Below, piece after piece: positions 1-64,000 of a DNA stretch of 64,000 nt. A program made the position numbers and the translations under genes. The number at the start of each line of letters is the position of its first letter. Within the stretch, counting starts at the first letter, position 1. Below the pieces are notes generated by a model, which was given only the letters and a program-made list of their open reading frames with translations, was not told where the DNA came from and ran no database searches. Source of the DNA: a virus. The DNA lies in the IMG/VR virus record IMGVR_UViG_3300032163_000002, positions 1 to 64,000 of that record. One strand, 5' to 3'.

Positions 1-515
1 GCCGCTGCTGGAAGAGCCCACTTCAAACCGAGCGCCTGAGTCGAATCGGCTGTGAGAACGTAAGCGTTCGTCCCGACCGGGATACGGTTCGCCGCCGTGT
101 CGTATCCCTGAAGATCACCCTTCGTCGTAACACTCACACTTGTTGGAGCAGCAGCCCATTTAATTCCTGTCGCTTGTGTGGAATCTGCTGTTAAAAGATA
201 CCCATTCGTTCCAACCCCGAGGCGTTGAGGTGCCGTATCATATGTTTGAATATCACCCTTTGTTGTGACAGAAAGAGTAGTTGCCGCTTGCCATGAAGGA
301 AGCGCGCTTGCGCCATTACTTTTCAAAACATATCCAGCTATCGAACCTGCGATTAAACAGACAGGCGTTCCAAGTGCATCATTTGATACAACAAGACCCC
401 CCTTGACACAAGCTATCCCGCCTCCTTTAAGTACCGCACGATCAAAAAGCGAAAATGGTTGTGCCAATGCAGGAAAAGCACACAGAAAAGCGAGAGCCAA
501 AAACAATTCTCTCAT
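1..515 (-). CDS. Fibre-repeat protein with N-terminal signal peptide (3'-truncated by window edge)
   Basis: Manual translation: MRELFLALAFLCAFPALA|QPFSLF..., then two repeats SVTTKGD(I/L)Q.YDTA..R(L/I).VGTN.Y.LTADSTQA.G(I/L)KWA typical of phage fibre shafts; open to position 1. Confidence 0.75.
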   Translation of the reverse strand, partial: MRELFLALAFLCAFPALAQPFSLFDRAVLKGGGIACVKGGLVVSNDALGTPVCLIAGSIAGYVLKSNGASALPSWQAATTLSVTTKGDIQTYDTAPQRLGVGTNGYLLTADSTQATGIKWAAAPTSVSVTTKGDLQGYDTAANRIPVGTNAYVLTADSTQALGLKWALPAA

Positions 516-519
516 TAAA

Positions 520-2613
520 CTACTCCCACGTAGTCAATCTCCATCGGTCGAGGACAGTATTGATCGTCTGACCCCCCGTAATGGCAGCATTGAGTTCAAA
601 ATACACGGCCCACGCCGAAAGATCGGCGATATAGTTTCCCGAAGTTGCCTCCATCGCATAAAAGCCACCAGCCATGTCAATCGTTCCGGCCCACAGCATG
701 TCTTCCATTACCGGCCAGCCGCTTGCCCACGTCCCGTAATAAACGTCGATTCGATACGGGTTCCTCACGTAAAGGAGTGTGACGTTAAGTGCCGACGCGC
801 CGATGGTCTGATACGAAACCGTCCCGTTGCCGAATTGTCTTCCAAACGAGAGCCCCCCCGCTGCATTATTCGGAGCAGCCCACAGATTTTTCGCTCGGAC
901 CGCCCCGAAAAGATACGGGGCAGAACTGTAGAGACCGCCATATGTCCCGCCGCGTACACCCACAGCGAGATGGCATTCAGCAAATGACGTTGCATATGTA
1001 AAATCATAAGATGATCGGTACTGCCAGATTCCCCACGCGCCGCGCCGAAATCGGGTAGGTGTGACGAGATCGAAAATACTACCACTCGCCGCACCACCGG
1101 GATTGATTCGTAGCCATTGACGGGTCGAGCTTGCGTTACCCGTAAGGGTCAAACCCGAGCCATCAATGTTAATGGTATGTGTTCCACCCGCATTACTCCT
1201 ATAAATCTCATAAGAAATTCCATCGCCAAGCGCGTTGTAATTAGCGTAATCATCACCATCAAGATATCCATGTGACAACGCAGAAAAAACAGTCTCATGA
1301 AGTACTGCCAATGTAGGTGTCCACGGAGGCGTTACCGGGGGCACTTGAAAACTAGAATCTTCACGAAGATATTTTGTTGTACCGGGAGTTACACCCGGAT
1401 CTGGTACTAAACCTATTGCGTGTGAAGCACCAGAACCAACAAATACAGAAGAAGCAGGAGGTTCAACAAAAGTAGCGTCTTCACGAAGAAATCTCAATAT
1501 TCCGGCAACTGCACCGGGGTCTGGAACAGAACCAATCGAATGAGAAGGACCAGAAGCTCCGAACACAGGAGGAGTTGAGGAAATAGTCAACCCATGAATT
1601 ATGATAACACTGGAATTCGGTATGTAAGAAACCGTAAGTGTTAAATTATAGGCTGTTGCACCGGGGTCAAGAATTCCGTCTAGAAAAACAAGATCATTTG
1701 CCCCTAATCCCATTACCATCATATACGTAGTTGTTCCATTACCAGCCAGAACTTCTTTTGTGCCTCCACTACCTCCCGATGTCCACGCCAGCGGGTAATA
1801 CCCCGTCGGATAACTAATATTGTAGGGATCAAACCCAAGAACCATTCCAGCGGAAGGAGGAGTAGGAGGAAAAACAAGGTGTACATCAGCGGGAAGGGAA
1901 TCAGGAGCCACCAACCCTAAAACACTCGTTCCGTTGGCCGCAAGCTCTTTTAATTCAACCTGTCCCCCAGCTCCTGCGAGCGTACCCTGTGGAGGCACGA
2001 TCAGCGGCGTCAGGAGCCCGGCTGAAGGATTCGACCAGCGAAGAGGATACTTTCCCGGATAACCGGAGATCGTCGGGTCATAGACCAGCGCTGCCCCGGT
2101 AGCGGGGGCTGTAGAAGGAAGGATGTAGCGGAGATCAGCCACAAGACTGTCTGGAGCCAAGAAACTCGTGAAGTTCATCCCGTTAATTGCGAGTTCTCGT
2201 GCTCCGAATTCCCCTCCTTCACCTGCATCTACTCCTTGCGGGCTGATGTAAAGAGGAGTAGGAATTGACCAGCTACTTGAAATGAGAGGGATAAAAGCTT
2301 CCGTCAGATACTTGTTAGACAGATTCGGAGCTGAACCTCCCGGATAGCCTAGCAACGCTGCTTTTTGATCTGATGTTGGAGCAACCAATTCAAGTGCTGC
2401 AACCCGAGCCAAAAGTCCAGAGATGTCATCCCGCATTTTTTGAACAAGCGCGGGGTTGATTGCTCGATACAGATATTCGATATTCTCAGCGATGACTGGA
2501 ATAAGTGCCCCGTCAATTCTAGACAAGGCTCCTACACGGTCCCCACCAGACACCGAAGGATATAAGGGTATGTAAGAAACGGGAACGCTAGGATCGGGGG
2601 CTCTAGTCGGCAT
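520..2613 (-). CDS. Tail fibre / receptor-binding-like protein
   Basis: 697 aa, G/P/S/T-rich; duplicated ELA.NG.....APDSL.AD modules and duplicated GLVPDPG....LRED.(T/S)F fibre motifs; aromatic beta-rich C-terminal head. Confidence 0.65.
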   Translation of the reverse strand: MPTRAPDPSVPVSYIPLYPSVSGGDRVGALSRIDGALIPVIAENIEYLYRAINPALVQKMRDDISGLLARVAALELVAPTSDQKAALLGYPGGSAPNLSNKYLTEAFIPLISSSWSIPTPLYISPQGVDAGEGGEFGARELAINGMNFTSFLAPDSLVADLRYILPSTAPATGAALVYDPTISGYPGKYPLRWSNPSAGLLTPLIVPPQGTLAGAGGQVELKELAANGTSVLGLVAPDSLPADVHLVFPPTPPSAGMVLGFDPYNISYPTGYYPLAWTSGGSGGTKEVLAGNGTTTYMMVMGLGANDLVFLDGILDPGATAYNLTLTVSYIPNSSVIIIHGLTISSTPPVFGASGPSHSIGSVPDPGAVAGILRFLREDATFVEPPASSVFVGSGASHAIGLVPDPGVTPGTTKYLREDSSFQVPPVTPPWTPTLAVLHETVFSALSHGYLDGDDYANYNALGDGISYEIYRSNAGGTHTINIDGSGLTLTGNASSTRQWLRINPGGAASGSIFDLVTPTRFRRGAWGIWQYRSSYDFTYATSFAECHLAVGVRGGTYGGLYSSAPYLFGAVRAKNLWAAPNNAAGGLSFGRQFGNGTVSYQTIGASALNVTLLYVRNPYRIDVYYGTWASGWPVMEDMLWAGTIDMAGGFYAMEATSGNYIADLSAWAVYFELNAAITGGQTINTVLDRWRLTTWE

Positions 2614-2651
2614 TTACTCCCAACCTTCTCTCAAGATGATAGTTCTCTAAG

Positions 2652-2679
2652 AAAAAGGCCAGAGTTTCCTCTGGCCTTT
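2652..2679 (-). terminator. Rho-independent terminator after Ig-like gene
   Basis: AAAGGCCAGAG-gaaa-CTCTGGCCTTTTT on minus strand. Confidence 0.8.
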
Positions 2680-2703
2680 GCTCCCGTTGACCTGTCAGAA
2701 AAA

Positions 2704-3027
2704 TTATCGCTGCTCGGGAGTACCAACCGCGAAATTCGCGGCAACGGCCTGCGAAGCGACAACCTGAAAACCCTGCACGCCAACGATCTCCGTAATACCG
2801 GGGCTGAGATCAGCATCAGCCTTTACAGAAATCTGAGCCGTACCGAGCGGGCCAACCGTCGAAACGACGGCAGAAAGCCCATCAGCAGCAGGCACTACGG
2901 TGAGAATTGCCGGGTCAGAAGAAGCCCATACCGGAGCGCCTTCCACAACAGCAGGATTACCCGCCGCATCAACAAAAGAGACTGCAACAGAAACCTTCTG
3001 TTCGTCGGTAAGAATGAAATCTGCCAT
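2704..3027 (-). CDS. Single Ig-like (Big_2-type) domain protein
   Basis: DAAGNPA...VWASSDPAILTV....GTAQISV pattern; strong AAGGAG RBS. Confidence 0.7.
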   Translation of the reverse strand: MADFILTDEQKVSVAVSFVDAAGNPAVVEGAPVWASSDPAILTVVPAADGLSAVVSTVGPLGTAQISVKADADLSPGITEIVGVQGFQVVASQAVAANFAVGTPEQR

Positions 3028-3057
3028 GATATTCTCCTTTTTATGTGAGGTTGAAAT

Positions 3058-3237
3058 TTAGCGCTTACTAACAGGTCCGACAGTAAATTTTGCCTTTATA
3101 CTCCTTTTTTTTGATTCTGTTGTCATATCGAGAAGAACTTTGAACATAAGAGTGAGCACGCCTAAACCAAACAAATATACGAGATAGTCGTACGTTTTCG
3201 GAGAGGGGTGCTCTTCGTTATCTTCAACAAATTTCAT
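3058..3237 (-). CDS. 59-aa single-TM peptide
   Basis: Manual translation MKFVEDNEEHPSPKTYDYLVYLFGLGVLTLMFKVLLDMTTESKKRSIKAKFTVGPVSKR; ATGA overlap with upstream gene. Confidence 0.65.
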   Translation of the reverse strand: MKFVEDNEEHPSPKTYDYLVYLFGLGVLTLMFKVLLDMTTESKKRSIKAKFTVGPVSKR

Positions 3238-3380
3238 TTCACCCCCTTACGAAATTCCACAGGCCCTATTTTCCACTTCATTGTGATATTTGGCGTTTCT
3301 GGTAACTTCTGATTTCGTTGTCCTATCAAAAATCCAGCCAGAAAAAAGACAACTGCTACGAGAAGGCCAAATAAAGTCAT
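3234..3380 (-). CDS. 48-aa single-TM peptide
   Basis: Manual translation MTLFGLLVAVVFFLAGFLIGQRNQKLPETPNITMKWKIGPVEFRKGVK; ATGA-coupled on both sides. Confidence 0.65.
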   Translation of the reverse strand: MTLFGLLVAVVFFLAGFLIGQRNQKLPETPNITMKWKIGPVEFRKGVK

Positions 3381-3649
3381 AAATTGTCGAAAAATTCCTG
3401 TGGTTTCTCCTCTGCTTCTTCTCCACCAAGATAATTACTGATATGCTTCGAAGTCGTATTAGACCATTTCTTGTCAGTACGATAATACTTTCCACCAATG
3501 CGCGCTGCAACAGGCGTATCGTATGAAAAGAAAGTTTCATCTCCATTCGGCATCGTATGAACAAATTGGTTCGGCCCAAGAGTCTTTCCTTGTGCTTCAC
3601 CAATAAGAGCCTCAACAATTTTTTCGGTTGAATTTGATCTCATTAGCAT
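3377..3649 (-). CDS. Small protein with N-terminal tag (putative internal head protein)
   Basis: EKIVEALIGE followed by FSYDTPVA...KWSNTTSKHI phage domain. Confidence 0.65.
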   Translation of the reverse strand: MLMRSNSTEKIVEALIGEAQGKTLGPNQFVHTMPNGDETFFSYDTPVAARIGGKYYRTDKKWSNTTSKHISNYLGGEEAEEKPQEFFDNL

Positions 3650-3656
3650 CTGCCTA

Positions 3657-3833
3657 TTATGGTGTCTTAGGTTTCTTTAAGGTATTAAACAACCATTCAA
3701 CACCTAAAATCATAACATAAATGACGAAAGCAAGCCCACCAAATGACCCTAACTTAAGAAGCCACGCAGGAGCAGTGAAAACAGCGAGGAAAAGAACTGA
3801 AAGCAAAAGAGCAATGACAGCTTCTAGTAACAT
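3657..3833 (-). CDS. 58-aa two-TM membrane protein
   Basis: Manual translation MLLEAVIALLLSVLFLAVFTAPAWLLKLGSFGGLAFVIYVMILGVEWLFNTLKKPKTP; AAGGAG RBS. Confidence 0.65.
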   Translation of the reverse strand: MLLEAVIALLLSVLFLAVFTAPAWLLKLGSFGGLAFVIYVMILGVEWLFNTLKKPKTP

Positions 3834-3845
3834 GGTATATCTCCT

Positions 3846-4211
3846 TTATCGAGTTCCAATCATTCCATGAGGCCCAAAATGCGCCCCCCACGAAGACGAA
3901 TCATTGACATTGCCACGAGTGAAATTCTTCGCCGGACCTTTCCAACTCGCAGGATACCAAATATCTCCTGTTGCCCGCTCGACGAAACAATAAACGCTCC
4001 TGCTAGAACCATCTGATTTGACAATTCTAATATATTTAGGCCCAATATCCGTACTAAATGTCGGTGGTTTTATATGCTCCGGAGGAGTTCGTCCTGACCA
4101 GTTAGACCCAAAATTGTCACCTGTTACTTTTTTCAGATGCTCAATGAACGCAGCAACACCATCCTCAACACTCTCTCGCAAGAGATTCTTGACGATGGCT
4201 TCAGCGTTCAC
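3846..4211 (-). CDS. Tagged small protein (putative internal head protein)
   Basis: MNAEAIVKNLLRE; KYIRIV...SVYCFV...GDI..PASWKGPAK..RGN domain common in phages. Confidence 0.7.
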   Translation of the reverse strand: MNAEAIVKNLLRESVEDGVAAFIEHLKKVTGDNFGSNWSGRTPPEHIKPPTFSTDIGPKYIRIVKSDGSSRSVYCFVERATGDIWYPASWKGPAKNFTRGNVNDSSSWGAHFGPHGMIGTR

Positions 4212-4546
4212 GGATTAAACTCGCTGATCCAACTGCTGATGATTTCGGCAAGCTGATCAAAATAAATGTCATCCACTTCCTTAAGCTTATTAACGCTCCC
4301 TACATTACCTAGCTTATAAAGAGCAACCGTATAAGTATCTGTCCCAGCGTCATATTTAATGGTGATTTTCCCACGCTTGCCGACACGAAACATTAGCGAA
4401 TCCGAAGACTTGATGAAGTCTCGCGCACCCCACCGAGATAGCCCACTTAACCCGCCGAAGCCGCTCGCGACACGAAGTTGCTGAAGAATCGTGTCAGCCA
4501 CGTCTTCATATAGAAGTTTTCTGATAATAATTTCAATTTGATTCAT
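4208..4546 (-). CDS. Tagged small protein
   Basis: MNQIEIIIRKLLYE then ADTILQQL...GARDF...DTYTV domain. Confidence 0.7.
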   Translation of the reverse strand: MNQIEIIIRKLLYEDVADTILQQLRVASGFGGLSGLSRWGARDFIKSSDSLMFRVGKRGKITIKYDAGTDTYTVALYKLGNVGSVNKLKEVDDIYFDQLAEIISSWISEFNP

Positions 4547-4805
4547 ACTTGTCGCATGACCATCTCATGCTACCAACTTTGTTTCCGTTAACATCCCTGA
4601 GGTTAATTGAATCACCGGGGGCTAAGTCCTTGGCAGCAAGTTCGTGCAGAATACGCCGACACTCTTCCCACGGGTCATCTGTAAAAGCCTCATTATCTGT
4701 TTCGATCAAAATCGTAATCTGCTTTCCAGAAGAACCTATTTCCTTTAACGGAACCGCCGTCAACTCGGCAAAAAGTTTCTGGTGCATGTTCACACGTTCA
4801 GACAT
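4533..4805 (-). CDS. Hypothetical phage protein
   Basis: I.TDNEAF...E..RIL..LA...LRDVNGNKVG motif; coupled to neighbours. Confidence 0.65.
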   Translation of the reverse strand: MSERVNMHQKLFAELTAVPLKEIGSSGKQITILIETDNEAFTDDPWEECRRILHELAAKDLAPGDSINLRDVNGNKVGSMRWSCDKYESN

Positions 4806-5401
4806 TAGAATTCTCCATTAAATTCTTTGTGGCGAGAAGGATCAACCACGAAATTTTCACCACGCGTAGCATAATCTTTCTCCGGCACCAGAAAATACTT
4901 TTCTGGCCCACTACCTTCACGCCCACCCTTCTTAGCAACAACACCAACCATGCCCTTCGGAACCTTATCGTGCCAATCACCCCATGCCGCATACGAAATC
5001 CAATCATTTGCGTGCTGCTTGTAGAAAGCCCGCTGCCGAAGAACATGAGAATCTTCTGGTTTGACACTTTCCCCTGTTACTTTTTCATACTCATCAGGGT
5101 AATAATGTTTAAGGGCTTTCTTGGCTGAGTCAACCTTGCTGGAGTCAAAAATATTCGGGAAGGTTAAATGGACAATATTATAGTCCACATCTTCTTCATA
5201 CCATCCACCCTGTTTCCTCCATACCGAATTGACTTTCTGATTCATCGAAGGTTCCAGCTTATATCCGCCGTGAGTTGACGTACCAACAAAAACAATTCCC
5301 GGAGCTATTTGCTCTATGCTATCGGCTTTGCCCCACGGAGTTCGCATTCCCTCCCCGACTTCTCCGAGAAGGTTTTCAACAATCCGCTCAACTATGCTCA
5401 T
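4805..5401 (-). CDS. Tagged protein, DUF7007-like domain
   Basis: Start re-called at MSIVERIVENLLGE; TPWG...STHGGY.L...WYEED motif recalled as DUF7007. Confidence 0.65.
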   Translation of the reverse strand: MSIVERIVENLLGEVGEGMRTPWGKADSIEQIAPGIVFVGTSTHGGYKLEPSMNQKVNSVWRKQGGWYEEDVDYNIVHLTFPNIFDSSKVDSAKKALKHYYPDEYEKVTGESVKPEDSHVLRQRAFYKQHANDWISYAAWGDWHDKVPKGMVGVVAKKGGREGSGPEKYFLVPEKDYATRGENFVVDPSRHKEFNGEF

Positions 5402-5636
5402 CACTGAAAACTCCCGAGTCCATCGCATCTTCGGCGCAACCATCACACATATCCGTACCAGTCTCATCTTCCATGTCTATACGATAAAGTCTCTGTGTGG
5501 GCTTGGCTGAACACTTTTCACTGCCCTTATGAACCGGACAACCGGGATCGCCGCATTCACACGCGAAATTCGCGCTCTTCGAGTAGTCCCGCTCCAACAA
5601 CCTGCCGACGATTTTTTTGACCAGCGTGTTAGCCAT
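5388..5636 (-). CDS. Tagged Cys-rich small protein
   Basis: Start re-called at MANTLVKKIVGRLLE; CECGDPGCPVH...C...CDGC. Confidence 0.65.
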   Translation of the reverse strand: MANTLVKKIVGRLLERDYSKSANFACECGDPGCPVHKGSEKCSAKPTQRLYRIDMEDETGTDMCDGCAEDAMDSGVFSDEHS

Positions 5637-6030
5637 AAATAACGTCTCCAAACAGGGCGTACTGAATGATGGCATCCGCGTCCCCAGCATCGAAGTCGAT
5701 TTCTTCCTCGCTCTCCTCCGAGCCGAGCATGTTCGCCGAGAACCTGCTACTTCCGGAAGAAGGCTGACCCTTCTGTAAGAACAGCGCCAGCCCCGTGTCG
5801 AACTTTTCACGGGTCAGGTCGTACCACTTGTCTTCTTCCGAATCATGGATCTTGGTCGGAAACTGCGTCCCTTTCATCGAGTCGGCCCAATAATTGATCC
5901 CGCCCTCCGCCGCCACGCTGAGGATATCCTTCGCAAGCTGGTCGCTGGCCTTGCCCTCGGCGAGCCTGCGGCGCGGGATGACGAGTGCTTTAGTGAGCCC
6001 GCTCTTGATTTTCACTTCATACTCCTTCAT
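5629..6030 (-). CDS. Small protein with MK(I/V)xS-type N-terminus
   Basis: Likely GTG start at 6015 (KIKSGLTKALV...RLAE); AEGGINYWA...DAGDADAIIQYALFGDVIYG domain. Confidence 0.7.
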   Translation of the reverse strand: MKEYEVKIKSGLTKALVIPRRRLAEGKASDQLAKDILSVAAEGGINYWADSMKGTQFPTKIHDSEEDKWYDLTREKFDTGLALFLQKGQPSSGSSRFSANMLGSEESEEEIDFDAGDADAIIQYALFGDVIYG

Positions 6031-6032
6031 GC

Positions 6033-6067
6033 AAAAGAGCAGGCCCCCTCTTTCAAGAGAGCCTGCT
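6033..6067 (-). terminator. Terminator after sheath gene
   Basis: AGCAGGC...GCCTGCT stem followed by CTTTT. Confidence 0.65.
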
Positions 6068-6082
6068 TCACAGATCAGCTAA

Positions 6083-8563
6083 TTAAAAGGTCATATCCGC
6101 GAAATTCGTGCCCGTGTTCGTCACAGCGAACTTGACCTCGATAAACTCAGCCGCCTTTGTCGGCTTAAGAGCAACTACTCCGTGCATTTCGCTCCGGTCG
6201 ATAGCATCTGGCGGGTTCGTATTCTTGTCACAAATAACCATGTAATCGTAAACACCCCGCTTCTGCTTGACCATCTCCATATAAGGCTGCACAAGATTGA
6301 CGAACGTGTGCCAAGTGATCGGGTCATTCGGCTCGAAAACGAGATAACGCACCGCTGTCGCTATAACCTTGCGAAGATAAAGAATGAGTCGAACAACGTT
6401 GACCCGATCAAGAGCAGAAGGCTTCCGCTGAAGTGACCGCTGACCAAAAATCGTAATACCGTCCTTACGGAAATTCACGATGGGGTTGACAGAGTTCTGG
6501 TTGCCGTAAAGGAGATCCCGCTCACCCTTATCAGGGTTATACTCCAACTTGAGGGGCTGAAGCAGGTGGCCTCGATTAAGACCAGCAGGAGCGTACCACG
6601 TCTCTGTCGTGTAATCCGTAAAAGCGTACACACCTGCGGCGAGACCAGAAGGCGGCACCCATACTTTCTGCTTATTCACAGCATCATAAATCTGGAGCCA
6701 CGACCAGTAAAGAGCACCGTAGAAAGTGTTAAACGCCTGATGATCGTTATAAGCATTCGCACCGTTATGCCAATCCGTGACCTGTTGAACGGTCAACCCA
6801 AGCGGCGGATCAATGATAGCCATGCAATCCCCACGGGTCGAGCAAATCAACAACATCTCGTTAATAACCGCCGCACTTGAAATACCCGGTACTGCAAGGA
6901 GGTTCAGATCAAAGTCTTCAGCATTGGCGAAAAGCTGAAGCCCCGTCTTAACCGGGGAAAGCTCGCCAATATACTCACTATCCGAAATATCAGAAATACC
7001 ATCATTGCCACCAGCAAGAGTCGAAGCAATAAACGCCGGAACTACAGAAGAAGACCCGTTATTTGTCACAGTGATATACGCCGAAATTTCGTTGATCTGT
7101 GTCTCGCAGAAGCTTGTACTCGCTGAATTCTTATTCAAGTTATCAAACGATTCGACGTAAGCATCTCCATCATAAACGAGAAGCTTGAAGGATGTACCTG
7201 CACCGTCAGCCGATACTGTTGCAATAACTCGCAAATTATTGCCGTGAGTGCCCTTCGTAGCCGCAGTAACCGTAATTGACGTAGTAGCGGTATTCCCAGC
7301 ACCGGAAACAGATGCCGTCGAAAAATTGAAGGCGTACTGACCTGTGCCACCCGAGTCAACCTGCACGGAACCTGACGATCCAGCTACCAGAGTGGCGATG
7401 GTAACACCCCCTGCTGTATTGACAGAGGCGATACCTTCGTTATACCCCGTTGAACCGATGACGACATTGATTGCGTCAACCGCCGCCTGCGCGCCAATAG
7501 CTCCATTCGAAAATGCAACAACACGAACGTTTCCACCATTAAAACGAAGATGCAGAGAATTATTAGCCCCGAGACTGAACGGACCCGCCACAGCACCCGC
7601 CGAAACGGCCTTCGTCGCTACCGTTCCAATATGAACACTCAGATCGAAGCCGAGAATACTCGTTGCGGTTGAAGAACCAAGAACCTGAACAGTCGAAGAC
7701 GTACCAGTTGTAGCAGAAATGACACGAACAACGTGATTCCCACCGTCAACCTGTGCCGAAGCCGTACCGTGAGAAGTAATAACGCCATTGATGCTGGTCG
7801 CAATATCCGTTGCCGCTTCATCTCCAGCGGTCAGCGTAACATTATAGATCGTTCCATCAATAGCAATATCCAATACATCATTTGAATTCTGAACGATCGT
7901 GTAAGGTTCATTAACCGCTACACCCTGAATCTTGCCAGCCGTAGCCGCAAGGCCATTTACCGCACCTGCCGTAAAACCAAGCGTTGTGTTCGCCGTTGAA
8001 CCATTTCCAATGGTGTCGATGGTCACAGCACCACCGCTACCGACAGTATTTGTAGTAATGGTAATAGTCTGATCCGGATTTACCGCTACGACGCATCCAG
8101 AGACAGCATTCGCAATCTCTGACGCCACCTGAGTCGCCGTGCGCACACCCTTTGTCAGTGTAACTGCGATGAATGAACCTGCGTCAATTTTGACACGAAG
8201 AACTTCATTTGCAGTTGACCGAATCGTGTAGGGTCCAGCTACGCCGGAAGACACGCTCGCTGTCGTAGTCTTCTCCTTGAGCGCCACCGCTGCCTGCGCT
8301 GCGCTGGCTCCTGCGACCCGAACGAAGAACATCTGACTGCCATAGCGGAGGAACTGAAGCGCCGCATAAGGAGCCATGTAGTTCGGATTCGGGTTTCCAA
8401 ACGAAGAAACGAACGACAACACGTTAGAAATATAAGTAGCCTCGTTGAGCGGGCCTTTAGATGCGGCCCCAACAATCCCGAGAATCGTCGTCGAAAGATT
8501 CGGGATATAAAGGCTCAGGTCTAGAATAGTTGTATAAACTCCCGGACTTATGTACGTGGGCAT
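6083..8563 (-). CDS. Contractile tail sheath protein (T4 gp18 family)
   Basis: MPTYISPGVY...KGPLN N-terminus; C-terminal WYAPAGLNRG, LY...NPI, GQRSL, RVNVVRL, FEPND, KPTKAAEFI. Confidence 0.95.
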   Translation of the reverse strand: MPTYISPGVYTTILDLSLYIPNLSTTILGIVGAASKGPLNEATYISNVLSFVSSFGNPNPNYMAPYAALQFLRYGSQMFFVRVAGASAAQAAVALKEKTTTASVSSGVAGPYTIRSTANEVLRVKIDAGSFIAVTLTKGVRTATQVASEIANAVSGCVVAVNPDQTITITTNTVGSGGAVTIDTIGNGSTANTTLGFTAGAVNGLAATAGKIQGVAVNEPYTIVQNSNDVLDIAIDGTIYNVTLTAGDEAATDIATSINGVITSHGTASAQVDGGNHVVRVISATTGTSSTVQVLGSSTATSILGFDLSVHIGTVATKAVSAGAVAGPFSLGANNSLHLRFNGGNVRVVAFSNGAIGAQAAVDAINVVIGSTGYNEGIASVNTAGGVTIATLVAGSSGSVQVDSGGTGQYAFNFSTASVSGAGNTATTSITVTAATKGTHGNNLRVIATVSADGAGTSFKLLVYDGDAYVESFDNLNKNSASTSFCETQINEISAYITVTNNGSSSVVPAFIASTLAGGNDGISDISDSEYIGELSPVKTGLQLFANAEDFDLNLLAVPGISSAAVINEMLLICSTRGDCMAIIDPPLGLTVQQVTDWHNGANAYNDHQAFNTFYGALYWSWLQIYDAVNKQKVWVPPSGLAAGVYAFTDYTTETWYAPAGLNRGHLLQPLKLEYNPDKGERDLLYGNQNSVNPIVNFRKDGITIFGQRSLQRKPSALDRVNVVRLILYLRKVIATAVRYLVFEPNDPITWHTFVNLVQPYMEMVKQKRGVYDYMVICDKNTNPPDAIDRSEMHGVVALKPTKAAEFIEVKFAVTNTGTNFADMTF

Positions 8564-8612
8564 GTTTTTGTACCTCTTCTATCTAGATAGTTGTTATCGA
8601 CTTTTTTTGTCG

Positions 8613-8843
8613 TTACTTACTCGGAGCAGAAATAACAGGAACAACGGGTACTACAAACTCGTGAATTTCTGTGAACTCGACATAGCCCTTCACAGACTTA
8701 TCGAGTACGTCCTGAGACATTTCTTCAGCCGAAATTTCACGTTCAGCTAAAGCTGGAAGAAGCGCGCTGACATGCTTTCCAGATGTGGTCTTTAGGGTCA
8801 GGTTGATTCCCTGACGAGTTTTATTCTTAAGCAGATACTTCAT
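8613..8843 (-). CDS. Small hypothetical virion-region protein
   Basis: AAGGAG RBS; directly upstream of sheath. Confidence 0.65.
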   Translation of the reverse strand: MKYLLKNKTRQGINLTLKTTSGKHVSALLPALAEREISAEEMSQDVLDKSVKGYVEFTEIHEFVVPVVPVISAPSK

Positions 8844-8855
8844 GACTTTTCTCCT

Positions 8856-9278
8856 TTAGTTTTTGTATTCGTTATCACATACGATATCTGTGCTATCACA
8901 TGCCGGACAATTCATCTTGGTTTTACAATGAGCCCCGCAGTTATTGCAGATGAATGGCGTCGCCGAACCTCTAAAATGACTGCGAAATTCTATGTGTGCT
9001 TTTGACATGGGCTCACCTGTGTCCTTGTAATATTCTGTTTCCCCGAGCAACGCCTCAACGATCTTGTTCGCGCGTACTCTACAAACTTCTTGATGGTCAT
9101 CATTCATGGCTGCCGCAACCCTTTCAGCATCCTCTTTGCTCAAATTACCTTTAATCAAAGCAGAATAATGCTGTTCAGCTTGATAAGTGGAAGCATAAAA
9201 CTTAGGAGTTTCTCCATGAAGTGCCTTAAAGACTCCCCATGTGTACCCTTCCCCTTTCTCAAAAAAATACTGTTTCAT
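8856..9278 (-). CDS. Two-domain tagged protein
   Basis: N-domain paralogous to 26437..26658; internal NKIVEALLGE; C-terminal CxxC...CxxC ribbon. Confidence 0.75.
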   Translation of the reverse strand: MKQYFFEKGEGYTWGVFKALHGETPKFYASTYQAEQHYSALIKGNLSKEDAERVAAAMNDDHQEVCRVRANKIVEALLGETEYYKDTGEPMSKAHIEFRSHFRGSATPFICNNCGAHCKTKMNCPACDSTDIVCDNEYKN

Positions 9279-10663
9279 GCTTTCGTCTCGTCAGGCTGGT
9301 CCATCGGATATCCAGCATTAGGTTTCTTTTCAAGCGTGTCCTTCTCGTCATCTTTTTCGTCATCATCATCGAGTTCCTGCTTTGGAGTCCGGAGATTCTT
9401 CGACGTGACCAACGTAGCGAGTAGATGATCAGCTTTAGCGAGCAAATTAACGACCTCGGCAATTTCGTCGTAAAGCTCCTCAGAATCTGCTGGGCTATTC
9501 GACGAAGCAATTCCTTCAATGGTCCCGATCAAATGCGGGATGTCATCTTTATAATGTGAAAGCCGATCAAGAAGCGATTGGTCAATTTCTTCTGTCAATG
9601 GCTTAGAAGCAGAATGCTTATTTTCCAGTTTTGACCTCTTCAGATCAATACTCGTGAAAGCCATTGTAGGAGTAGAATCATTCGGTGAAGGTGAAACAGC
9701 AAAAATTACAGGAGTTACGGCATGACATCCATGACAAAAAAGATCACCTTCCATTCCCCGTTTCTTTAATGTCATGATTGTTCCACCACACTTCGGACAT
9801 TCTGCACCATAAGAATCCGCTTTGTCAGTACTCCATTCAACGCCCTCATTCAATAATTGATTAACAATTTTTCGTACAGATTCCTTATTCCACACAATCT
9901 TAACCGGTATGCGTTCATCCGGCTTTGGCCTATTCTGCTGCCGAATCTTATTAAAGTCAATCTTCTGACCCGTACCTTCACATGACGGGCAATTATCCCG
10001 CTCAATACCGGGCTTGCAGGAACACCGCTCTCCGGTCTTTGGCTGATACCCTACTTCGTAAAACAGCTTACGGCTGCTCCGGTTCACAGCTTCGCTTTTT
10101 GTTCGACCAAACCCTCCGCAAGACGAGCACCCTGCACCCTTACACTGCGGGCATAGCCCCTTGAAGCCCATCGGAACGGTGGCAATATCTCCGCTCGTCG
10201 TGTCTTCGGTGCAATCCTTGAATTTCTTGTCCATGAAATCTTCAGCAGATTCCTTGTTAAAAGTGTCATCCCAAGTAGGAGAGTCATTTCCTGCCTTATA
10301 TTCCCGCTCCTTACCACCAATACCGGGGCGATGCAACCTGTCTAACGCAGCTTTCCGCCTCGCTGCACCGTCTTCGGCAGATTCTTCTTTTTCATCATCA
10401 CCCATTAAAGTCATACAAGTCTGACAAAGATCACTACCAGCTTTACGAGGGCTCTCCCCACAAGCGCTACAAAGAGGAGCTTCACCAGTCGGTGTACCTT
10501 CATCATCATCAGGCCCGAATTCGCCCTCCATCAAAGATTTCGTAATGCAAGGGTTTCTCACAAGCGTAGATTTTCGATTAAAAAAATTCTCAACCGGGCG
10601 CTCTTCTTCAGCGACTCTACCGGGCAAATGACGTAGGACATCTGACATTTTCAGTCTCCCCAT
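9275..10663 (-). CDS. Acidic, Cys-rich multi-module polyprotein (putative head cargo)
   Basis: Several CxxC mini-domains separated by Glu sites incl. ESVRKIVNQLLNE; probable start at 10648. Confidence 0.7.
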   Translation of the reverse strand: MGRLKMSDVLRHLPGRVAEEERPVENFFNRKSTLVRNPCITKSLMEGEFGPDDDEGTPTGEAPLCSACGESPRKAGSDLCQTCMTLMGDDEKEESAEDGAARRKAALDRLHRPGIGGKEREYKAGNDSPTWDDTFNKESAEDFMDKKFKDCTEDTTSGDIATVPMGFKGLCPQCKGAGCSSCGGFGRTKSEAVNRSSRKLFYEVGYQPKTGERCSCKPGIERDNCPSCEGTGQKIDFNKIRQQNRPKPDERIPVKIVWNKESVRKIVNQLLNEGVEWSTDKADSYGAECPKCGGTIMTLKKRGMEGDLFCHGCHAVTPVIFAVSPSPNDSTPTMAFTSIDLKRSKLENKHSASKPLTEEIDQSLLDRLSHYKDDIPHLIGTIEGIASSNSPADSEELYDEIAEVVNLLAKADHLLATLVTSKNLRTPKQELDDDDEKDDEKDTLEKKPNAGYPMDQPDETKA

Positions 10664-10671
10664 TTAGATAG

Positions 10672-11610
10672 TTACTCTAGAAGACTATTTATAATTCTCT
10701 TAACAGATTCATTCTCTCCAGCAACCTTCTTCTTAAGCTTTATCCATCTGTCAACTGCGGCTCTTTTCTTTTGATCGGGAGTTGCATATTTCTGAAGATT
10801 AGCATCAACAGTGGAAGTACCAGATATTTCTTTATGACCTTTAATTCCAGACCCCGGACCACCTTCTACCAGATATCCTACGATCCGACTGACAGCTTCC
10901 GGAACTCCCCCAAGACTTCTATCTACACGCCCACCACGAGAACACGCACCACAGATGAACGTGTTCTTTTCCAAGCAGGGAGAAGCTCCGTGGGGAGGGT
11001 CCGTCGGCCTTCCAACACTCCGAGCAGGGCACAGCGCGCCTTCCTTGGCCCACCGAAGGCAGTCAGGATGCCCACAGAGCGGCTCAGCATCTTCTCTGAT
11101 GGACTCGTTCTTCTTACGGAGTGTTTCAATAGCGGCTGATCGTTCCTCGCGGGACATATCAGCGTACTTACCTCCGCCAACATAAGCGTCATAGGCATCT
11201 TTTTGGTCCTTCGGACTCCAGTCTTCTGTCCCGGCAATATGCCCCTTATCTTCTTCACAAATGGATTCATCCTTTCCAGCCGTGTCGATGTCATAAAAGG
11301 GTGCCCATTCCTTGACAGCCACACTATTTCGTCTTCCAGCACGCAGGTCTTCCTTGACAGCGTCTTCGACATAACGCTGACCATCACCTGTTAACGGGTT
11401 TTCTAGAAATTTATTGCAAGAATCACAATGCTGAGGAGAATCTGCTTCGCCTCCACCATCCGAATACGGCCCCTTCGGAAAATCGTCAGAATCATAAGTA
11501 TTTTCGTCATTCGGATCATCGGGAGCTTTTCCAGCACGGGTTAGTTCTTTTTTGACCTTTTCTCCACAAGGGCCACACAGAAGCGCGGCCTGATACATAT
11601 AAGCGTCCAT
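10672..11610 (-). CDS. Multi-module polyprotein (putative head cargo)
   Basis: EAVSRIVGYLVE, C-terminal ESVKRIINSLLE, KxESIxE linkers, GGPGSG..GH motif. Confidence 0.7.
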   Translation of the reverse strand: MDAYMYQAALLCGPCGEKVKKELTRAGKAPDDPNDENTYDSDDFPKGPYSDGGGEADSPQHCDSCNKFLENPLTGDGQRYVEDAVKEDLRAGRRNSVAVKEWAPFYDIDTAGKDESICEEDKGHIAGTEDWSPKDQKDAYDAYVGGGKYADMSREERSAAIETLRKKNESIREDAEPLCGHPDCLRWAKEGALCPARSVGRPTDPPHGASPCLEKNTFICGACSRGGRVDRSLGGVPEAVSRIVGYLVEGGPGSGIKGHKEISGTSTVDANLQKYATPDQKKRAAVDRWIKLKKKVAGENESVKRIINSLLE

Positions 11611-11613
11611 CTG

Positions 11614-12084
11614 TTATTCTCCTTCGTTCGGATCGACGCCAACCGTCAGCGCCCCTTTACAGAAAGGACAAGCATCCTGTTCTTCATCATCCAGACGCCC
11701 ATCCGAATCCTTGTGGCCCCGCTCGTGTCCTTCAATAAACAAGTTGTAAAGATCAGCCTTCACGTAATCGAATTCACGTAGAAGTCTGTTCACAATATGC
11801 GGAACTTTTCCCTCATCACGAGAAGACCCTTGAGACTGATCTTCAATACCGTGATAGATTTCTGCGTAATATTGTATCAACGCTGTAATTGCTGCGTCGT
11901 TTTTGTGGTATTCTGCTATCGCTTGCTGGTAACTCTCAGGTTTTAATTGATAATCACGACCATGCGGAGAAACTTCCGACATAAGTTTTTTGGCTTCTTG
12001 AAGCACCTCATAAACATCTCGCACGTTATTTAGCAATGAACTACGAGATGTGCCATTCAAATTAACAGTAGGTATGGTTGCCAT
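11614..12084 (-). CDS. Tagged two-domain protein
   Basis: PTVNLNGTS...PHGRDY domain then HIVNRLLRE. Confidence 0.7.
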   Translation of the reverse strand: MATIPTVNLNGTSRSSLLNNVRDVYEVLQEAKKLMSEVSPHGRDYQLKPESYQQAIAEYHKNDAAITALIQYYAEIYHGIEDQSQGSSRDEGKVPHIVNRLLREFDYVKADLYNLFIEGHERGHKDSDGRLDDEEQDACPFCKGALTVGVDPNEGE

Positions 12085-12098
12085 TACTACACCTTCTC

Positions 12099-12233
12099 TT
12101 AGATAGTCGTTTCAAGAAGACGAAAAACAATACGAAGATCATCAGGGAGCTGATCTGGAACAGAAAACGCCCCACGAAGCGTATTAAATTTACCCGCAAT
12201 AGGTGATTTTTTCTGCCAGTCTGAAAGAGTCAT
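12099..12233 (-). CDS. 44-aa peptide ending in tag-like motif
   Basis: Manual translation MTLSDWQKKSPIAGKFNTLRGAFSVPDQLPDDLRIVFRLLETTI; exactly fills gap between genes. Confidence 0.5.
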   Translation of the reverse strand: MTLSDWQKKSPIAGKFNTLRGAFSVPDQLPDDLRIVFRLLETTI

Positions 12234-12238
12234 GAGTT

Positions 12239-12907
12239 TCAGCCCTCCTCTATGATTTTTTCAAACGCCGTTGCATCAAAACCACGCGATTCGTCGTACC
12301 AAACAACATCTACGCGCTCGATAACCTTCCGCACAGTGCGCACATCGACAATAGGAAGAGGCAACCAAGCTTCTAATTCAAATGTGATGGTCATACGAAT
12401 TTCACGGTCCGATTCCATATCTGGCTCAAGTTCAGTAAGATCCTGTACACCCTTTTCAAAAAGGGCAACACGCTTTTTCCCCCATCCCTCCCCAAGATCA
12501 ACCGTCAAATACCGGCGCCTGCGAGGAAATTTCTGAAGCGTCAAAGCCGTCAGAATATTCGCATCGTCCCTGAATTTTGCCCAAATATCAAGCTGGTATC
12601 CAATATCGTAAGCCATAGGGTGTTGAGATTGTTTGACAAAATTCAGATCATCAGACCACGCCAATTTTCTGTGAACAACCGGATTATACCGCTCCTCGGA
12701 TCGAATCCAATTCAATCGAGTTACAACCATCGCTGGCAAACGTACAGTTTGATCCCCGCGAAAAGGCACCTCAGATTTGTTCTCTGGAAACATTTCTGAT
12801 TGTTTACCATATTCCCTGCGGGGCGTAGCAAAGCCAATCGGCACGAAGTCCTTTTCCAACGTGAGCCGAAGAAAATTAAAGACGGCAAAATCATATTTTC
12901 GAAGCAC
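12239..12907 (-). CDS. Tail terminator / sheath stabiliser (gp15-like)
   Basis: LPAMVVTR...P.AYDIGYQLDIWAK...D...L..Q...F pattern and position. Confidence 0.65.
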   Translation of the reverse strand: MLRKYDFAVFNFLRLTLEKDFVPIGFATPRREYGKQSEMFPENKSEVPFRGDQTVRLPAMVVTRLNWIRSEERYNPVVHRKLAWSDDLNFVKQSQHPMAYDIGYQLDIWAKFRDDANILTALTLQKFPRRRRYLTVDLGEGWGKKRVALFEKGVQDLTELEPDMESDREIRMTITFELEAWLPLPIVDVRTVRKVIERVDVVWYDESRGFDATAFEKIIEEG

Positions 12908-12910
12908 AGA

Positions 12911-13465
12911 TTACTCGCCTGATTTCGCAGCCCTTAATGCCCGATTCGCTGCTCCAACAGGAGACGTTCCACTGTCATACCAGTCCCGCAAAGGAACATC
13001 TGGTAAATCGTGAATAGACATCCCCCCACGCTTCCATACAGCGTCATCCACCTGCTTCAGCCATTCCTCAAATGACAACTTTTGAGCTTCAGCCAGAAGT
13101 CGAGACACGATACGTTCAGTAGCTTCTTTTTTCTGCCAATCAACCGGAACAGGCATCCGTTGACCCGGAAGCTTCAAACCGGGGCAATCACATTTCGGTA
13201 AAGCACGACAAGAATCACCTATTCCTGTTGACCCATCCCAATCATTCTGTCCATGTATTACCGCAGCGTGACCACAATTAAGACACTTAAGGATACCTTC
13301 TGCCTCGTCCACATCTTCCCTTTCCTTTTTCAAAATACCAGTACCTTTATCTGCCTGATTGAATTCCTTTCCCACAGACTGAGGAATTCCCATCTTCTTT
13401 GCAAACGAAGCAGAATGGGCAACACCGGCCATTGTTCTAGCTTGCTTTTTTGAGACTGAAGGCAT
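12911..13465 (-). CDS. Three-module tagged protein
   Basis: MPSVSKKQ..MAGVAH..FAKKMGIPQSVGKEF basic module; CxxCGH Zn module; EATERIVSRLLAE; C-terminal DLPDV..RDWYDSG module. Confidence 0.7.
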   Translation of the reverse strand: MPSVSKKQARTMAGVAHSASFAKKMGIPQSVGKEFNQADKGTGILKKEREDVDEAEGILKCLNCGHAAVIHGQNDWDGSTGIGDSCRALPKCDCPGLKLPGQRMPVPVDWQKKEATERIVSRLLAEAQKLSFEEWLKQVDDAVWKRGGMSIHDLPDVPLRDWYDSGTSPVGAANRALRAAKSGE

Positions 13466-13474
13466 GACCTACTC

Positions 13475-13912
13475 CTACTTATCCCCTTCGTAACGAGCAA
13501 AAATATTACCAGTGTGAGGATCACTCAAAACTGCGCGAATATGCCCTGTGGTCCACACCGTAGCGAGTTTTTCCTGCACAAATTTCTCAAGAGTATCCTC
13601 ATTGGCAGTACCATAATTTGACCACGGCTCTGAACCGCGATTTCCACTTGAAGTACGAAATTCCACTACAAAACGCTGCGTCTGTGCTGCGGCATCTTCC
13701 AACAAACTATTTACAATATCTCGCACACGCGCTTCATTAGTTCCAGCCCATACGTCCTTACCGATTTTTGTAGCTCGTTTATCTCCATCCTTCGGCTCAA
13801 ACCCACCCTTGCTCCGCCAATCCCAATAACCCTTCAAAAGTTCAAGAGTTGTATTCGGGTCTTCAGCGTTAAGAGCAGTTTCCGCGCGAGCCAAAGCAAT
13901 TTCGGGGTCCAT
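13475..13912 (-). CDS. Two-module tagged protein
   Basis: Start re-called at MDPEIALA (GAGGAG RBS); internal EARVRDIVNSLLE. Confidence 0.7.
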   Translation of the reverse strand: MDPEIALARAETALNAEDPNTTLELLKGYWDWRSKGGFEPKDGDKRATKIGKDVWAGTNEARVRDIVNSLLEDAAAQTQRFVVEFRTSSGNRGSEPWSNYGTANEDTLEKFVQEKLATVWTTGHIRAVLSDPHTGNIFARYEGDK

Positions 13913-13934
13913 ATGTATCTCCTCACTAGGATAG

Positions 13935-14549
13935 TTAACCACGAGCTTGCTTCAAACGTTTTCGAATATCTTCCCGAATATCTTTGACAATTTCACGCCG
14001 AAGCGTTTTCATTTCAATTTTCCAACGCTTAATCGCAGGTCTCCAATGTGGACGTGGAGGCATTCCACCTTTTAACGTAACAGTACCTTTATACTTTCCA
14101 CCTCTCGGGCCACGTATGACAACTTTACGCTGTCGAGTACCATATTCAAGCCACTTAGCAAGCAAAGCATAAGAAAGTGTACGAATTTTGAAACCCTGCT
14201 TCGTCTTGATGACATCATAGCGCGTCTTCCGAGTCAACCCGATTATTGCCCCGAATTTGGTTTTTTCTACCCCAATAGCCCGGATATATTTCGTCGTGGC
14301 AATCAAAATACGCGGGTCCAACCCCTTACGAATTTTCCACCGCAAATATGCCGGAGAAAGCGGCATGTGGTGGAGACGTTGACTGTAAATGTCATTACGA
14401 AGCCCCTGCGCCATTTTCTTCGCAGAATCGTAAACTCGCCCCCTCACTCGAAGAACGAGCGGCCCCGGATTACCCGGTGTCCCAAATGCCTGCGCCACAA
14501 TATACGTAGGCCGAACTTTGGGCGCGATGACCTGCGCGCAGATTCTCAA
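13935..14549 (-). CDS. Virion morphogenesis / tail-completion protein (HK97 gp10-like)
   Basis: PLSPAY...K...LIAT; WLEYGT...MPPRPHWRP; very basic. Confidence 0.7.
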   Translation of the reverse strand: MRICAQVIAPKVRPTYIVAQAFGTPGNPGPLVLRVRGRVYDSAKKMAQGLRNDIYSQRLHHMPLSPAYLRWKIRKGLDPRILIATTKYIRAIGVEKTKFGAIIGLTRKTRYDVIKTKQGFKIRTLSYALLAKWLEYGTRQRKVVIRGPRGGKYKGTVTLKGGMPPRPHWRPAIKRWKIEMKTLRREIVKDIREDIRKRLKQARG

Positions 14550-14551
14550 AG

Positions 14552-15205
14552 CTAGTTATTGCCACCGTGGATTTTTCCGTCATCCCCTACATAAAGATCG
14601 TAAGTTCCAAAAGATTTACAAGCATCAGAAAGCTTCTTGAATACCGGGTCATCACCCTCATCCCAAAAACCCGCGCCATGACCATTCCGGTTCAACCAGA
14701 AATCGTGTCCCGCGCGGTCATCTTTGAGCCCTGATTCTGCGAGATCCTTTTCATTTTTCTGTACGAACGAATTGCAATCATTTTTCATTTCAGAACGTGT
14801 AGCCGAATCAAGATCCTCCGGTCCATAATTTTTGTCGAGCGGTTCACCCCCGCTGGGTGTAGATTCATCCGTAGATGACCAAAGCGCGCATTCAATATAA
14901 GCATTAACGAACCGGTTGCTCGCTGACTCCGTCAGCTTCTCCCCTGCCGGACACCCTGACTCCCCATATTGCATACCAAAAATAGCCAAAAAACCGGGAC
15001 TCAACTGGTCGTATAAATCATCTGCTTTCTGCTTGTCTTCACTTGACATGGAAGCAGGATATGTAGGAATAGCTTTTCTCTTTGCCCACTTTACACCAAG
15101 CTTCTTCATAGAAGCATAAAGCTCTAAATCTTTATTATTCGGCTTGGTCTCAGCTTCTTTCACTTCCTCAAATAACTGCGTAAAATATTTTCCATGTAAA
15201 CTCAT
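14552..15205 (-). CDS. Multi-module protein (putative head cargo)
   Basis: KLTE|S then AYIECALWSS...GHDFWLNRNGHGAGFWD domain. Confidence 0.65.
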   Translation of the reverse strand: MSLHGKYFTQLFEEVKEAETKPNNKDLELYASMKKLGVKWAKRKAIPTYPASMSSEDKQKADDLYDQLSPGFLAIFGMQYGESGCPAGEKLTESASNRFVNAYIECALWSSTDESTPSGGEPLDKNYGPEDLDSATRSEMKNDCNSFVQKNEKDLAESGLKDDRAGHDFWLNRNGHGAGFWDEGDDPVFKKLSDACKSFGTYDLYVGDDGKIHGGNN

Positions 15206-15705
15206 TCTCCACCCCTTCTAAGCTGTGATACCGGATAAATGGCATCTTCCTGCACTGTGCGCGGCTTCGTCGTAATTGACTCAGGACGCACACGAATAAG
15301 TTCTACTTCAAAAGTCATCGGAATTTGACTATTAAAAAAATAGTCACGAGGGTTATCCTGCACGATCTTGTAGCATTCCTGCTCGACGACGATATGATCG
15401 CCAATGCTGGGGCGGACAACCCCCGCTTCTGCAAAAGAATCATAGAAGAAAAATGCTTTGAAGTTCCGCTTTTCATCAAGCCCGAATTTTGTCAGCTTCG
15501 CTTTCCACTCAGGAAGCTCAGGAAAATATGCAGCTATCTGATATGTTGGTATGTTCGTTGGCTTCATGTTTCCAAAAGTCTTGTCAAGATTCTCTCCATA
15601 AAGTTGATCGCCTGTCTGCTTATCATAAATATACACATCCACAATTTTCATGAACCGAGCATAAAGTTCCCTATTTATGCGTTTCCAATACGTCAAATCA
15701 CTCAC
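15202..15705 (-). CDS. Head-closure / neck protein (gp14-like)
   Basis: DQLYGE...LTKFGLD...PSIGDHI...YKI pattern; position after gp13. Confidence 0.65.
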   Translation of the reverse strand: MSDLTYWKRINRELYARFMKIVDVYIYDKQTGDQLYGENLDKTFGNMKPTNIPTYQIAAYFPELPEWKAKLTKFGLDEKRNFKAFFFYDSFAEAGVVRPSIGDHIVVEQECYKIVQDNPRDYFFNSQIPMTFEVELIRVRPESITTKPRTVQEDAIYPVSQLRRGGE

Positions 15706-15872
15706 GAATCTACCTCCAATAAAGCCCGCATAGAAAAAACGGGTGCCTGTTCCGTGTCTTCCACAAGAGCAGGCAGAGGTAGCACAGAAAAAATCAAAGC
15801 AATCTCTTTCTCCTTCACCTCAACAGGTAAAGGCAGAAAAGAGAAAACCAAAACATTCGCATCAGAATTCAT
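15702..15872 (-). CDS. 56-aa protein with three internal repeats
   Basis: Manual translation with LVFSFLPLP / LIFSVLPLP / PVFSMRAL; coupled to both neighbours. Confidence 0.55.
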   Translation of the reverse strand: MNSDANVLVFSFLPLPVEVKEKEIALIFSVLPLPALVEDTEQAPVFSMRALLEVDS

Positions 15873-16468
15873 TATTTCCTTAAAATAGCTCTAACTCGTT
15901 CAACAAGAGTAGCAAAATTACGTTCCTCTTTTCGTTCCTGTTTTTCAATATGTGCTCGTAATGCTTCAAGCCCCTCAATACGTGTTTGTAATGCTTCAAC
16001 TCCTTCAAGAGGGACAGGATTAGCAGCACTCGTTATCGTTGGTTTTGGTTCAATTCTTATTTGAATAACTGGAGAATTTGTATCAAGTTGTAAAATAAGC
16101 GGTTTACACGTAGTCCGAGGCGGATCACAATCAAACGTTATGGTGTAGCTTCGTGTCGGAGGAAACGGCGTCGGCGTGACAGAGGGGACAGCCGGGGGCG
16201 GGGACGGTGTGAGAGACGTGGGGGCCGTAGGCGTTACGGTGGGAGTCAAGGAAGGCGTAGGTGTCGGCGTAGGAGTGGTAGCTGCCGTCGCCGTAGGCGG
16301 TAGGGTCGGGGTCGGCGTCCGGTAAGGCGTGGGCGTTTGCGTGGGGATCTTTACTGGCCCTCCTCGCAGAAACGCCTTCTTTTGTGGCACGTCTACACAC
16401 GAAATCATCATCCCGAAAATCAGACATAATCCTCCAAAAAAAGTCGCAACCTTTTTCTCCCACCGCAT
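15872..16468 (-). CDS. Putative lipoprotein with Pro/Thr linker and C-terminal coiled coil
   Basis: MRWEKK + hydrophobic stretch + ISC; long TP-rich tract. Confidence 0.55.
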   Translation of the reverse strand: MRWEKKVATFFGGLCLIFGMMISCVDVPQKKAFLRGGPVKIPTQTPTPYRTPTPTLPPTATAATTPTPTPTPSLTPTVTPTAPTSLTPSPPPAVPSVTPTPFPPTRSYTITFDCDPPRTTCKPLILQLDTNSPVIQIRIEPKPTITSAANPVPLEGVEALQTRIEGLEALRAHIEKQERKEERNFATLVERVRAILRK

Positions 16469-16476
16469 AATGCTCT

Positions 16477-17088
16477 CTACTCCCCGCCGCTCGGCTGTCC
16501 ACCGCCAGCCCACAATGTACTAACAAAGCGCGGAAAATCCCAACCAATATACCATGCTGCGACATATTGAGAATCTGCACCAAACGAAGACTGATAAAGC
16601 CCCTTAGTATGAAGGAAACCTGTCTTATAACCAACCGCCAGAATATCTGCGTCTACCAGCCCATTACCGGTTTCCCAAGTTTTCCGTCCATGAGCAATAT
16701 CATCAAGAATTTTAACCATCAGGTCTTCCGGCTTACCTTCGGAAACTAAACACATGGGGCCATTACCCGTAAGCTCGCCCTGAAAATCATATCCCTGCGA
16801 AGCATACTCGCTAACCTTATCCGGGTTAAGCGGCTTTGGGAGTTCAGGAAGTTTCTGCCCGTAAGACACTCCGTACTTTGTTTGAAATTCGGCAGGCGAT
16901 GTCGTATATTTCTTGATAAATGCCTGAGCGTCCAACTCATCAAGCTGCTCCTGAGTAGGAGCAGGTACAGGTATCGGAATTGGTACTGAAACAGCAGGTG
17001 TAACCTTCGAAGCAATATATGCAAGACCTGTTTTTGGATCTGTGAGAAGAGCAAGAATCTGAGCAAGCGGATCAGGGGTAGTAGGCAT
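16477..17088 (-). CDS. Hypothetical virion-region protein
   Basis: Strong AAAGGAG RBS; 203 aa. Confidence 0.65.
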   Translation of the reverse strand: MPTTPDPLAQILALLTDPKTGLAYIASKVTPAVSVPIPIPVPAPTQEQLDELDAQAFIKKYTTSPAEFQTKYGVSYGQKLPELPKPLNPDKVSEYASQGYDFQGELTGNGPMCLVSEGKPEDLMVKILDDIAHGRKTWETGNGLVDADILAVGYKTGFLHTKGLYQSSFGADSQYVAAWYIGWDFPRFVSTLWAGGGQPSGGE

Positions 17089-17155
17089 AATCTCTCCTTT
17101 TCTTTGGTTGATTGATGGATTAAGAAATATAGGACAATCTCAAGTTAGTCGCATC

Positions 17156-17965
17156 CTACGCAGTGAGAAATGGAAGCACATAAAGTAGCACAGGTAAAAC
17201 GAAAGGAAGAATTACAACCCCCCAACTCGGGGCTAAATCAGTTCGTGAAGCATGAAGCTCTGTTTCAAGTTTTTCTACAGCAGCTTCTGCCTCCGTAACC
17301 ATTGCGACACCATCAAGTTGAATATCCTTATTTGCACCAAGAACCATAGCAAATTTTCGCCGAACATATCCGAGTGTCAGCTTTGCTCTTGCCAACGTAT
17401 ATTTTCTTAACCACGGCTGATCCCACGAAGGCACGGTATCCGGATTCAAATGAGCCACAGTCACTACCATCATAACCTTTGCATCCGTTCCCGGCGCATA
17501 AATCCAAACCCCGGAATGATCATCGTCTTCGTGATAATCTGGCTCAGATGAAAGTTCGCGTGATGCTATTTTTGCCCACTGGCGCAAATATTCATAATAG
17601 CGGATGTCATACATCGGTGAGCGAACACCGTAATAAGCAAAAGCCCCCGAAAGCATTTGTCCTTCAATATTTGGAGATTGAAGCCCTTCCTGCGAAGGCT
17701 TAATTTGACATTCGTAAATACCCCGCACCCCCGGTGTAGTCCAAACATGATGAACAATACCCGGTGGAATTTCAAACGATTCCGTAATTCTACGCGGTTT
17801 CACTTTTGAATAAAATCCAAGCGCGTCCACAAGAGCATCTTTAATCTGGTCATCTGTCAATTCAACGTCAATAGTCGGCCAGCCAAGTTGACGCTTTACC
17901 CATGAAATATAATTCCCTTCGTCGAGTTTCTCTTGCTGTGAATCAACCGGATAAACAGCGCTCAT
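17156..17965 (-). CDS. Neck protein (gp13-like)
   Basis: RQLGWPTIDVELTDDQI; WLRKYTLARAKLTLG.VRRKF...QLDG. Confidence 0.85.
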   Translation of the reverse strand: MSAVYPVDSQQEKLDEGNYISWVKRQLGWPTIDVELTDDQIKDALVDALGFYSKVKPRRITESFEIPPGIVHHVWTTPGVRGIYECQIKPSQEGLQSPNIEGQMLSGAFAYYGVRSPMYDIRYYEYLRQWAKIASRELSSEPDYHEDDDHSGVWIYAPGTDAKVMMVVTVAHLNPDTVPSWDQPWLRKYTLARAKLTLGYVRRKFAMVLGANKDIQLDGVAMVTEAEAAVEKLETELHASRTDLAPSWGVVILPFVLPVLLYVLPFLTA

Positions 17966-17967
17966 TT

Positions 17968-18651
17968 TCAGTCTTTCGCCAGCGGCAGAAGCTTGTTAAG
18001 CATTTGCTGTCTAGAAAGCCCTGTAGTAGGAAGTTTAAGGCGTTCAAATACCTGCACAAGATCCTTATATTTCATAGCCTGAAGATGCCTCTTGGAAGGT
18101 AATGTTGGAGCCCCTACCGGAATACCGTGATGAGATTCCGCTGCCTTAACCTCGGCAAGGAACTTCGAGGAAGCTTCCGCCGCCGGGAGCGGACTACCAT
18201 CTGCCGTAGCCGGGCCAAAGTCCATGACCTCTTCAAAGACAGGAAGGGTTTTCGAAGGGGCAAAGATAGGGGCAGTGGGCCGGACAACGCCATAGGCTAC
18301 AGCCTCCATTTCGGTAATCGGGCGAAGAAGTTCTGTGATTTTGACCATTTCCTCAACGGGTTTCTGAACAACCTCTCTTGATGAAAATGAAAATACTTGT
18401 GGCACCGTCTTTCCGGACGTGTAAAGAATTGGTCCCGAATAATCAGCCCCAGCTTGCATCAAAATACGATTTTCAATGTATTGCTCGAACCCCGGTCCCC
18501 GAACAGCAGCACGACAGTTTCCTGCGAGGTTAATAAAATTCCCTTCCGGCGTGCGAATGAGCACAGCATATTGATTCATGTTGACCAGAATCGGCCCCGT
18601 TACAGCGGAATTAGCTTTCTCCACCTCTTCCAGAAGCTCGTTCATCTTCAT
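17968..18651 (-). CDS. Hypothetical protein with C-terminal small helical (Rho-N/SAP-like) segment
   Basis: LQAMKYKDL...LKL...GLSRQQML; late motif upstream. Confidence 0.55.
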   Translation of the reverse strand: MKMNELLEEVEKANSAVTGPILVNMNQYAVLIRTPEGNFINLAGNCRAAVRGPGFEQYIENRILMQAGADYSGPILYTSGKTVPQVFSFSSREVVQKPVEEMVKITELLRPITEMEAVAYGVVRPTAPIFAPSKTLPVFEEVMDFGPATADGSPLPAAEASSKFLAEVKAAESHHGIPVGAPTLPSKRHLQAMKYKDLVQVFERLKLPTTGLSRQQMLNKLLPLAKD

Positions 18652-19175
18652 ACGTTCTCTTCCTTATGAGATAGTTCATTTTCTTCTAAGGTAAGACAAA
18701 AGCAATTAACAATGCTGGCTAAAGTGAGAACGGAATATGTAATCATAGCCAAAGCTGCACCCCGCCAACCAGCTATGAACATTAAAAACGAAATAATTGC
18801 CAGTGTCATTACATCCAGTAGACAAACGATCTTCCGTGTAAGAAAATTCCCATGCCAAATCGTGCAAAATCCTGCGCTACCAACAAGAAAAAACCAGAAT
18901 CCCCAAGCCCATTCAGGAGCAAAGACAAGCAGATTTCTATGCGCAGGATTAACGCTCAAAATAGCTGGTGTACCGGGAATGATGAGCACCACACCCCATA
19001 GAAAAATAATGAGCGAAATAAAAAATATCCCAACTTCACTTCGCGCATAAAGAAGCGTTTTTATGAAACGCTCCAAATTTTGCCAGAAAAAGCGATTAAA
19101 GTACCGCACTTGATTTTTCTGCTTCAAAGACGAGACGAAAATAATTGACAATGGAAACAGCACAAAAAACAGCAT
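18648..19175 (-). CDS. Four-TM membrane protein (paralog of 19096..19550)
   Basis: LLYARSE..FLWG...NP...WG..F.LVGS.G...GN...RKIV shared with neighbour. Confidence 0.7.
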   Translation of the reverse strand: MLFFVLFPLSIIFVSSLKQKNQVRYFNRFFWQNLERFIKTLLYARSEVGIFFISLIIFLWGVVLIIPGTPAILSVNPAHRNLLVFAPEWAWGFWFFLVGSAGFCTIWHGNFLTRKIVCLLDVMTLAIISFLMFIAGWRGAALAMITYSVLTLASIVNCFCLTLEENELSHKEENV

Positions 19176-19550
19176 TCATAATTATCGTGAGCACAGCCCC
19201 CGGCCACAAAGCCATTACTCTTAAAAAAGTAATCATCGCCCATAACACAATACTCAACATGACGACGATTTTTCGCAAAGAAACATTTCCAGACCAGATA
19301 GCGTAAAGTCCTACACTTCCAACAAGCAAAAAACAGATACCCCAAACACGTTCCGAAGCAAATTGAAGAAAATATTTGTAGGAGGGGTTATACCACAAAA
19401 TTTGGGGAATAAAAGGAGAAGTGAGAATAACCCCCCACAAAAAAAGGTAATAGATGAAATGAATTCCCCAAATTCACTGCGCCCATAAAGTAGCGCTTTC
19501 ATGAAATGAAACGTCATAATTTTCAGCAAAACTGATCTTAGAAGAACCAC
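19096..19550 (-). pseudogene. Four-TM membrane protein split by a frameshift in a T7 tract
   Basis: 5' ORF (LLYGRSEFGEFISSITFF) and 3' ORF (LWGVIL...) join to match paralog only after -1 shift at 19439-19445. Confidence 0.7.
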
Positions 19551-19583
19551 GTATACCCTCCATACAGATAGTTCCCCAAAACG

Positions 19584-19603
19584 AAAAGCCGCCCGAAAGC
19601 GGC
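19584..19603 (-). terminator. Terminator after HNH gene
   Basis: GCCGC-tttcgg-GCGGC-TTTT. Confidence 0.65.
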
Positions 19604-19627
19604 ACTTAAGACCAGAATGAAAAAGGG

Positions 19628-20248
19628 TTAAACAGGTAGAGAAGAACCCTTCTTGCTATTGCAGAGCTGACAAGAAGGAATAATATTTCCTATGTCGTTC
19701 GACCCGCCCTTTGAAAGTGGAACGATATGATCTCTAGTCGCGGTCTTATCTGTTAAATGACGCCGACAATACGCACACCGGTATCCTGTAACCGCAAGAA
19801 GTTGCCACCACTCTTTTGCAGTGTGAAAACCAACCGCACCTTTAAGTCTAGCAATGCGATTTTGTTGGATCTGATTTACCTTATCGCGGTTATTCTTACG
19901 CCAAGCCACAATAACCTTTTTACGACGTTCTGGATCTGCTGCGTATGCCGCTTTAGCTGCCTGTTTCGTAATCTCTGCGTATTTTTTATTTGCATAGCGT
20001 TTCTTGTTCATCGCGCTAATCTTTTCTGGATGAGCAGCCCGATACTCGCGCATGCGCTGGTTGTATTCCTCCCGATGCTCCTCACGCCAACGCTGCATCG
20101 ACTCACGGTTGATTTCACGAGAACGCTCTCGATTATCCACACGCCAGCGCTGCATCGCTTCTTTGTTTTTGATCCGGAGCACATCCTGATTCTTCTCTCG
20201 CCACGCCTTATACGCAGCAGCTTTTTTCTTTGGGTCTTTGTAAGGCAT
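19628..20248 (-). CDS. HNH homing endonuclease
   Basis: CAYC...TRDHIVPLSKGGSNDIGNIIPSCQLCNSKK; basic N-terminal repeats; start re-called at MPYKDP. Confidence 0.9.
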   Translation of the reverse strand: MPYKDPKKKAAAYKAWREKNQDVLRIKNKEAMQRWRVDNRERSREINRESMQRWREEHREEYNQRMREYRAAHPEKISAMNKKRYANKKYAEITKQAAKAAYAADPERRKKVIVAWRKNNRDKVNQIQQNRIARLKGAVGFHTAKEWWQLLAVTGYRCAYCRRHLTDKTATRDHIVPLSKGGSNDIGNIIPSCQLCNSKKGSSLPV

Positions 20249-20266
20249 ACGTGGCCTCCTACTGGA

Positions 20267-20295
20267 AACATAGACCCGTGTGCCCTTCATGTCAA
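20267..20295 (-). promoter_or_regulatory. sigma70 promoter of HNH gene
   Basis: TTGACA-N17-TATGTT. Confidence 0.65.
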
Positions 20296-20330
20296 GTAAT
20301 GAGTCATAACGCCAAGAAGCCCGTAAAAGG

Positions 20331-20354
20331 AAAAGCCCCCCGAGTGGGGGGCTT
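20331..20354 (-). terminator. Terminator after major capsid gene
   Basis: AAGCCCCCC-actc-GGGGGGCTTTT. Confidence 0.85.
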
Positions 20355-20380
20355 CTCTTATGCTAAGTTGTTAGTGCTGC

Positions 20381-21829
20381 TTAGGTAAGGCGAATCTTAC
20401 CGTAAAACAATCCGTTGACGGGTTTTTTAGCGTAGTGGGTCAGAAGTCCCTTCCGCCCCATGAAGTCATCGAGGTAAATCGTCGGTGTAGCGTAGAAAGG
20501 AATCCACGGGGCATACACGTACCCCGCATCAAGGAAAGAGTCACCCTTGTACCCAACAATGGCAGTATCCATGTCAAGGTAGGGGTCCATGAAGACCTTG
20601 AACATATTCTGAATCGTTCCAATATACTGAACGCCCGAGCCCTGTATCGTACCAGCAGACTGGAACTGCGCACCTTCCTGCCCCATGATGATGTTGGCAA
20701 CAGTGATACCGCAGAGAATCCAGTTTGCCCGATGCCGACGAGTAGCATGGAAAATCTTGTTCGATGCTTCAATCAGTGAGTAAATGAAAGACTGACGATG
20801 AAGATAAAGCGCAACGTTCGAAGGCGCAGACTTGGTAAACGTTGTCTCCGGAATTACCTGTGACGTGTTATTCGCGTTTGCCATCATCAAAAGATCGTTG
20901 ATGATCTCACGATCAACCTCGATCCGCATTTCGTTCGCCATATCCGTGACGATCTCAGTCTCAGCTTCCATGCCACGAACAGACTTCAACTGAGCCGCTG
21001 CTTCAATGCTCCACCGAGCGCGCAGCTTACGAGGCCGCGAAATAACCGGGATGCTCGTAAGCATGATATCGACCTGCGGAACAAGATCGCCAGCGCCTTC
21101 CGAGTTGTAATCGTACGTTCCCGTAATCGGCTGTGCATCCGGTCCCTTACCCGTAGCAAAAGTGAGAAGGATATAACCAGTCGAATAATTGACGCTGTTA
21201 CCAGAACTTTCGAGTTCACCAGCCGCACCAATGACTCCACCGACACCATCGTCCGTAAGTGTTTTGACAGCATGATCGGATGCCGTGTAAGAAATCACAA
21301 GAGAACCGGGACGGATAATAGTAAAAGCTGCCTTCGTACCGGGAGTTGTACCGAGAGGTGTAAGAGCAGCAGAACCCGCGCCAACACCAAGCGTCTCACC
21401 CTGCACGATCTCAGACGAATAATTGAAACCAGAAGCATCGTTCCAGCCCGTCCGAGCAGAGAAGAGTGAATCGCCCGCCTTCACTGCGCCCTTACTCGTG
21501 CCAAAGCGCGAGTCACGGAAGAAAATCAGGCTGGTAGGAGACTGCATCGGTTGGACCGATACAAGCTCCGTGCTAACAAGGTTCGGGTAAACGCCTTTAA
21601 TCATCGGGAAAATGAATTTCTCAAATGACCCGATATTAGCAACGCGCGTTTCCTCGTCAAGTCCCTCAAGCCATTTTCGCTGATTTTCCATGAGGAACGC
21701 TACGAGGGGTTTCTTATCTTCCGGAAGGCCCGCGACGAATTTCCTCCACGGACCTCGTGCAAGAGCCGCCGCCGTCTGATTCTGGCTTGAAAGAGCCAGA
21801 GCCGCTTCGTTGAGTTCAGCCATTGTCAT
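20381..21829 (-). CDS. Major capsid protein (T4 gp23 family)
   Basis: VSVQPMQSPTSLIFF, RKLRARWSIEAAAQL, EVDREII, GYKG...DAGYVYAPWIP. Confidence 0.95.
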   Translation of the reverse strand: MTMAELNEAALALSSQNQTAAALARGPWRKFVAGLPEDKKPLVAFLMENQRKWLEGLDEETRVANIGSFEKFIFPMIKGVYPNLVSTELVSVQPMQSPTSLIFFRDSRFGTSKGAVKAGDSLFSARTGWNDASGFNYSSEIVQGETLGVGAGSAALTPLGTTPGTKAAFTIIRPGSLVISYTASDHAVKTLTDDGVGGVIGAAGELESSGNSVNYSTGYILLTFATGKGPDAQPITGTYDYNSEGAGDLVPQVDIMLTSIPVISRPRKLRARWSIEAAAQLKSVRGMEAETEIVTDMANEMRIEVDREIINDLLMMANANNTSQVIPETTFTKSAPSNVALYLHRQSFIYSLIEASNKIFHATRRHRANWILCGITVANIIMGQEGAQFQSAGTIQGSGVQYIGTIQNMFKVFMDPYLDMDTAIVGYKGDSFLDAGYVYAPWIPFYATPTIYLDDFMGRKGLLTHYAKKPVNGLFYGKIRLT

Positions 21830-21863
21830 TCACTCCTTTTCTCTGGAATTTTTTTCAAGCCAA

Positions 21864-23864
21864 TTACTTAGCCGAAGGGACATTAAGAATAGATTTAGGC
21901 GCCATGCGCTTGTAAACCGCTTCAGAAAGTGCAAGCTGATGATCCAAGATTGTTTCGCCACTCTTCTTAGCCGGACCGCGTGAGCCAAAATCGCTATCTT
22001 CGGTGAGCGAACGAAGCGCACCGGGGGAAGCTACACGAACACCCGGAAGGGCACCATTGGCAAAATCAACCGCAGAAGATGCTGATCTATCCGCAGCTTC
22101 AGTAACAGCCCGCTTGGAGACAGCCACTTTATATTTCCGAATAAGAGACTCGATGACAGACGGAATAAGCCCCGACGGAATCCGCTGACCACGAATCTTG
22201 AAGGACACAACGCCACGCCGAATATTCCGAACCGCAGATTCGTACCGTTTGACAACTTTCGTCATGGTGGCGAGAGCATGCCCGGCAACGGCCTCCGTGA
22301 CTTTGCGCTGGTAACGGAGTTTCTTATTCTCAGCTACGAGCCTCCGAAGCATCTTGGCGAGCTTTGCCTCAAGCGGAGGAAGATCCTTCTCATCTTCAGG
22401 CTCTTCGTCAGCGTCAGCAAGATCCTCGGGCGGATCAGGAACCTCAAATTCTCCACCCTCTTCACGGAAAATAGATTCAAACGAAGGTGTGCCACCACCC
22501 GGTGATTTCATGAAATCCTTTTCCTCTTCTCCATCTTCAGGCTTCGGAATTTCAGATTCCGGAGGAGCGGCTTCGAGCGTCTCATCCTCATCCTCGTCGT
22601 CATTCTCACCACCTTTCTTGAAAGGAGGAGCCTTCTTCCCGCCAAAATCAGCGTCTTCCTTGAATCCCCGCAGGTAGCTCCGCGTGCTCCGAAGAAGGCG
22701 TGACTCACACTTCTTCACGGAATCTTTGACGGTCTTTTCCTTCGTTGCCTCGGGGTCGTCGTCAGCGTTAACCTCGGCATCCATCTCCCGAAGCAGCTTT
22801 TCGAGGCGCTTCGAGGAAGCTGCTCCGGCTTCCTGCATTTCCGCCATAGTCGTCTCCTCCTTTTTAGTTACTTTTTCGAGAGCGCCCGCCCCTTTTACGA
22901 CGGGGGGAACTTCATCCTTGGGAAGCTGTGTATTATCTTTGAATCCGGAAGCGCCAAGTTTCTTCAAAAGCTCAGGTGGCATATTGTTCGATGCACCTTC
23001 ACCAGTCTCAATAATAGAAGTGAAAAAGAGCTTTTTCATAGCCTGAAGCTCAGGAAGCAAACCAAAAACAAGAGGCTTCACATCCGGAGCTTCCTCTGCC
23101 AAAACATTTAGTCTGTAAATAAGATCCGTCACGGCATTTTCCGTGATAGACCGAACTTCCGAAGTTGCCTTCCGCACGTCAACACGCAGCATATCCTGTG
23201 CAGAGCGTTCCAGAAGTCTGTAAGTATCGAGGGAATTCGCCATGTATTTCTCCTCCTTTTTTCCATTTGCATGCTCTTGCACAGGAGTCGGGTAAGCGCC
23301 ATGTGTCGAAGGATTGTGGACAAAATCGAAAGCTTCAAGCACGAAATCATCTTGTACGATATCGCGCCCACCTTCTTTAAGCACTTCGCCAGAACCCCGT
23401 GAGGAAGCTCCAACCTTAGTTCGAGCACGGAAAAGAGCTTCCGCTTCCCTACCATAAATCGTTGGCAAAATTTCAAATTCGGCCCATATTTCACCTGCCT
23501 CGTTCATGTTTAATGCAGTGACAATATGAGACGTACGCGAAAGCCGGGTTTGTCCATCGTCCGGATGATCCAATTCCCCATAAAATCCACGCTCTGTAAT
23601 CTTGGTCTGAGCGGGAGAGTCAGGGCGGATCTGTTTTTCCCATACCTTACGAGGATATATTCGGTTATTCTCGTTAACAGTATCTGAACGCTGAACAAGA
23701 CCCCGAACACGAAGCGGCTTGCCTTCTAACCCTGTACCTTCTACGATTTCGTATTTAAAATTCTCGATGACTTCGCAGAGAGGCTTCTTCTTTCCGCGAG
23801 TACTCCATGCCCCCATGAACGGGGGTGGCTTGATAGACGGCGAAGTAAGAAGATCCATAGGCAT
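21864..23864 (-). CDS. Prohead protease (gp21 family) fused to acidic scaffold-like region
   Basis: NENNRIYP, GELDHP, GASSRGSG, FDFVHNPSTHGA; then about 460 aa of E/K-rich helical tail. Confidence 0.9.
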   Translation of the reverse strand: MPMDLLTSPSIKPPPFMGAWSTRGKKKPLCEVIENFKYEIVEGTGLEGKPLRVRGLVQRSDTVNENNRIYPRKVWEKQIRPDSPAQTKITERGFYGELDHPDDGQTRLSRTSHIVTALNMNEAGEIWAEFEILPTIYGREAEALFRARTKVGASSRGSGEVLKEGGRDIVQDDFVLEAFDFVHNPSTHGAYPTPVQEHANGKKEEKYMANSLDTYRLLERSAQDMLRVDVRKATSEVRSITENAVTDLIYRLNVLAEEAPDVKPLVFGLLPELQAMKKLFFTSIIETGEGASNNMPPELLKKLGASGFKDNTQLPKDEVPPVVKGAGALEKVTKKEETTMAEMQEAGAASSKRLEKLLREMDAEVNADDDPEATKEKTVKDSVKKCESRLLRSTRSYLRGFKEDADFGGKKAPPFKKGGENDDEDEDETLEAAPPESEIPKPEDGEEEKDFMKSPGGGTPSFESIFREEGGEFEVPDPPEDLADADEEPEDEKDLPPLEAKLAKMLRRLVAENKKLRYQRKVTEAVAGHALATMTKVVKRYESAVRNIRRGVVSFKIRGQRIPSGLIPSVIESLIRKYKVAVSKRAVTEAADRSASSAVDFANGALPGVRVASPGALRSLTEDSDFGSRGPAKKSGETILDHQLALSEAVYKRMAPKSILNVPSAK

Positions 23865-24343
23865 TACCTGCTGCCAAGCGCTTCTTTAAGTAGTGACATA
23901 TCAGGAAGAGGCATCTCCCCATAAATAATTCGATCTACGTCATTAGGATGCGCAGGCCAACACTTTCCAGTTCGTGTGCTGAACAAAATATTCTTGAAAT
24001 TATAGACGTAGTTCAAAAATCTTTGCAGATCCAATTCATTGTCAAATCCGAACTTCTGGATCATCGGGGAGTGAAGAAGAGGCAACCCTCGCCATTTCAT
24101 GTCATTTCCCGGCATGGCGGAACGAACATTAAGAAGAGTGGCATCCTCATCCTCAAAAAAAACAAGAAGAAGGCCCCCAAGATCATCTGGCGTAAACCCC
24201 GGAGGCGGGGGGTCAACGGTCAGAGGGATGTCATACTGCGCGGCATTTTCAGCAATCGCCCGCTCAGAGCGATCACGCCAGAATTTTCCAGACCCGGAAA
24301 TCCGGTTCTGGAGCATGCCGAAGAGATGAGCAAAAGCCCCCAT
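23864..24343 (-). CDS. Hypothetical head-module protein
   Basis: Coupled to protease start. Confidence 0.6.
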   Translation of the reverse strand: MGAFAHLFGMLQNRISGSGKFWRDRSERAIAENAAQYDIPLTVDPPPPGFTPDDLGGLLLVFFEDEDATLLNVRSAMPGNDMKWRGLPLLHSPMIQKFGFDNELDLQRFLNYVYNFKNILFSTRTGKCWPAHPNDVDRIIYGEMPLPDMSLLKEALGSR

Positions 24344-24362
24344 GTCACTACTCTTTCGAAAC

Positions 24363-24704
24363 TTAGCCGTGAACGAGCGCTTTCAGATTTGCCAAAACTG
24401 TTTTTGCCCCTGCAAGTGCCGCATCTACGTCAGTCTTATAAGCAGCGCGGTTCGCTTCCAACCAATCTTCTGCCAGTATGTACGTACTCGCCGTAGCCCC
24501 GTCGCCATTGACAGAGTCAATCGCGGCAAGAATCATCTGCGTGAGCATGTAAGCCTGTTGAAGATTTCGAGCGACAGGTCCCGGTGAGTCGAGAGTGTCA
24601 AGGTTTCGAGTAAGAACCTGAATGTCGATTGCGGGCTGAGCCATCTTGAAGTCCTCCTTCTTTAGTCCTGTTAAAGTCTCGACTACCTCGCGGTAGTCCT
24701 TCAT
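24363..24704 (-). CDS. Small helical head-module protein
   Basis: MKDYREVVETL; late-motif variant just upstream. Confidence 0.6.
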   Translation of the reverse strand: MKDYREVVETLTGLKKEDFKMAQPAIDIQVLTRNLDTLDSPGPVARNLQQAYMLTQMILAAIDSVNGDGATASTYILAEDWLEANRAAYKTDVDAALAGAKTVLANLKALVHG

Positions 24705-24820
24705 GAAGGTAGTTACCCCTTACTTTCAAAATTTTTCGTATAACCTCAACATTCAGGTAATTTTTACCCTCTTCAGAAGAACAACTTCCTTAAAAAAGAG
24801 AATTGTTATAACTGTAAGAT

Positions 24821-25057
24821 TCAAAGTTGAACGTTTGACGGAACAGGAATGACCCCACTATGCTCGCCAGATGCCCTCATGAACACCACGTAACGACCAG
24901 CAGAGCCCCCTTTTGCGACAACCAAGTAATCCCACACAGCTCCAGCTATTTTCTTACGTAAATCTTCTACCCGAGAAATCGTCAATCCACCGGGAAGCAT
25001 GTCCCCTGCCCTCGGAAGAGTCAACAGACGTTCAACAATAACCTCAGCCGCGTTCAT
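24821..25057 (-). CDS. Small protein with tag-like N-terminus
   Basis: Start re-called at MNAAEVIVERLL. Confidence 0.55.
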   Translation of the reverse strand: MNAAEVIVERLLTLPRAGDMLPGGLTISRVEDLRKKIAGAVWDYLVVAKGGSAGRYVVFMRASGEHSGVIPVPSNVQL

Positions 25058-25464
25058 TACTTTCCTAACCAGTACCCCGAAAGCGCACCAAGCGTTCCGT
25101 AACTCCACTTTAGAGTTTCTTCCGGATACCGCTTGGACAAAATCACCCATAGAGAAGCGAGAAGCATGACTCCAGAAAATACCAAAACTGGTGTATGCTT
25201 CGAGTCATCCACAAAAGTACTGGAAACAGGTGCAGGAATAGGAGTTGGAGCAACCGAATATCTGATGCCACCTTTTGCTTCAGGTTTTATTTTCTCAAGA
25301 TTGATTGCTGCTGAAAATGGAGGCAGCAACGTAGGTGCTACATGATAACTATATTTTTCAAACAGCGCTGTACTAACACGAGGCTTTCGAAGCAAAACTT
25401 TTTCAGTAAACAACCCCAAGAGTGTCACCATAAAAAATATGAGCGCCAAATAACTTTTCTTCAT
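25057..25464 (-). CDS. Membrane protein
   Basis: N-terminal TM plus C-terminal TM pair ending WSYGTLGALSGYWL. Confidence 0.6.
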   Translation of the reverse strand: MKKSYLALIFFMVTLLGLFTEKVLLRKPRVSTALFEKYSYHVAPTLLPPFSAAINLEKIKPEAKGGIRYSVAPTPIPAPVSSTFVDDSKHTPVLVFSGVMLLASLWVILSKRYPEETLKWSYGTLGALSGYWLGK

Positions 25465-26351
25465 ACTGACGCCACTGCAAATGCACTCCAGTTGATCGAG
25501 CCATCATTCGGAAGTTTTCCTTTACGAGAATATCCAACCGTTTCACATTCAAGTGTAATATAAAGACCTCCTGCGCAAGAAATCTCAAAATGTCCATCTG
25601 CATCCGTAATCGCCGCAACAAAAGCTCTCGAAAATCCAACAGACTGCTTCATTTGAGGTGTATCCTTCAAACGCATTTTGACTTCGACACCCTGCGCAGC
25701 AACACCATTCGGATACAACACCCATCCATAAATTGTCACTTGTAAAATCGTGGGTACAACCGGCACAACAGCATCAGTTCCAGAAAAATTAAATGTCACT
25801 GCCGGACCACTGACAACAGTGAAAGTAGCAGGAAGATTAGGAAATATTGCAAACGCTTTGAAGAAATACGCCTGATAATTACCAACCGGAAGCGACATGA
25901 CAACTCTTCCAGAAACATTCGTGAGAAGCCCCGGAATGACAGCCTGCCCGGTAGAAGGATTCCAAATTGAAACCGTAACTCCTGAAATCGGAAGCGCGGA
26001 TAAAGCATCATAAAGACGAAGCGTAACAGGAATATTTCCAAGCACCGGAGCTAACGTTGCTTCAAGCGCTTTCACATCCGTCAAATCCGGCCATTCCTGA
26101 CGAAGATATACCACTGACGGATCAGAAGCACTCAGCACAACAAGCTCAACCGGCAGGTTATTAGGAGGATTCAAAAGCCCGGTAAGCCTGTACCACCCCA
26201 CCCCCAACTGCGTGCTCAAAGATTCAAGCGCGAGACTCGGGGAAGAAATTGGAGTAATCGGTGCAACGTCACGAGCATTGTAGAGGAGTGTAAAATCAGA
26301 AAGTTGAAGTCCAGCAGATCCTGCGTAAAAAGCTTGACTGCAAACCGACAT
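25461..26351 (-). CDS. Virion structural protein with carboxypeptidase-regulatory-like beta-sandwich domains
   Basis: PISGVTVSI...TNVSG...LPVGNY; TDADGHF motifs; late motif upstream. Confidence 0.6.
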   Translation of the reverse strand: MSVCSQAFYAGSAGLQLSDFTLLYNARDVAPITPISSPSLALESLSTQLGVGWYRLTGLLNPPNNLPVELVVLSASDPSVVYLRQEWPDLTDVKALEATLAPVLGNIPVTLRLYDALSALPISGVTVSIWNPSTGQAVIPGLLTNVSGRVVMSLPVGNYQAYFFKAFAIFPNLPATFTVVSGPAVTFNFSGTDAVVPVVPTILQVTIYGWVLYPNGVAAQGVEVKMRLKDTPQMKQSVGFSRAFVAAITDADGHFEISCAGGLYITLECETVGYSRKGKLPNDGSINWSAFAVASV

Positions 26352-26384
26352 GTCTGCACCTCACAAGATAGTCCTCTTCAAAAG

Positions 26385-26407
26385 AAAAAATCCTCTTGCG
26401 AGGATTT
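26385..26407 (-). terminator. Terminator separating early block from late block
   Basis: AAATCCTC-gcaa-GAGGATTTTTT. Confidence 0.7.
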
Positions 26408-26436
26408 CTCCAGTTTCTTTTTTACTTGATTGTGCT

Positions 26437-26658
26437 TTAACTCGTCCCGCGCATGGACTCTGCCAATTTTTCAGCTTCTTCCCTACTTAGATTCCCTTGA
26501 ACCATTGTAGGATAAGTCATTTCATGAAAATATTTCTCTATGTAAAAATTGGTTCCGTCTCTAAAAACACCCCATACATAAAAAGCAAGCGTTTCAGGCA
26601 ATGCAGGTGCGCTCGGTTTTCCATAACCAGAAGGATCTTTCTCGACTGGAAGTCTCAT
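26437..26658 (-). CDS. Small protein, untagged paralog of N-domain of 8856..9278
   Basis: YVWGVF...FY...GNLSREEAEKLAESM. Confidence 0.7.
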   Translation of the reverse strand: MRLPVEKDPSGYGKPSAPALPETLAFYVWGVFRDGTNFYIEKYFHEMTYPTMVQGNLSREEAEKLAESMRGTS

Positions 26659-27257
26659 GCTGGAGCCTTACCGGTTTCTCGGTTTTTCGTCCAATCCCTT
26701 TTTTTAACCACAGCCCACGTCTCACAAAGTACCGCAAGCATATCCATGTCATTCTCGACGCAGAAAGCCTCCAGCGTGGCAAGAAATGCACGCAAGGCAT
26801 GAACCAGCATGGCCCTATCACCCGGCTGTGCCGTATCACGGCCTCCAGAAGCAAAATACCCCGCAATCTGCCCGAGGTAGAAAACCATTCTCAGGAGCGG
26901 ACGCCGACCAACGAAAACAGGCTCCACATGCAAGCCCGGCCAAAGGTCGCTCATCCGAAGTTTCTGAAGCGAGCATACGTTCATCATGTAAATCAGTATG
27001 TCCCCGATGGCGTCCGGAATCTTTTCTCCGTGATGTTCATTCACACGAATTCCTTGAGACAACTTTAACAGTGCATGGAAAAGTTCTCCTGTCTCCTCGA
27101 CCATGCCATAGAAGGGGTGCTGCTCGTTCTGTTCCCCGAAATTATGAGAAACCCATGAAGCATGAGCGTTCTGAATCTCGTGAAGCTTCCGGTGCAAAAA
27201 CTCCTTCCGCGCCGTCTCCTCAGCAGACTGCGCCCGCGCGAGTACGTCAATGCTCAT
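26655..27257 (-). CDS. MazG-like NTP pyrophosphohydrolase
   Basis: GMVEETGEL...DAIGDILIY acidic motif; second degenerate helical half ending WAVVKKRDW. Confidence 0.75.
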   Translation of the reverse strand: MSIDVLARAQSAEETARKEFLHRKLHEIQNAHASWVSHNFGEQNEQHPFYGMVEETGELFHALLKLSQGIRVNEHHGEKIPDAIGDILIYMMNVCSLQKLRMSDLWPGLHVEPVFVGRRPLLRMVFYLGQIAGYFASGGRDTAQPGDRAMLVHALRAFLATLEAFCVENDMDMLAVLCETWAVVKKRDWTKNRETGKAPA

Positions 27258-27775
27258 CGCTCGTCTCCTATTTTGTGACCTATCCTATTTTTATCATAGG
27301 CCCGCTGCCAAACTCTAATTTTTTCCGTATTCTTCTTTCTCCATATCTTCACGTTCTCTACCTTACACCGTCTACATTGACGATGATTATAAAAAAATAG
27401 ATCCAAGAGATGACCTTTAGAGCAGTGGGTTTGTCGTGCCTGTATAGCAGAAAGATCATTACCACGAAGAATATTTTCACGACATGTCACAGGCTCAAGA
27501 TGCGCTGGATTTACACATGCTCTTAAACAAGGTGCATGACGAAAACCGGGATTCAAACGAAAATGATCTAAGGTGAACCCCTCTGGAATTAGACCAATCA
27601 GTAATTCATACGCCACCCGATGTGCTCGCAACAGCTTACCCCCGCGCTTTCCAGACTGAATTTGACCATACCCTTTGCTGTCTTTCGATGCGAGCCACAT
27701 CCAGCAATCATCCGAACTTCGACGATCTACCTTCAGCCAAAACCGTTCAGTCAATGGAACGCGGTTTTTTGGCAT
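27254..27775 (-). CDS. HNH endonuclease
   Basis: CWMW...GYG...AHRVAY...DH...CVNPAHLEPVT.REN; THC.KGH. Confidence 0.9.
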   Translation of the reverse strand: MPKNRVPLTERFWLKVDRRSSDDCWMWLASKDSKGYGQIQSGKRGGKLLRAHRVAYELLIGLIPEGFTLDHFRLNPGFRHAPCLRACVNPAHLEPVTCRENILRGNDLSAIQARQTHCSKGHLLDLFFYNHRQCRRCKVENVKIWRKKNTEKIRVWQRAYDKNRIGHKIGDER

Positions 27776-28001
27776 CTTCCTGCTTCTTTCGAAATTCTGG
27801 TGTTCTCGGATCTGGCAGTTCAGGATACGCTTTCATGCATGCCTGCCGAATCAAATCAGCCTCAGAAATTCCCTTACCCTGTTCAATAAGAGCATTCCAC
27901 ACAGGAATCCACGCCCTAGGCATAAGATGCATTGCCCTGTACCCATTCACGATTTCTCGTGGTCGGCCACTCTCTGAAACGTGTTTTCTAGATTTGATCA
28001 T
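27747..28001 (-). CDS. Ribbon-helix-helix-like DNA-binding protein
   Basis: Short; beta strand, helix, GISEADLIRQA. Confidence 0.45.
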   Translation of the reverse strand: MIKSRKHVSESGRPREIVNGYRAMHLMPRAWIPVWNALIEQGKGISEADLIRQACMKAYPELPDPRTPEFRKKQEDAKKPRSID

Positions 28002-28043
28002 GATTCACGCCCAGCTTCAGCGTAGATTACTGCCATAAGAAAG

Positions 28044-28724
28044 TCAACCGAAAAAGCTACAGATGCTGAATACGATGATCCAGACCACAAGGTACACTCC
28101 CACTTGCTGAAGCTTCTTCGCACGCTGGTACATATAAATCGGAAGAATCCAGAACCATCGCTCTAGCAAAGTGATGTCATGCCCGGCTTTACGAATCTTC
28201 ATTGCATCAACCAAACATAAAACACAGCTCACGAGAGCATAAATCCCCCACCGGTAAGGGGAGAGAAACTTGAAATGAAACGCTATCCACTCTGAGATAG
28301 ACCCCGCTGGAAAGGCTATGAAAATCGGCAGAAGCGCAATGATCCACATAAGCCAGCCATCAACTGCTGACTTACCTGTTAACGGCGGAGGTACAAAAAA
28401 GAACCCAGCCAGCTTCGTTTCCGCCGCAGGAATCCAACCCTGCATTCCAAACGTCCAGACCAGCGTTTCACGAAGAATATCTCCCTGCTGAATCAACACA
28501 GTCACCGCCGACTCTTGCATCGGGCCTTCCCGCACTCCGTTCTTCACAAAGAACCAGCCTGTTGAAACAGGAGGAGGAGAAACCGTCGGATGAACAGCAG
28601 GAAATTTCCCGAATTCTCCGGGATCGGTGGAGCATTGACTCGTCATAACATTTTTCCTTTCTTTTCTCTCCGAAATTCCAATCTTTCGATCTGGCCTCGA
28701 AGCTTGAAATACTTCCGTGTCCAC
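28044..28724 (-). CDS. GYF_2 (DUF4339) domain membrane protein
   Basis: WFFVKNGVREGP...GDI..ETLVW..GM.GW.PA then TM helices; probable start about 28646. Confidence 0.8.
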   Translation of the reverse strand: MDTEVFQASRPDRKIGISERKERKNVMTSQCSTDPGEFGKFPAVHPTVSPPPVSTGWFFVKNGVREGPMQESAVTVLIQQGDILRETLVWTFGMQGWIPAAETKLAGFFFVPPPLTGKSAVDGWLMWIIALLPIFIAFPAGSISEWIAFHFKFLSPYRWGIYALVSCVLCLVDAMKIRKAGHDITLLERWFWILPIYMYQRAKKLQQVGVYLVVWIIVFSICSFFG

Positions 28725-29026
28725 ATCGAATCATTTTTGCGACATCCGATGCTGTTCACGTCGCAGGTATGTAACGTACACATGGGGCGCAAGTGAGGAG
28801 CAGCAACGCACCCCAACGGCCCCATAAGTGCAAGCTTCGAATGCCCGGTAGAAGCCAATATCATTCCCCACGATTTAGAGGCGTGCTCCATCGCCATTTC
28901 GCAATATTCTGGTGAACAGCAGCGAAATTCAGAAAATTTACCACAGTCAATACCACAAACAGGCGCCGTCAAATTGGACATCTGCTGATACAGGTCTATC
29001 AAGCGTTCGCGTGTATTTTCAGTCAT
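28643..29026 (-). CDS. Cys-rich hypothetical protein
   Basis: C..CCSPEYC...GC..PHLRPMCTLHTC. Confidence 0.6.
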   Translation of the reverse strand: MTENTRERLIDLYQQMSNLTAPVCGIDCGKFSEFRCCSPEYCEMAMEHASKSWGMILASTGHSKLALMGPLGCVAAPHLRPMCTLHTCDVNSIGCRKNDSMWTRKYFKLRGQIERLEFRREKKGKML

Positions 29027-29239
29027 GCTTTTTCCACAGGATAATTTTCAGGATGAGTCCAACCAGACTGACACGACTTGCACAAGCTGAGCTTGCGCTC
29101 CTCGTCAGAAAAAAGTGGCACTCCACATGGCCGTGTTTCCCATGTCGCTTCAGCATCCTCACTTTTTCCTGTGGTGATATTCAGCTCGAAATGTCTAATC
29201 CTCATCCGACGTAGCTTCGTGCAGTTCATGGTTTTCTCC

Positions 29240-30454
29240 TCAAAAGGGGCACTCATCATTCTCGACGACCGCTGCTTCGACCTGTGCGGTCTCAACGCTC
29301 ACGTAGCCGAGCTTCGTATTCTTGATACCACGAAATTCATCGTGACCCTTGACCTTCGCCGTCACCGTATAAACCCGATGCTCGACCAGCTTGGGGTCAT
29401 CATTAGAAAACCACACAGCTTCGTAGCCGTCTTCGTTCTCGAAGCGCACGAGGTAATAAGTACCCTTAACCGTGATGATGAGAACCTTGAGTTTGAACTC
29501 CTCCCGCTTCCCGACTGTACCGAACCAACCAGACGACCGAGAAGCTCTCGCAACATCATCTTGCGCCCGTTTGTAGGCCACGATGATACTTCCCGCGTAT
29601 CCAGCCGGCCTGTACTCTACAGAGCCGAATCCAGCGATTACACGGACGTTGTGGAGGTAGTCGCTCTCAGCCTCTTCCGGAAGATTCTCAGCCCACTCCT
29701 GCGCCTTTTCCGCAATGATGCGATCCGCTGCATTCGGATTCGGACGCTCTCCCGGCACATGAGTAGCAGGGAAATATTTGTTCCATACGATATGCGCCGT
29801 AGAAACCCTTTCCTCCTCATGCGCCACTTTCCCGGAAACCCATCCATTCTCCCGAATTTCCTCTGCCGTAGCAGCAAGGAACTCGGCGAGATCAATGCTG
29901 TAGGTTTCCGCCCTGCTGCCGATACTGGTATACCAGTCTTTCGTTTCAGCAGCCTCCACCTCTTCACGAATTCTGAAGAGAAGATCAGCGTACTTGGCGA
30001 CGGACTCAGGACTCGAATGCCCGAGAAAATCCTTGAGGCAGGTCCGTCCGACCTGCTTGCTCTTGCCATCCTCATGAGTCAGAACGAACGTGTCGTTCCG
30101 CTTCCGAGAGAGGTTGCAGTGCTCCCACCGGGTCGGATCGGCCTCCCGGTATTCCTTCGGAAGCGTCTGGCCCGGAGCTGTCCGGATAACCGACTCCTCG
30201 CCGAGAATCTGAAGGGATGCCACGAAGGTCCAGCCGTTCAGCTTGGGGGCATCACCCTCGACGCTGATCTCAGCGTACCGAGTGACCTTACCCCGCTCCT
30301 CCTTGACGTTGACCCACTGAAGAATGTTCAGCGTAGGAGCCGGGAAACCGAGCTTCACGGCCTTTTTCCCGGCTTGTACCAGCTTCGCCTCGATGACAGG
30401 GAGCGCATCAGCTAGGACACGGAAAGTAGCGGGAAGGGTCGGCTGAGTCGTCAT
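29240..30454 (-). CDS. Conserved phage protein with Zn-ribbon and C-terminal OB-like domain
   Basis: EHC..R.RNDTF...KQVGRTCLKDFLG; GTVGKRE...AKVKGHDEFRGIKNT; first gene after a class 1 promoter. Confidence 0.6.
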   Translation of the reverse strand: MTTQPTLPATFRVLADALPVIEAKLVQAGKKAVKLGFPAPTLNILQWVNVKEERGKVTRYAEISVEGDAPKLNGWTFVASLQILGEESVIRTAPGQTLPKEYREADPTRWEHCNLSRKRNDTFVLTHEDGKSKQVGRTCLKDFLGHSSPESVAKYADLLFRIREEVEAAETKDWYTSIGSRAETYSIDLAEFLAATAEEIRENGWVSGKVAHEEERVSTAHIVWNKYFPATHVPGERPNPNAADRIIAEKAQEWAENLPEEAESDYLHNVRVIAGFGSVEYRPAGYAGSIIVAYKRAQDDVARASRSSGWFGTVGKREEFKLKVLIITVKGTYYLVRFENEDGYEAVWFSNDDPKLVEHRVYTVTAKVKGHDEFRGIKNTKLGYVSVETAQVEAAVVENDECPF

Positions 30455-30476
30455 ACTGGTTTCTCCTGACCCCTTA

Positions 30477-30505
30477 AATATAGGTTATTTATTACAGAAA
30501 GTCAA
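30477..30505 (-). promoter_or_regulatory. Class 1 early sigma70 promoter
   Basis: TTGACT-ttctgtaataaataacc-TATATT. Confidence 0.85.
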
Positions 30506-31800
30506 GAGGAACGTATCTTATTGCAGGAATTCCATTTATGCGATTTTCCCGGTTTTCGGATCAAGCCCGAGCCTTTTCCGCAGATTCCTGATATCAGTCT
30601 TGATGTGCTCGATACGTGCCGCGCGGTAAATCGGGTTTACCGTTACGCTGGTAGAGGTATTTTCCAGCAGAGCGAGAACTTTCTCGTGCTGACGAAGCGC
30701 GTTCTTTCTTTTTTCTTCCTTGGTCTGCATTTCCTTATCCTTTTTCAAGTTTTTCATCATAGTTACTAGCACGAATTTCAAGCCACTCGCAAAAGTTCGT
30801 TCGCCAGCCTCTACCACCTTGGCAGGCAAACCCGTAAGACCACAAAATAACAAACCGCCGCCAAGTCCGAACCGGAATAAGCTTGAGATCATGGCGTAGG
30901 CTAATCCAAAAAATATGACGATCAGCTTTGTCCAACAGGTTAAATTCAAAAGGTGGTTTCGCTGGCGCCAACCATAAGTGTTCATATGCCGTATCACGAA
31001 CCATATGCGGGTAGTGCCAAAAACGACGCAACTTCTACCAGAAATTCATTTTTTGACTCTCTTCGGATACGCGAGCTTCGTTGGCTTTCCCTTGTCATTG
31101 AGCACGATGATCTTCATTTTCTCGGGATCTGGCATAGTAGATTCCGGGTGCTCCTTGGCGAGCCTCTTCAACATTTTCTCGAACTCAGACAAGAAAGCAT
31201 CTTCGTTCATGACTTTTTCTCAATGTAGTTCAGTGCCTCACGCTTGCTGAAGAACATTTTCGAACCCCTGTCTTTTCCGTTACGATCAAGCGGGCGAATC
31301 GCTACACCGAAAATTGGTTCATGCAAAAACCCTGTCCCTTCAGAAAACTCAACGTATCCAAATCCGCGACGAAGCTTGTAGTACCCGATAATTTCCGGAG
31401 TCATAAAATTCACGCCCCGAAAAACCCCCTGTGGTTTGTTGATTGACTTAAACATTCTACAGCTCCCGCCCGAGGCCGACGGCGGCAAGAGCGCAGGAGA
31501 AAGCCCGGCGAGCTTCGGTAACAGCGTAGACCTCAAGCGGATGTTTGACGCCATTGATCGCGTGATACTGCGCGACCTCGGCGTGATACTCGCGGGCGAT
31601 AGAATCCCGGATTGCCCGGACGGCGTTCGCGCCGTGCTCCACAGCCACGGCGGCCTCTTGCAGCCGGATGCCGGCGTATCGCGGGCGGTTCGCGGGGATG
31701 GGCGTGCGGGTGCGGACGAGATTCGCCCACAAGGCAAGAGCTTCGAGAGCTTCGAGTCTTTCGGTTTTCGTCATACTATTTTCCTCCTGTAACCACCTTC

Positions 31801-31829
31801 AATATAGGTTACTTATTACAGAAAGTCAA
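31801..31829 (-). promoter_or_regulatory. Class 1 early sigma70 promoter
   Basis: TTGACT-ttctgtaataagtaacc-TATATT. Confidence 0.85.
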
Positions 31830-33274
31830 GGAAAATTTAAGTCCTTACAGGGCGATCACTTGACGGACTTTAGCCTCAGATAACAGCAGCTCTAGGCTGC
31901 TTTTCGCAGGCCATTCAAACGAAACAGCGGATCTATCAGATGAATCCTGTGGATGAAGCTTCACCGACACCTGCCCTCGAAGATCCCGAAGTTCCGACAA
32001 CACTGCAAGGATGGCCGAACACTCAGCACGTTCATAACTGACAGGCTCCTTGATCTTTTCGCGTGCTTCGATCTTTTCAAGTAGATGTTTAGCCCGACCT
32101 TCAAGCCGTAAGATATGAGGAGACAAGGCGAATTTCATGCCAACTTCCTTCATACCCGTTTCTTGCCCCAATAGGCTTCCGAAAAATGTACCGCTACCGG
32201 AGAATATTCCGGGTAATACTTGCGGATCAGATGGACACCCGCATGTTCCTCATTCGGTCGTGCAGCATCACCGGATTTCAAAATGTAGAGTTTGTCTACG
32301 AACCAACACTCGGGCTCGTGAAGCGTTGTGTTCCGATAGCAACCCCAAAAATATCCGATCACCTGTCGAATCCAATCCTGCACTTCTGGTGCATCGAGTG
32401 GAAGAGGCACCCACGAATCGAGCTTTGCTTTCGCGGCAGCTCGCGTAGCAGCATCGAGCCATTCACAATCGACAGCACCCGAAAGCGACATGCTTCCTCG
32501 ATTCTCAGGGCGCTGTCGAAGATCCGTCTCGATTGAATACTTGTGCTCTGGATGCCCCGGTGGATTAAGAAATCCCCCTGCCCCTGTATTAACGATGCGC
32601 CCCTTTTCGCTCATATTCCTTTCCTTCTTCCTGTAAACAACAGGATTTATTTTTCACGCGACGATGAAACCGTCAGCCCTGATCCCTTTGACGATATCTT
32701 CGATATACCGATGCTCAACCACGTAGCTATCCCCCCAGCGCGTTGCGTCTTCCGGAAGATGCTCGACACACCATTCCAGAGCGTTCTCTGTCTTCGGCCA
32801 AAGGATAAACACCGTTCCCTCGTTCTGCACGATGAAATCAGGGATTTTTGCTTCTTTTTTTTCCCGCGCTTCACGAAGTTCTTTGAGACACTCTGCGATC
32901 AAGGTATCGTCGGGATACGGATAATTCATGACGTTTCCCCTTCTGACGGCTGCGCCGTCCACTTGTTTTCCAAAACTTTCTTAGCCATACCTTCGATAAC
33001 ACGCCACCTAGCAACCTGAATTCCAAGAATAACCGAAGCCCCAACCTCTTCCTGTTCTTTTCTCCACGCCACAATATTTTCAACGATGAGCTTAAGCACT
33101 TCCTCCTGAGCCTTCACCTTATCAAGCAATTTCATGGAAGTATCCATGACATCCAAAACAGCCTTCGATACCTGCTGTTCAAGGGTGCGGGTAATCTCCA
33201 CAGGAATTTCCGTAGGATGAACAATCACCATTGACACGACCTCAGCCTTTTCCACTTCAACCGGAACATTAACT

Positions 33275-33361
33275 GGTGGCTCAGGCTTCGGTGGCTCAGG
33301 CTTCGGTGGCTCAGGCTTCGGTGGCTCAGGCTTCGGTGGCTCAGGCTTCGGTGGCTCAGGC
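33275..33361. repeat. 15-bp tandem repeat, 5 full copies plus a partial, encoding (EPPKP)n
   Basis: ggtggctcaggcttc repeated perfectly within 32926..33594. Confidence 0.95.
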
Positions 33362-33632
33362 GTCCCCACGGCAGAGACACGCTGAATTTCCCGGACTAGC
33401 TGCTTGAGAGTAATTTCATGAAGCTTTCTACCGGGAGCCGTGGCTTTCCATCCTGTGCTCGTGCGAAAAATCTCGAACTTAAGCCAACCGGGATGCTGAT
33501 ACGTCGGCACCCCTTTGGCGTCTACACCAATCACATGCAGCAAGTCTCCCAAGACTAGCCGATGCGTATGAACAGTGCCCTTTTTTCGCCCCATTTTTTT
33601 TCCCTTCTGTCACATCTCGCAGCCACGGTCAC

Positions 33633-33661
33633 AAGATAGGTTACTTATTACAAAAAGTCAA
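33633..33661 (-). promoter_or_regulatory. Class 1 early sigma70 promoter
   Basis: TTGACT-N17-TATCTT with same spacer. Confidence 0.8.
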
Positions 33662-34335
33662 GAGCTTTTTTGAAGATATAAAACTGCCGCAAGAAGGCGT
33701 GAAACGTCCTCATTAAAAAGACCGATAGCTGAATTACAACGAGTGCATAGTAATCCGCGAAATCGCATAGTTATATGATTATGATCAAAGGTTAAACGAG
33801 TGAATCTTTTAGCTGTTTCTGGTTGACCGCAAATCTCACAGGCGGAACACGCCTTTAACTTCTCTAGTGCTAGGGCTAAATCCTCAGCAGAAAAGCCAAG
33901 CTTTTTACAAGCACGGCGCAGCCTTTGCGCATAAACCTTCTTTGGGTTTTCATTCTTACGATATTGCTGTTTTCGGGCTTTGCGCTCTTCGAGGGGGAGT
34001 TTTTGCCAGTAAGAGCGATTCATCACAGAATCACATTTCCGACACCAAGAACGAAGACTGTGTACCCTCTCCCCACTACGAGGGGAAAACTCCACAAAAG
34101 GAAACCATTTCTTACACCGGGAACACCGCTTTAGCTTACGCTGAATATCACGTACTTTTGACCCATGAATTCTGCGCACATGCTTACCCGAAGCTTCATC
34201 GCGCTGACTACGCTGAAGACTCTGGCAGACACGACAACGATACCGTCGAGCCTTTTTTCCATTCCTGCGTCGAAAGAAAGGAAAAGCATTAAGAGGCTTT
34301 TCAGTGCAACAGGCTAAGCAGTATCTAGTTCTCAC
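33658..34335 (-). CDS. Recombination endonuclease VII-domain protein (probable homing endonuclease)
   Basis: CEICG...FDHNH...FRGLLCTRCNSAIG; two N-terminal Zn fingers. Confidence 0.85.
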   Translation of the reverse strand: MRTRYCLACCTEKPLNAFPFFRRRNGKKARRYRCRVCQSLQRSQRDEASGKHVRRIHGSKVRDIQRKLKRCSRCKKWFPFVEFSPRSGERVHSLRSWCRKCDSVMNRSYWQKLPLEERKARKQQYRKNENPKKVYAQRLRRACKKLGFSAEDLALALEKLKACSACEICGQPETAKRFTRLTFDHNHITMRFRGLLCTRCNSAIGLFNEDVSRLLAAVLYLQKSS

Positions 34336-34808
34336 GCGATTCCAAGAATCTTAACACACTCGGGACCAATTCCATTGGCCCGATCAAGACTGGCGGGAAC
34401 CGTCAGGGTTTTCCCGCAGCGGCCACAGTGACCAGCATGGTAGACCTTGACCTGTACAGGCAGGTTGCCGTCAATCAGGTGCTTCCAGAACCACGCGAAG
34501 GCGATACAAGAAGGAGCCTTCTCGGTGATCCGCGACTTGAAAGACCGCTGGAATTTCGCGCCACCCTCGAAGAGCATCCCAAGAAATTCGTAGTGATAGT
34601 CGTTGTCGCAACCAGTCAAGACCGCCACGAAAAAGATCAGGTTCGTCGGGCCTTTCTGCTCTTTCGGAACAGAGATCCGATACGTGAAGCGATTCTTCGT
34701 TTCAGTGTTCAGGATCGTGAACTTGGCGCGACCCGCAAGACAGTAACTCTTGGAATCGACGACCGGACTGGCTGGAATCGGAGGAAGAGTGAGAAGCTGA
34801 CTCGTCAT
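34332..34808 (-). CDS. DUF6011-like protein
   Basis: HAGHCGRCGKTLT.P.S...GIGPEC; start re-called at MTSQ. Confidence 0.7.
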   Translation of the reverse strand: MTSQLLTLPPIPASPVVDSKSYCLAGRAKFTILNTETKNRFTYRISVPKEQKGPTNLIFFVAVLTGCDNDYHYEFLGMLFEGGAKFQRSFKSRITEKAPSCIAFAWFWKHLIDGNLPVQVKVYHAGHCGRCGKTLTVPASLDRANGIGPECVKILGIA

Positions 34809-34845
34809 TTTCGATTTCCTTCTGCCGCTCTCTGCGGCCACCTAT

Positions 34846-34874
34846 AAGATAAGTTACTTATGCCAGAAAGTCAA
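34846..34874 (-). promoter_or_regulatory. Class 1 early sigma70 promoter
   Basis: TTGACT-ttctggcataagtaact-TATCTT. Confidence 0.8.
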
Positions 34875-34925
34875 GGGAATTTTTTAGTCCTTTGTTTTCA
34901 ATCACTTACAGATTTCTTTTCAGCT

Positions 34926-37900
34926 TCAGCCTGAGCTTTGAATTCCTCGGGAGAAGCAATTGAATTCCTCGGGAGAAGCAATCACGCTCAAGCAAAGCAT
35001 CGCGTTCTCAAGAAAACGCTCCATACCTAAGATATATTCCGGCATCGCGTCCTTCTCGTAGCTAAGCACTGAATTCTTGATGAGAAGGAGAAGCTCTTCT
35101 GGAGATTTCGGCTGTTGCACAGGTAATTTAACTGAAAAATGCTTGAGACCTTTCGTATAAAGCTCCCATGCACATGCTGCCATCATGATGTCTTTCAGAA
35201 GAAGATGCACTCCATGTAACTTGTCTGCGTGCTGCTTCTCGAATTTCCGCGCACGAACAGCTTCATCCCGAAGCTTCGGAACACACATATCAGCAAAACC
35301 ATGTAGAGCAAGATCCAGAAGTAATTGTTCCCACTCTTCATTCGTCATTCTTTTTTCGTCCATCACCGCTAATTCCTCACAATCTTCAACCCGCAACGCG
35401 GACACACGAAATAAGCTGGCGGCTCCACACCAGACAAAATTATTGTCGCTGTGCATCGCGGACAATACACATAAGTCGTATCTCGCGCTTCAAGAGCATC
35501 CGCAAATCGACACGACGGTTCCGGACATTTTCCTTCAACTAGCGGAACAAGCTGATGATTATGTTGATGTATCAACCGCATCTGACAAACCAGCTCTTTG
35601 ATGCCCTTTTGACGAGTCTGCTCCGTAGTCACGTTACACTCACCCCTTTCAAATCCGCAAGAGCCATCTCCTCTTCGATAATGGGAAGTTTCAATTTCTT
35701 TCGATTCGATATCCGGGTTTTAAGTGCGTGAATATTGAAAATCCACGACAAACGAAATTCTTTACCATCTCCAGCCACCCGCGCGAACCGCACCAATTTC
35801 GGAGCTTTATCCACAAGCCCCACATAAACGAGCGCATTCGGTACTTCCTCTTCCATCATCATCTCCTACTGAGGATGAGCGAGTATATATAGCCGCGTAT
35901 CCCGCTCTTCACGAACATGCTCTTCACTCGTAGCATCCGCTGCAATTTCAAAATAAACCTGACAAAGCTGATTTATCTCTTTCTGTTCTTCACGTAATCT
36001 GTACGCCTCATTCGCCTGCGTAACCAACGCATTTACATCGTTAATCACGTCAAGCGCTGTATGATCTTCAGGAACCGGATCATGCCGCGCCCCCGCGATA
36101 ATGAGTAGCACCTTACGCGCCGTCACTAGTTCAACGCGCGTCGTATCCCACTCACACTCCATGTTTGCCTTGTAACGATGCATTACCAGCAATGAAATCA
36201 AACCACCAAGGAAAACAGAAGAACCAATCCACACGATGACTATGAACGGCGTAGCGTTATCTATTACCTCAAAAAAATGAGTCATAATTTTTCCTTTTTC
36301 AACGTAGTAGCCGGACCAAGCAACGGGGGCACCTTCCCGGTTTTATATGCCTCAACAATATGATGCCCGACAGATTCTCCAACTGTGGAGCCGTCGGGGA
36401 GCATAATTTGTGCAAAAAATGCTTCGTCAAAAGTCTCAATATTGTCAGCAGCGCTCTGTAATTTCGCTTTGATCGCCAGCGCAAGCCCACGCCAGCGTGA
36501 GCGGCTCTCCTGCTCCCATGCCTTCTGCCAATCTCCCGGATTTCGTTTCGTACGACCCGTAGGTGTCTTTTTGAAGCATTGATCTTCCTTTACCGGAAGA
36601 GGCAAGATGAACTTGATTCGTCGATTTTGAAGCTCAAACTGAATAACCGCTGCGTCATTTTTCCAACCATAGACAAAAGCGGTTGCACCATATTTTGTCA
36701 GAAGCCCTTCGATTTCAGCGCGAGAGCGGTCAGAAGAAACAATCGTGGCAGCAGCGTAACGACGAAATCTCATTTCTCAATCCTCGCACAAGCTGCCCGA
36801 ATTTCTTCAATACGCACGTTTACGACTATATACCCATCGCGCCGATATTCTTCCACTGCCTCAGCCACTTCATGTTCTCTCCCCCACCAACATTCACACC
36901 CCCACACAACATCTCCATTGTCAAGCCGAAGTTTAGGGTTCGAGACAGAACTTTCTACCAAAAGCTTCGCCATCCAACCACAAGCTGTTAGGGGAATTTC
37001 ATCACCTTCATAAACTCCATACCCAAGAAAACGCACGATTTTTTGCTCACCGCCAGCACCAAGAATCGCACCGATACGTTCACCTGCTTTTTTCACTTCA
37101 ATCCGCCTCGGCATCATAAAACGGCCCGTTTGCTATAAAAGCCTTGTTTGCTTCAACCCAATGAGCCCCACGACGACCCTCTTCCGCCAAACGTTTTAGA
37201 GCAGCTTTTCCTTTCGTCCACCGAAGTATATCTTCAGCATCTTCATAACCGACCCTATTCACAGCCGCATCCAAAACCTGCATAGTTGCATAAAGCCCGA
37301 CACGAGCAAGGCGATCTTTCATCCGAACCAGATCCACGATAATCCGAACACGTTCTCGCTTCTCTTCCACGGTCAACGGTCGGCCTTTACCGGGAACCAA
37401 ATTTTCTTTTTTCATGAAAGCTCATCCATGCCCGATGCCTGCTCTTCGTCTTCAACCTCACCGGAAATACCTTCAACGAAGACCTCTGCCGATTCCGAAG
37501 TCTGCCCCTCAACCTTCGGCGCGGAAATCATCTTTCCGAGCTTTCCACAGGAACAGGTAATGACGTAGTGGAGCACGAAACCATAGAACGACCGGCGATA
37601 TCGAGAAGGCGTTCCGGGCTTGCCGTCACTGCGCGACGTGCGTTCAGAATCGGTCTCCTCGACCGAAAGCTTGTGCTCCTCACCCTCCGGATACGTGCCC
37701 ACTGTGTGCCCCTTGCAGTCTTCGGCATGATCATTCTCAGGATTGAAGTTCGCTTCCGTCAATTCCGTGCCGCACTGGTCGCAAGCATTGACGATACACA
37801 CTTCAACGGTCACATGCCCGTCTTCGTCAATGTCGATAGAATTGATTTCGGGTTCCTGCTCTTCAAACCCGACAAACTTATTGCAATCACCACAGCGTGC

Positions 37901-38315
37901 CATTTTATTTTCCTCCTCCTATTCTACGTTTTCCGACGGCGGAGGGGAAATACCCATCCGCCAGAGTTTCCACTTTGCCAGTGCAATCTCTTCCTTCAAG
38001 TCGCGCATTTCGATTTGCCTTTTTACGAGCTTTTCCCGTGCATGTGCGATAACAGCACGAAGCCATGCGATTTCTTCTTCACATTCACCCACGTCAATTC
38101 TCCTGAAAATTGAAATAGACGCGGGGCGCGTGCTTGAATATGAACGTCCCCTTCTTTCCGTCAGACTTTCGAATGACAACGACAAAGGGGGCCATAAATC
38201 CCTCAACATCATAATCACGGGTCAATTCTTCGGTCGAAATCCCTTCCGGCGTCTCGGGATTGCTGTTGATACTATTCACCATTACACGGCGAACATTTTC
38301 AGTCGGATCGCTCAC
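34926..38315 (-). other. Run of about 10 short hypothetical early genes
   Basis: Overlapping start/stop minus-strand ORFs (35369, 35629, 35866, 36282, 36770, 37098, 37412, 38094); 36282..36773 has a YA..T.VS.DRSRAEIE N-terminus common in phages. Confidence 0.6.
34938..34981. repeat. Perfect 22-bp tandem duplication
   Basis: ttgaattcctcgggagaagcaa x2. Confidence 0.95.
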
Positions 38316-38781
38316 TTCTCACCTCCGCTCTACAACGTTGATAGCTTGCCCGTGCTTCCATTGCATGACATGGACGACAACGACGTTTTTCATTAAGCAA
38401 ATGCCCACGCGGACAATGCGTTTTTCTCGCATTCCTTGCTGAGACCGTATCCCCACGCAGGAGATTTTCCCGTCGTGTTACTAATTCAAGGTGAGCAGGA
38501 TTCACACACGCCTTTGAACAAAGGGCTTGACGAAGACCGGGATTCAAACGAAAATGATCAAGTTCTTTTCCTTTCGGAATTGACCCTTTCAAATTTTCGT
38601 AAGCGAACCGATGAGTCAACACAGCACGATAAGACCCATCTGTTCTAGACCCCACACGAAAATACCCATATCCACTTCGAAGCAAAGCCCCGCGCCAAAG
38701 CCAACACCCGAAACTTGATTTCATTTCTACCATCCGAAAAAACCGATCAAGCGGAGGCTTAGGAATAGGCCCCTTTAACAT
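38299..38781 (-). CDS. HNH endonuclease (paralog of 27254..27775)
   Basis: CWLW.G...GYG...HRFAY...DHFRLNPG...CVNPAHLELVT.REN. Confidence 0.9.
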   Translation of the reverse strand: MLKGPIPKPPLDRFFRMVEMKSSFGCWLWRGALLRSGYGYFRVGSRTDGSYRAVLTHRFAYENLKGSIPKGKELDHFRLNPGLRQALCSKACVNPAHLELVTRRENLLRGDTVSARNARKTHCPRGHLLNEKRRCRPCHAMEARASYQRCRAEVRSERSD

Positions 38782-39224
38782 TTCACAAACTCAAGTAATG
38801 GAACGACTTTTTCCGGCACAAAAATTATCGCTTCTTGAGTAGCATACGAGAATTCGTGCCACGAATCCGGCCCAGCTTTGTCAAGCGCTTTCTGAAGCTT
38901 CTCGCCTGAAGCATCCGTAAGCTTCATTCGAGTGCCAGAAGCGCCTACCCGAACCGCCACCCGAAAGCGCTTGATTTCCTTCGGAACGACTACTTCGACT
39001 TCGGCAGGGTCCGTGATATGCCTCGTGGGAATGCTCTGCGCCTGCCACGAAGGCTTTTGCACCACGTTCCCGTCCTTGTCCTTGGGCCGGGGTCGTCCAC
39101 GACTTGCTCGGGTCACACAGGTCAGCAGAGCCCCACACGAAGATGCCATCCCGATCTTTGAGCCAACCACGTACGATTTCAGCCGCCGCAGCCTTAATAC
39201 GATGAAGCCCCTGATTCGACACAT
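38775..39224 (-). CDS. Hypothetical early protein
   Basis: Follows class 2 promoter; AGGAGG RBS. Confidence 0.5.
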   Translation of the reverse strand: MCRIRGFIVLRLRRLKSYVVGSKIGMASSCGALLTCVTRASRGRPRPKDKDGNVVQKPSWQAQSIPTRHITDPAEVEVVVPKEIKRFRVAVRVGASGTRMKLTDASGEKLQKALDKAGPDSWHEFSYATQEAIIFVPEKVVPLLEFVKC

Positions 39225-39246
39225 TCAGCTTCCTCCTGACAGCCTT

Positions 39247-39275
39247 AACTTACACTCGTAAGATCAAAAAGTCAA
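39247..39275 (-). promoter_or_regulatory. Class 2 sigma70 promoter with CTTAC-N4-GTAAG palindrome
   Basis: TTGACT-ttttgatcttacgagtg-TAAGTT. Confidence 0.8.
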
Positions 39276-39931
39276 GGAGTATTTTCAGGCGAGGTTCCAT
39301 GACCTTTCCGAAGAAGACTTTCCCGCGCTTTTTTCAGCAGATCCTCCACCTTCGGCTTCCGCGCGGCCTTTACCTTCACCTTCAACGGAGCAATCTCCAG
39401 CATCCGGACTCGACGTTCATGGTATTTCACCGTTGCCTCCCACGTCTTGAGCTTCGTCTCGGTGAGCTTGAGCTTCGTGGTCCATCGCGCGACCTGAGCG
39501 CGCGCGTGCTGAAGCCGTGTACTAACCCGAATAGCGGGTGTGATTTTCTTGATGACAGGCACGCACTGGTCCAGTGGAAATGTGTTCAAGTAGGCGTAAT
39601 ACATATTCCAATTTCCAGAGTAGGAATATCGCGGACAGCCTTTCGTAACATCACGCCCAACTCCACAAATCATCCGCGCCATCGCCCACGCGAGCACCAC
39701 GCCAAATGGAGCCATATGAATAGAACGGTTGAATGTTCTTGGAAGACGCAGTCGGAGATACGCCCCCATGCCAGTCCTGCCTCCGCGACACTGAGGCCAA
39801 CGCCCACGAGTATAATCCACCCTGACTGCGAGCGCCTTCCGCTGAGCTGAGTTCAGTTCATCATCGGCCACACGTCGAATAATTGCCTTCAGGTGCTTCG
39901 TATCGTAGGTCGTCGCATTTACAATTTTCAT
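39272..39931 (-). CDS. Basic protein with C-terminal coiled coil
   Basis: MKIVN.T.YDT..L; W.TKLK..ETKLK. Confidence 0.6.
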   Translation of the reverse strand: MKIVNATTYDTKHLKAIIRRVADDELNSAQRKALAVRVDYTRGRWPQCRGGRTGMGAYLRLRLPRTFNRSIHMAPFGVVLAWAMARMICGVGRDVTKGCPRYSYSGNWNMYYAYLNTFPLDQCVPVIKKITPAIRVSTRLQHARAQVARWTTKLKLTETKLKTWEATVKYHERRVRMLEIAPLKVKVKAARKPKVEDLLKKARESLLRKGHGTSPENTP

Positions 39932-40605
39932 TTTTCATCATCCTTCAGCATGCGCCCCGGCTGATCGGTAGGAATCTTCCAACATTCCAGTCGCGTGAAA
40001 TACTTGTTGCCGTAATGATCCGCATGAGGAACATCCTCGTAATGATCCAGCTCCAGTTTACGAAAGTAGGTCCATACGTCACCTTCACGAAATCCATTCG
40101 TCTCGTCCACGGACTGCTGCCAGATGAACCGCGTGCCGCAATGCACACAAATGTTCTTGAAATCTTCGCCCCCAACCGGATAAAGAAAGAGAGCTGCGTC
40201 GATTGCAATCAAGTGGCCTTTCTCGCAGAGGAAATATTCCATGCCTTCGTACGACATGCGCTACCTCTTTTTCGCCTTGAGGTTGAGCCCGGCCATGAGC
40301 CTGCGGTAGCTCCAACCGCAAAGCGAGCACCTGATGTCACTGGTTGCTTTCGAAGCGAACGCTTCGAGAATCGCGTCCGGCTTCACCCGAGCGCCCTTGA
40401 GTGCCCGCCTTGTGAGCGTCGCCTCTGCGCTGTACGGCCTCTGAAGCGACTTGCAGGGGACGACGATGGGAACGGTCAGGATGACTTCAAGCCTGCCCTG
40501 ACAGCCGGGAGTACCCCCAGCTTTTGAAATCCGTTTCGTTCTGGTTCTGTTCGGACACTTTACCGCCATCGCATTCTCTTTCTACCGCTTTCTGCGGCCA
40601 TCCTC

Positions 40606-40634
40606 AATATAGGTTATTTATTACAGAAAGTCAA
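40606..40634 (-). promoter_or_regulatory. Class 1 early sigma70 promoter
   Basis: Identical to 30477 copy. Confidence 0.85.
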
Positions 40635-40994
40635 GGAGAATTTTAACTTGTTTATTTTCAATGAGTTAAACCTGCTCGTCTTCAGGCTCCCCGGTCTCAA
40701 TCACCTTGATTTTCTTTTCGTCTCTCAGCAGCATCTCATATTGATGAATGGACTGCTGACATGACACGATTTTCCTGTGTGCCTGTTTTTTCACTCGCTC
40801 AATAGCTTCTGAAAGAGTGTGCCACCATTCAGCTTTCGGAATAAAAAGGCTTGTACCGAATGAACCTTCTTTCGAAAAATAAACTTCACCACGCTCCGTA
40901 TGCACGAAAGCACCACCTGAAACTTTCAGGATGCCTTTCGTCAGACCCCATTTCGTTATGTAAACTGGTTCTGTTGAGGGCTCTTCAGTTTGCA

Positions 40995-41492
40995 TCAGGA
41001 ACCTCCTTTTTGTTTTGGAGCATCCATCGGAAGAGCGACGAGAAGAATGACACCCTCGATATTTTCGAGATGTGCTCGCTTCCTCGTCGCCTTGAAATCC
41101 GGACCTGCATGGAAAGGAAGAAGCTCGATCTGCCAACCCGCCCACCCTGCCGGAATCGTCCAGTTACCGGGAAAAACAGACTCGAATGGAATCGAATTTT
41201 CGCTGATGATGCGACGGATCTTTTCCTCGTGCCGTTCATTCACGATCAAGTCGATGTCCTTCGCGTTCTTCTTACCTCGCGCGACGGAACCGACGACCAC
41301 GACGTAGGAGGCGATGGCTTCGAGGAAGGCACGGGCTCTAGGAGTGAAACGGCTATGCGAGCGCACCGTCTGCTGCATGCGCTCCCACGTTTCGAGATCA
41401 TGACCGTTCGTGCTCGGACAGGTCGCACGCTCTCGAAGCATGTTTTTCCATCCACGATGATCTGGAAAGGCGGCTCGAATCGTAATCGACAT
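40995..41492 (-). CDS. Nucleotidyltransferase (pol-beta superfamily) domain protein
   Basis: VVGSVARGKKNAKDIDLIV = GS...DxD signature. Confidence 0.7.
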   Translation of the reverse strand: MSITIRAAFPDHRGWKNMLRERATCPSTNGHDLETWERMQQTVRSHSRFTPRARAFLEAIASYVVVVGSVARGKKNAKDIDLIVNERHEEKIRRIISENSIPFESVFPGNWTIPAGWAGWQIELLPFHAGPDFKATRKRAHLENIEGVILLVALPMDAPKQKGGS

Positions 41493-41498
41493 ACAGGT

Positions 41499-41527
41499 AG
41501 GATAGGTTACTTATTACAGAAAGTCAA
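41499..41527 (-). promoter_or_regulatory. Class 1 early sigma70 promoter (leaderless start)
   Basis: TTGACT-N17-TATCCT, ATG 6 nt downstream. Confidence 0.75.
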
Positions 41528-41922
41528 GCCCATTCTTTCAGTATTGCCTGCGCAGCAGCAACAGCGGACAGCTTCGGGGCGAGTTCTTGCGTGGCTGTTT
41601 CTAACGCCCTTCGCAGGGCTGCCTTCGGAGTCTTTCCATCTTCAACCCACCATTGACCGATATAAACAGTATAGGAATTACGACGTACGGAAATCTTCAA
41701 CCCACGACAACGAACCTCGTAATGCCAGCCAAGATCTTCCCATACACGAGGTTTCCACCCTGCTCCAAGTTTCGTCGATAACGAAACCGTTAAGAAGTTG
41801 ACGAGGCTCTGCGCGGCTTCCTTCGTTGCCTGATAATCTTTCCACAAGCACCCATAACCACACGCAGACGAACAGTAAATGTCACCTTTACGATGAGGGG
41901 TCCAGCTTAACCGCTTCTTCAT
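41524..41922 (-). CDS. Hypothetical phage protein
   Basis: YCS.ACG.GC...WKPRVWEDLGWH. Confidence 0.6.
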   Translation of the reverse strand: MKKRLSWTPHRKGDIYCSSACGYGCLWKDYQATKEAAQSLVNFLTVSLSTKLGAGWKPRVWEDLGWHYEVRCRGLKISVRRNSYTVYIGQWWVEDGKTPKAALRRALETATQELAPKLSAVAAAQAILKEWA

Positions 41923-41943
41923 TGACTTTCACTTCTTCACGTT

Positions 41944-42079
41944 AAAAAAAGACTCACGCGACCGGTCCTGCCCCGGCTTCAGTGTGCAGCGAGGTTAGAT
42001 TTATGACCACCGGGACTGCGCACGCTCCCTCTGGTCTCATACTCGGCGCGTCATCTGGCCGTGCTGCGCGTGAGTCCAT
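41944..42079 (-). ncRNA. Structured ~130-nt RNA with tRNA-like acceptor and T-arm
   Basis: Own promoter; 5' GACUCACGCG pairs with 3' CGCGUGAGUC followed by U7; GCCGG-GGCAGGA-CCGGU arm abuts 3' strand. Confidence 0.65.
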
Positions 42080-42085
42080 ACGGGT

Positions 42086-42114
42086 AACTTACACCCGTAA
42101 GATCGAAAAGTCAA
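42086..42114 (-). promoter_or_regulatory. Class 2 sigma70 promoter
   Basis: TTGACT-tttcgatcttacgggtg-TAAGTT. Confidence 0.8.
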
Positions 42115-42123
42115 GCCCCTCAC

Positions 42124-42200
42124 AAAAAAATTTCCCGGCAGACCGGAAATCGTTGAGCCTGCCGGGTAACGCGAACGTGTGCCTTTCGGCCACGTTCACA
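42124..42200 (-). terminator. Double hairpin ending late island
   Basis: GAACGUG-GCC-GAAA-GGC-ACACGUUC then CCCGGCAG...CUGCCGGG-AAA-U7. Confidence 0.6.
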
Positions 42201-42207
42201 GATTTTC

Positions 42208-42303
42208 TTAAAGGAATGATATCAGGAAAAAAAGAAGGGCGATACAGAACCCGGCAGCAAAAATCAACGTAACCCGCATACCGGGCCGCTCGTACCATTC
42301 CAT
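42208..42303 (-). CDS. 31-aa single-TM peptide
   Basis: MEWYERPGMRVTLIFAAGFCIALLFFLISFL; TGATG coupling to upstream gene. Confidence 0.5.
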   Translation of the reverse strand: MEWYERPGMRVTLIFAAGFCIALLFFLISFL

Positions 42304-42767
42304 CAACGCGCTCCATGCATCGGAACACGCCCGCCTTTAGCGCCAAGGGATCTCCCGCAGACAGAGCAAAAACCGTGAGGATAAACGTAAGACCTGTCTA
42401 TTTCACCCTTCCATTCCTGCCCGGAACCGGAGCATTTTCCTTCAGGAACAGGCTTCTGTTCTTTCGGTCCCTTCTTGCAGCACGGATACGCCGTGATATC
42501 GCTCGGTGTCCATGAGCCTTCCTCGTGTCCACCGTCCACCAGATCCTTGATGACCCACCGCTTTGCCTCTTCAGCGGTCATCTCTCCCGGAAGCTCCGCG
42601 AGGTGATTCAGGGACTTCTCGGCTTTTTCCCGCGCGATATCCGAACACCCGGCAGCATGAATCGAAATCATGGTGTCATTACCATGCGTCATTCCACGGT
42701 AACAAGCCACGAGCTTGAAACGCTGGTCTTCCATCAGCCGGGGCAGAAGAATGGAACGAATTTTCAT
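42303..42767 (-). CDS. Tagged protein with Zn-binding modules
   Basis: MKIRSILLPRLME; HAAGC.D...PCC; CSGSG...CSVCG...H. Confidence 0.65.
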   Translation of the reverse strand: MKIRSILLPRLMEDQRFKLVACYRGMTHGNDTMISIHAAGCSDIAREKAEKSLNHLAELPGEMTAEEAKRWVIKDLVDGGHEEGSWTPSDITAYPCCKKGPKEQKPVPEGKCSGSGQEWKGEIDRSYVYPHGFCSVCGRSLGAKGGRVPMHGAR

Positions 42768-42768
42768 T

Positions 42769-43065
42769 TCAACCTATGATGCGAGATGAAACCAATAAGA
42801 GGAGCCATGCTACGCCAACCCCCCCGAAAGTAACCAGTGTATCTTCCCATGAATTCCCACGGACCTCATCAATCTCATATTTTGCGTCGTACCAGAATTC
42901 CTTTAGAAGTTCCAGTGCGATTGCAGCAAGCGTCACCCACAACAGCTTCAGCCCCATACCGTGAGTAAACAAAGCTGCGACGAGAATCACCGCAAGCCCG
43001 CTGAAGAAATGTGCAGACTGTGCAACCGTGTTAAAAGTTTTGTCGTCTATCATCGCGCGGTCCAA
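42769..43065 (-). CDS. Three-TM membrane protein
   Basis: H..SG, KE..D, SWED motif pattern between hydrophobic helices. Confidence 0.65.
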   Translation of the reverse strand: MDRAMIDDKTFNTVAQSAHFFSGLAVILVAALFTHGMGLKLLWVTLAAIALELLKEFWYDAKYEIDEVRGNSWEDTLVTFGGVGVAWLLLLVSSRIIG

Positions 43066-43829
43066 TATTCATCTACGTACTGATTCGCATATGCATACGC
43101 TATTTTGAAAAAACCATTTAATCCCCAATCAGAGCCCCACGAGTTTTTCAGCCACAGCCAACCCCCACCTTTCCAATAACCGGGCTGAAATTTCGGTGTG
43201 TCAGTATACCCAACGAGAGTAACCGCGTGGCCTCCGAGCGACTCTGCTCCAAGAGGCGGAACAGAAACGATGCCTGTCTGCGCTGCCTGATCGGACTCCA
43301 TTTGATCGAAGACTTGCATTCCAATTACTACAGGATATCCTTGCGCCAAACATGCCTTGGCCGCGTTCAGACTCACGACACTCATGTATTTCGAAATCTT
43401 GAAATCAACCGCTTCTGTTACGGCAACCGGAGACGGCGGATTTTCAAAAGTGGAGATATCGTAAGGATCAAGGTCTTCTCGACAAACCCCGAGATGAAGC
43501 ATGCAATCCAACCCGTCCTTCAAACAAGCCCCGGAATCCTCCTTGATGGTGCCTTCTACCGAGCGCTCTTCGTAGTAAAGGAACAACCGAGAAAGGCGCG
43601 TTAGAGGCTTCCCTGCCTTCAGGAGCAAGAATTCACGAAGCCCGGATGCCAGCGCGTTAGCTGTGCAACTTCCTAAGTCTAGCTGGTCTACAACCGGCGA
43701 GCATTGCGCCCGCAGATCCACGGACGATGGAAGGGTATTCTTCTCGCTTGTGTAACGCTTCTCCGTAAACAAAAAATGCCTCGGGTCCGGAGGCGATTTG
43801 ACACAGTTGAAGATATGCTTGATAGACAC
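43050..43829 (-). CDS. Papain-family (C1A) cysteine peptidase
   Basis: LPSSVDLR, DQLDLGSCTANA (Gln/Cys), GGHAV (His), KNSWG (Asn). Confidence 0.92.
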   Translation of the reverse strand: MSIKHIFNCVKSPPDPRHFLFTEKRYTSEKNTLPSSVDLRAQCSPVVDQLDLGSCTANALASGLREFLLLKAGKPLTRLSRLFLYYEERSVEGTIKEDSGACLKDGLDCMLHLGVCREDLDPYDISTFENPPSPVAVTEAVDFKISKYMSVVSLNAAKACLAQGYPVVIGMQVFDQMESDQAAQTGIVSVPPLGAESLGGHAVTLVGYTDTPKFQPGYWKGGGWLWLKNSWGSDWGLNGFFKIAYAYANQYVDEYWTAR

Positions 43830-43832
43830 TTT

Positions 43833-44087
43833 CTACTCCTCTTTTGCAAGATGAACTAACATCTCTTCAAACGCTGGAGCAAGCTCCGGAAAATGTTCCC
43901 GAATCGTCGGAAAACGAAAAGATATACCCTCATAAGGCCCGCCATGCCCGCCCACAGGATTTTTTGAAGCCAGCCATGCAGCCTTCTTTTTCGTAATCCC
44001 ATCTTCCTCGTCTTCAGGCGGGATGATGACAGGTGGATTATCTGTCACCTGAATCAGCGCCTCGGGGAGTCGAGAGCGAACTTTCAT
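43833..44087 (-). CDS. Small protein with MK(V/I)xS-type N-terminus
   Basis: MKVRSRLPEALIQ. Confidence 0.6.
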   Translation of the reverse strand: MKVRSRLPEALIQVTDNPPVIIPPEDEEDGITKKKAAWLASKNPVGGHGGPYEGISFRFPTIREHFPELAPAFEEMLVHLAKEE

Positions 44088-44425
44088 ATCTTTTTCGACT
44101 TTTTACGGTAACTTCTTTTTTTCATAACCTTTTCGTTTGGCAATGAAGAAAAAGTAGGCTTCTTCCATTTCAAATCAGGAATACGCCCAATTTGTCTTAT
44201 GAAATCAAGCTCATCGCCTTTGTCTGTAGGCTGCTCAACAAGTAAGGGCTCAGAAACTGAGGGCTTCGGGGGGCTTTCTAATTTTTTTGGAAGCGATACA
44301 ACTGATGAATTGACATAGGATTCTTCACGCACAGATTGTTCTACCCCAAGATCCTCACGCCGTACAAACCACAAAATACCCCCTACAACGGCAGCAAGTA
44401 CAAATAGAACAATTACAACTATCAT
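44084..44425 (-). CDS. N-terminally anchored membrane protein
   Basis: Hydrophobic first 21 aa; basic tail. Confidence 0.6.
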   Translation of the reverse strand: MIVVIVLFVLAAVVGGILWFVRREDLGVEQSVREESYVNSSVVSLPKKLESPPKPSVSEPLLVEQPTDKGDELDFIRQIGRIPDLKWKKPTFSSLPNEKVMKKRSYRKKSKKI

Positions 44426-44634
44426 AATAATTATCTTGTCCTATTTCTTGAAGCGCTTCTCGTATTCTACACGGGCCTGCTTCTCCGCTAAACTTACGTA
44501 AACCGGTGCGGGTTCAAGCACCGGAAGTTTAGAAACCAGCAGAGGCTCGCTCACAGGTTCAGGAACTGGAGTAACTGGAACTTCATGCTCCGGAGCTTTA
44601 CTAGGATCATGGAAAATAGGCATTGTTTTCTCCT

Positions 44635-44826
44635 TTAGTCTTTCGGGTATTGACAAGTCATATGCCCTTTAATTTCACCGCGCTCCCCACAATCGGGGCA
44701 ACGAAACCTTTCATCATCCTCACCAGAAATTTCATCACCAGTTGTGATTTCAGGAGTCTCATCTTCCGCCGGATTTATCAACCCCGGACGAATGAGAGTT
44801 TCAGCCAGTTTACTTGTAATTTTCAC
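44635..44826 (-). CDS. Small tagged Zn-knuckle protein
   Basis: GTG start: KITSKLAETLI; CPDCGERG...GH..C. Confidence 0.6.
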   Translation of the reverse strand: MKITSKLAETLIRPGLINPAEDETPEITTGDEISGEDDERFRCPDCGERGEIKGHMTCQYPKD

Positions 44827-44876
44827 GGCTTCCACCTCATTTTTACTTTGCGAACCGCAAAGTTATTAGCGCCACA

Positions 44877-45101
44877 TCAACGGCCTTTCGATTCTCCCAC
44901 ATCATAGCGCTCATCAGACGTACTCATACGAGGCTCAGCCTGCTTCTGGTGCCCACAGGGACAACCTTCGAGCTGACAACCCTCGGAAGTGTGGATATTC
45001 AACGGATGTCCACAAGAACGACAACGCCCCGGTTCAAGCGACATTGAATAATCCGTCGGACTTTCGATAAGTTTTTCAGCTAATTCACTCTTGACTTTCA
45101 T
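44877..45101 (-). CDS. Small tagged Zn-binding protein
   Basis: MKVKSELAEKLIE; CRSCGH...H...C...CPC. Confidence 0.65.
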   Translation of the reverse strand: MKVKSELAEKLIESPTDYSMSLEPGRCRSCGHPLNIHTSEGCQLEGCPCGHQKQAEPRMSTSDERYDVGESKGR

Positions 45102-45319
45102 TATAACCCCCTTGCGCGTAACGCAAAATTTGCTCGTTGAGCGATCTTTCCGCCTTTTTCAGCCGCCGCTCGCAAAGCCGATGTTGAAATAGGTTCATCT
45201 TCAGGAATTCCTAAATCACGATGGAGCTGACCCTTTTTCAACTCTGGAGAGATTTTAGACATCCATTTCGGATCATCAACCTCTAATATTCGACGTAAGA
45301 ACTGAGTAGTAACTTTCAC
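45101..45319 (-). CDS. Small tagged basic protein
   Basis: MKVTTQFLRRILE; KKGQLHRDLGIP...QRANFA motif seen in phage virion-region proteins. Confidence 0.65.
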   Translation of the reverse strand: MKVTTQFLRRILEVDDPKWMSKISPELKKGQLHRDLGIPEDEPISTSALRAAAEKGGKIAQRANFALRARGL

Positions 45320-45320
45320 C

Positions 45321-45935
45321 TTACGCCCTCCGTTCTAAACGATAGTCTGGAATTCGCACTCGTTTAGTAAGATGTAAATGTGCTTCCGCATGATGTGTAG
45401 GGCAAAGAATACAGAGATTTTCAGGAGTATTGTGATCTCGAACCCTGTCACAATGATGTACGACAAGAATCTCCGGATACATATCATATCCGCAGACTTC
45501 ACATTTATTCCCACGTTCTTTTCGAATCACCTTTCGTAGCGTACACCATTCACCTTCTCCACGAAGAGCCCGTTTAGTCTCAAATGCCCGGCGACAAAAC
45601 ATAGAGCAAAAACGTCCACGTTGACCCCCAACATGACGTGAGATAGCTAGTACAAACGAGCGCGCGCAATATTCACAGACAAGCGTAGCTGTTTTCTGCA
45701 CAGTACAAAATTTGCCACGACAGCTTCGTGAGCAGAACATTTGAGTTTTACGGTGAGAAGACTTCGATACAAAGGGAATCTTACACCGCGCACAAATATT
45801 TACTATATCCGGCTTTTTTGAAGAAACACGAAAAGAGCTTCCTTTACGAAAATGATGCCCATGAACAAACTGCGAGCCTTTACCGCTTGGCATTTTTCCA
45901 CAACCACAACGGCAAAGGCTACTCATGATTTTCAC
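45321..45935 (-). CDS. HNH endonuclease with Zn fingers
   Basis: CRCGCG; FCS..C repeats; CEVCG...VHH.D...N...NL..LCP.HH. Confidence 0.85.
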   Translation of the reverse strand: MKIMSSLCRCGCGKMPSGKGSQFVHGHHFRKGSSFRVSSKKPDIVNICARCKIPFVSKSSHRKTQMFCSRSCRGKFCTVQKTATLVCEYCARSFVLAISRHVGGQRGRFCSMFCRRAFETKRALRGEGEWCTLRKVIRKERGNKCEVCGYDMYPEILVVHHCDRVRDHNTPENLCILCPTHHAEAHLHLTKRVRIPDYRLERRA

Positions 45936-45940
45936 GACAC

Positions 45941-46153
45941 CTACCTCTCAAAGAGATAGTCTCTCTGAGCTTTATGCATGAGCGCTCGCGTTTTTTCCTC
46001 AACTAATTCCATTTCGTAAATTGCCCGCCCGAATTCACCGAGCGGAGCTTTGAGAAGTGGTGATTTTATGGGCTGTGGTTGAGAAGGAAAAGTCACTTGT
46101 CCAGCGAGAAAATGCTCAACTATTTTCCGCACACGTCTCGTGTCGGTTCGCAA
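45941..46153 (-). CDS. Small protein with tag-like N-terminus
   Basis: RVRKIVEHFL; late motif and AGGAGG upstream. Confidence 0.55.
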   Translation of the reverse strand: MRTDTRRVRKIVEHFLAGQVTFPSQPQPIKSPLLKAPLGEFGRAIYEMELVEEKTRALMHKAQRDYLFER

Positions 46154-46178
46154 AACTCATCCTCCTGAAAGATAGTAG

Positions 46179-49100
46179 CTAAGAACGACAGGGGCAGAGT
46201 GAGCAGCCGCCTCCCAACAAATGATCTTCGAGAAGGTGCGGACAGCTTACACAGCGAAGCTCATCGTCAGGACTTACCAAAATAACAGCAGACTCCTTCG
46301 TTCGCGGTGGTTGTCGGTGTACCCTGCCGTGTTTTCTCGCGTGTTGTTCATCATAAGTAGCCGTAATTGGCGGGGCCTTGCCGAAAATTCTTTCCTGATA
46401 TTCACTTCCGTTACGGGCAAAAGCATGGGCGATTTTATTCTCATGCAACAGCACGGTGCCTCTTTAATTCCGTCACATGGACGATTTCTTTAACACGCGC
46501 TTTCTGCTGATTTCGAAGAATACGCACACAGACGAGATTCTGGTCAATAGGAAAAGAAACCGCAGCAAAGAACTCAAAACATTCCGGAATGACCATAAAC
46601 CGAGATTTCCAGTCAGCTCCATAGACTTCATCGAGAGAACCTTCTACAATTACTGTTGGCTCCGCGACACCATATTTCTTCAAGAAATAAGCCCGGCGTG
46701 TCTTCTCACCACGAAGAACACAAATCTGCCCCGGCTTAAATCGAATAGTCATCAACACTTTCCACTGGAAGCGCTACCTCAATCGCCTGAGCCATAGGAC
46801 GTATTCCGATGTCGTGTAATCTCATCCACGAAATAGTTCCGCATGAAGGGCATGTCTTTCGTCCGGGCACCAAAGCAAAGACGTGATCTTCTGCGCACAA
46901 ACCAGCTTCCTTCAAGTCGATAGTAATAGAAGCTGCAATGATTTCGTCTTTAGTTGGTGAACTCACGAGCTTCAATTTCGCGTGCATCAATCCGATTTCT
47001 TTTTCTCGAACCTTAAAATCATAAGCGGCTACAAAAGCAGGCCGAGTAACGCTACTCATTTTGCCACATACTCTTTATGTAATTCAAGCGTATCCAAATA
47101 GTCCAAATAGATATTATCCGGCCACGTTCGACGAAGCGTATCAATGACAGTGAGAAAAAGCAAATCCTTGAGCTTCTCCCGATCTGAAAGTTCCTCGTAA
47201 GGACACATATTTGGATGTGTTTTATTTGCTAGGTCTTTGATGAATCCGTAAGCCCACCCCTGTGCAGTCTTAAACTTCATCCACTCCTCGTGCATTTCTC
47301 TCGGAGAAGCATCAGGGTGCCTCAACGCATAGCGTATTCCAGAACGAACGCTGTCTCGCATTTTTTCTTCCGTCAAATCCCACACAGCAAGTGAATCGTC
47401 GCCATGTCCTTTATTGTATGTACGAATAACCTCGTGGCATAACCGTGCAGCAGCTTCAATAAATCGACTATTAGTAGCTTCATTATCAGGTGATTTGTCA
47501 TAATCATCAGACACTCGCATCGGTGACATTGTCTACCTCCCGAAAGAAAAATTCAAAAAAGTTTTGTTTGGATCATCCACGATCCAGACTATAAGAATCC
47601 AAAATACGACAAGAGCAACCATGAAAATAAATGTATCCTTGAGACATTTCATACCATTGCCTTCATACTAATCAGCAGAAGCAGGGTTGTTTTCATTTTT
47701 TTGTGGCAGAAATAGAACTATAAGGTCCAATGCCAAGTGCCGCTTCTGCCCGGTCTTTTATAGCCATAACACTACCTGAACGCTCCTTTACAAGAACCGT
47801 TTCTGTATGAATATAACGAAGCGCCTCTTCCAGTTCTTCCACTTTATTGCAAGCTTTTTTATGAAGACGAAACATCTTCATTCCAGCGGAACGCCGTGCT
47901 TTGAGATCCGATGAACAAACAAGATGATCCAAAATCTGCCCCAGCTCACCACCCGTATTTACTGTTGGCGCGTCTTTCCTACTCATATTTTCCTTCCTAA
48001 TTTGAACCTCTTAAACCGCAATCCACACTGCAACGCTCGTCCAGTACGCCAACCGTGATCGTAAAATTGGTGCGCAAAAAGTCACGCGCCCGTGCTCAAC
48101 GACAAACCCCGCACAGAGATAACGTGTTGTGACACGGTAAAGACCGTCTTTTTTCATTACTCCGATCACTTGACGCTCCATTCCTCTCCAGCATTGATAT
48201 AAGCGTTGTGAAATATAACAACCAACATAAGACTAACCCAAAACACAGCTCGACATCGTTCACGCCAAGTCAAATCGCTCCATTCTGTAAACGACGCGGA
48301 TTTCTTAGCTTTCATCGGCCCTCTCCCGGTCCAAATTTCGGCCCATTATAGCTTTCCAAGACGAGGAACTCATGCCAGCCGCAACCACGCACCGGATCAC
48401 ATCCCTTATCGTAGAGGAACGATGCAGTCACGGTGCCATCAGTTGCGACGGAATGAGCGGAGATCCCGATGAGCGCCCCGCAGTTGCAACGTATCAGAGG
48501 CTTGAGAGGCCGTCCGTCTGTGCTGGAAATTGCAATCCACCCAGCACCGGGGCGAAGGTCACGAGGATCATCGAGTTTTGGAATATTCACCGCGCCAGCT
48601 CCTGCAAGGCCATAAGCGCCGCGCGACGAGCAACCAAGCCACTTCTCGCCGTAATCCAGATCCTGACGAAATCGTGCTCGTCAAGCACCTCAACGAGTCG
48701 GTAATAGCCGTTTGCTGGGCTCCATCGCTCGTAAACAGTCCAACCCTTCGGCGCTGTGGCACGGACCATCGAAAGGGTGATAGGAACAGATTTCTTATTT
48801 GTCACAACGTTTTTTCCACACGATACTTTTCCACCAGCATCGCAATTATGATTGCCTGTAACATTCCAGCACGTTCTGCGTTTTTCATCATCAATTTCTC
48901 AGCACTCTGTCGGTCACGCTTTTCCATGTTGAGGAACTCAAGTAATTCAGCGATATGCTGAGCCTGTTTTTCCAACTCTTTATGAACAGCCTGAGAATCT
49001 CTTTTCCAATCAGCTAGAGTGACAAGTTTATTCGGCTTTGACTTCATGCTTCTTTGTCCTTTTCATCAGGCAAATCCCCCGGAAATCCTTCCGTCCCACC

Positions 49101-50192
49101 AAGAGCGCTCTGCACACTTAAGCCGGATTCAGAATACGACTCCACCAACTCAGGGGGCTCTAGATGACGTAGTAGCCGATCAACGGCTAACGCGTCAAAT
49201 GCCGAATAAACCGCCGTCGTGCTTTTCCCTTTTTCGAAGTAAAGATCCATGACGATTCCGTTTTCGACATTTTTGATTATCCCCCAATTTCTATTTTTCA
49301 TTTCTTCTCCCTCACTTTCAACCAGCGTATACGAGCGCGCAAGAATTGACACACCGAACAACGTGGTGCTGTACATTTACCTAAAGCCGCTGTTGAATCC
49401 GCTGGCAACGCCACTATCGCCGCCACAAGCTCCCGCAATTCAGGAATGCAAATGCGGAGGTAACTTTTATTTTCACGCAATACTCGTCTTCTTCACGAAA
49501 GGTTGACCATCAACTACAGCACGGCAAGCGCTACAAAAATCATCACTTATCATAACAGCGCATTGCTCTACTTCCGGAATATTTACAAGCGCCCACGAAC
49601 TTCTAGAACGTGAACCGCAAAGTCCACGCGAATATTCAAAGTCTTTCGCATCACGCACGATATGTATTTTCTGCTTGACATGCCCACTCGCTTTCACAGA
49701 AGCCTTGACAAATACCCGTTTCATTCAATTCTCCGTTCGAGATGAAGGCCACGGGTGCGTAGGCTTCTTGACAAACGAAGACAATGCTTCCTTTTCTTTA
49801 GCTTCAATTTCCCGCTTGGCCTCTTCGACTTTATGGAAAATAGCATCATTAAGTGCTGCCTGTGCATCAATAGAACGTTGATTCTCTCTATACACCCGCG
49901 CATTCGCCTTATAAATACCAAGCATGAACGAGAGCACCATGAGCAAAGGTAGCAGCGCAAAAGGCACCGCAATATACCGCCACGAAATATTCAGTGTACC
50001 CGTGGATTTGAACCCTGCAAAAAAGACAACATACCAAAATATACCCGGAAAAACCAAGTTTTCTATGAAATGAAAAATGCGGTCCATGCCATCATCTTTT
50101 TCCTTTGCCATGTCCTCTCTCCCCTCAAAATCAGTGGGTGCCCTTCGACTCTGTCTCGTTCTGTTCTCGTATTGCCCAAAACCGATTAGCAC
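46179..50192 (-). other. Run of short hypothetical genes
   Basis: Packed minus-strand ORFs (46179, 46441, 46736, 47693, 48312, 48587, 48802, 49044, 49473, 49725). Confidence 0.55.
47056..47529 (-). CDS. RyR-domain protein
   Basis: HEEWMKFK..QGWAYG..KD..NKTHP.M.PYEEL...EK.KD. Confidence 0.85.
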   Translation of the reverse strand: MSPMRVSDDYDKSPDNEATNSRFIEAAARLCHEVIRTYNKGHGDDSLAVWDLTEEKMRDSVRSGIRYALRHPDASPREMHEEWMKFKTAQGWAYGFIKDLANKTHPNMCPYEELSDREKLKDLLFLTVIDTLRRTWPDNIYLDYLDTLELHKEYVAK

Positions 50193-50508
50193 CCTCCATC
50201 GCGTTAATCATGATATTAGTACCTCCAACCAGATTCATCGAATGAATTTCCCACGTCAATCGAGGGAGCCGCCCGAAATACGCAGCAGTTTCGATCCACC
50301 GAGCAACAAGCGTGCTATCTTCCTCTGGAAGCCCCAAACCATAGGCTAGCGAAATATGCGTCGTAGAGCCATCCATCAAAATCGAAATTGCCTCAGCCGC
50401 CGACCGCGCGTGGTAGTCAAAACTCGAAGGCATGGGTCTCATACTATCAAGCCACAGTTTCAAGATAATTTCCCTCCATTTCGAATTAAAAAACACAAGA
50501 GGAGCCAC
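50131..50508 (-). CDS. Degenerate cyclic-phosphate-processing receiver-like domain
   Basis: KLWLDSMRPMP...SAAEAI...ISLAYGLG...W.IHSMN.VG matches KLWLDDxRxP...ISLDHDLG...HSxNxxG scaffold. Confidence 0.6.
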   Translation of the reverse strand: MAPLVFFNSKWREIILKLWLDSMRPMPSSFDYHARSAAEAISILMDGSTTHISLAYGLGLPEEDSTLVARWIETAAYFGRLPRLTWEIHSMNLVGGTNIMINAMEGANRFWAIREQNETESKGTH

Positions 50509-50841
50509 AAGCTCCCCTCATTCAAGAATCGTCGTACCATTTACTATACATGATTTTCTCCTAAATTATTGTAAACTTTCAAATAAATACGTCTCTCCGC
50601 TGCCACGCCTCCGATTCATATTGACTAAATAATACAAATCGAGTGAAAGAGAATGATATCTTAACCCAATATAATAGGAAAACATCTTCTTCCACACTTC
50701 GAGGGCGTTCTCGACGACCTAGCTTCCACCGTCGCCGTGTCGAGGGGCTGGCTACCCTCCCTAATGAATTATCAAACAACAAAATTTATTTGACCTACCG
50801 GGTATACCTTCAACTAAACGGCGGATCTACATTTCTATAAT

Positions 50842-51060
50842 TCATCGCCCATCACCTCCTTTCTCTTGAAGAGCAAGACGAATTATTTCCTTCATAGCCG
50901 TGATTGTTTCGGGGATGCTGTCTGTACGCACCCAGCAATCGGGAAAATCCTTGCAGGTAGCGACGACACCAAGCGTCTCGGTCACGTCAAGATCAAGGTA
51001 GAAGCGCTGCTCATCCACCTCAATTATCGCCATCGAAGACGTGCTTGGTATTGAACTCAT
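50842..51060 (-). CDS. HicB-like antitoxin domain (solo)
   Basis: VATCKDFPDCWVRTDSIPETITAMKEII.L.L fits HicB pattern; no HicA adjacent. Confidence 0.6.
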   Translation of the reverse strand: MSSIPSTSSMAIIEVDEQRFYLDLDVTETLGVVATCKDFPDCWVRTDSIPETITAMKEIIRLALQEKGGDGR

Positions 51061-51425
51061 TTCTGCTCAGTCACGATAACAGTAGGAGCTTCCGCCCCAG
51101 CTTTCAAATATTCAATCTTCTCGAAGAACTCATGAAGCATAAAAGCCACAGCCGCTTCTTTATGCTCGTGCTTCGGGTTAAACGAACCCATCATACAACG
51201 GATCATACGGAGCGCCTTGAGCGCATCAACGCCAGATCGAGGAACGACCTTGAGCCCGGAAATACCAGAAAAGAACCAGTCGTTGAAAAGTTTATTCTGA
51301 GAAGTATGCCCAGCGCCCCCTCTGATATGAAATTCCTCTGGAATTTTCGCCATCGGCGGCAAGAAATCTTCACAGTTCCCGAAAGCGATGTCAGCATCGG
51401 TGACTTCGTGAATCTTGAGTGTCAT
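51057..51425 (-). CDS. Conserved phage hypothetical protein
   Basis: AFG...LPP...IPEEF...WFFSG...SFNPKHEHKEA. Confidence 0.65.
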   Translation of the reverse strand: MTLKIHEVTDADIAFGNCEDFLPPMAKIPEEFHIRGGAGHTSQNKLFNDWFFSGISGLKVVPRSGVDALKALRMIRCMMGSFNPKHEHKEAAVAFMLHEFFEKIEYLKAGAEAPTVIVTEQK

Positions 51426-51446
51426 AGCTTTTTCTCTCTAGTAGAA

Positions 51447-51475
51447 AACTTACACTCGTAAAGTCAAAAAGTCAA
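51447..51475 (-). promoter_or_regulatory. Class 2 sigma70 promoter
   Basis: TTGACT-ttttgactttacgagtg-TAAGTT. Confidence 0.75.
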
Positions 51476-51526
51476 GGGCTTTCTGCGAAACTCCCTAAAG
51501 TGAAGACCAGCATCAAGTTACGTCGA

Positions 51527-51823
51527 TTATCTACGGACAGAGGTTCCAGAAAAATCCTTCGGCCTCGGTCCGCTATCCATGTGTGCCTGATCGTTTGCCG
51601 TAGACCAGATTGAGCCATCTCGACGAAAGCCAAGAAACCACCCCGCGTGCTCGTAGACTTCGACAAAGTTACAGGAAGAATGCGCTGCGAACCACTCTTC
51701 CGCCACCTTCCTCATTAGTTCGTTTCCGTACTCTTTATCTCCGAGATGAACGATATCGTAATCATCACCCTCATTTTTCTCAATGAGCTTCTCTACGAGC
51801 TGCGAAGTTGCTTTCATCTTCAC
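51527..51823 (-). CDS. Tagged small protein
   Basis: MKATSQLVEKLIE. Confidence 0.65.
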   Translation of the reverse strand: MKMKATSQLVEKLIEKNEGDDYDIVHLGDKEYGNELMRKVAEEWFAAHSSCNFVEVYEHAGWFLGFRRDGSIWSTANDQAHMDSGPRPKDFSGTSVRR

Positions 51824-52332
51824 TCCTTTTCTTGAAGTAACTGCTCGACAATGCGCTCTACAGCTTCGAAACTGAATTTCTTGCCATGACGAACCTTCGT
51901 ATAATCAGTGCCTCGATTTACTGCATGAAAATCCCCAAGCACAGTAGGAGAGCCACCTTTCGGAAAAAGCAAAACAGCTTTTTCTTCGTATTCAGGACCA
52001 ACATACAGAATTGAATCCTGCTTATATTTCTTCCCTAGCGCCAAAGCTTTTTCCTTCGATAACCCCGGCACAATATAGGAAGGCTCGTCACTGCCTGTGT
52101 AGTTTCCCTGAGCATGGGAAAAGCCATACCCAAGTGAAGAAATGTCGTGCCCGAGCGCCTCCATGTCCAGTTTGTTCATATACCGGCCTGCGTCATGCGC
52201 TGACCGCGTTGTATCCACTGGCTCACGCTGCTGCTCCCATGCAGTCAGGATGGCAAAAGGACGCTCCCCAGCCTGCTTCCAAAGAGCATAGACGCGCGAG
52301 AGAGGTTCAGACTCGAAAAGCAACCACTTCAT
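51820..52332 (-). CDS. DUF3293-like protein with C-terminal tag
   Basis: AILTAW...G.Y...EPS......A..LG..Y.QDSILY; ends EAVERIVEQLLQEKE; late motif 4 nt upstream. Confidence 0.7.
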   Translation of the reverse strand: MKWLLFESEPLSRVYALWKQAGERPFAILTAWEQQREPVDTTRSAHDAGRYMNKLDMEALGHDISSLGYGFSHAQGNYTGSDEPSYIVPGLSKEKALALGKKYKQDSILYVGPEYEEKAVLLFPKGGSPTVLGDFHAVNRGTDYTKVRHGKKFSFEAVERIVEQLLQEKE

Positions 52333-53905
52333 GAAAAGATAGTTCTACTTGCCGCCATGATTCATGAAAGCTATAAATTCTTCCCCGTCCAAAGTGCAGC
52401 GCAACCTTTTTGATTTCGATAAATCAAGCACAAGTAAGGTTTTTTCGTAATAACGTCTTGAACGGTCCACCATTCTGCACCCTCAATTCCAACAGTCAAC
52501 CACTCCATGCATTTAGGTACAGCAGTATAAAAACTAAGAAGAATATGCTCGCAAGGTTCGCCGTCGTCACAATTTTGAAAAGTGACTTTCTCCCCCGGTT
52601 TGAAAATAAACTCAGACATTTTTTTCATCCGGCGGAGTCAGTCGCGCGTAAAAAGTGATAATACCATTTTCCATAGTTGACCACTTAGTAATTGACCAAC
52701 CCTCGGCCACCATCTGATGCACTCTTTCTTCTCCGAGTTCAAGAAGGTAATCTTCTATCTTTTGCCGAAGTGTCATGCAGATTTTTTCTACCAATTCCGC
52801 AGTAATATCAGCTACATCACGCACTTTTCTTCTCCGAGTGATGCCCACACTTGCATTTTTCAGTAAGCCACTCGAAACAGAAATCAAAATGCTTGCCACA
52901 AGAAGTACAGGCATACACGTACATATAGGGATTTTTCACCCATTCAGGTATATGTTCGACCCCAACTTTTCCCCGGCACCAACGCTTCGTGTCTTTTTTG
53001 TGACTAGGGTACGAACGAACTTCCTCTTGCAGCGTTTCTACTTTTTTGACATCTTCTGCGGAAATTATTCGGTTCCCATCCCGCTTAAATCCCTTCGTTC
53101 CACAGCCACAAGCATGCTTGGGGTGACGCTTACACCTTTTCTTTTTGTAATTCAAGGCTTCTCCTCAACAGCCACGAAACCATCCTGTTCTGTTACTATT
53201 TTCTGTTCTGTTACTATTTTCTGGAATGTCACATATTTCGGTTTAATGGTAAGTTTTGTGATCTTCCCCGTCGCAAGTTCAATAACAACTGCCGGACCAT
53301 GTACCCAGCCTCCTGTCCCTGATAAACCTTCATAAGGAGGCGATGATGCCGCTGCAACTTTCTTTGCCTCTTCAAGTGATATAACGAAAAACGTCACGAC
53401 ACGAGCTTTATCCGTAGGCTGTGCTGGTAAATATGTCATCGAATGAGGAGGAATTGTTGCTATGGTTGTCCAAACAATAGGATTTGCAATGACAAAAGTA
53501 ACAACGAGAATAAAGCCATTCATGTCTCCTCCTCAATGTGCCACCACGGCAGAAGCATCCGGTCTGCTGGATCATCAGTTCGACCTAACGCAGAAACGAC
53601 AGGGACCCTCGGGATGACATCACCTTCAGGAGTTTTCTCTAGCGTGCCCTCGCAGGACAACACCAGATATCCGGGGCGTAAATCACTGAGTACTCCGGCG
53701 ACAATTTCTACACCTGCGGGTGTTCTCCGCGCGCTAATCACCTGCCCACATGTAGCACTTAAAAGATGGGATTTCTGTGGGAGAGCACTAAACTCCCAAA
53801 AGATAAACTTGCCGGGAAGCTGCCCCACGATGTCATCGAGAGCTTCCGATGCAAAGCGCCGTTTATTTTGTGTGAAATTCTCCGTGGCAACCAAAGCTCC
53901 GATTT

Positions 53906-54397
53906 TCATGTTATTATTTCAGCTTGTCTAGTACGCGCTCGATAATCAAGCGTCAACAGTCGAGCCCCCTTCGGCAATTCGTGCTCGTCTTTCGCAGTTA
54001 CCTCAATCTCGTCAAACTTAAAATACAGTTCATTTCTCACGTCTTCTATGATGTATGGAGCGGTCACATCATTCACATTAAATTGTGTGTTCCCCAATGA
54101 AAGATTAAAGCTAGATATTTTCACTCCCTTGAACCAATAGCACCTCACCGGATCTCCAGCTTCCGACAGTAGCTCAACTTTGAACTCCCTGATTACACCA
54201 CTCAGATACATCCGGATCAACGCCAACCCATTTTCTTCCGTATGTATGAATTCTCGAAAAGAGATCCGACCATTCTTTTGCAGAAGGTCGATGTAGGCGC
54301 TCTCCACTGTCAAGCCAAAATATTCGCTGATGTATTTTGGCACATCCCACGGAATAGCGAATACGAAATTGAATGCTTTGATCGGCTCGAAATTCAT
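53906..54397 (-). CDS. Tail-tube (gp19)-like protein, divergent
   Basis: FEP...F N-terminus; VELL...GDPV..YWFKG...S...L...L.FD pattern. Confidence 0.4.
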   Translation of the reverse strand: MNFEPIKAFNFVFAIPWDVPKYISEYFGLTVESAYIDLLQKNGRISFREFIHTEENGLALIRMYLSGVIREFKVELLSEAGDPVRCYWFKGVKISSFNLSLGNTQFNVNDVTAPYIIEDVRNELYFKFDEIEVTAKDEHELPKGARLLTLDYRARTRQAEIIT

Positions 54398-55617
54398 AGG
54401 GCAAGCTCCTCCACGTTCTCCCGAGTAGGTCCGTAGCTCCTGTATTTGATAGGCAAGTGGATCTCCCTGAGTAAAGACTGCTGGATGAGACTGTCCGTTA
54501 TAATTGGTGAGCGTAATTGATCCAGACAGGTCACAGCCAGCGTAGGTGGTGCCAGTATGCTCCTCGGAATTTCCGAAGAATCCTTGTCAATGGCTGCCTT
54601 GATGAGAGGCATGTCCAAATGCCCAAAGCGTAACGTACCCTGAAAATCATTCGGAGCATTCGTTTCATCCGGGTAAGAAATACTAAGGTCTTCCGTGGGA
54701 AACGGTCCTGCGCCATGCCGAGTCATGTAACCTCTGAGCACGTACACGACATCCAGTTCGTAAATCTTGTTCTGTCGCAAGTAGGGAATTACGTTGGTCA
54801 AGCCAGTGCGACTTCGTGTGACGTGAGGAAAAAACTTATGCTGCTCATCAAGAAGAAGTCCTTGAGCGCCCTCGAAGAGCAGATGACCAAAACCTTTCGG
54901 CGTCTCGTTAACAGTCGCCGCCTCGTCAAGAAATTGCTCCATTGCCCACATGAAATTCGTCAGCAGATGCTCCGACCAAAAACGTGACTCAAACATATCC
55001 TGTAAAGATGTCTCAAATTTCGCCGAAAGCCTCGGCATTAGCGCCGTTGCCCGACCTGCCGAATAGTCTCTGGAAACTACAAGAAAATCTCGCAACCACT
55101 CACGGGATGAAGCCTGATACACATATCCCGGAAGGGTTTCGCTACGTGTCACCGTCTCGTTAATCCCCACACCGCAGGAGCCATGCCGGGCACTGTGGCG
55201 CTGCTTCTCAAGCTCCTGATTCAACAGCATGTCCCACGGCGTAGTGAAAATAGCTTTACCATCTACGAACACAGGAGGGATCACAGCCATGACCTTACGT
55301 AGCTCTTCGCACTCCTTCTGCCACAACAACGGATTCACAATAAATTTGGAAGAAAGATAGGTAGCAGCACCCGCAAAAGTGCCACTACCAATGTGAGAAA
55401 AAGCATGGCGGTGTCTTTCCGGATCTGGTGTAACCGCTGTATGCCCAGCTTGTGCTCCGCCATTATACCGAATTACAAGCGTGTGCTCTGCGTCCTTGGC
55501 AGCGAAAAAATCAGTAATTAAGCCTTTTCCTTCATCACCCCAGCAAGCTCCTATAACCGCTGTTGCTCTCATCGTCAAAACTCCATATCTGGAAAGACTT
55601 TTATTTTGCGCCTGCAC
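54394..55617 (-). CDS. Adenylosuccinate synthetase-like enzyme (divergent PurA family)
   Basis: WGDEGKG, RYNGGAQAGHT, FEGAQGLLLD, FPHVTRS.TG, YMTRHGAGPFPTE. Confidence 0.85.
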   Translation of the reverse strand: MQAQNKSLSRYGVLTMRATAVIGACWGDEGKGLITDFFAAKDAEHTLVIRYNGGAQAGHTAVTPDPERHRHAFSHIGSGTFAGAATYLSSKFIVNPLLWQKECEELRKVMAVIPPVFVDGKAIFTTPWDMLLNQELEKQRHSARHGSCGVGINETVTRSETLPGYVYQASSREWLRDFLVVSRDYSAGRATALMPRLSAKFETSLQDMFESRFWSEHLLTNFMWAMEQFLDEAATVNETPKGFGHLLFEGAQGLLLDEQHKFFPHVTRSRTGLTNVIPYLRQNKIYELDVVYVLRGYMTRHGAGPFPTEDLSISYPDETNAPNDFQGTLRFGHLDMPLIKAAIDKDSSEIPRSILAPPTLAVTCLDQLRSPIITDSLIQQSLLREIHLPIKYRSYGPTRENVEELAL

Positions 55618-56482
55618 TCACAAGCTGAGCCGTCACCGTACGAACAGCCAGCGCAGAATCTCCCTTCCAGCCATTCATCACGACATGAGGATCTCCACCC
55701 TCCACGAGCTGAATGATGGCAACGATGCCTTCTGCCAGCCGCTCGATATCCGGCACAAGAATAGCCCTCTCTCGTAAAAGAGCCTTCCAGTTCTTCTCAA
55801 CCTGCTGGTCTGTCACCGGACTTACGATGAGATGAAAAACATGCCAGTCCTTCTGCGTGTCAGCCAGAAGCACTTTGGAGTTCATGTCAGTTTCCGCTGA
55901 AACTCCAAGGAAATGCGTAAGCTGATCTTTCGTAAGCGTCGGGTGTGGGGACTCGTCACCAATAGTGAAAATGTAGCCCTTACGGTGGCGCTTCCGGATG
56001 GCGTCGCACTTCGTCTTGTAAGCAGCGAAAAACCACGCCAGCGAATAAGACTCTCCACCGTTGCCGCCGCCGTGCCCTTCAAGGTACATCTTGGCGATCT
56101 GGTCCACCATCGGCTCGACACTGGCTTCGAATTGCGTAACCTGTAGCGGAGCGCTATCGCAATTCGCATCCCCCAGCGCCATGCACATGATCTGAGGGTC
56201 AGTGACAGGCTTGCGCGCGTACAGTTCCTTCATGATGGTTCCGAGACTTCCCTTGATAATCGTCTCGGCGAGAATTCCCATCGACCCCGTCTCATCCGCG
56301 CCCAAGATGATCGGTGTCGCTTCAGGGTTAGCATCCGAATCCACAGCTTCCCGGAACTTGACCTTGGCCGGGTCCAGATCCGGATGAATATCTCTCTGTG
56401 TGAAAATCTGATCCCGGCTCTTGGCGCTGGTGGCATAAGCATGCCGGTTCCAATCAACATCTACGAATCGTGCGTTTCCCAT
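55601..56482 (-). CDS. vWA-domain protein
   Basis: MIDAS DETGSMG; GDA.CD..PLQVTQFE; GGGNGGESY; FTIGDE. Confidence 0.85.
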   Translation of the reverse strand: MGNARFVDVDWNRHAYATSAKSRDQIFTQRDIHPDLDPAKVKFREAVDSDANPEATPIILGADETGSMGILAETIIKGSLGTIMKELYARKPVTDPQIMCMALGDANCDSAPLQVTQFEASVEPMVDQIAKMYLEGHGGGNGGESYSLAWFFAAYKTKCDAIRKRHRKGYIFTIGDESPHPTLTKDQLTHFLGVSAETDMNSKVLLADTQKDWHVFHLIVSPVTDQQVEKNWKALLRERAILVPDIERLAEGIVAIIQLVEGGDPHVVMNGWKGDSALAVRTVTAQLVSAGAK

Positions 56483-58092
56483 GACTTCTCTCCCTTTGTG
56501 ATTAAAGCATTAAACATTCATTATTTTGACGTTTATATTGGTACTTAAATCATCATACTTTTTCACTACCTCCACTTCATTCTTGACACAAAACATTTTT
56601 ACTCATCAATTTATTTAGCGTTCATTCGACCTCTTTAGCTAAACCCCACAATTCATCATAAACCTTTTTCCAGTCTTCTCCAGCATTTACCCTGCGCTTA
56701 AGCTCATTATGTTTCTCTACATATTCATCGTAAACTTCTCCACCTTGTTCCCCATGAAGATCCACAAGAGCATCACGAATCAAGCGCCCTCTTTCTTCTT
56801 TATAAGATGTTGCCTTAAGCTGCTCTTCAAGTTCAGCAAAACGCTTTTCTAATTTCTTCAACCCTTCAGGTTTCTCAGGTGTAAATAGCATCAAATGTTT
56901 TTCCTTTTTACACAATCTCGATATTCGGAATCACTTTCACAATAGCTTTACGATAAGAACGTAATGCAAGCGAATCAAAATACCCCACCGGAACGTATAC
57001 AAAACTAATTGGCTTGCCGTAAGACGAGCTGATGGCGTCATGGAAAACTTGCGGATCAAAAAGGTATGTGTCGTCCAACCCCTTTGGAAATGCATACGAC
57101 GATAGCAGACCATTAGCATAAACCAAAAGGTTATGTGTGTCCGGCATTAAATTCGCCCACACTGAAACCTTGTGAAGCTCGCAGGCGCGTTGAAGCAAAT
57201 GACGCTGAATTCCGTGAATGACAAAGCCCTTCACAACTGTAAACCAGCCATTAGATTCGTCGATGACTAGGCGCAACCCAACCATTGCACCTCCTCGGCT
57301 ACTAATGGCCTTCTTGAACGCACGGGTGTTCGTGGCATAACCCAACACGAGCGAGAAGGAAGAATTCTCGCCGTTGATAGAAACACCTTTCTGGTAAAGT
57401 CGAATAAGTGTATAATGGCTCAATAGCACAGAATCATTCACCGCCTTGCAAATGTCATGTGCCGTTATTTCTTGAAAGTCGGTACTCAACATCATGACGA
57501 CCTTTTTTTCATTTAGACCCCTTCGACTAAAAAACTGAAGGAGGAATAATACAGTAACGCAGATCAACCCACACGAGTTCTCCTGTTTTTGGTACTTTCA
57601 CTAATGCCATCCCTTCCGGCATTGAATTCCGAAGCGCTTCAAGGCAGTCTTGCAGTGGCAGAGAACAGGGTGAAGACAGTACACTCCTTTTAACCAAGAA
57701 AAAGCCTCCAAAGAAAACCATTAGAATTACTAGACGGATTGTGATTTCACGAAAATTTGTGCTTAACACAACGATTCTTCCTTCAGAACCCCAACCTTTG
57801 CAGGTCTTCTTCCTCCTCTCCCGACAAGACAGAAATATCGGTAGCTCCTGATTTATAAGCTTTCACCAATCTGTCTTCCAACTCTTGAGACCAACGGCTT
57901 CTAGTTCGAAGATAAACGATATTTCCCACCTGTGCAACCGGAACCCCCAACTCTTCGGCTAGTTTACGCTCATAAATAACTGTTTCCTGTGTGAGTTGAT
58001 CCATCATCTCCTGAAATTCCTGCATTTTCTTTTCATCCTCCAAAGGAATTTCACAAGAAAAAGAAGTCATATCTTTATGACTCATGGATTCC

Positions 58093-58515
58093 TCACTTGA
58101 AGTCACCATCAGGCAGTTTATGCCACGGACGAGCATTATGAATTTCCTGCATCGTAGGAAAATTCTTTCCTTCAAATCTCCACGCGCGATCATCGAGGTA
58201 AATAAGGGCGGCAGGTTTTCTGTCAGTTACCTTGACTTCTTCGAACCCATGAATATCACCGTAAGTATCCCACATGATGTTGCCATATTTCTTCAGCCAA
58301 CGCCGCACCGCGCGCCGCCCCCTCCATGTTCGGCCTCGGGTCGTAAAGATCACTACAGCGAACTCCTGAAGAGTCTTATGAAGCCATTCGATAGCACCGG
58401 CTACCGGAGAGTCCGGAATGACATGCGGCGCGATCCACGGCGTGCTGTACTCATGAAGTACCCCATCCATGTCGCAGGCCACTGTATAGCGCCTTTTCAC
58501 CGATTCCACCTCCAA
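58093..58515 (-). CDS. HAD-superfamily (5'(3')-deoxyribonucleotidase-like) phosphatase
   Basis: CDMDGVLH, IFTTR, KP.A.IYLDDR. Confidence 0.85.
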   Translation of the reverse strand: MEVESVKRRYTVACDMDGVLHEYSTPWIAPHVIPDSPVAGAIEWLHKTLQEFAVVIFTTRGRTWRGRRAVRRWLKKYGNIMWDTYGDIHGFEEVKVTDRKPAALIYLDDRAWRFEGKNFPTMQEIHNARPWHKLPDGDFK

Positions 58516-58520
58516 TCTAT

Positions 58521-58549
58521 AACTTACATCCGTAAGAAGCTCCTGTCAA
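58521..58549 (-). promoter_or_regulatory. Class 2 sigma70 promoter
   Basis: TTGACA-ggagcttcttacggatg-TAAGTT. Confidence 0.75.
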
Positions 58550-61500
58550 GAGGCAGCGCTCATTTCTTTCTCCCCTTCGTCTTTACCAGACTCATCAATT
58601 CACTCAAACGCTGTAGCTCAGAAAAAATATCCGTCATAATATCGTGTGCGATTTTTTTTGCTATCGGCCCTAATATCAACACTTTTCTATTCGGGTTGTA
58701 CAGGCAGTATTTCCACCGGCAATGATTCGGGTTCACCGGACACCGCGCAGGTAGCTGCGCATGTTTTTGTTTTTTCAGCGCAGGCTTGGGACCGTCTAAT
58801 CTGTGCGTAGATTTTCGCTTTGCGTTTTTCACGTTTCTCCAAAGCTTTTATAAGGCGCTTCTCGGTCAGTCTCCGTTCACATGGATTCTGCTCGATAATT
58901 CCCTCTGAAGGCTTCACATCATCTTTCACGAAATTCAAACGAAGATTCTTGAACGGATCTTTTACAACTTTAGGTGTTGATGGTGAAATGAAATTTACTT
59001 TCGTTCCCTCTGGAATCACAGCCGCCTGTTCCTCTGATAATTCAGCGATAGCACGAAGTTGTTCCATGATTTCAGGAGGTGGTGCTGGAACAGAAAATAC
59101 TTCCTCTTGTCTCTTCTCTGCTAGAACACGAAGCTGCTCATTCACAGCTTCTACCCCTGAAGATGCTCCACCTTCATCAACAGATGCAACCGGCAATTCC
59201 TCGGATTTTTGCTCTTCCATACTTTCCCCCTTCACACCCCCTTTTTGACAAAGGTTCTTGTTATAACTATGTCCTTACACCCCAAAAGGGTGCCCCCCTA
59301 CAAAATTCCCCGATTGTCATTAACATGCGTGCACCATATTTACGTACTTACGTTACCCCTGTAACCTTATCCACGTTAAGATTCCTTCTTTTTCTCCATA
59401 GATTTAACTTTCAACTGAACAAGCGCCTCATTCAAGTCAGCGATCAAAGCTCTGATCTCGTCTGGACCACCAATGAACCACTCCTGACAGGAATGAGGCA
59501 GGTAGGCCCCGTAGAAGCCCACACGTAAGGAATCCTTCAGATCATCCTTACGCCTAGCGTCCCCGACAAAATGCTCCCCATTCAAACGCGAACAAAAGCT
59601 CCCATCCGCAATACAGAGCATATCCCTACAATTTGTTGTGAGTTTAAGGTCGTCCTTGCAGTACGCCATGCTTTTTCTCTACTTTTTTCTTAGATTTGTT
59701 CTTGAAAATCTTCTTGATGGTCGGAACCGGAAAAGAGTCTATGAAAGTACCATAGGGGACAGGCTCAGCAGAAACCGGCTCATAAAGGCAGTTAAAAAAT
59801 GCCTGCCGAATACGCGCAAGGCCGCTAGGCATGAGTGCGATTCCAACGAGACTCACGAGGAAAACAAGCAAAGGAAGAAAATGAAAATCTATCTTCGCTG
59901 CGTACAGAGGTAAGCTACGTTCCATAAAAATTCTCCTCTTAAAGTTTCAAATGAATTATTGGATTTGGGTCATCCGGTTCTTCATTTAGGCGAGACAAAA
60001 TCTTGCCACGAAGAGCATCCAGAATCTCCTCTACGTTTTCCTCCTCCTTTTTCTTTTCTACTTGTATCTTTTTCTTGGCAGCTATTGATACTCCTGCCTT
60101 GGAATCAAAGCCAGCCATAAGATCGAGTTCCTTCTGCTCTTCCATCCACTCCATCACAAACTTGTCATCAAGATGCGCGGGGGGAAACGACCGTGTATTA
60201 TCAATCTGCGTAGAAAGCTTACCATGAATATATGCCCGAATTCCCTCGGGAGAAGCTGACTCCACGAATTTATGAAACAAGCCTGTATAAACTTCTACAC
60301 CCCTAGAAAACGCCTTTTCCACCATACTGCTTCTGGTCTTGATTCCACTTACATCCGTAAAACTGGAAGGCAGTGAAAATTTCGTAGATAAAATTGCAGT
60401 AGCACTTTTGGCTTCGCTGAGCGCGCTTTCCAGTCTTTCACGTTCACGATAAAGCCAGATAAGATCGAGCTTCAAACAAACGAGAAAAGAACGAAACTGC
60501 TCAGCATCCTTCAATTCACGAAACGTAATACGCTCCCCTTGCGGAGCCTTTAGACCATTGAGTAAATCCACAAAATTCTGATTCAGTTGAAGAACACGGC
60601 GCTCATCCACATGCAACTTTTTCTTACTCATAATTACATCCTGTCAGCGAGAATCTTCGCCCGAATGGCTGAGAAGTCTTTTTCGAAAGCTACAGCCTCC
60701 GTTTCCTGCTTGTTGAAAGGTGGTAATTCACCTACACATTCAAGGCGCAGATCCGCCAAAGTCGTATAATTGACCAATAAATGCGAGACGAAATCTGTCT
60801 GCACAGTCAATCCCTTAAGCGTAGGCAGAATTACAACATTTTCAGCGGCAAGCTTCAAGCCACCTTTTGCTCCAAATGTAAGCTTAGTGCCCATCCACCG
60901 AATTTCTACTGTGTTGATATTATGCATGGTATTCCGCAGATAAAGATGTACCTGACCATCACTTGCGACACTTGAAGCCGTAATGTGTGCCTCTATCGGA
61001 TGCTCATTGGTAACTTGATAAATTGGACGTGAACCCTCCAGCGAGAAAATCCCTGTAAACACGACAACTCGTTTGGAAGGCAATGAAACCGTTCCACGAG
61101 ACGCCCGTTTACTGGAATTCCTATGAATTCTTTTCACGCATTCCTCGCCAATAACTTTTCACGCGCCACCGCGAGTAAGTCTTCAACCTCACGTTCTTTG
61201 ATTTCTGCAACATACCGGGCAATACTCGGAAATGTAGGGAGACGAAGGCTGGACGTGACCCATGAAGAAGAAATAGCTGGTTGTATGCTCCGCGCCATCT
61301 TGAGATTTTTCTCAAACTCTGCACCGCAAACCGGAAGATACATTGATGTACCGTTGATAAATTCCATTCGCTGCTTTAGGAGCTGTGCTACGGTTGAAAA
61401 CCCAAGATCACTCGCAAAGAATTCAACTTCTGAAAGTGCGATGACACATTCCACCGCTATAACTTCCGTAGGTATCTTCTCTATTTCAGGATGTCTGGAA

Positions 61501-64000: not shown

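Follow-up and report, generated by a model that had tools for sequence, protein, structure and literature searches.

The locus analysed here raises the question of why a series of small, otherwise unrelated proteins, encoded among the neck and tail sheath genes of an uncultured T4-like phage, carry one and the same short peptide. The window, that is the whole stretch of DNA that was analysed, spans 64,000 nucleotides (positions 1 to 64,000 of IMG/VR record IMGVR_UViG_3300032163_000002), and the genome analysed is complete, with a size of 141 kb. The peptide, hereafter the tag, is a 13-residue amphipathic helix of sequence E-(S/A)-(V/T)-x-(K/R)-I-V-x-x-L-L-x-E. Most likely, judging from sequence, it marks 13 proteins for loading into the capsid and delivery to the host; a rough probability of 0.6 is given to its being a capsid-targeting and protease-release tag of the T4 type, expanded and position-independent. 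An earlier note on this DNA had listed 16 such peptides, and all were found in minus-strand open reading frames of the genes that it had named. Over the whole 141-kb genome, 14 tag copies are carried by 13 proteins, 13 copies being located at 3.4-13.9 kb and one at 51.8 kb, in the following genes:

3377..3649, minus strand: PF26096-family cargo gene; N-terminal tag at 3596-3634, ending in I-G-E
3846..4211, minus strand: DUF7717 cargo gene; N-terminal tag at 4173-4211, ending in L-R-E
4208..4546, minus strand: phrog_9437 cargo gene; N-terminal tag at 4505-4543, ending in L-Y-E
4805..5401, minus strand: DUF7007 cargo gene; N-terminal tag at 5360-5398, ending in L-G-E; true start ATG at 5401
5388..5636, minus strand: small Cys-rich cargo gene; N-terminal tag at 5592-5627, ending in L-L-E; true start ATG at 5636
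8856..9278, minus strand: two-module protein; internal tag at 9039-9077, with an N-module before it and a Cys-rich module after it
9275..10663, minus strand: 462-aa multi-module Cys-rich protein; internal tag at 9845-9883, ending in L-N-E
10672..11610, minus strand: 312-aa multi-module protein; two tags, one internal at 10864-10899 (ending in L-V-E) and one C-terminal at 10675-10710, the Glu of which is the final residue
11614..12084, minus strand: 156-aa protein; internal tag at 11773-11811, ending in L-R-E
12099..12233, minus strand: 44-aa ORF; tag at 12111-12146, with the stop three residues later
12911..13465, minus strand: 184-aa protein; internal tag at 13088-13126, ending in L-A-E
13475..13942, minus strand: 155-aa protein; internal tag at 13697-13732, ending in L-L-E
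51820..52332, minus strand: SAM-lyase family protein (PF23780, DUF3293); tag at 51829-51867, with the stop two residues later

In agreement with the earlier note, which had described the motif as N-terminal, between domains or C-terminal, the tag is N-terminal in five copies, internal in six and C-terminal in three (0-3 residues from the stop); the count of five was obtained after start-codon correction for 4805-5401 and 5388-5636. All 14 copies end in (L/I)-x-E, as the rule of the gp21 protease invoked by that note would have it, the final Glu being 6 or 7 residues past the Ile, and in the N-terminal tags the predicted cut is located 12-18 residues into the protein. The 44-aa ORF is probably coding, the main evidence for this being the motif itself. 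Most tagged proteins are single-domain; the largest, of 462 and 312 aa, contain no recognisable Pfam domain or peptidase. The N-module of the 8856..9278 protein is a paralogue of an untagged 73-aa protein encoded at 26437-26658 (40% identity, E 3e-11). Most of the cargo is acidic to neutral, unlike the basic internal proteins of T4, and this counts against the capsid-targeting reading.

Chance controls were based on the pattern I-(V/I)-x-x-L-(L/I/V)-x(0-1)-E. In the window, this pattern has 15 matches in the three coding-strand frames versus one in the other three; in the whole-genome gene set it has 13, when 500 within-protein shuffles gave 0.74 on average and never more than 5, a comparison that the earlier note had suggested. 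An 11-column weight matrix was also built from all 14 copies and scanned over the whole-genome gene set, which holds 11 of them, the other three being in ORFs dropped by greedy selection. These 11 tags score 18.7-29.8 bits, while no other site in the 141-kb proteome exceeds 10.1 and the reversed-sequence control reaches 12.3. Chance is thus excluded by the statistics as the origin of the tag matches. No convincing copy is present between 64 and 141 kb, where replication and tail proteins are encoded. Codons at synonymous positions vary freely between copies, and the conservation is therefore that of a peptide and not of a DNA repeat.

The tagged cargo belongs to different Pfam and PHROG families, and the tag is located outside the conserved domains; the claim that one motif is shared by unrelated small ORFs among neck and sheath genes therefore holds. 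Indeed, (i) the 60 homologues in PF26096, mostly of 72-74 aa, begin where the 3377..3649 protein resumes past its tag, and in an AF2 model of this protein residues 5-13 form the tag helix and a confidently predicted domain starts at residue 18, (ii) among the best 150 of the 2945 DUF7007 homologues, nearly all matches start 1-7 residues past the tag Glu, none carries the tag, and some are located inside proteins of 831 and 873 aa, and (iii) in the 12911..13465 protein, phrog_519 matches right from the residue that follows the predicted cut, DUF5419 matches weakly, below threshold, from four residues further on, and residues 1-53, the N-module, match PHROGs with the annotation virion structural protein. 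Judging from these homologues, the tag is an addition at the point where independent domain families naturally begin. Distant kinship is conceivable for several cargo proteins, which are small Cys-rich modules, and would suit an origin as diverged paralogues keeping one helix; the diversity of families and the location of the helix speak against it. Such shared ancestry, like accidental matching, was essentially refuted by the statistics and by the homologue starts in PF26096 and DUF7007, and has next to no probability.

The head genes and the conserved landmarks around which the tagged genes are inserted are as follows:

6083..8563, minus strand: tail sheath, conserved landmark
12239..12907, minus strand: gp15-like tail sheath stabiliser, conserved landmark
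20381..21829, minus strand: major capsid protein of the gp23 family (Pfam Gp23, E 7e-56)
21864..23864, minus strand: prohead protease (S77, gp21-like), with the S77 part at residues about 40-200 and an acidic scaffold-like C-terminal part fused to it

The gp21 protease announced by the earlier note is indeed encoded, at the sole S77 match in the genome (Pfam S77, E 1.4e-10); it aligns to the T4 gp21 structure 5JBL (E 5.5e-7) with the catalytic His100 and Ser155 in place, and is presumed to be the enzyme that processes the tags. The capsid protein, at most 35% identical to that of any cultured phage, has an (L/M)-x-E site near residue 60, just ahead of the Pfam domain, which is kept in all three phages compared. 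Since every tag closes with (L/I)-x-E and the internal copies are located between modules, the tag could be a processing site only, that is a linker or propeptide for the prohead protease or another protease, with no role in directing proteins to the capsid; effectors would be held inactive until maturation, or polyproteins diced. However, the cleavage motif of gp21 requires just L/I-x-E (PMC9026906), whereas eight more positions upstream of it are conserved in the tag. In addition, a cut at the three C-terminal copies would remove only 0-3 residues, the loss of a 12-18-residue N-terminal peptide having no other job is hard to rationalise, and the prohead protease works inside proheads, which its substrates would have to reach anyway. 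A role in processing alone is accordingly rated as quite improbable. Because the C-terminal copies gain nothing by cleavage, the tag must have a role beyond that of a cut site; that this role is docking is an assumption, a point against the capsid-targeting reading.

Comparison with two relatives bears on what is kept and what is exchanged. In the nearest relative (G1, sheath 63% identical to that of the window phage, G0), at least 16 tags are present, one with an identical nine-residue core, and their slots among the neck, sheath and head genes are those of the window phage. The tag is retained in G1 while the cargo is exchanged: no homology of G1 cargo to the window cargo is detectable, with the exception of one DUF7717 domain, that of the 3846..4211 protein, the ortholog of which (L003 15325-15684) is 48% identical. 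This single orthologous cargo domain is untagged in G1, an observation that runs counter to the capsid-targeting reading. In a more distant relative (G2), a Zeta-toxin-like kinase and a group of paralogues with a weak PARP-like match begin with leaders of the same shape, and they are encoded next to the gp25 baseplate gene; the genes of Alt-type enzymes of T4-like phages are likewise beside baseplate genes, and their products are packaged (PMC5512222). Multi-module proteins encoded after the sheath of G2 also contain about 16 basic linkers, which end in (L/I/V)-(K/R)-E. The G2 leaders and linker differ from the tag yet share its hydrophobic-x-E ending, and a linker so different that ends alike would also suit a site for processing only.

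Besides the tag, the genome encodes two Glu-less variants and a second leader family, M-K-(V/I/A)-x-(S/T)-x-L-x-E-x-L-I-E:

24821..25057, minus strand: 78-aa protein of the head module with an N-terminal Glu-less variant
45941..46153, minus strand: 70-aa protein with an N-terminal Glu-less variant; matrix score 9.7, within noise
42303-42767, 43833-44087, 44635-44829, 44877-45101 and 45101-45319, minus strand: five members of the second leader family, leader at the N-terminus
51527..51817, minus strand: sixth member

The two variants are genuine, with scores far lower than those of the tags, and G1 has four leader-tagged genes in the slot syntenic to 24821..25057. The leader is N-terminal in all six members of the second family; four end in L/I-x-E and two lack the final Glu. 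The five genes at 42303..45319 are downstream of a sigma-70-type promoter at 51447, and the operons of this family, with their sigma-70-type promoters, are probably early. None of the phage's sigma-70-type promoters is found in the structural module, where the tags sit, and this speaks for capsid targeting. The presence of a related leader in probable early operons, with no final Glu in two of its members, is a further point against it.

The related leader in such operons also lends weight to a different role, in which the helix docks onto a hub outside the prohead (a host protein, a regulatory or chaperone hub of the phage, or fellow tagged proteins) and brings about a multi-protein complex or a shared localisation. 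A high-information amphipathic helix that functions anywhere along the chain, on cargo that is not basic, would be expected in such a case. However, no gene for a candidate partner accompanies the tags; what G0 and G1 have in common is structural and replication genes. Nor would such a hub explain why the (L/I)-x-E ending is invariant and why three phages place their tags among late structural genes, and it is considered unlikely. Within the second leader cluster, a papain-family C1 peptidase is encoded at 43050-43829, and leaders shared across unrelated small proteins are typical of systems with a modifying or exporting enzyme. A leader for this peptidase or for a RiPP-like maturase is nevertheless highly improbable: the genome contains no radical-SAM gene, G1 and G2 both bear tags yet lack a homologue of the C1 peptidase, and Pfam and PHROGs reveal nothing enzyme-like in the tagged cluster.

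The preferred capsid-targeting reading is supported indirectly by what the sequence shows, namely one gp21-type protease together with a gp23-type capsid protein, the (L/I)-x-E ending of every tag, the added-on character of the tag and its retention in G1 over exchanged cargo; docking, cleavage, packaging and injection are inferred from these. Under this reading, the basic and hydrophobic stretch (K/R)-I-V-x-x-L-L would dock the protein onto the assembling prohead core, the surface being possibly the scaffold, the protease or the inner capsid surface. The scaffold segment R-L-E-K-L-L-R-E, put forward in the earlier note as docking site, is not conserved in the scaffold of the closest relative and is therefore not supported in this role; tag look-alikes in the scaffold are either not conserved or below matrix noise. 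Once the shell is assembled, the gp21-type protease would cleave behind the terminal (L/I)-x-E, so that an N-terminal tag would be removed, a two-module precursor with an internal tag would become separate small proteins, and a C-terminal tag would stay on its cargo. The released proteins would then remain in the head and enter the host together with the DNA, and at least some of them, one being a SAM lyase, could counter host defences. The figure of about 20 released pieces is correct as arithmetic if all sites are cut; the C-terminal copies are not explained by cleavage. A bolder version is possible but held tentatively, at less than even odds: the helix would be a position-independent docking module read by a conserved prohead receptor, allowing plug-and-play loading of about 20 exchangeable injected effectors, with lineage-specific dialects of the tag and one grammar, a docking element followed by hydrophobic-x-Glu.

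If the capsid-targeting reading is true, capsid targeting of the T4 type is a general and evolvable loading system of distant uncultured T4-like phages, and not a peculiarity of the T-even phages, with lineage-specific tags and a single tag that both addresses cargo and joins modules. Proteins injected ahead of phage DNA could then be identified from sequence only, and would be the first place to look for new functions in counter-defence and host takeover; in the present case these are the 13 tagged proteins, nearly all of unknown function, with the SAM lyase, and the toxin-like enzymes in a relative. The short peptide would also be a testable encapsidation handle and, if docking is position-independent, mature cargo would keep its C-terminal tags, and proteins in general could be delivered with the tag as a handle.

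Among known systems, the polyvalent proteins (Iyer et al. 2017, PMC5512222) are similar in that they are strings of small conflict-related domains with predicted DNA-accompanying delivery. Each is a large polypeptide made up of many (2-15) such domains, and a peptidase is often embedded in it. The tagged proteins do not fit this description, most of their modules being encoded by separate genes or combined, two to four at a time, in proteins with a defined tag as the joint. For the window tags the prohead protease is the proposed processing enzyme, in place of the embedded metallopeptidase of polyvalent proteins. The Dar proteins of phage P1 are loaded via dedicated assembly partners and are not known to use a common short peptide. 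These anti-restriction proteins are counter-defence cargo loaded into the capsid during morphogenesis and then injected (PMC9024508, PMC12810830). The phages phiKZ, 201phi2-1 and SPN3US process many of their head-internal proteins with a gp21-related protease that cuts after Glu, and the propeptides presumably direct incorporation (PMC5694885, PMC9026906); these propeptides are long (often >100 residues), have no single shared short motif and follow the rule S/A-x-E.

The closest parallel in design is the capsid-targeting sequence (CTS) of T4, a 10-residue N-terminal peptide present on diverse internal proteins, in which some residues target and others, the last ones, direct cleavage (PMC9026906, PMC3012670, PMC8442874). 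Like the CTS of IPI, IPII, IPIII and Alt, which is removed by gp21, the tag is a short shared peptide with an L/I-x-E end on otherwise unrelated non-essential proteins, in a phage with gp23-type and gp21-type head genes, and the T4 cargo also includes counter-defence functions (PMC9026906, PMC3012670, PMC8442874). The resemblance is one of general shape, with no further sequence likeness, which counts against the capsid-targeting reading. Compared with the CTS (MKTYQEFIAE), the tag is longer by one helical turn, has a basic N-cap, is internal or C-terminal in 9 of 14 copies where the CTS is N-terminal only, and is carried by 13 proteins, with six more bearing the second leader; the cargo is mostly acidic, its genes are spread across the neck and sheath module, and the system is known here from sequence alone. 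A conserved targeting sequence before varied internal proteins is a known principle in relatives of T4, hence not new (PMC3012670, PMC9026906). As in the polymorphic internal-protein loci of T-even phages (PMC3012670, PMC9026906), the peptide is kept and the cargo swapped between relatives, as between G0 and G1; unlike in these loci, this occurs in a far more distant lineage, in many more slots, and with tags that also link modules inside one polypeptide.

A 13-residue helical peptide, hereafter the main tag, is present in 14 copies on 13 proteins of the window, referred to as cargo. All the peptides listed in an earlier note, made from the sequence alone, are present in the window, and a strict pattern of their motif is matched 13 times in the whole-genome gene set versus 0.74 matches expected from 500 within-protein shuffles. 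The motif is thus real, but it had been drawn too short, the consensus being E-(S/A)-(V/T)-x-(K/R)-I-V-x-x-L-L-x-E. This peptide may resemble ParB N-terminal peptides. The strict pattern gives 15 matches in the coding-strand frames of the window versus 1 in the other frames. When the 14 instances were turned into a weight matrix and this was run on the whole-genome gene set, which holds 11 of them, these 11 scored 18.7-29.8 bits, the remaining proteome at most 10.1 and reversed sequences at most 12.3. Synonymous codons vary freely among copies, so the conservation lies at the peptide level, and a DNA repeat, a promoter or a recombination site is ruled out as the nature of the motif. Linkers of the K-x-E-S type were not significant (6 observed versus 2.3 expected, shuffle maximum 8).

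Thirteen copies lie within 3.4-13.9 kb, and the remaining copy is at 51.8 kb; the main tag was not found in the 64-141 kb part of the genome, which contains replication, baseplate and fibre genes. Placement is varied, with 5 N-terminal, 6 internal and 3 C-terminal copies once two start codons were corrected. The tag Glu is located 6 or 7 residues past the Ile, and the final three residues are (L/I)-x-E in 14/14 copies, matching the motif published for cleavage by T4 gp21 (PMC9026906). With such an ending the peptide could serve for cleavage only, a reading made distinctly unlikely by the C-terminal copies and by eight conserved positions outside the protease motif. For these same reasons, it is proposed that the helix would do more than mark the cut site.

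The virus record is complete (141,027 bp, with direct terminal repeats), and the window constitutes its first 64 kb. The following structural genes are encoded there.

Structural genes of the window (the minus strand carries nearly all window genes)
6083-8563, tail sheath
12239-12907, gp15-like sheath stabiliser
13935-14549, Neck1-like protein
20381-21829, gp23-family major capsid protein
21864-23864, 666-aa protein: gp21-type S77 prohead protease (residues 1-200), then an acidic scaffold-like region

No cultured phage has a major capsid protein more than 35% identical to that of the window phage, which therefore belongs to a distant T4-like lineage. Related sheath genes are present on four IMG/VR contigs. 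In one relative, G1 (the contig behind locus L003), sheath and capsid are 63% and 64% identical to those of the window and the structural genes are syntenic; in another, G2, the sheath is 54% identical and the neck module is compact. A single S77 locus is encoded in the whole genome of the window phage; this protease aligns with the T4 gp21 structure 5JBL, and the Ser of its S-R-G motif and His100 are kept in all three phages. An (L/M)-x-E site is also common to their capsid proteins; it lies near residue 60, directly before the Pfam Gp23 domain, at about the place where T4 gp23 is cleaved (PMC9026906). Protease and scaffold occupy a single frame with an internal ATG near 23243, and Met-Ala-Asn follows the protease domain directly in the window phage and G2, G1 retaining the Met only; this suggests either that the scaffold is also translated on its own from within the frame or that the protein cleaves itself at this point.

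The small intervening genes of G1 share no homology with the window's small genes, bar one DUF7717 domain, untagged in G1, and a Pfam search of ten G1 cargo proteins returned nothing useful. G1 nevertheless encodes at least 16 tags of matching shape, and in one of them a nine-residue core is identical; they occupy the slots used in the window around the neck and sheath genes and a slot adjoining the head genes. Many of them are N-terminal, of the form M-(R/K)-(V/I/L)-x-x-x-L-x-E-A-L-L-x-E. In the window, a second leader family, M-K-(V/I/A)-x-(S/T)-x-L-x-E-x-L-I-E, is found in six copies, all strictly N-terminal, at 42.3-51.8 kb; the N-terminal form of G1 bridges the main tag and this second family. 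In G2, two groups of genes are of note, together covered by L030 10972-14992 and L002 12249-18055. Those beside the gp25 baseplate gene encode a Zeta-toxin-like kinase and three paralogues with an L-Y-H-G-T-S motif and a weak, sub-threshold PARP-like match, all with similar N-terminal leaders; an HExxH protein and a SAM lyase are encoded there too. Those downstream of the sheath gene encode multi-module proteins of 842, 476 and 322 aa, in which the basic linker E-S-(K/R)-(K/R)...(L/I/V)-(K/R)-E connects modules about 16 times. The tags and linkers of the three phages thus have in common a lineage-specific element followed by hydrophobic-x-Glu.

The cargo, mostly acidic to neutral, includes a C-terminally tagged protein of the SAM-lyase family, DUF7007, DUF7717 and PF26096 proteins, several Cys-rich modules, and one protein whose N-module hits PHROGs with the annotation virion structural protein. 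The main tag is a bolt-on to independent domains: (i) the PF26096 protein (3377-3649) has 60 database homologues, mostly of 72-74 aa, beginning where the window protein resumes after I-G-E; (ii) the DUF7007 protein has 2945 homologues, and among the best 150 nearly all matches start 1-7 residues past the tag Glu, in most cases within residues 1-10 of a stand-alone protein, and the tag is absent from all 150 (top matrix score 6.8); (iii) in 12911-13465, a phrog_519 match begins at the first residue past the Glu of the internal tag, with a weak DUF5419 match, below threshold, beginning four residues further on; and (iv) the pre-tag module of 8856-9278 is paralogous to an untagged 73-aa protein (26437-26658). 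AF2, run with the PF26096 alignment, models the tag as a separate lower-confidence helix (residues 5-13), followed by a short Glu-bearing linker and a confident domain from residue 18; Foldseek gave no PDB match below E 0.1 for this model. The alignment-free AF2 model of 8856-9278 has a mean pLDDT of 43.

Two sigma-70-type promoter families are confined, within the window, to 28-64 kb, and promoter-like sites in the structural module (2.5-20 kb) occur only at the shuffled expectation, so that the main tag is presumably located in late genes. The T4 late promoter TATAAATA, sought near the cluster, gave 2 matches in 64 kb versus 1 expected. The second leader family lies in promoter-driven operons that are probably early. 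A second promoter-like family with a conserved 17-nt spacer (TTGACTTTCTGTAATAAGTAACCTAT-type) is present at 28019, 30477, 31801, 33633, 34846 and 40606, and a distinct, palindrome-bearing class at 39247, 42086, 51447, 58521 and 62334. A papain-family (C1) cysteine peptidase is encoded inside the second leader cluster (43050-43829); it was rejected as the processing enzyme, having no homologue in G1 or G2. That the peptides are maturase leaders, or reflect shared ancestry, is very improbable; against the former, no radical-SAM maturase gene is present in the genome.

Several other elements of the structural module were observed. Directly after the sheath gene, about 10 nt before the next gene, lies a strong hairpin of 13 bp with a T tract (6038-6067), which may act as an attenuator or stabilise RNA between the sheath and post-sheath cargo genes. 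Within the tagged cluster, an untagged 217-aa protein (14552-15205; phrog_1915) has an N-terminus (…Y-F-T-Q-L-F-E-E) that looks like another CTS-like leader (CTS, the T4 capsid targeting sequence), and its G2 homologue is extended, ahead of the conserved domain, by a further N-module and a basic E-S-K-K stretch. Among the neck genes, 15872-16513 encodes an N-terminal hydrophobic segment and a Thr/Pro-rich stretch of about 70 residues. HNH endonuclease genes follow the capsid gene in the window (19628-20290) and precede the sheath gene in G1 (L003 9302-9985), the differing insertion places suggesting mobile elements.

The scaffold segment R-L-E-K-L-L-R-E, put forward in the earlier note as a docking mimic, is not conserved in G1, and that proposal was dropped. 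Another scaffold segment, S-V-K-K-C-E-S-R-L-L, is kept in all three phages and is tag-like by eye but falls below the matrix threshold; as a tag-related segment it is a lead only. Twenty in-frame codons (24644-24704) ahead of the likely start of 24363-24704 open with M-K-D-Y-R-E-V-V-E-T, which is close to the T4 CTS; they are probably untranslated, since the internal ATG at 24644, where the G1 orthologue begins, has a perfect ribosome-binding site in front of it. Docking of the tag to some other partner is unlikely. On the present analysis, a T4-style reading seems the most economical: the main tag would be a T4-type targeting signal combined with a gp21-type cleavage signal (probability of about 0.6), involvement of the prohead protease being argued from the unvarying (L/I)-x-E and from the setting among late structural genes.

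The CTS of T4 is an N-terminal peptide of 10 residues that carries IPI-III, Alt and fused foreign proteins into the scaffolding core; targeting depends on certain residues and gp21 cleavage on others, and T-even relatives have a conserved CTS ahead of varied internal proteins (PMC9026906, PMC3012670, PMC8442874, PMC5694885). Replacing Glu by Asp in T4 abolishes processing while leaving targeting intact (PMC9026906). The same logic of targeting and cleavage is proposed here from sequence for the window phage. However, its tag differs in sequence, is used far more often, also sits between modules and at C-termini, and has differing dialects in relatives. The underlying principle, a targeting peptide on internal proteins, is already known; the novelty lies in a tag used irrespective of position, in the scale of its use, and in the evidence from comparing phages of a distant, uncultured clade.

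Follow-up and report, generated by a model that had tools for sequence, protein, structure and literature searches.

A short phage domain present as an untagged gene and as a peptide-tagged fusion in an uncultured phage with T4-type head genes

The uncultured phage analysed here has a 141-kb genome, of which a stretch of 64,000 nt (the window) was studied, and it encodes the same small domain, the WGVF domain, in two genes. One copy, P0002, is stand-alone and untagged; the other, P0001, is fused to a short peptide tag and a Cys-rich tail. The tag recurs at 13 sites in 12 proteins of the phage, which are otherwise unrelated. From the sequences and by analogy with phage T4, we put the chances at slightly better than even that the tag is a variant of the T4-style signal that loads proteins into the virion, so that the domain would be supplied both early and pre-loaded.

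Both genes lie on the minus strand, a point on which the sequence-only reading was silent, and their plus-strand translations are nonsense. Residues 12–58 of P0001 (8856..9278) align with P0002 (26437..26658) with 19 identities over 47 positions (40%; E 3e-11, pairwise BLASTP). In an all-against-all comparison that took in the complete 141-kb genome, with 1061 open reading frames (ORFs) each 40 aa or longer, the pair was recovered with an E value of 2.2e-8; just 13 pairs reached E <= 1e-3, and several of the others were between overlapping or out-of-frame ORFs. The Smith–Waterman score was 99, compared with 25 +/- 4.5 for shuffled sequences, and none of 5000 shuffles reached 99. The two proteins are true paralogues: an alignment first noticed in a sequence-only reading of this DNA holds at significance by both BLASTP and shuffling.

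P0001 is a protein of 140 aa composed of two small modules, with no assigned activity. The WGVF domain (9105..9245, minus strand; residues 12–58) is predicted to form three β-strands and the start of a helix (pLDDT 88–97). The tag, NKIVEALLGE (9039..9068, minus strand; residues 71–80), falls within a predicted helix comprising residues 48–84, with heptad-like hydrophobic spacing, and scores 22.9 bits against a matrix trained on another phage. It is followed by six Cys with CxxC-type spacing; the zinc-ribbon-like tail (8877..8948, minus strand; residues 111–134) is modelled with low confidence and showed no family match in profile comparison. P0001 and the tagged gene just upstream, 9275-10663, share an ATGA in which the start of the former overlaps the stop of the latter, and the locus belongs to the neck/sheath block. 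P0002, the late copy's counterpart of 73 aa, ends 4 residues past the WGVF domain and is the last gene before a terminator; its start overlaps the stop of a MazG-like gene, again as ATGA. Neither the tag regex nor the tag matrix finds a tag in it, and the sequence-only reading was thus right that one copy stands alone and the other is joined to NKIVEALLGE.

The WGVF domain is rare, with roughly 45 residues, three strands and a helix, and an invariant W-G-V-F. An exhaustive profile search yielded 11 further real homologues, which share the W-G-V-F, two Tyr and one Ala, and the family includes untagged, N-leader and C-tagged forms. Untagged homologues occur in two contexts, one adjoining a ResIII/SNF2 helicase homologue and the other between RtcB and an RNA ligase. 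The positional orthologue of P0001 in relatives is tagged; in P0011, which like P0001 lies two genes before the sheath gene, the tag is at the C terminus. These contexts are consistent with a split between untagged early and tagged late forms. In a maximum-likelihood tree of the 13 WGVF domains, 8 of the 10 inner branches stayed open and P0001 formed the longest branch in the main group, and no direction of tag gain or loss was recovered.

Word-index protein searches with P0001 and P0002 returned the queries themselves only, tblastn with both against 50,697 phage records gave no match, and neither did pattern scans of viral contigs with P0001 and with the family alignment; a single metagenome scan for the domain found one 1.2-kb contig. 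Neither the WGVF domain nor a recognisable tag is present in three distant capsid-protein relatives (L003–L005, 40–44% identity). Profile searches gave no family match for the domain, and nothing significant was found with Foldseek against the PDB (best E 3, weak MbtH-like rows), with VIA-align wide (best Z 4.1, driven by the long helix) or in the protein atlas (scores <= 0.80). With no family, fold or atlas match, a role of the domain in host takeover is a guess. In contigs L008 and L011 a WGVF gene is followed by a Cys-rich one; the idea that P0001 arose by fusion of two such genes was dropped because the P0001 tail shows no similarity to those neighbours.

The tag has the consensus V-x-[KR]-I-V-x-x-L-L-x-E and forms an amphipathic helix. 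A regex, first written after the tags had been seen, matched 14 sites in 204 greedily chosen non-overlapping ORFs, against 1.4 +/- 1.2 after shuffling (1000 shuffles), and when it was run in six frames over the 141 kb, 12 of its 17 matches fell in coding frames at 3.6–13.7 kb. A matrix for which the 14 tags of a related contig, L006, were the sole training set gave 11 matches in the 141-kb phage at a cut-off of >= 12 bits, with P0001 among the matched proteins, and none in reversed ORFs. Codon choice at the conserved positions varies synonymously, and it is thus the tag peptide that is under selection; a DNA-level repeat was rejected for the same reason. That the similarity of the paralogues, or the tag itself, arose by chance, low complexity or DNA repetition could be argued from the 47 aligned residues of a short domain and from the order in which the first regex was written. 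Set against the genome-wide E value of 2e-8, the 5000 shuffles, the 11 outside homologues, the independently trained matrix and the synonymous codons, this explanation is refuted by the tests run and retains almost no probability. The tag is a real, peptide-level element common to unrelated proteins.

Ten of the 11 matrix matches, together with both regex-only tags of 10672-11610, lie in 3.4–13.9 kb or by the head genes at 24.8 kb, and the eleventh, 51820-52332, is outside the structural block. The clustering of tags in the structural module is also kept in L006. Short helices are often common to small phage proteins, and the tag might bind a partner that has nothing to do with the virion (a chaperone, host protein or regulator, for example), with P0001 and P0002 as an ordinary duplication under differing regulation. 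We regard this as improbable, given the clustering in both phages and the late-type AACTATC element that precedes even the outlying gene.

Five small genes with N-terminal tags occupy 3377..5628 (3377-3649, 3846-4211, 4208-4546, 4805-5398 and about 5388-5628; minus strand), with cargo domains that include phrog_5643, DUF7717, phrog_9437 and DUF7007. Five more tagged genes, with internal or C-terminal tags, occupy 9275..13942 (9275-10663, 10672-11610 with two tags, 11614-12084, 12911-13465 and 13475-13942; minus strand) and are interleaved with a gp15-like gene. An S-AdoMet-lyase-like protein (51820..52332, minus strand) has a C-terminal tag (51829-51852); ahead of its gene, at 52337-52344, stands AACTATCT, the AACTATC element also found before late genes. 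In profile searches the cargo domains match different families; 9275-10663 and 10672-11610 are multi-module and Cys-rich, with no recognisable enzymatic domains. A protein with the motifs GHDFWL...GFWD (14552-15205), which the sequence-only reading had counted among the tagged ones, yielded no tag in the regex or matrix scan.

Among the 13 sites, 5 are N-terminal, 6 internal and 2 C-terminal. That internal tags are the starts of separate genes was rejected, there being no start codon with a ribosome-binding site just before them. The cargo of 3377-3649, N-terminally tagged here, has the tag internally in its L006 orthologue, and an orthologue of 11614-12084 terminates at the tag. Judged from such sequence comparisons, use of the tag is position-independent and modular.

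The ending is [LIV]-x-E or L-L-E in all 13 tags; 12 have L or I at that position, and one, 10672a, has L-V-E. The residue following the final Glu is not conserved, and cleavage may therefore not happen at every tag site. The motif could be a mere protease cut site or linker that splits multi-domain precursors and plays no part in targeting: internal tags fall exactly at domain borders, in 12911-13465 and 3377-3649 the family profiles begin immediately behind the tag, and entire modules flanking a tag differ between orthologues. About three residues would suffice for cleavage alone, however, whereas conservation here spans 10–12, including positions 5–9 residues before the Glu. The tags at the extreme C termini of 10672-11610 and 51820-52332 separate nothing, and the equivalent T4 peptide is sufficient for targeting (PMC9026906). 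We give this explanation roughly one chance in eight.

The cargo domains themselves are found elsewhere without the tag, in keeping with an earlier impression that they resemble stand-alone genes of mobile elements. The DUF7007 domain is elsewhere typical of conjugative plasmids, and 118 of its 120 closest homologues have no tag. One tag-less cargo-domain homologue lies on a plasmid beside ParB-like and ArdC-like genes, and another is a stand-alone copy of 75 aa in phage GAP31. These sequence relationships show addition of the tag to the DUF7007 domain, and its addition to the S-AdoMet-lyase-like domain is likely. For the WGVF domain neither gain nor loss of the tag is favoured: untagged, N-leader and C-tagged forms all belong to its family.

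The setting of P0002 is that of an early-type operon. Directly upstream are a MazG-like gene, a weak match (E 7.5e-5), and an HNH endonuclease gene (26655..27775, minus strand), and the closest upstream sigma-70-like promoter (30477..30505, minus strand) consists of TTGACT, a 17-bp spacer and TATATT. This promoter family has 8 copies in the 64-kb window, all on the minus strand and none below 30477; none of the 8 lies in the late structural block. Directly after P0002 comes a terminator-like hairpin of 12 bp followed by a U tract (26378..26411, minus strand). Since P0002 ends an operon that has host-type promoters and in which it is co-translated with MazG-like and HNH genes, it is probably made early or in mid-infection, as the sequence-only reading had supposed for the stand-alone copy. 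Beyond the hairpin, a copy of an AACTATC-type element, GACTATCT (26366..26373, minus strand), stands at the start of the block leading into the head genes. Such elements stand 12–25 nt before late-gene starts and are conserved in L006, and the tagged genes are located behind them in the structural block; because they are so close to ribosome-binding sites, they may not be promoters. The timing of P0001 as late and P0002 as early is suggested by these cis elements and the neighbouring genes. What had been proposed, that an early domain was recruited as virion cargo by gaining the tag, is borne out as to the duplication, the early-type operon and the position of the fused copy in the neck/sheath block, but derivation of the tagged from the untagged form finds no support in the open branches of the tree.

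The predicted head of the phage is of the T4 type. The gp23-family major capsid protein (20381..21829, minus strand; Pfam Gp23, E 7e-56) is at most 35% identical to that of any deposited phage, and an L-D/N-E at its propeptide junction is conserved in the phage and three relatives. An S77 (T4 gp21-type) prohead protease (21864..23864, minus strand; Peptidase_S77, E 1e-10; phrog_207, E 1e-37) is extended by a long C-terminal region of about 430 further scaffold-like residues. Because a T4-type head coincides with a tag ending in L-[LI]-x-E, we infer that the tag is a capsid-targeting and cleavage signal. P0001 would be made together with the neck and tail genes, and its tag helix would dock it on the prohead scaffolding core, as the T4 capsid-targeting sequence does. 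The S77 protease would then cut after the final Glu, separating the domain and tag (residues 1–80) from the Cys-rich tail (residues 81–140); the two pieces would remain inside the head until they pass, along with the DNA, into the next cell. The same activity could thereby be available at injection from P0001 and then, by early transcription, from P0002.

The tagged genes sit among Ad2-like adaptor, Neck1-like, gp15-like and sheath genes, not beside the head genes, which counts against the loading signal. Another observation that counts against it is that 8 of the 13 tags, that of P0001 included, are internal or C-terminal, whereas the T4 signal is N-terminal. The interleaving of the genes, the placement of the tags and the heptad-like spacing of the helix would all suit a helix that docks onto the neck, collar or tail or helps to assemble it; P0001 would then be a minor external or tail-associated virion protein that is not injected. 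Such a role would require about a dozen unrelated small domains at that site, including an S-AdoMet-lyase-like enzyme and the plasmid-typical DUF7007, and the L-[LI]-x-E ending fits the specificity of a head protease. The T4 alt gene, moreover, is also among baseplate genes, yet Alt is head cargo (PMC5512222). We hold this neck or tail reading to be unlikely, at about one chance in six.

If the tag is a packaging signal, sequence alone marks the proteins delivered with the DNA, and those would be the likeliest to counter host defences ahead of all phage transcription. The capsid-targeting principle of T4 would then reach far beyond the T-even phages, tolerate internal and C-terminal placement, and spread by tagging domains of a gene pool that phages and plasmids share. 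P0001 and P0002 would join Alt and ModA/ModB as a second natural case of an activity both pre-loaded and early-expressed, and the tolerance of position would be useful for engineering phage protein delivery. A broader proposal, to which we give a little less than an even chance, is that an uncultured phage clade with T4-type heads uses a position-independent 12-residue helix as a transferable capsid ticket. At least 12 proteins here, and in a relative at least 14 within 13.8 kb, would carry it, among them domains whose counterparts elsewhere are early phage genes that stand alone or genes of conjugative plasmids. In that case the sequence would suffice to list every injected protein, and individual domains, WGVF for one, would be seen switching between early-expressed and pre-loaded forms.

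The closest known systems are those of T4 and its relatives. The T4 capsid-targeting signal has 10 residues, its cleavage determinants are described and the peptide is sufficient for targeting (PMC9026906); T-even cargo is anti-restriction protein that is injected with the DNA (PMC3012670, PMC9026906, PMC12373910). As with T4 Ip1/IPI, Ip2/IPII and Ip3/IPIII and the T-even internal-protein loci, a short peptide recurs here in otherwise unrelated small proteins, the capsid is gp23-type and the protease gp21-type, and both peptides end in [LI]-x-E, here a putative cleavage motif. The T4 decapeptide, MKTYQEFIAE, differs from the longer consensus of the tag and is N-terminal, a position taken by 5 of the 13 tags here; T4-type cargo has an N-terminal propeptide of 10–20 residues, whereas the P0001 tag occupies residues 71–80 of 140. 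The tagged genes here lie among neck and tail genes, in a phage whose capsid protein places it at a distance (<= 35% identity).

Propeptides in the T4 record all end in L/I-[LI]-x-E or L-I-E, and those of gp24, gp22, gp67, gp68 and gp21 have almost the same ending as the tag; the tag of 3846-4211 is similar to MAKINELLRE, with which gp24 begins, and those of 3377-3649 and 12911-13465 to the start of gp22. Those propeptides are on essential assembly proteins, in contrast to the accessory domains here. The polyvalent proteins (Iyer et al. 2017) and the ejection proteins of phiKZ, 201phi2-1 and SPN3US are late-encoded, protease-processed and delivered with the DNA, with unrelated conflict domains shared with conjugative elements (PMC5512222, PMC5694885), and the tagged proteins here would resemble them in this. 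They are large, however, with 2–15 domains or propeptides of >100 residues and a cleavage motif S/A/G-x-E, whereas most proteins here consist of one or two small domains and a defined 12-residue tag.

The nearest parallel to the WGVF pair is T4 Alt, which is injected and is also processed at its C terminus (PMC9026906), and its paralogues ModA and ModB, which are not injected (PMC5512222). There one domain family has a late, propeptide-bearing, packaged form and early unpackaged paralogues, an arrangement that the genes suggest here; the T4 proteins are ADP-ribosyltransferases of known function, and the domain here is an unrelated one of ~45 residues. With Alt and ModA/ModB and the T-even internal proteins as direct precedents, the idea is not new in kind; new here are the different consensus of the tag and its internal or C-terminal placement.

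The full viral record comprises 141,027 bp with direct terminal repeats, and in the window, its first 64 kb, the minus strand carries nearly all genes. Two of these, the fused copy P0001 (8856–9278, minus strand, 140 aa) and the stand-alone copy P0002 (26437–26658, minus strand, 73 aa), share a module of about 45 residues, the WGVF domain; plus-strand readings of both intervals give nonsense translations. BLASTP aligns residues 12–58 of P0001 with residues 27–69 of P0002 at 40% identity (E = 3e-11), and the significance estimate proposed in the sequence-only reading gives z = 16.6, with 0 of 5000 shuffles approaching the alignment score. When all 1061 genomic ORFs are compared, the two copies retain an E-value of 2.2e-8; just 13 pairs reach E ≤ 1e-3, this one included, and several of those join overlapping or out-of-frame ORFs. 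P0001 and P0002 are genuine paralogues, as that reading had held. In P0001, the helix of the domain runs on into a short helical peptide, the tag (NKIVEALLGE, residues 71–80), followed by a Cys-rich tail.

The WGVF family is rare. A two-sequence profile of P0001 and P0002, searched against 1.84 billion representative proteins, recovered 11 additional true members, and W-G-V-F, two Tyr and one Ala are invariant across the family; word-index and phage-database searches for the domain gave no matches. The AlphaFold2 model of P0001 residues 12–60, with the family alignment as input, comprises three strands and then a helix (pLDDT of 88–97). No convincing solved structural relative was detected by Foldseek or VIA-align, and no match to the domain in Pfam, PHROGs or the protein atlas. 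Members are untagged, C-tagged, or bear an N-terminal leader ending in L-x-E. An N-terminal D-P-S-G-Y-G motif (residues 7–13 of P0002) is kept in several untagged members (P0002, P0003, P0007 and P0013), is absent from all tagged or leader-bearing members, and may be a separate functional peptide.

The tag (consensus V-x-[KR]-I-V-x-x-L-L-x-E) is a real shared element, common to about a dozen unrelated proteins. A simple regular expression has 17 matches in the six frames of the 141 kb, 12 of them in coding frames at 3.6–13.7 kb and one more at 51.8 kb, and it matches 14 times among 204 greedily chosen, non-overlapping ORFs, compared with 1.4 ± 1.2 times after the residues of the proteins are shuffled. 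Since the expression was composed after the tags had been seen, an independent position matrix was trained solely on the 14 tags of contig L006, from a relative, and run on all ORFs of this genome. It returned 11 matches of at least 12 bits, all in minus-strand genes of late regions, and 0 in reversed sequences; P0001 scores 22.9 bits and P0002 is without a match. The codons for the tag's conserved residues (Ile, Val, Leu and Glu) vary freely among synonyms, and the constraint is therefore on the peptide rather than the DNA. Five tags are N-terminal, six internal and two at the extreme C terminus, and no start codon with a ribosome-binding site was found directly before the internal tags. No tag was found in 14552–15205, which the sequence-only reading had listed as tagged. 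Within the late block, 24821–25150 has a tag-like N terminus, in which an internal Met precedes a tag variant without the final Glu (12.6 bits), and 17968–18651 has an N-terminal peptide similar to the T4 gp24 propeptide. Residues 1–43 of 12911–13465 match PHROG families phrog_22033 and phrog_25121, which group proteins annotated as structural components of the virion; beyond these residues come a Cys-rich stretch, then the tag and a domain resembling DUF5419.

Contigs L006 and L007 represent one relative (sheath protein 79% identical, same gene order), with at least 14 tags within 13.8 kb of L006. P0011 lies two genes ahead of the sheath gene, as P0001 does, and is its positional orthologue; it consists of the WGVF domain, the tag and eight residues that are a read-through of the next gene's regulatory region. 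The product of 11614–12084 continues for about 50 residues past the tag, at which its orthologue in the relative stops, and the cargo of 3377–3649, N-tagged here, lies in L006 behind an extra 110-residue domain with the tag between them. Profiles of cargo families start directly after tags. The C-terminally tagged product of 51820–52332 scores above the Pfam cut-off for the S-AdoMet lyase family, with the tag starting just past the profile end; the anti-restriction enzyme that phage T3 makes early belongs to this family.

It had been proposed that early host-takeover domains are recruited as virion cargo by gaining the tag. Of the 120 DUF7007 proteins most similar to the window's among 5.8 billion sequences, those of the window itself and of L006 alone are tagged; the other 118 start at the domain or bear unrelated extensions. 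The plasmids that carry DUF7007 number 422, of which 270 are conjugative, and the untagged pOC167 copy adjoins genes for ParB-like, ArdC-like zincin and DUF736 proteins. In phage GAP31, the 3377–3649 cargo is a stand-alone, tag-less 75-aa gene amid small ORFs. For DUF7007, the tag has clearly been joined onto a domain that already existed. Tag-less relatives of the other cargo domains are consistent with tag addition and do not polarise its direction. For the WGVF domain the proposal is not supported: the branching in the tree of 13 domains is not settled and gives no direction, from early gene to tagged form or the reverse.

A second N-terminal leader type, M-K-[VI]-x-[ST]-x-L-x-x-x-L-I-E, is present on several small proteins at 42303–45319 and 51527–51823, and other contigs (loci L008, L010 and L011) have their own variants, for example ending in K-L-T-E. 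The WGVF homologues P0004, P0005 and P0009 bear such leaders, as do their neighbours. The leader consensus seems lineage-specific, ending always in [LI]-x-E. Inside the leader-bearing gene cluster, 43050–43829 encodes a protein of 259 aa that bears the signature of papain-like Cys proteases.

A near-identical sigma-70-like promoter occurs in eight copies in the window (0 expected), all on the minus strand and none below 30477. The copy nearest to P0002 (30477–30505, minus strand) heads a gene run ending with HNH, MazG-like (a weak match) and P0002, whose start overlaps the stop of the preceding gene; a 12-bp hairpin and U tract lie directly 3′ of P0002. The next element is GACTATCT, with 13 copies in the window where 6 would be expected; all but one are on the minus strand, and the element typically lies 12–25 nt before late-gene starts such as those of the sheath and tail-fibre genes. 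In L006, five copies of the AACTATC core, with diverged flanks, lie on the coding strand ahead of orthologous genes. This element also precedes the tagged gene 51820–52332, the leader-bearing cluster at about 45.9 kb, and the tagged gene immediately upstream to which P0001 is translationally coupled. Untagged relatives of P0002 are encoded beside a gene homologous to that of the phage's own ResIII/SNF2 helicase and, on a 174-kb phage contig, between RtcB and RNA ligase. The operon, promoter and terminator layout thus fits the suggested early untagged and late tagged forms, with timing read from cis elements and neighbouring genes. The HNH endonuclease paralogues encoded at 27254–27775 and 38299–38781 are 47% identical over 151 aa, and the gene for one of them directly precedes those for the MazG-like protein and P0002. 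Strand-specific copies of [AG]ACTATC[TA], just ahead of late-gene ribosome-binding sites, lie in the window at 2637–2644, 8585–8592, 10666–10673, 12101–12108, 18669–18676, 19566–19573, 26366–26373, 45954–45961, 52337–52344 and 63064–63071, and in L006 at 1158, 2489, 3807, 4056 and 12806. This motif is distinct from TATAAATA, the late promoter of T4, and may itself serve as a late promoter or as a site of RNA processing.

The capsid protein of the phage belongs to the gp23 family (E = 7e-56), and its prohead protease is an S77 enzyme of the type of T4 gp21, fused with a long scaffold-like region. According to the T4 record, MKTYQEFIAE opens both IPII and IPIII, MAKINELLRE opens gp24, and gp22, gp67, gp68 and gp21 have similar starting peptides ending in L-I-x-E or L-I-E. 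The tags likewise end in L-[LI]-x-E, some being closely similar to the gp24 and gp22 propeptides, and in this phage and three relatives the capsid protein keeps L-D/N-E at the expected propeptide end. Given the T4-type head genes, the leader likeness and this capsid motif, the tag is, by analogy, most likely a capsid-targeting and cleavage signal. In T4, the first ten residues of IPIII suffice to bring a protein into the prohead core, with cleavage directed by residues 8 and 10, and Alt is cleaved at both ends (PMC9026906); the T-even internal proteins are diverse anti-restriction proteins with only the leader in common (PMC3012670; PMC12373910). In Aeromonas phage phiAS5, a true T4-like phage, the DUF7717 homologue ORF0186 (locus L019, 2938–3318) has 11 N-terminal residues (M-K-T...E) resembling the T4 internal-protein leader, and DUF7717 proteins may also be packaged in the heads of classical T4-like phages.

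P0001 and P0002 parallel T4 Alt versus ModA/ModB (PMC5512222), and the pair is of value as a single visible example from a larger cargo system that can be tested. The N-terminal position that defines the T4 capsid-targeting system does not hold here, where tags are also internal or C-terminal, and the consensus, the number of tagged proteins and the genomic setting differ as well. We regard the tag system, which would work like that of T4, as a variant of it rather than a member, and its proposed full mechanism as slightly more likely than not.
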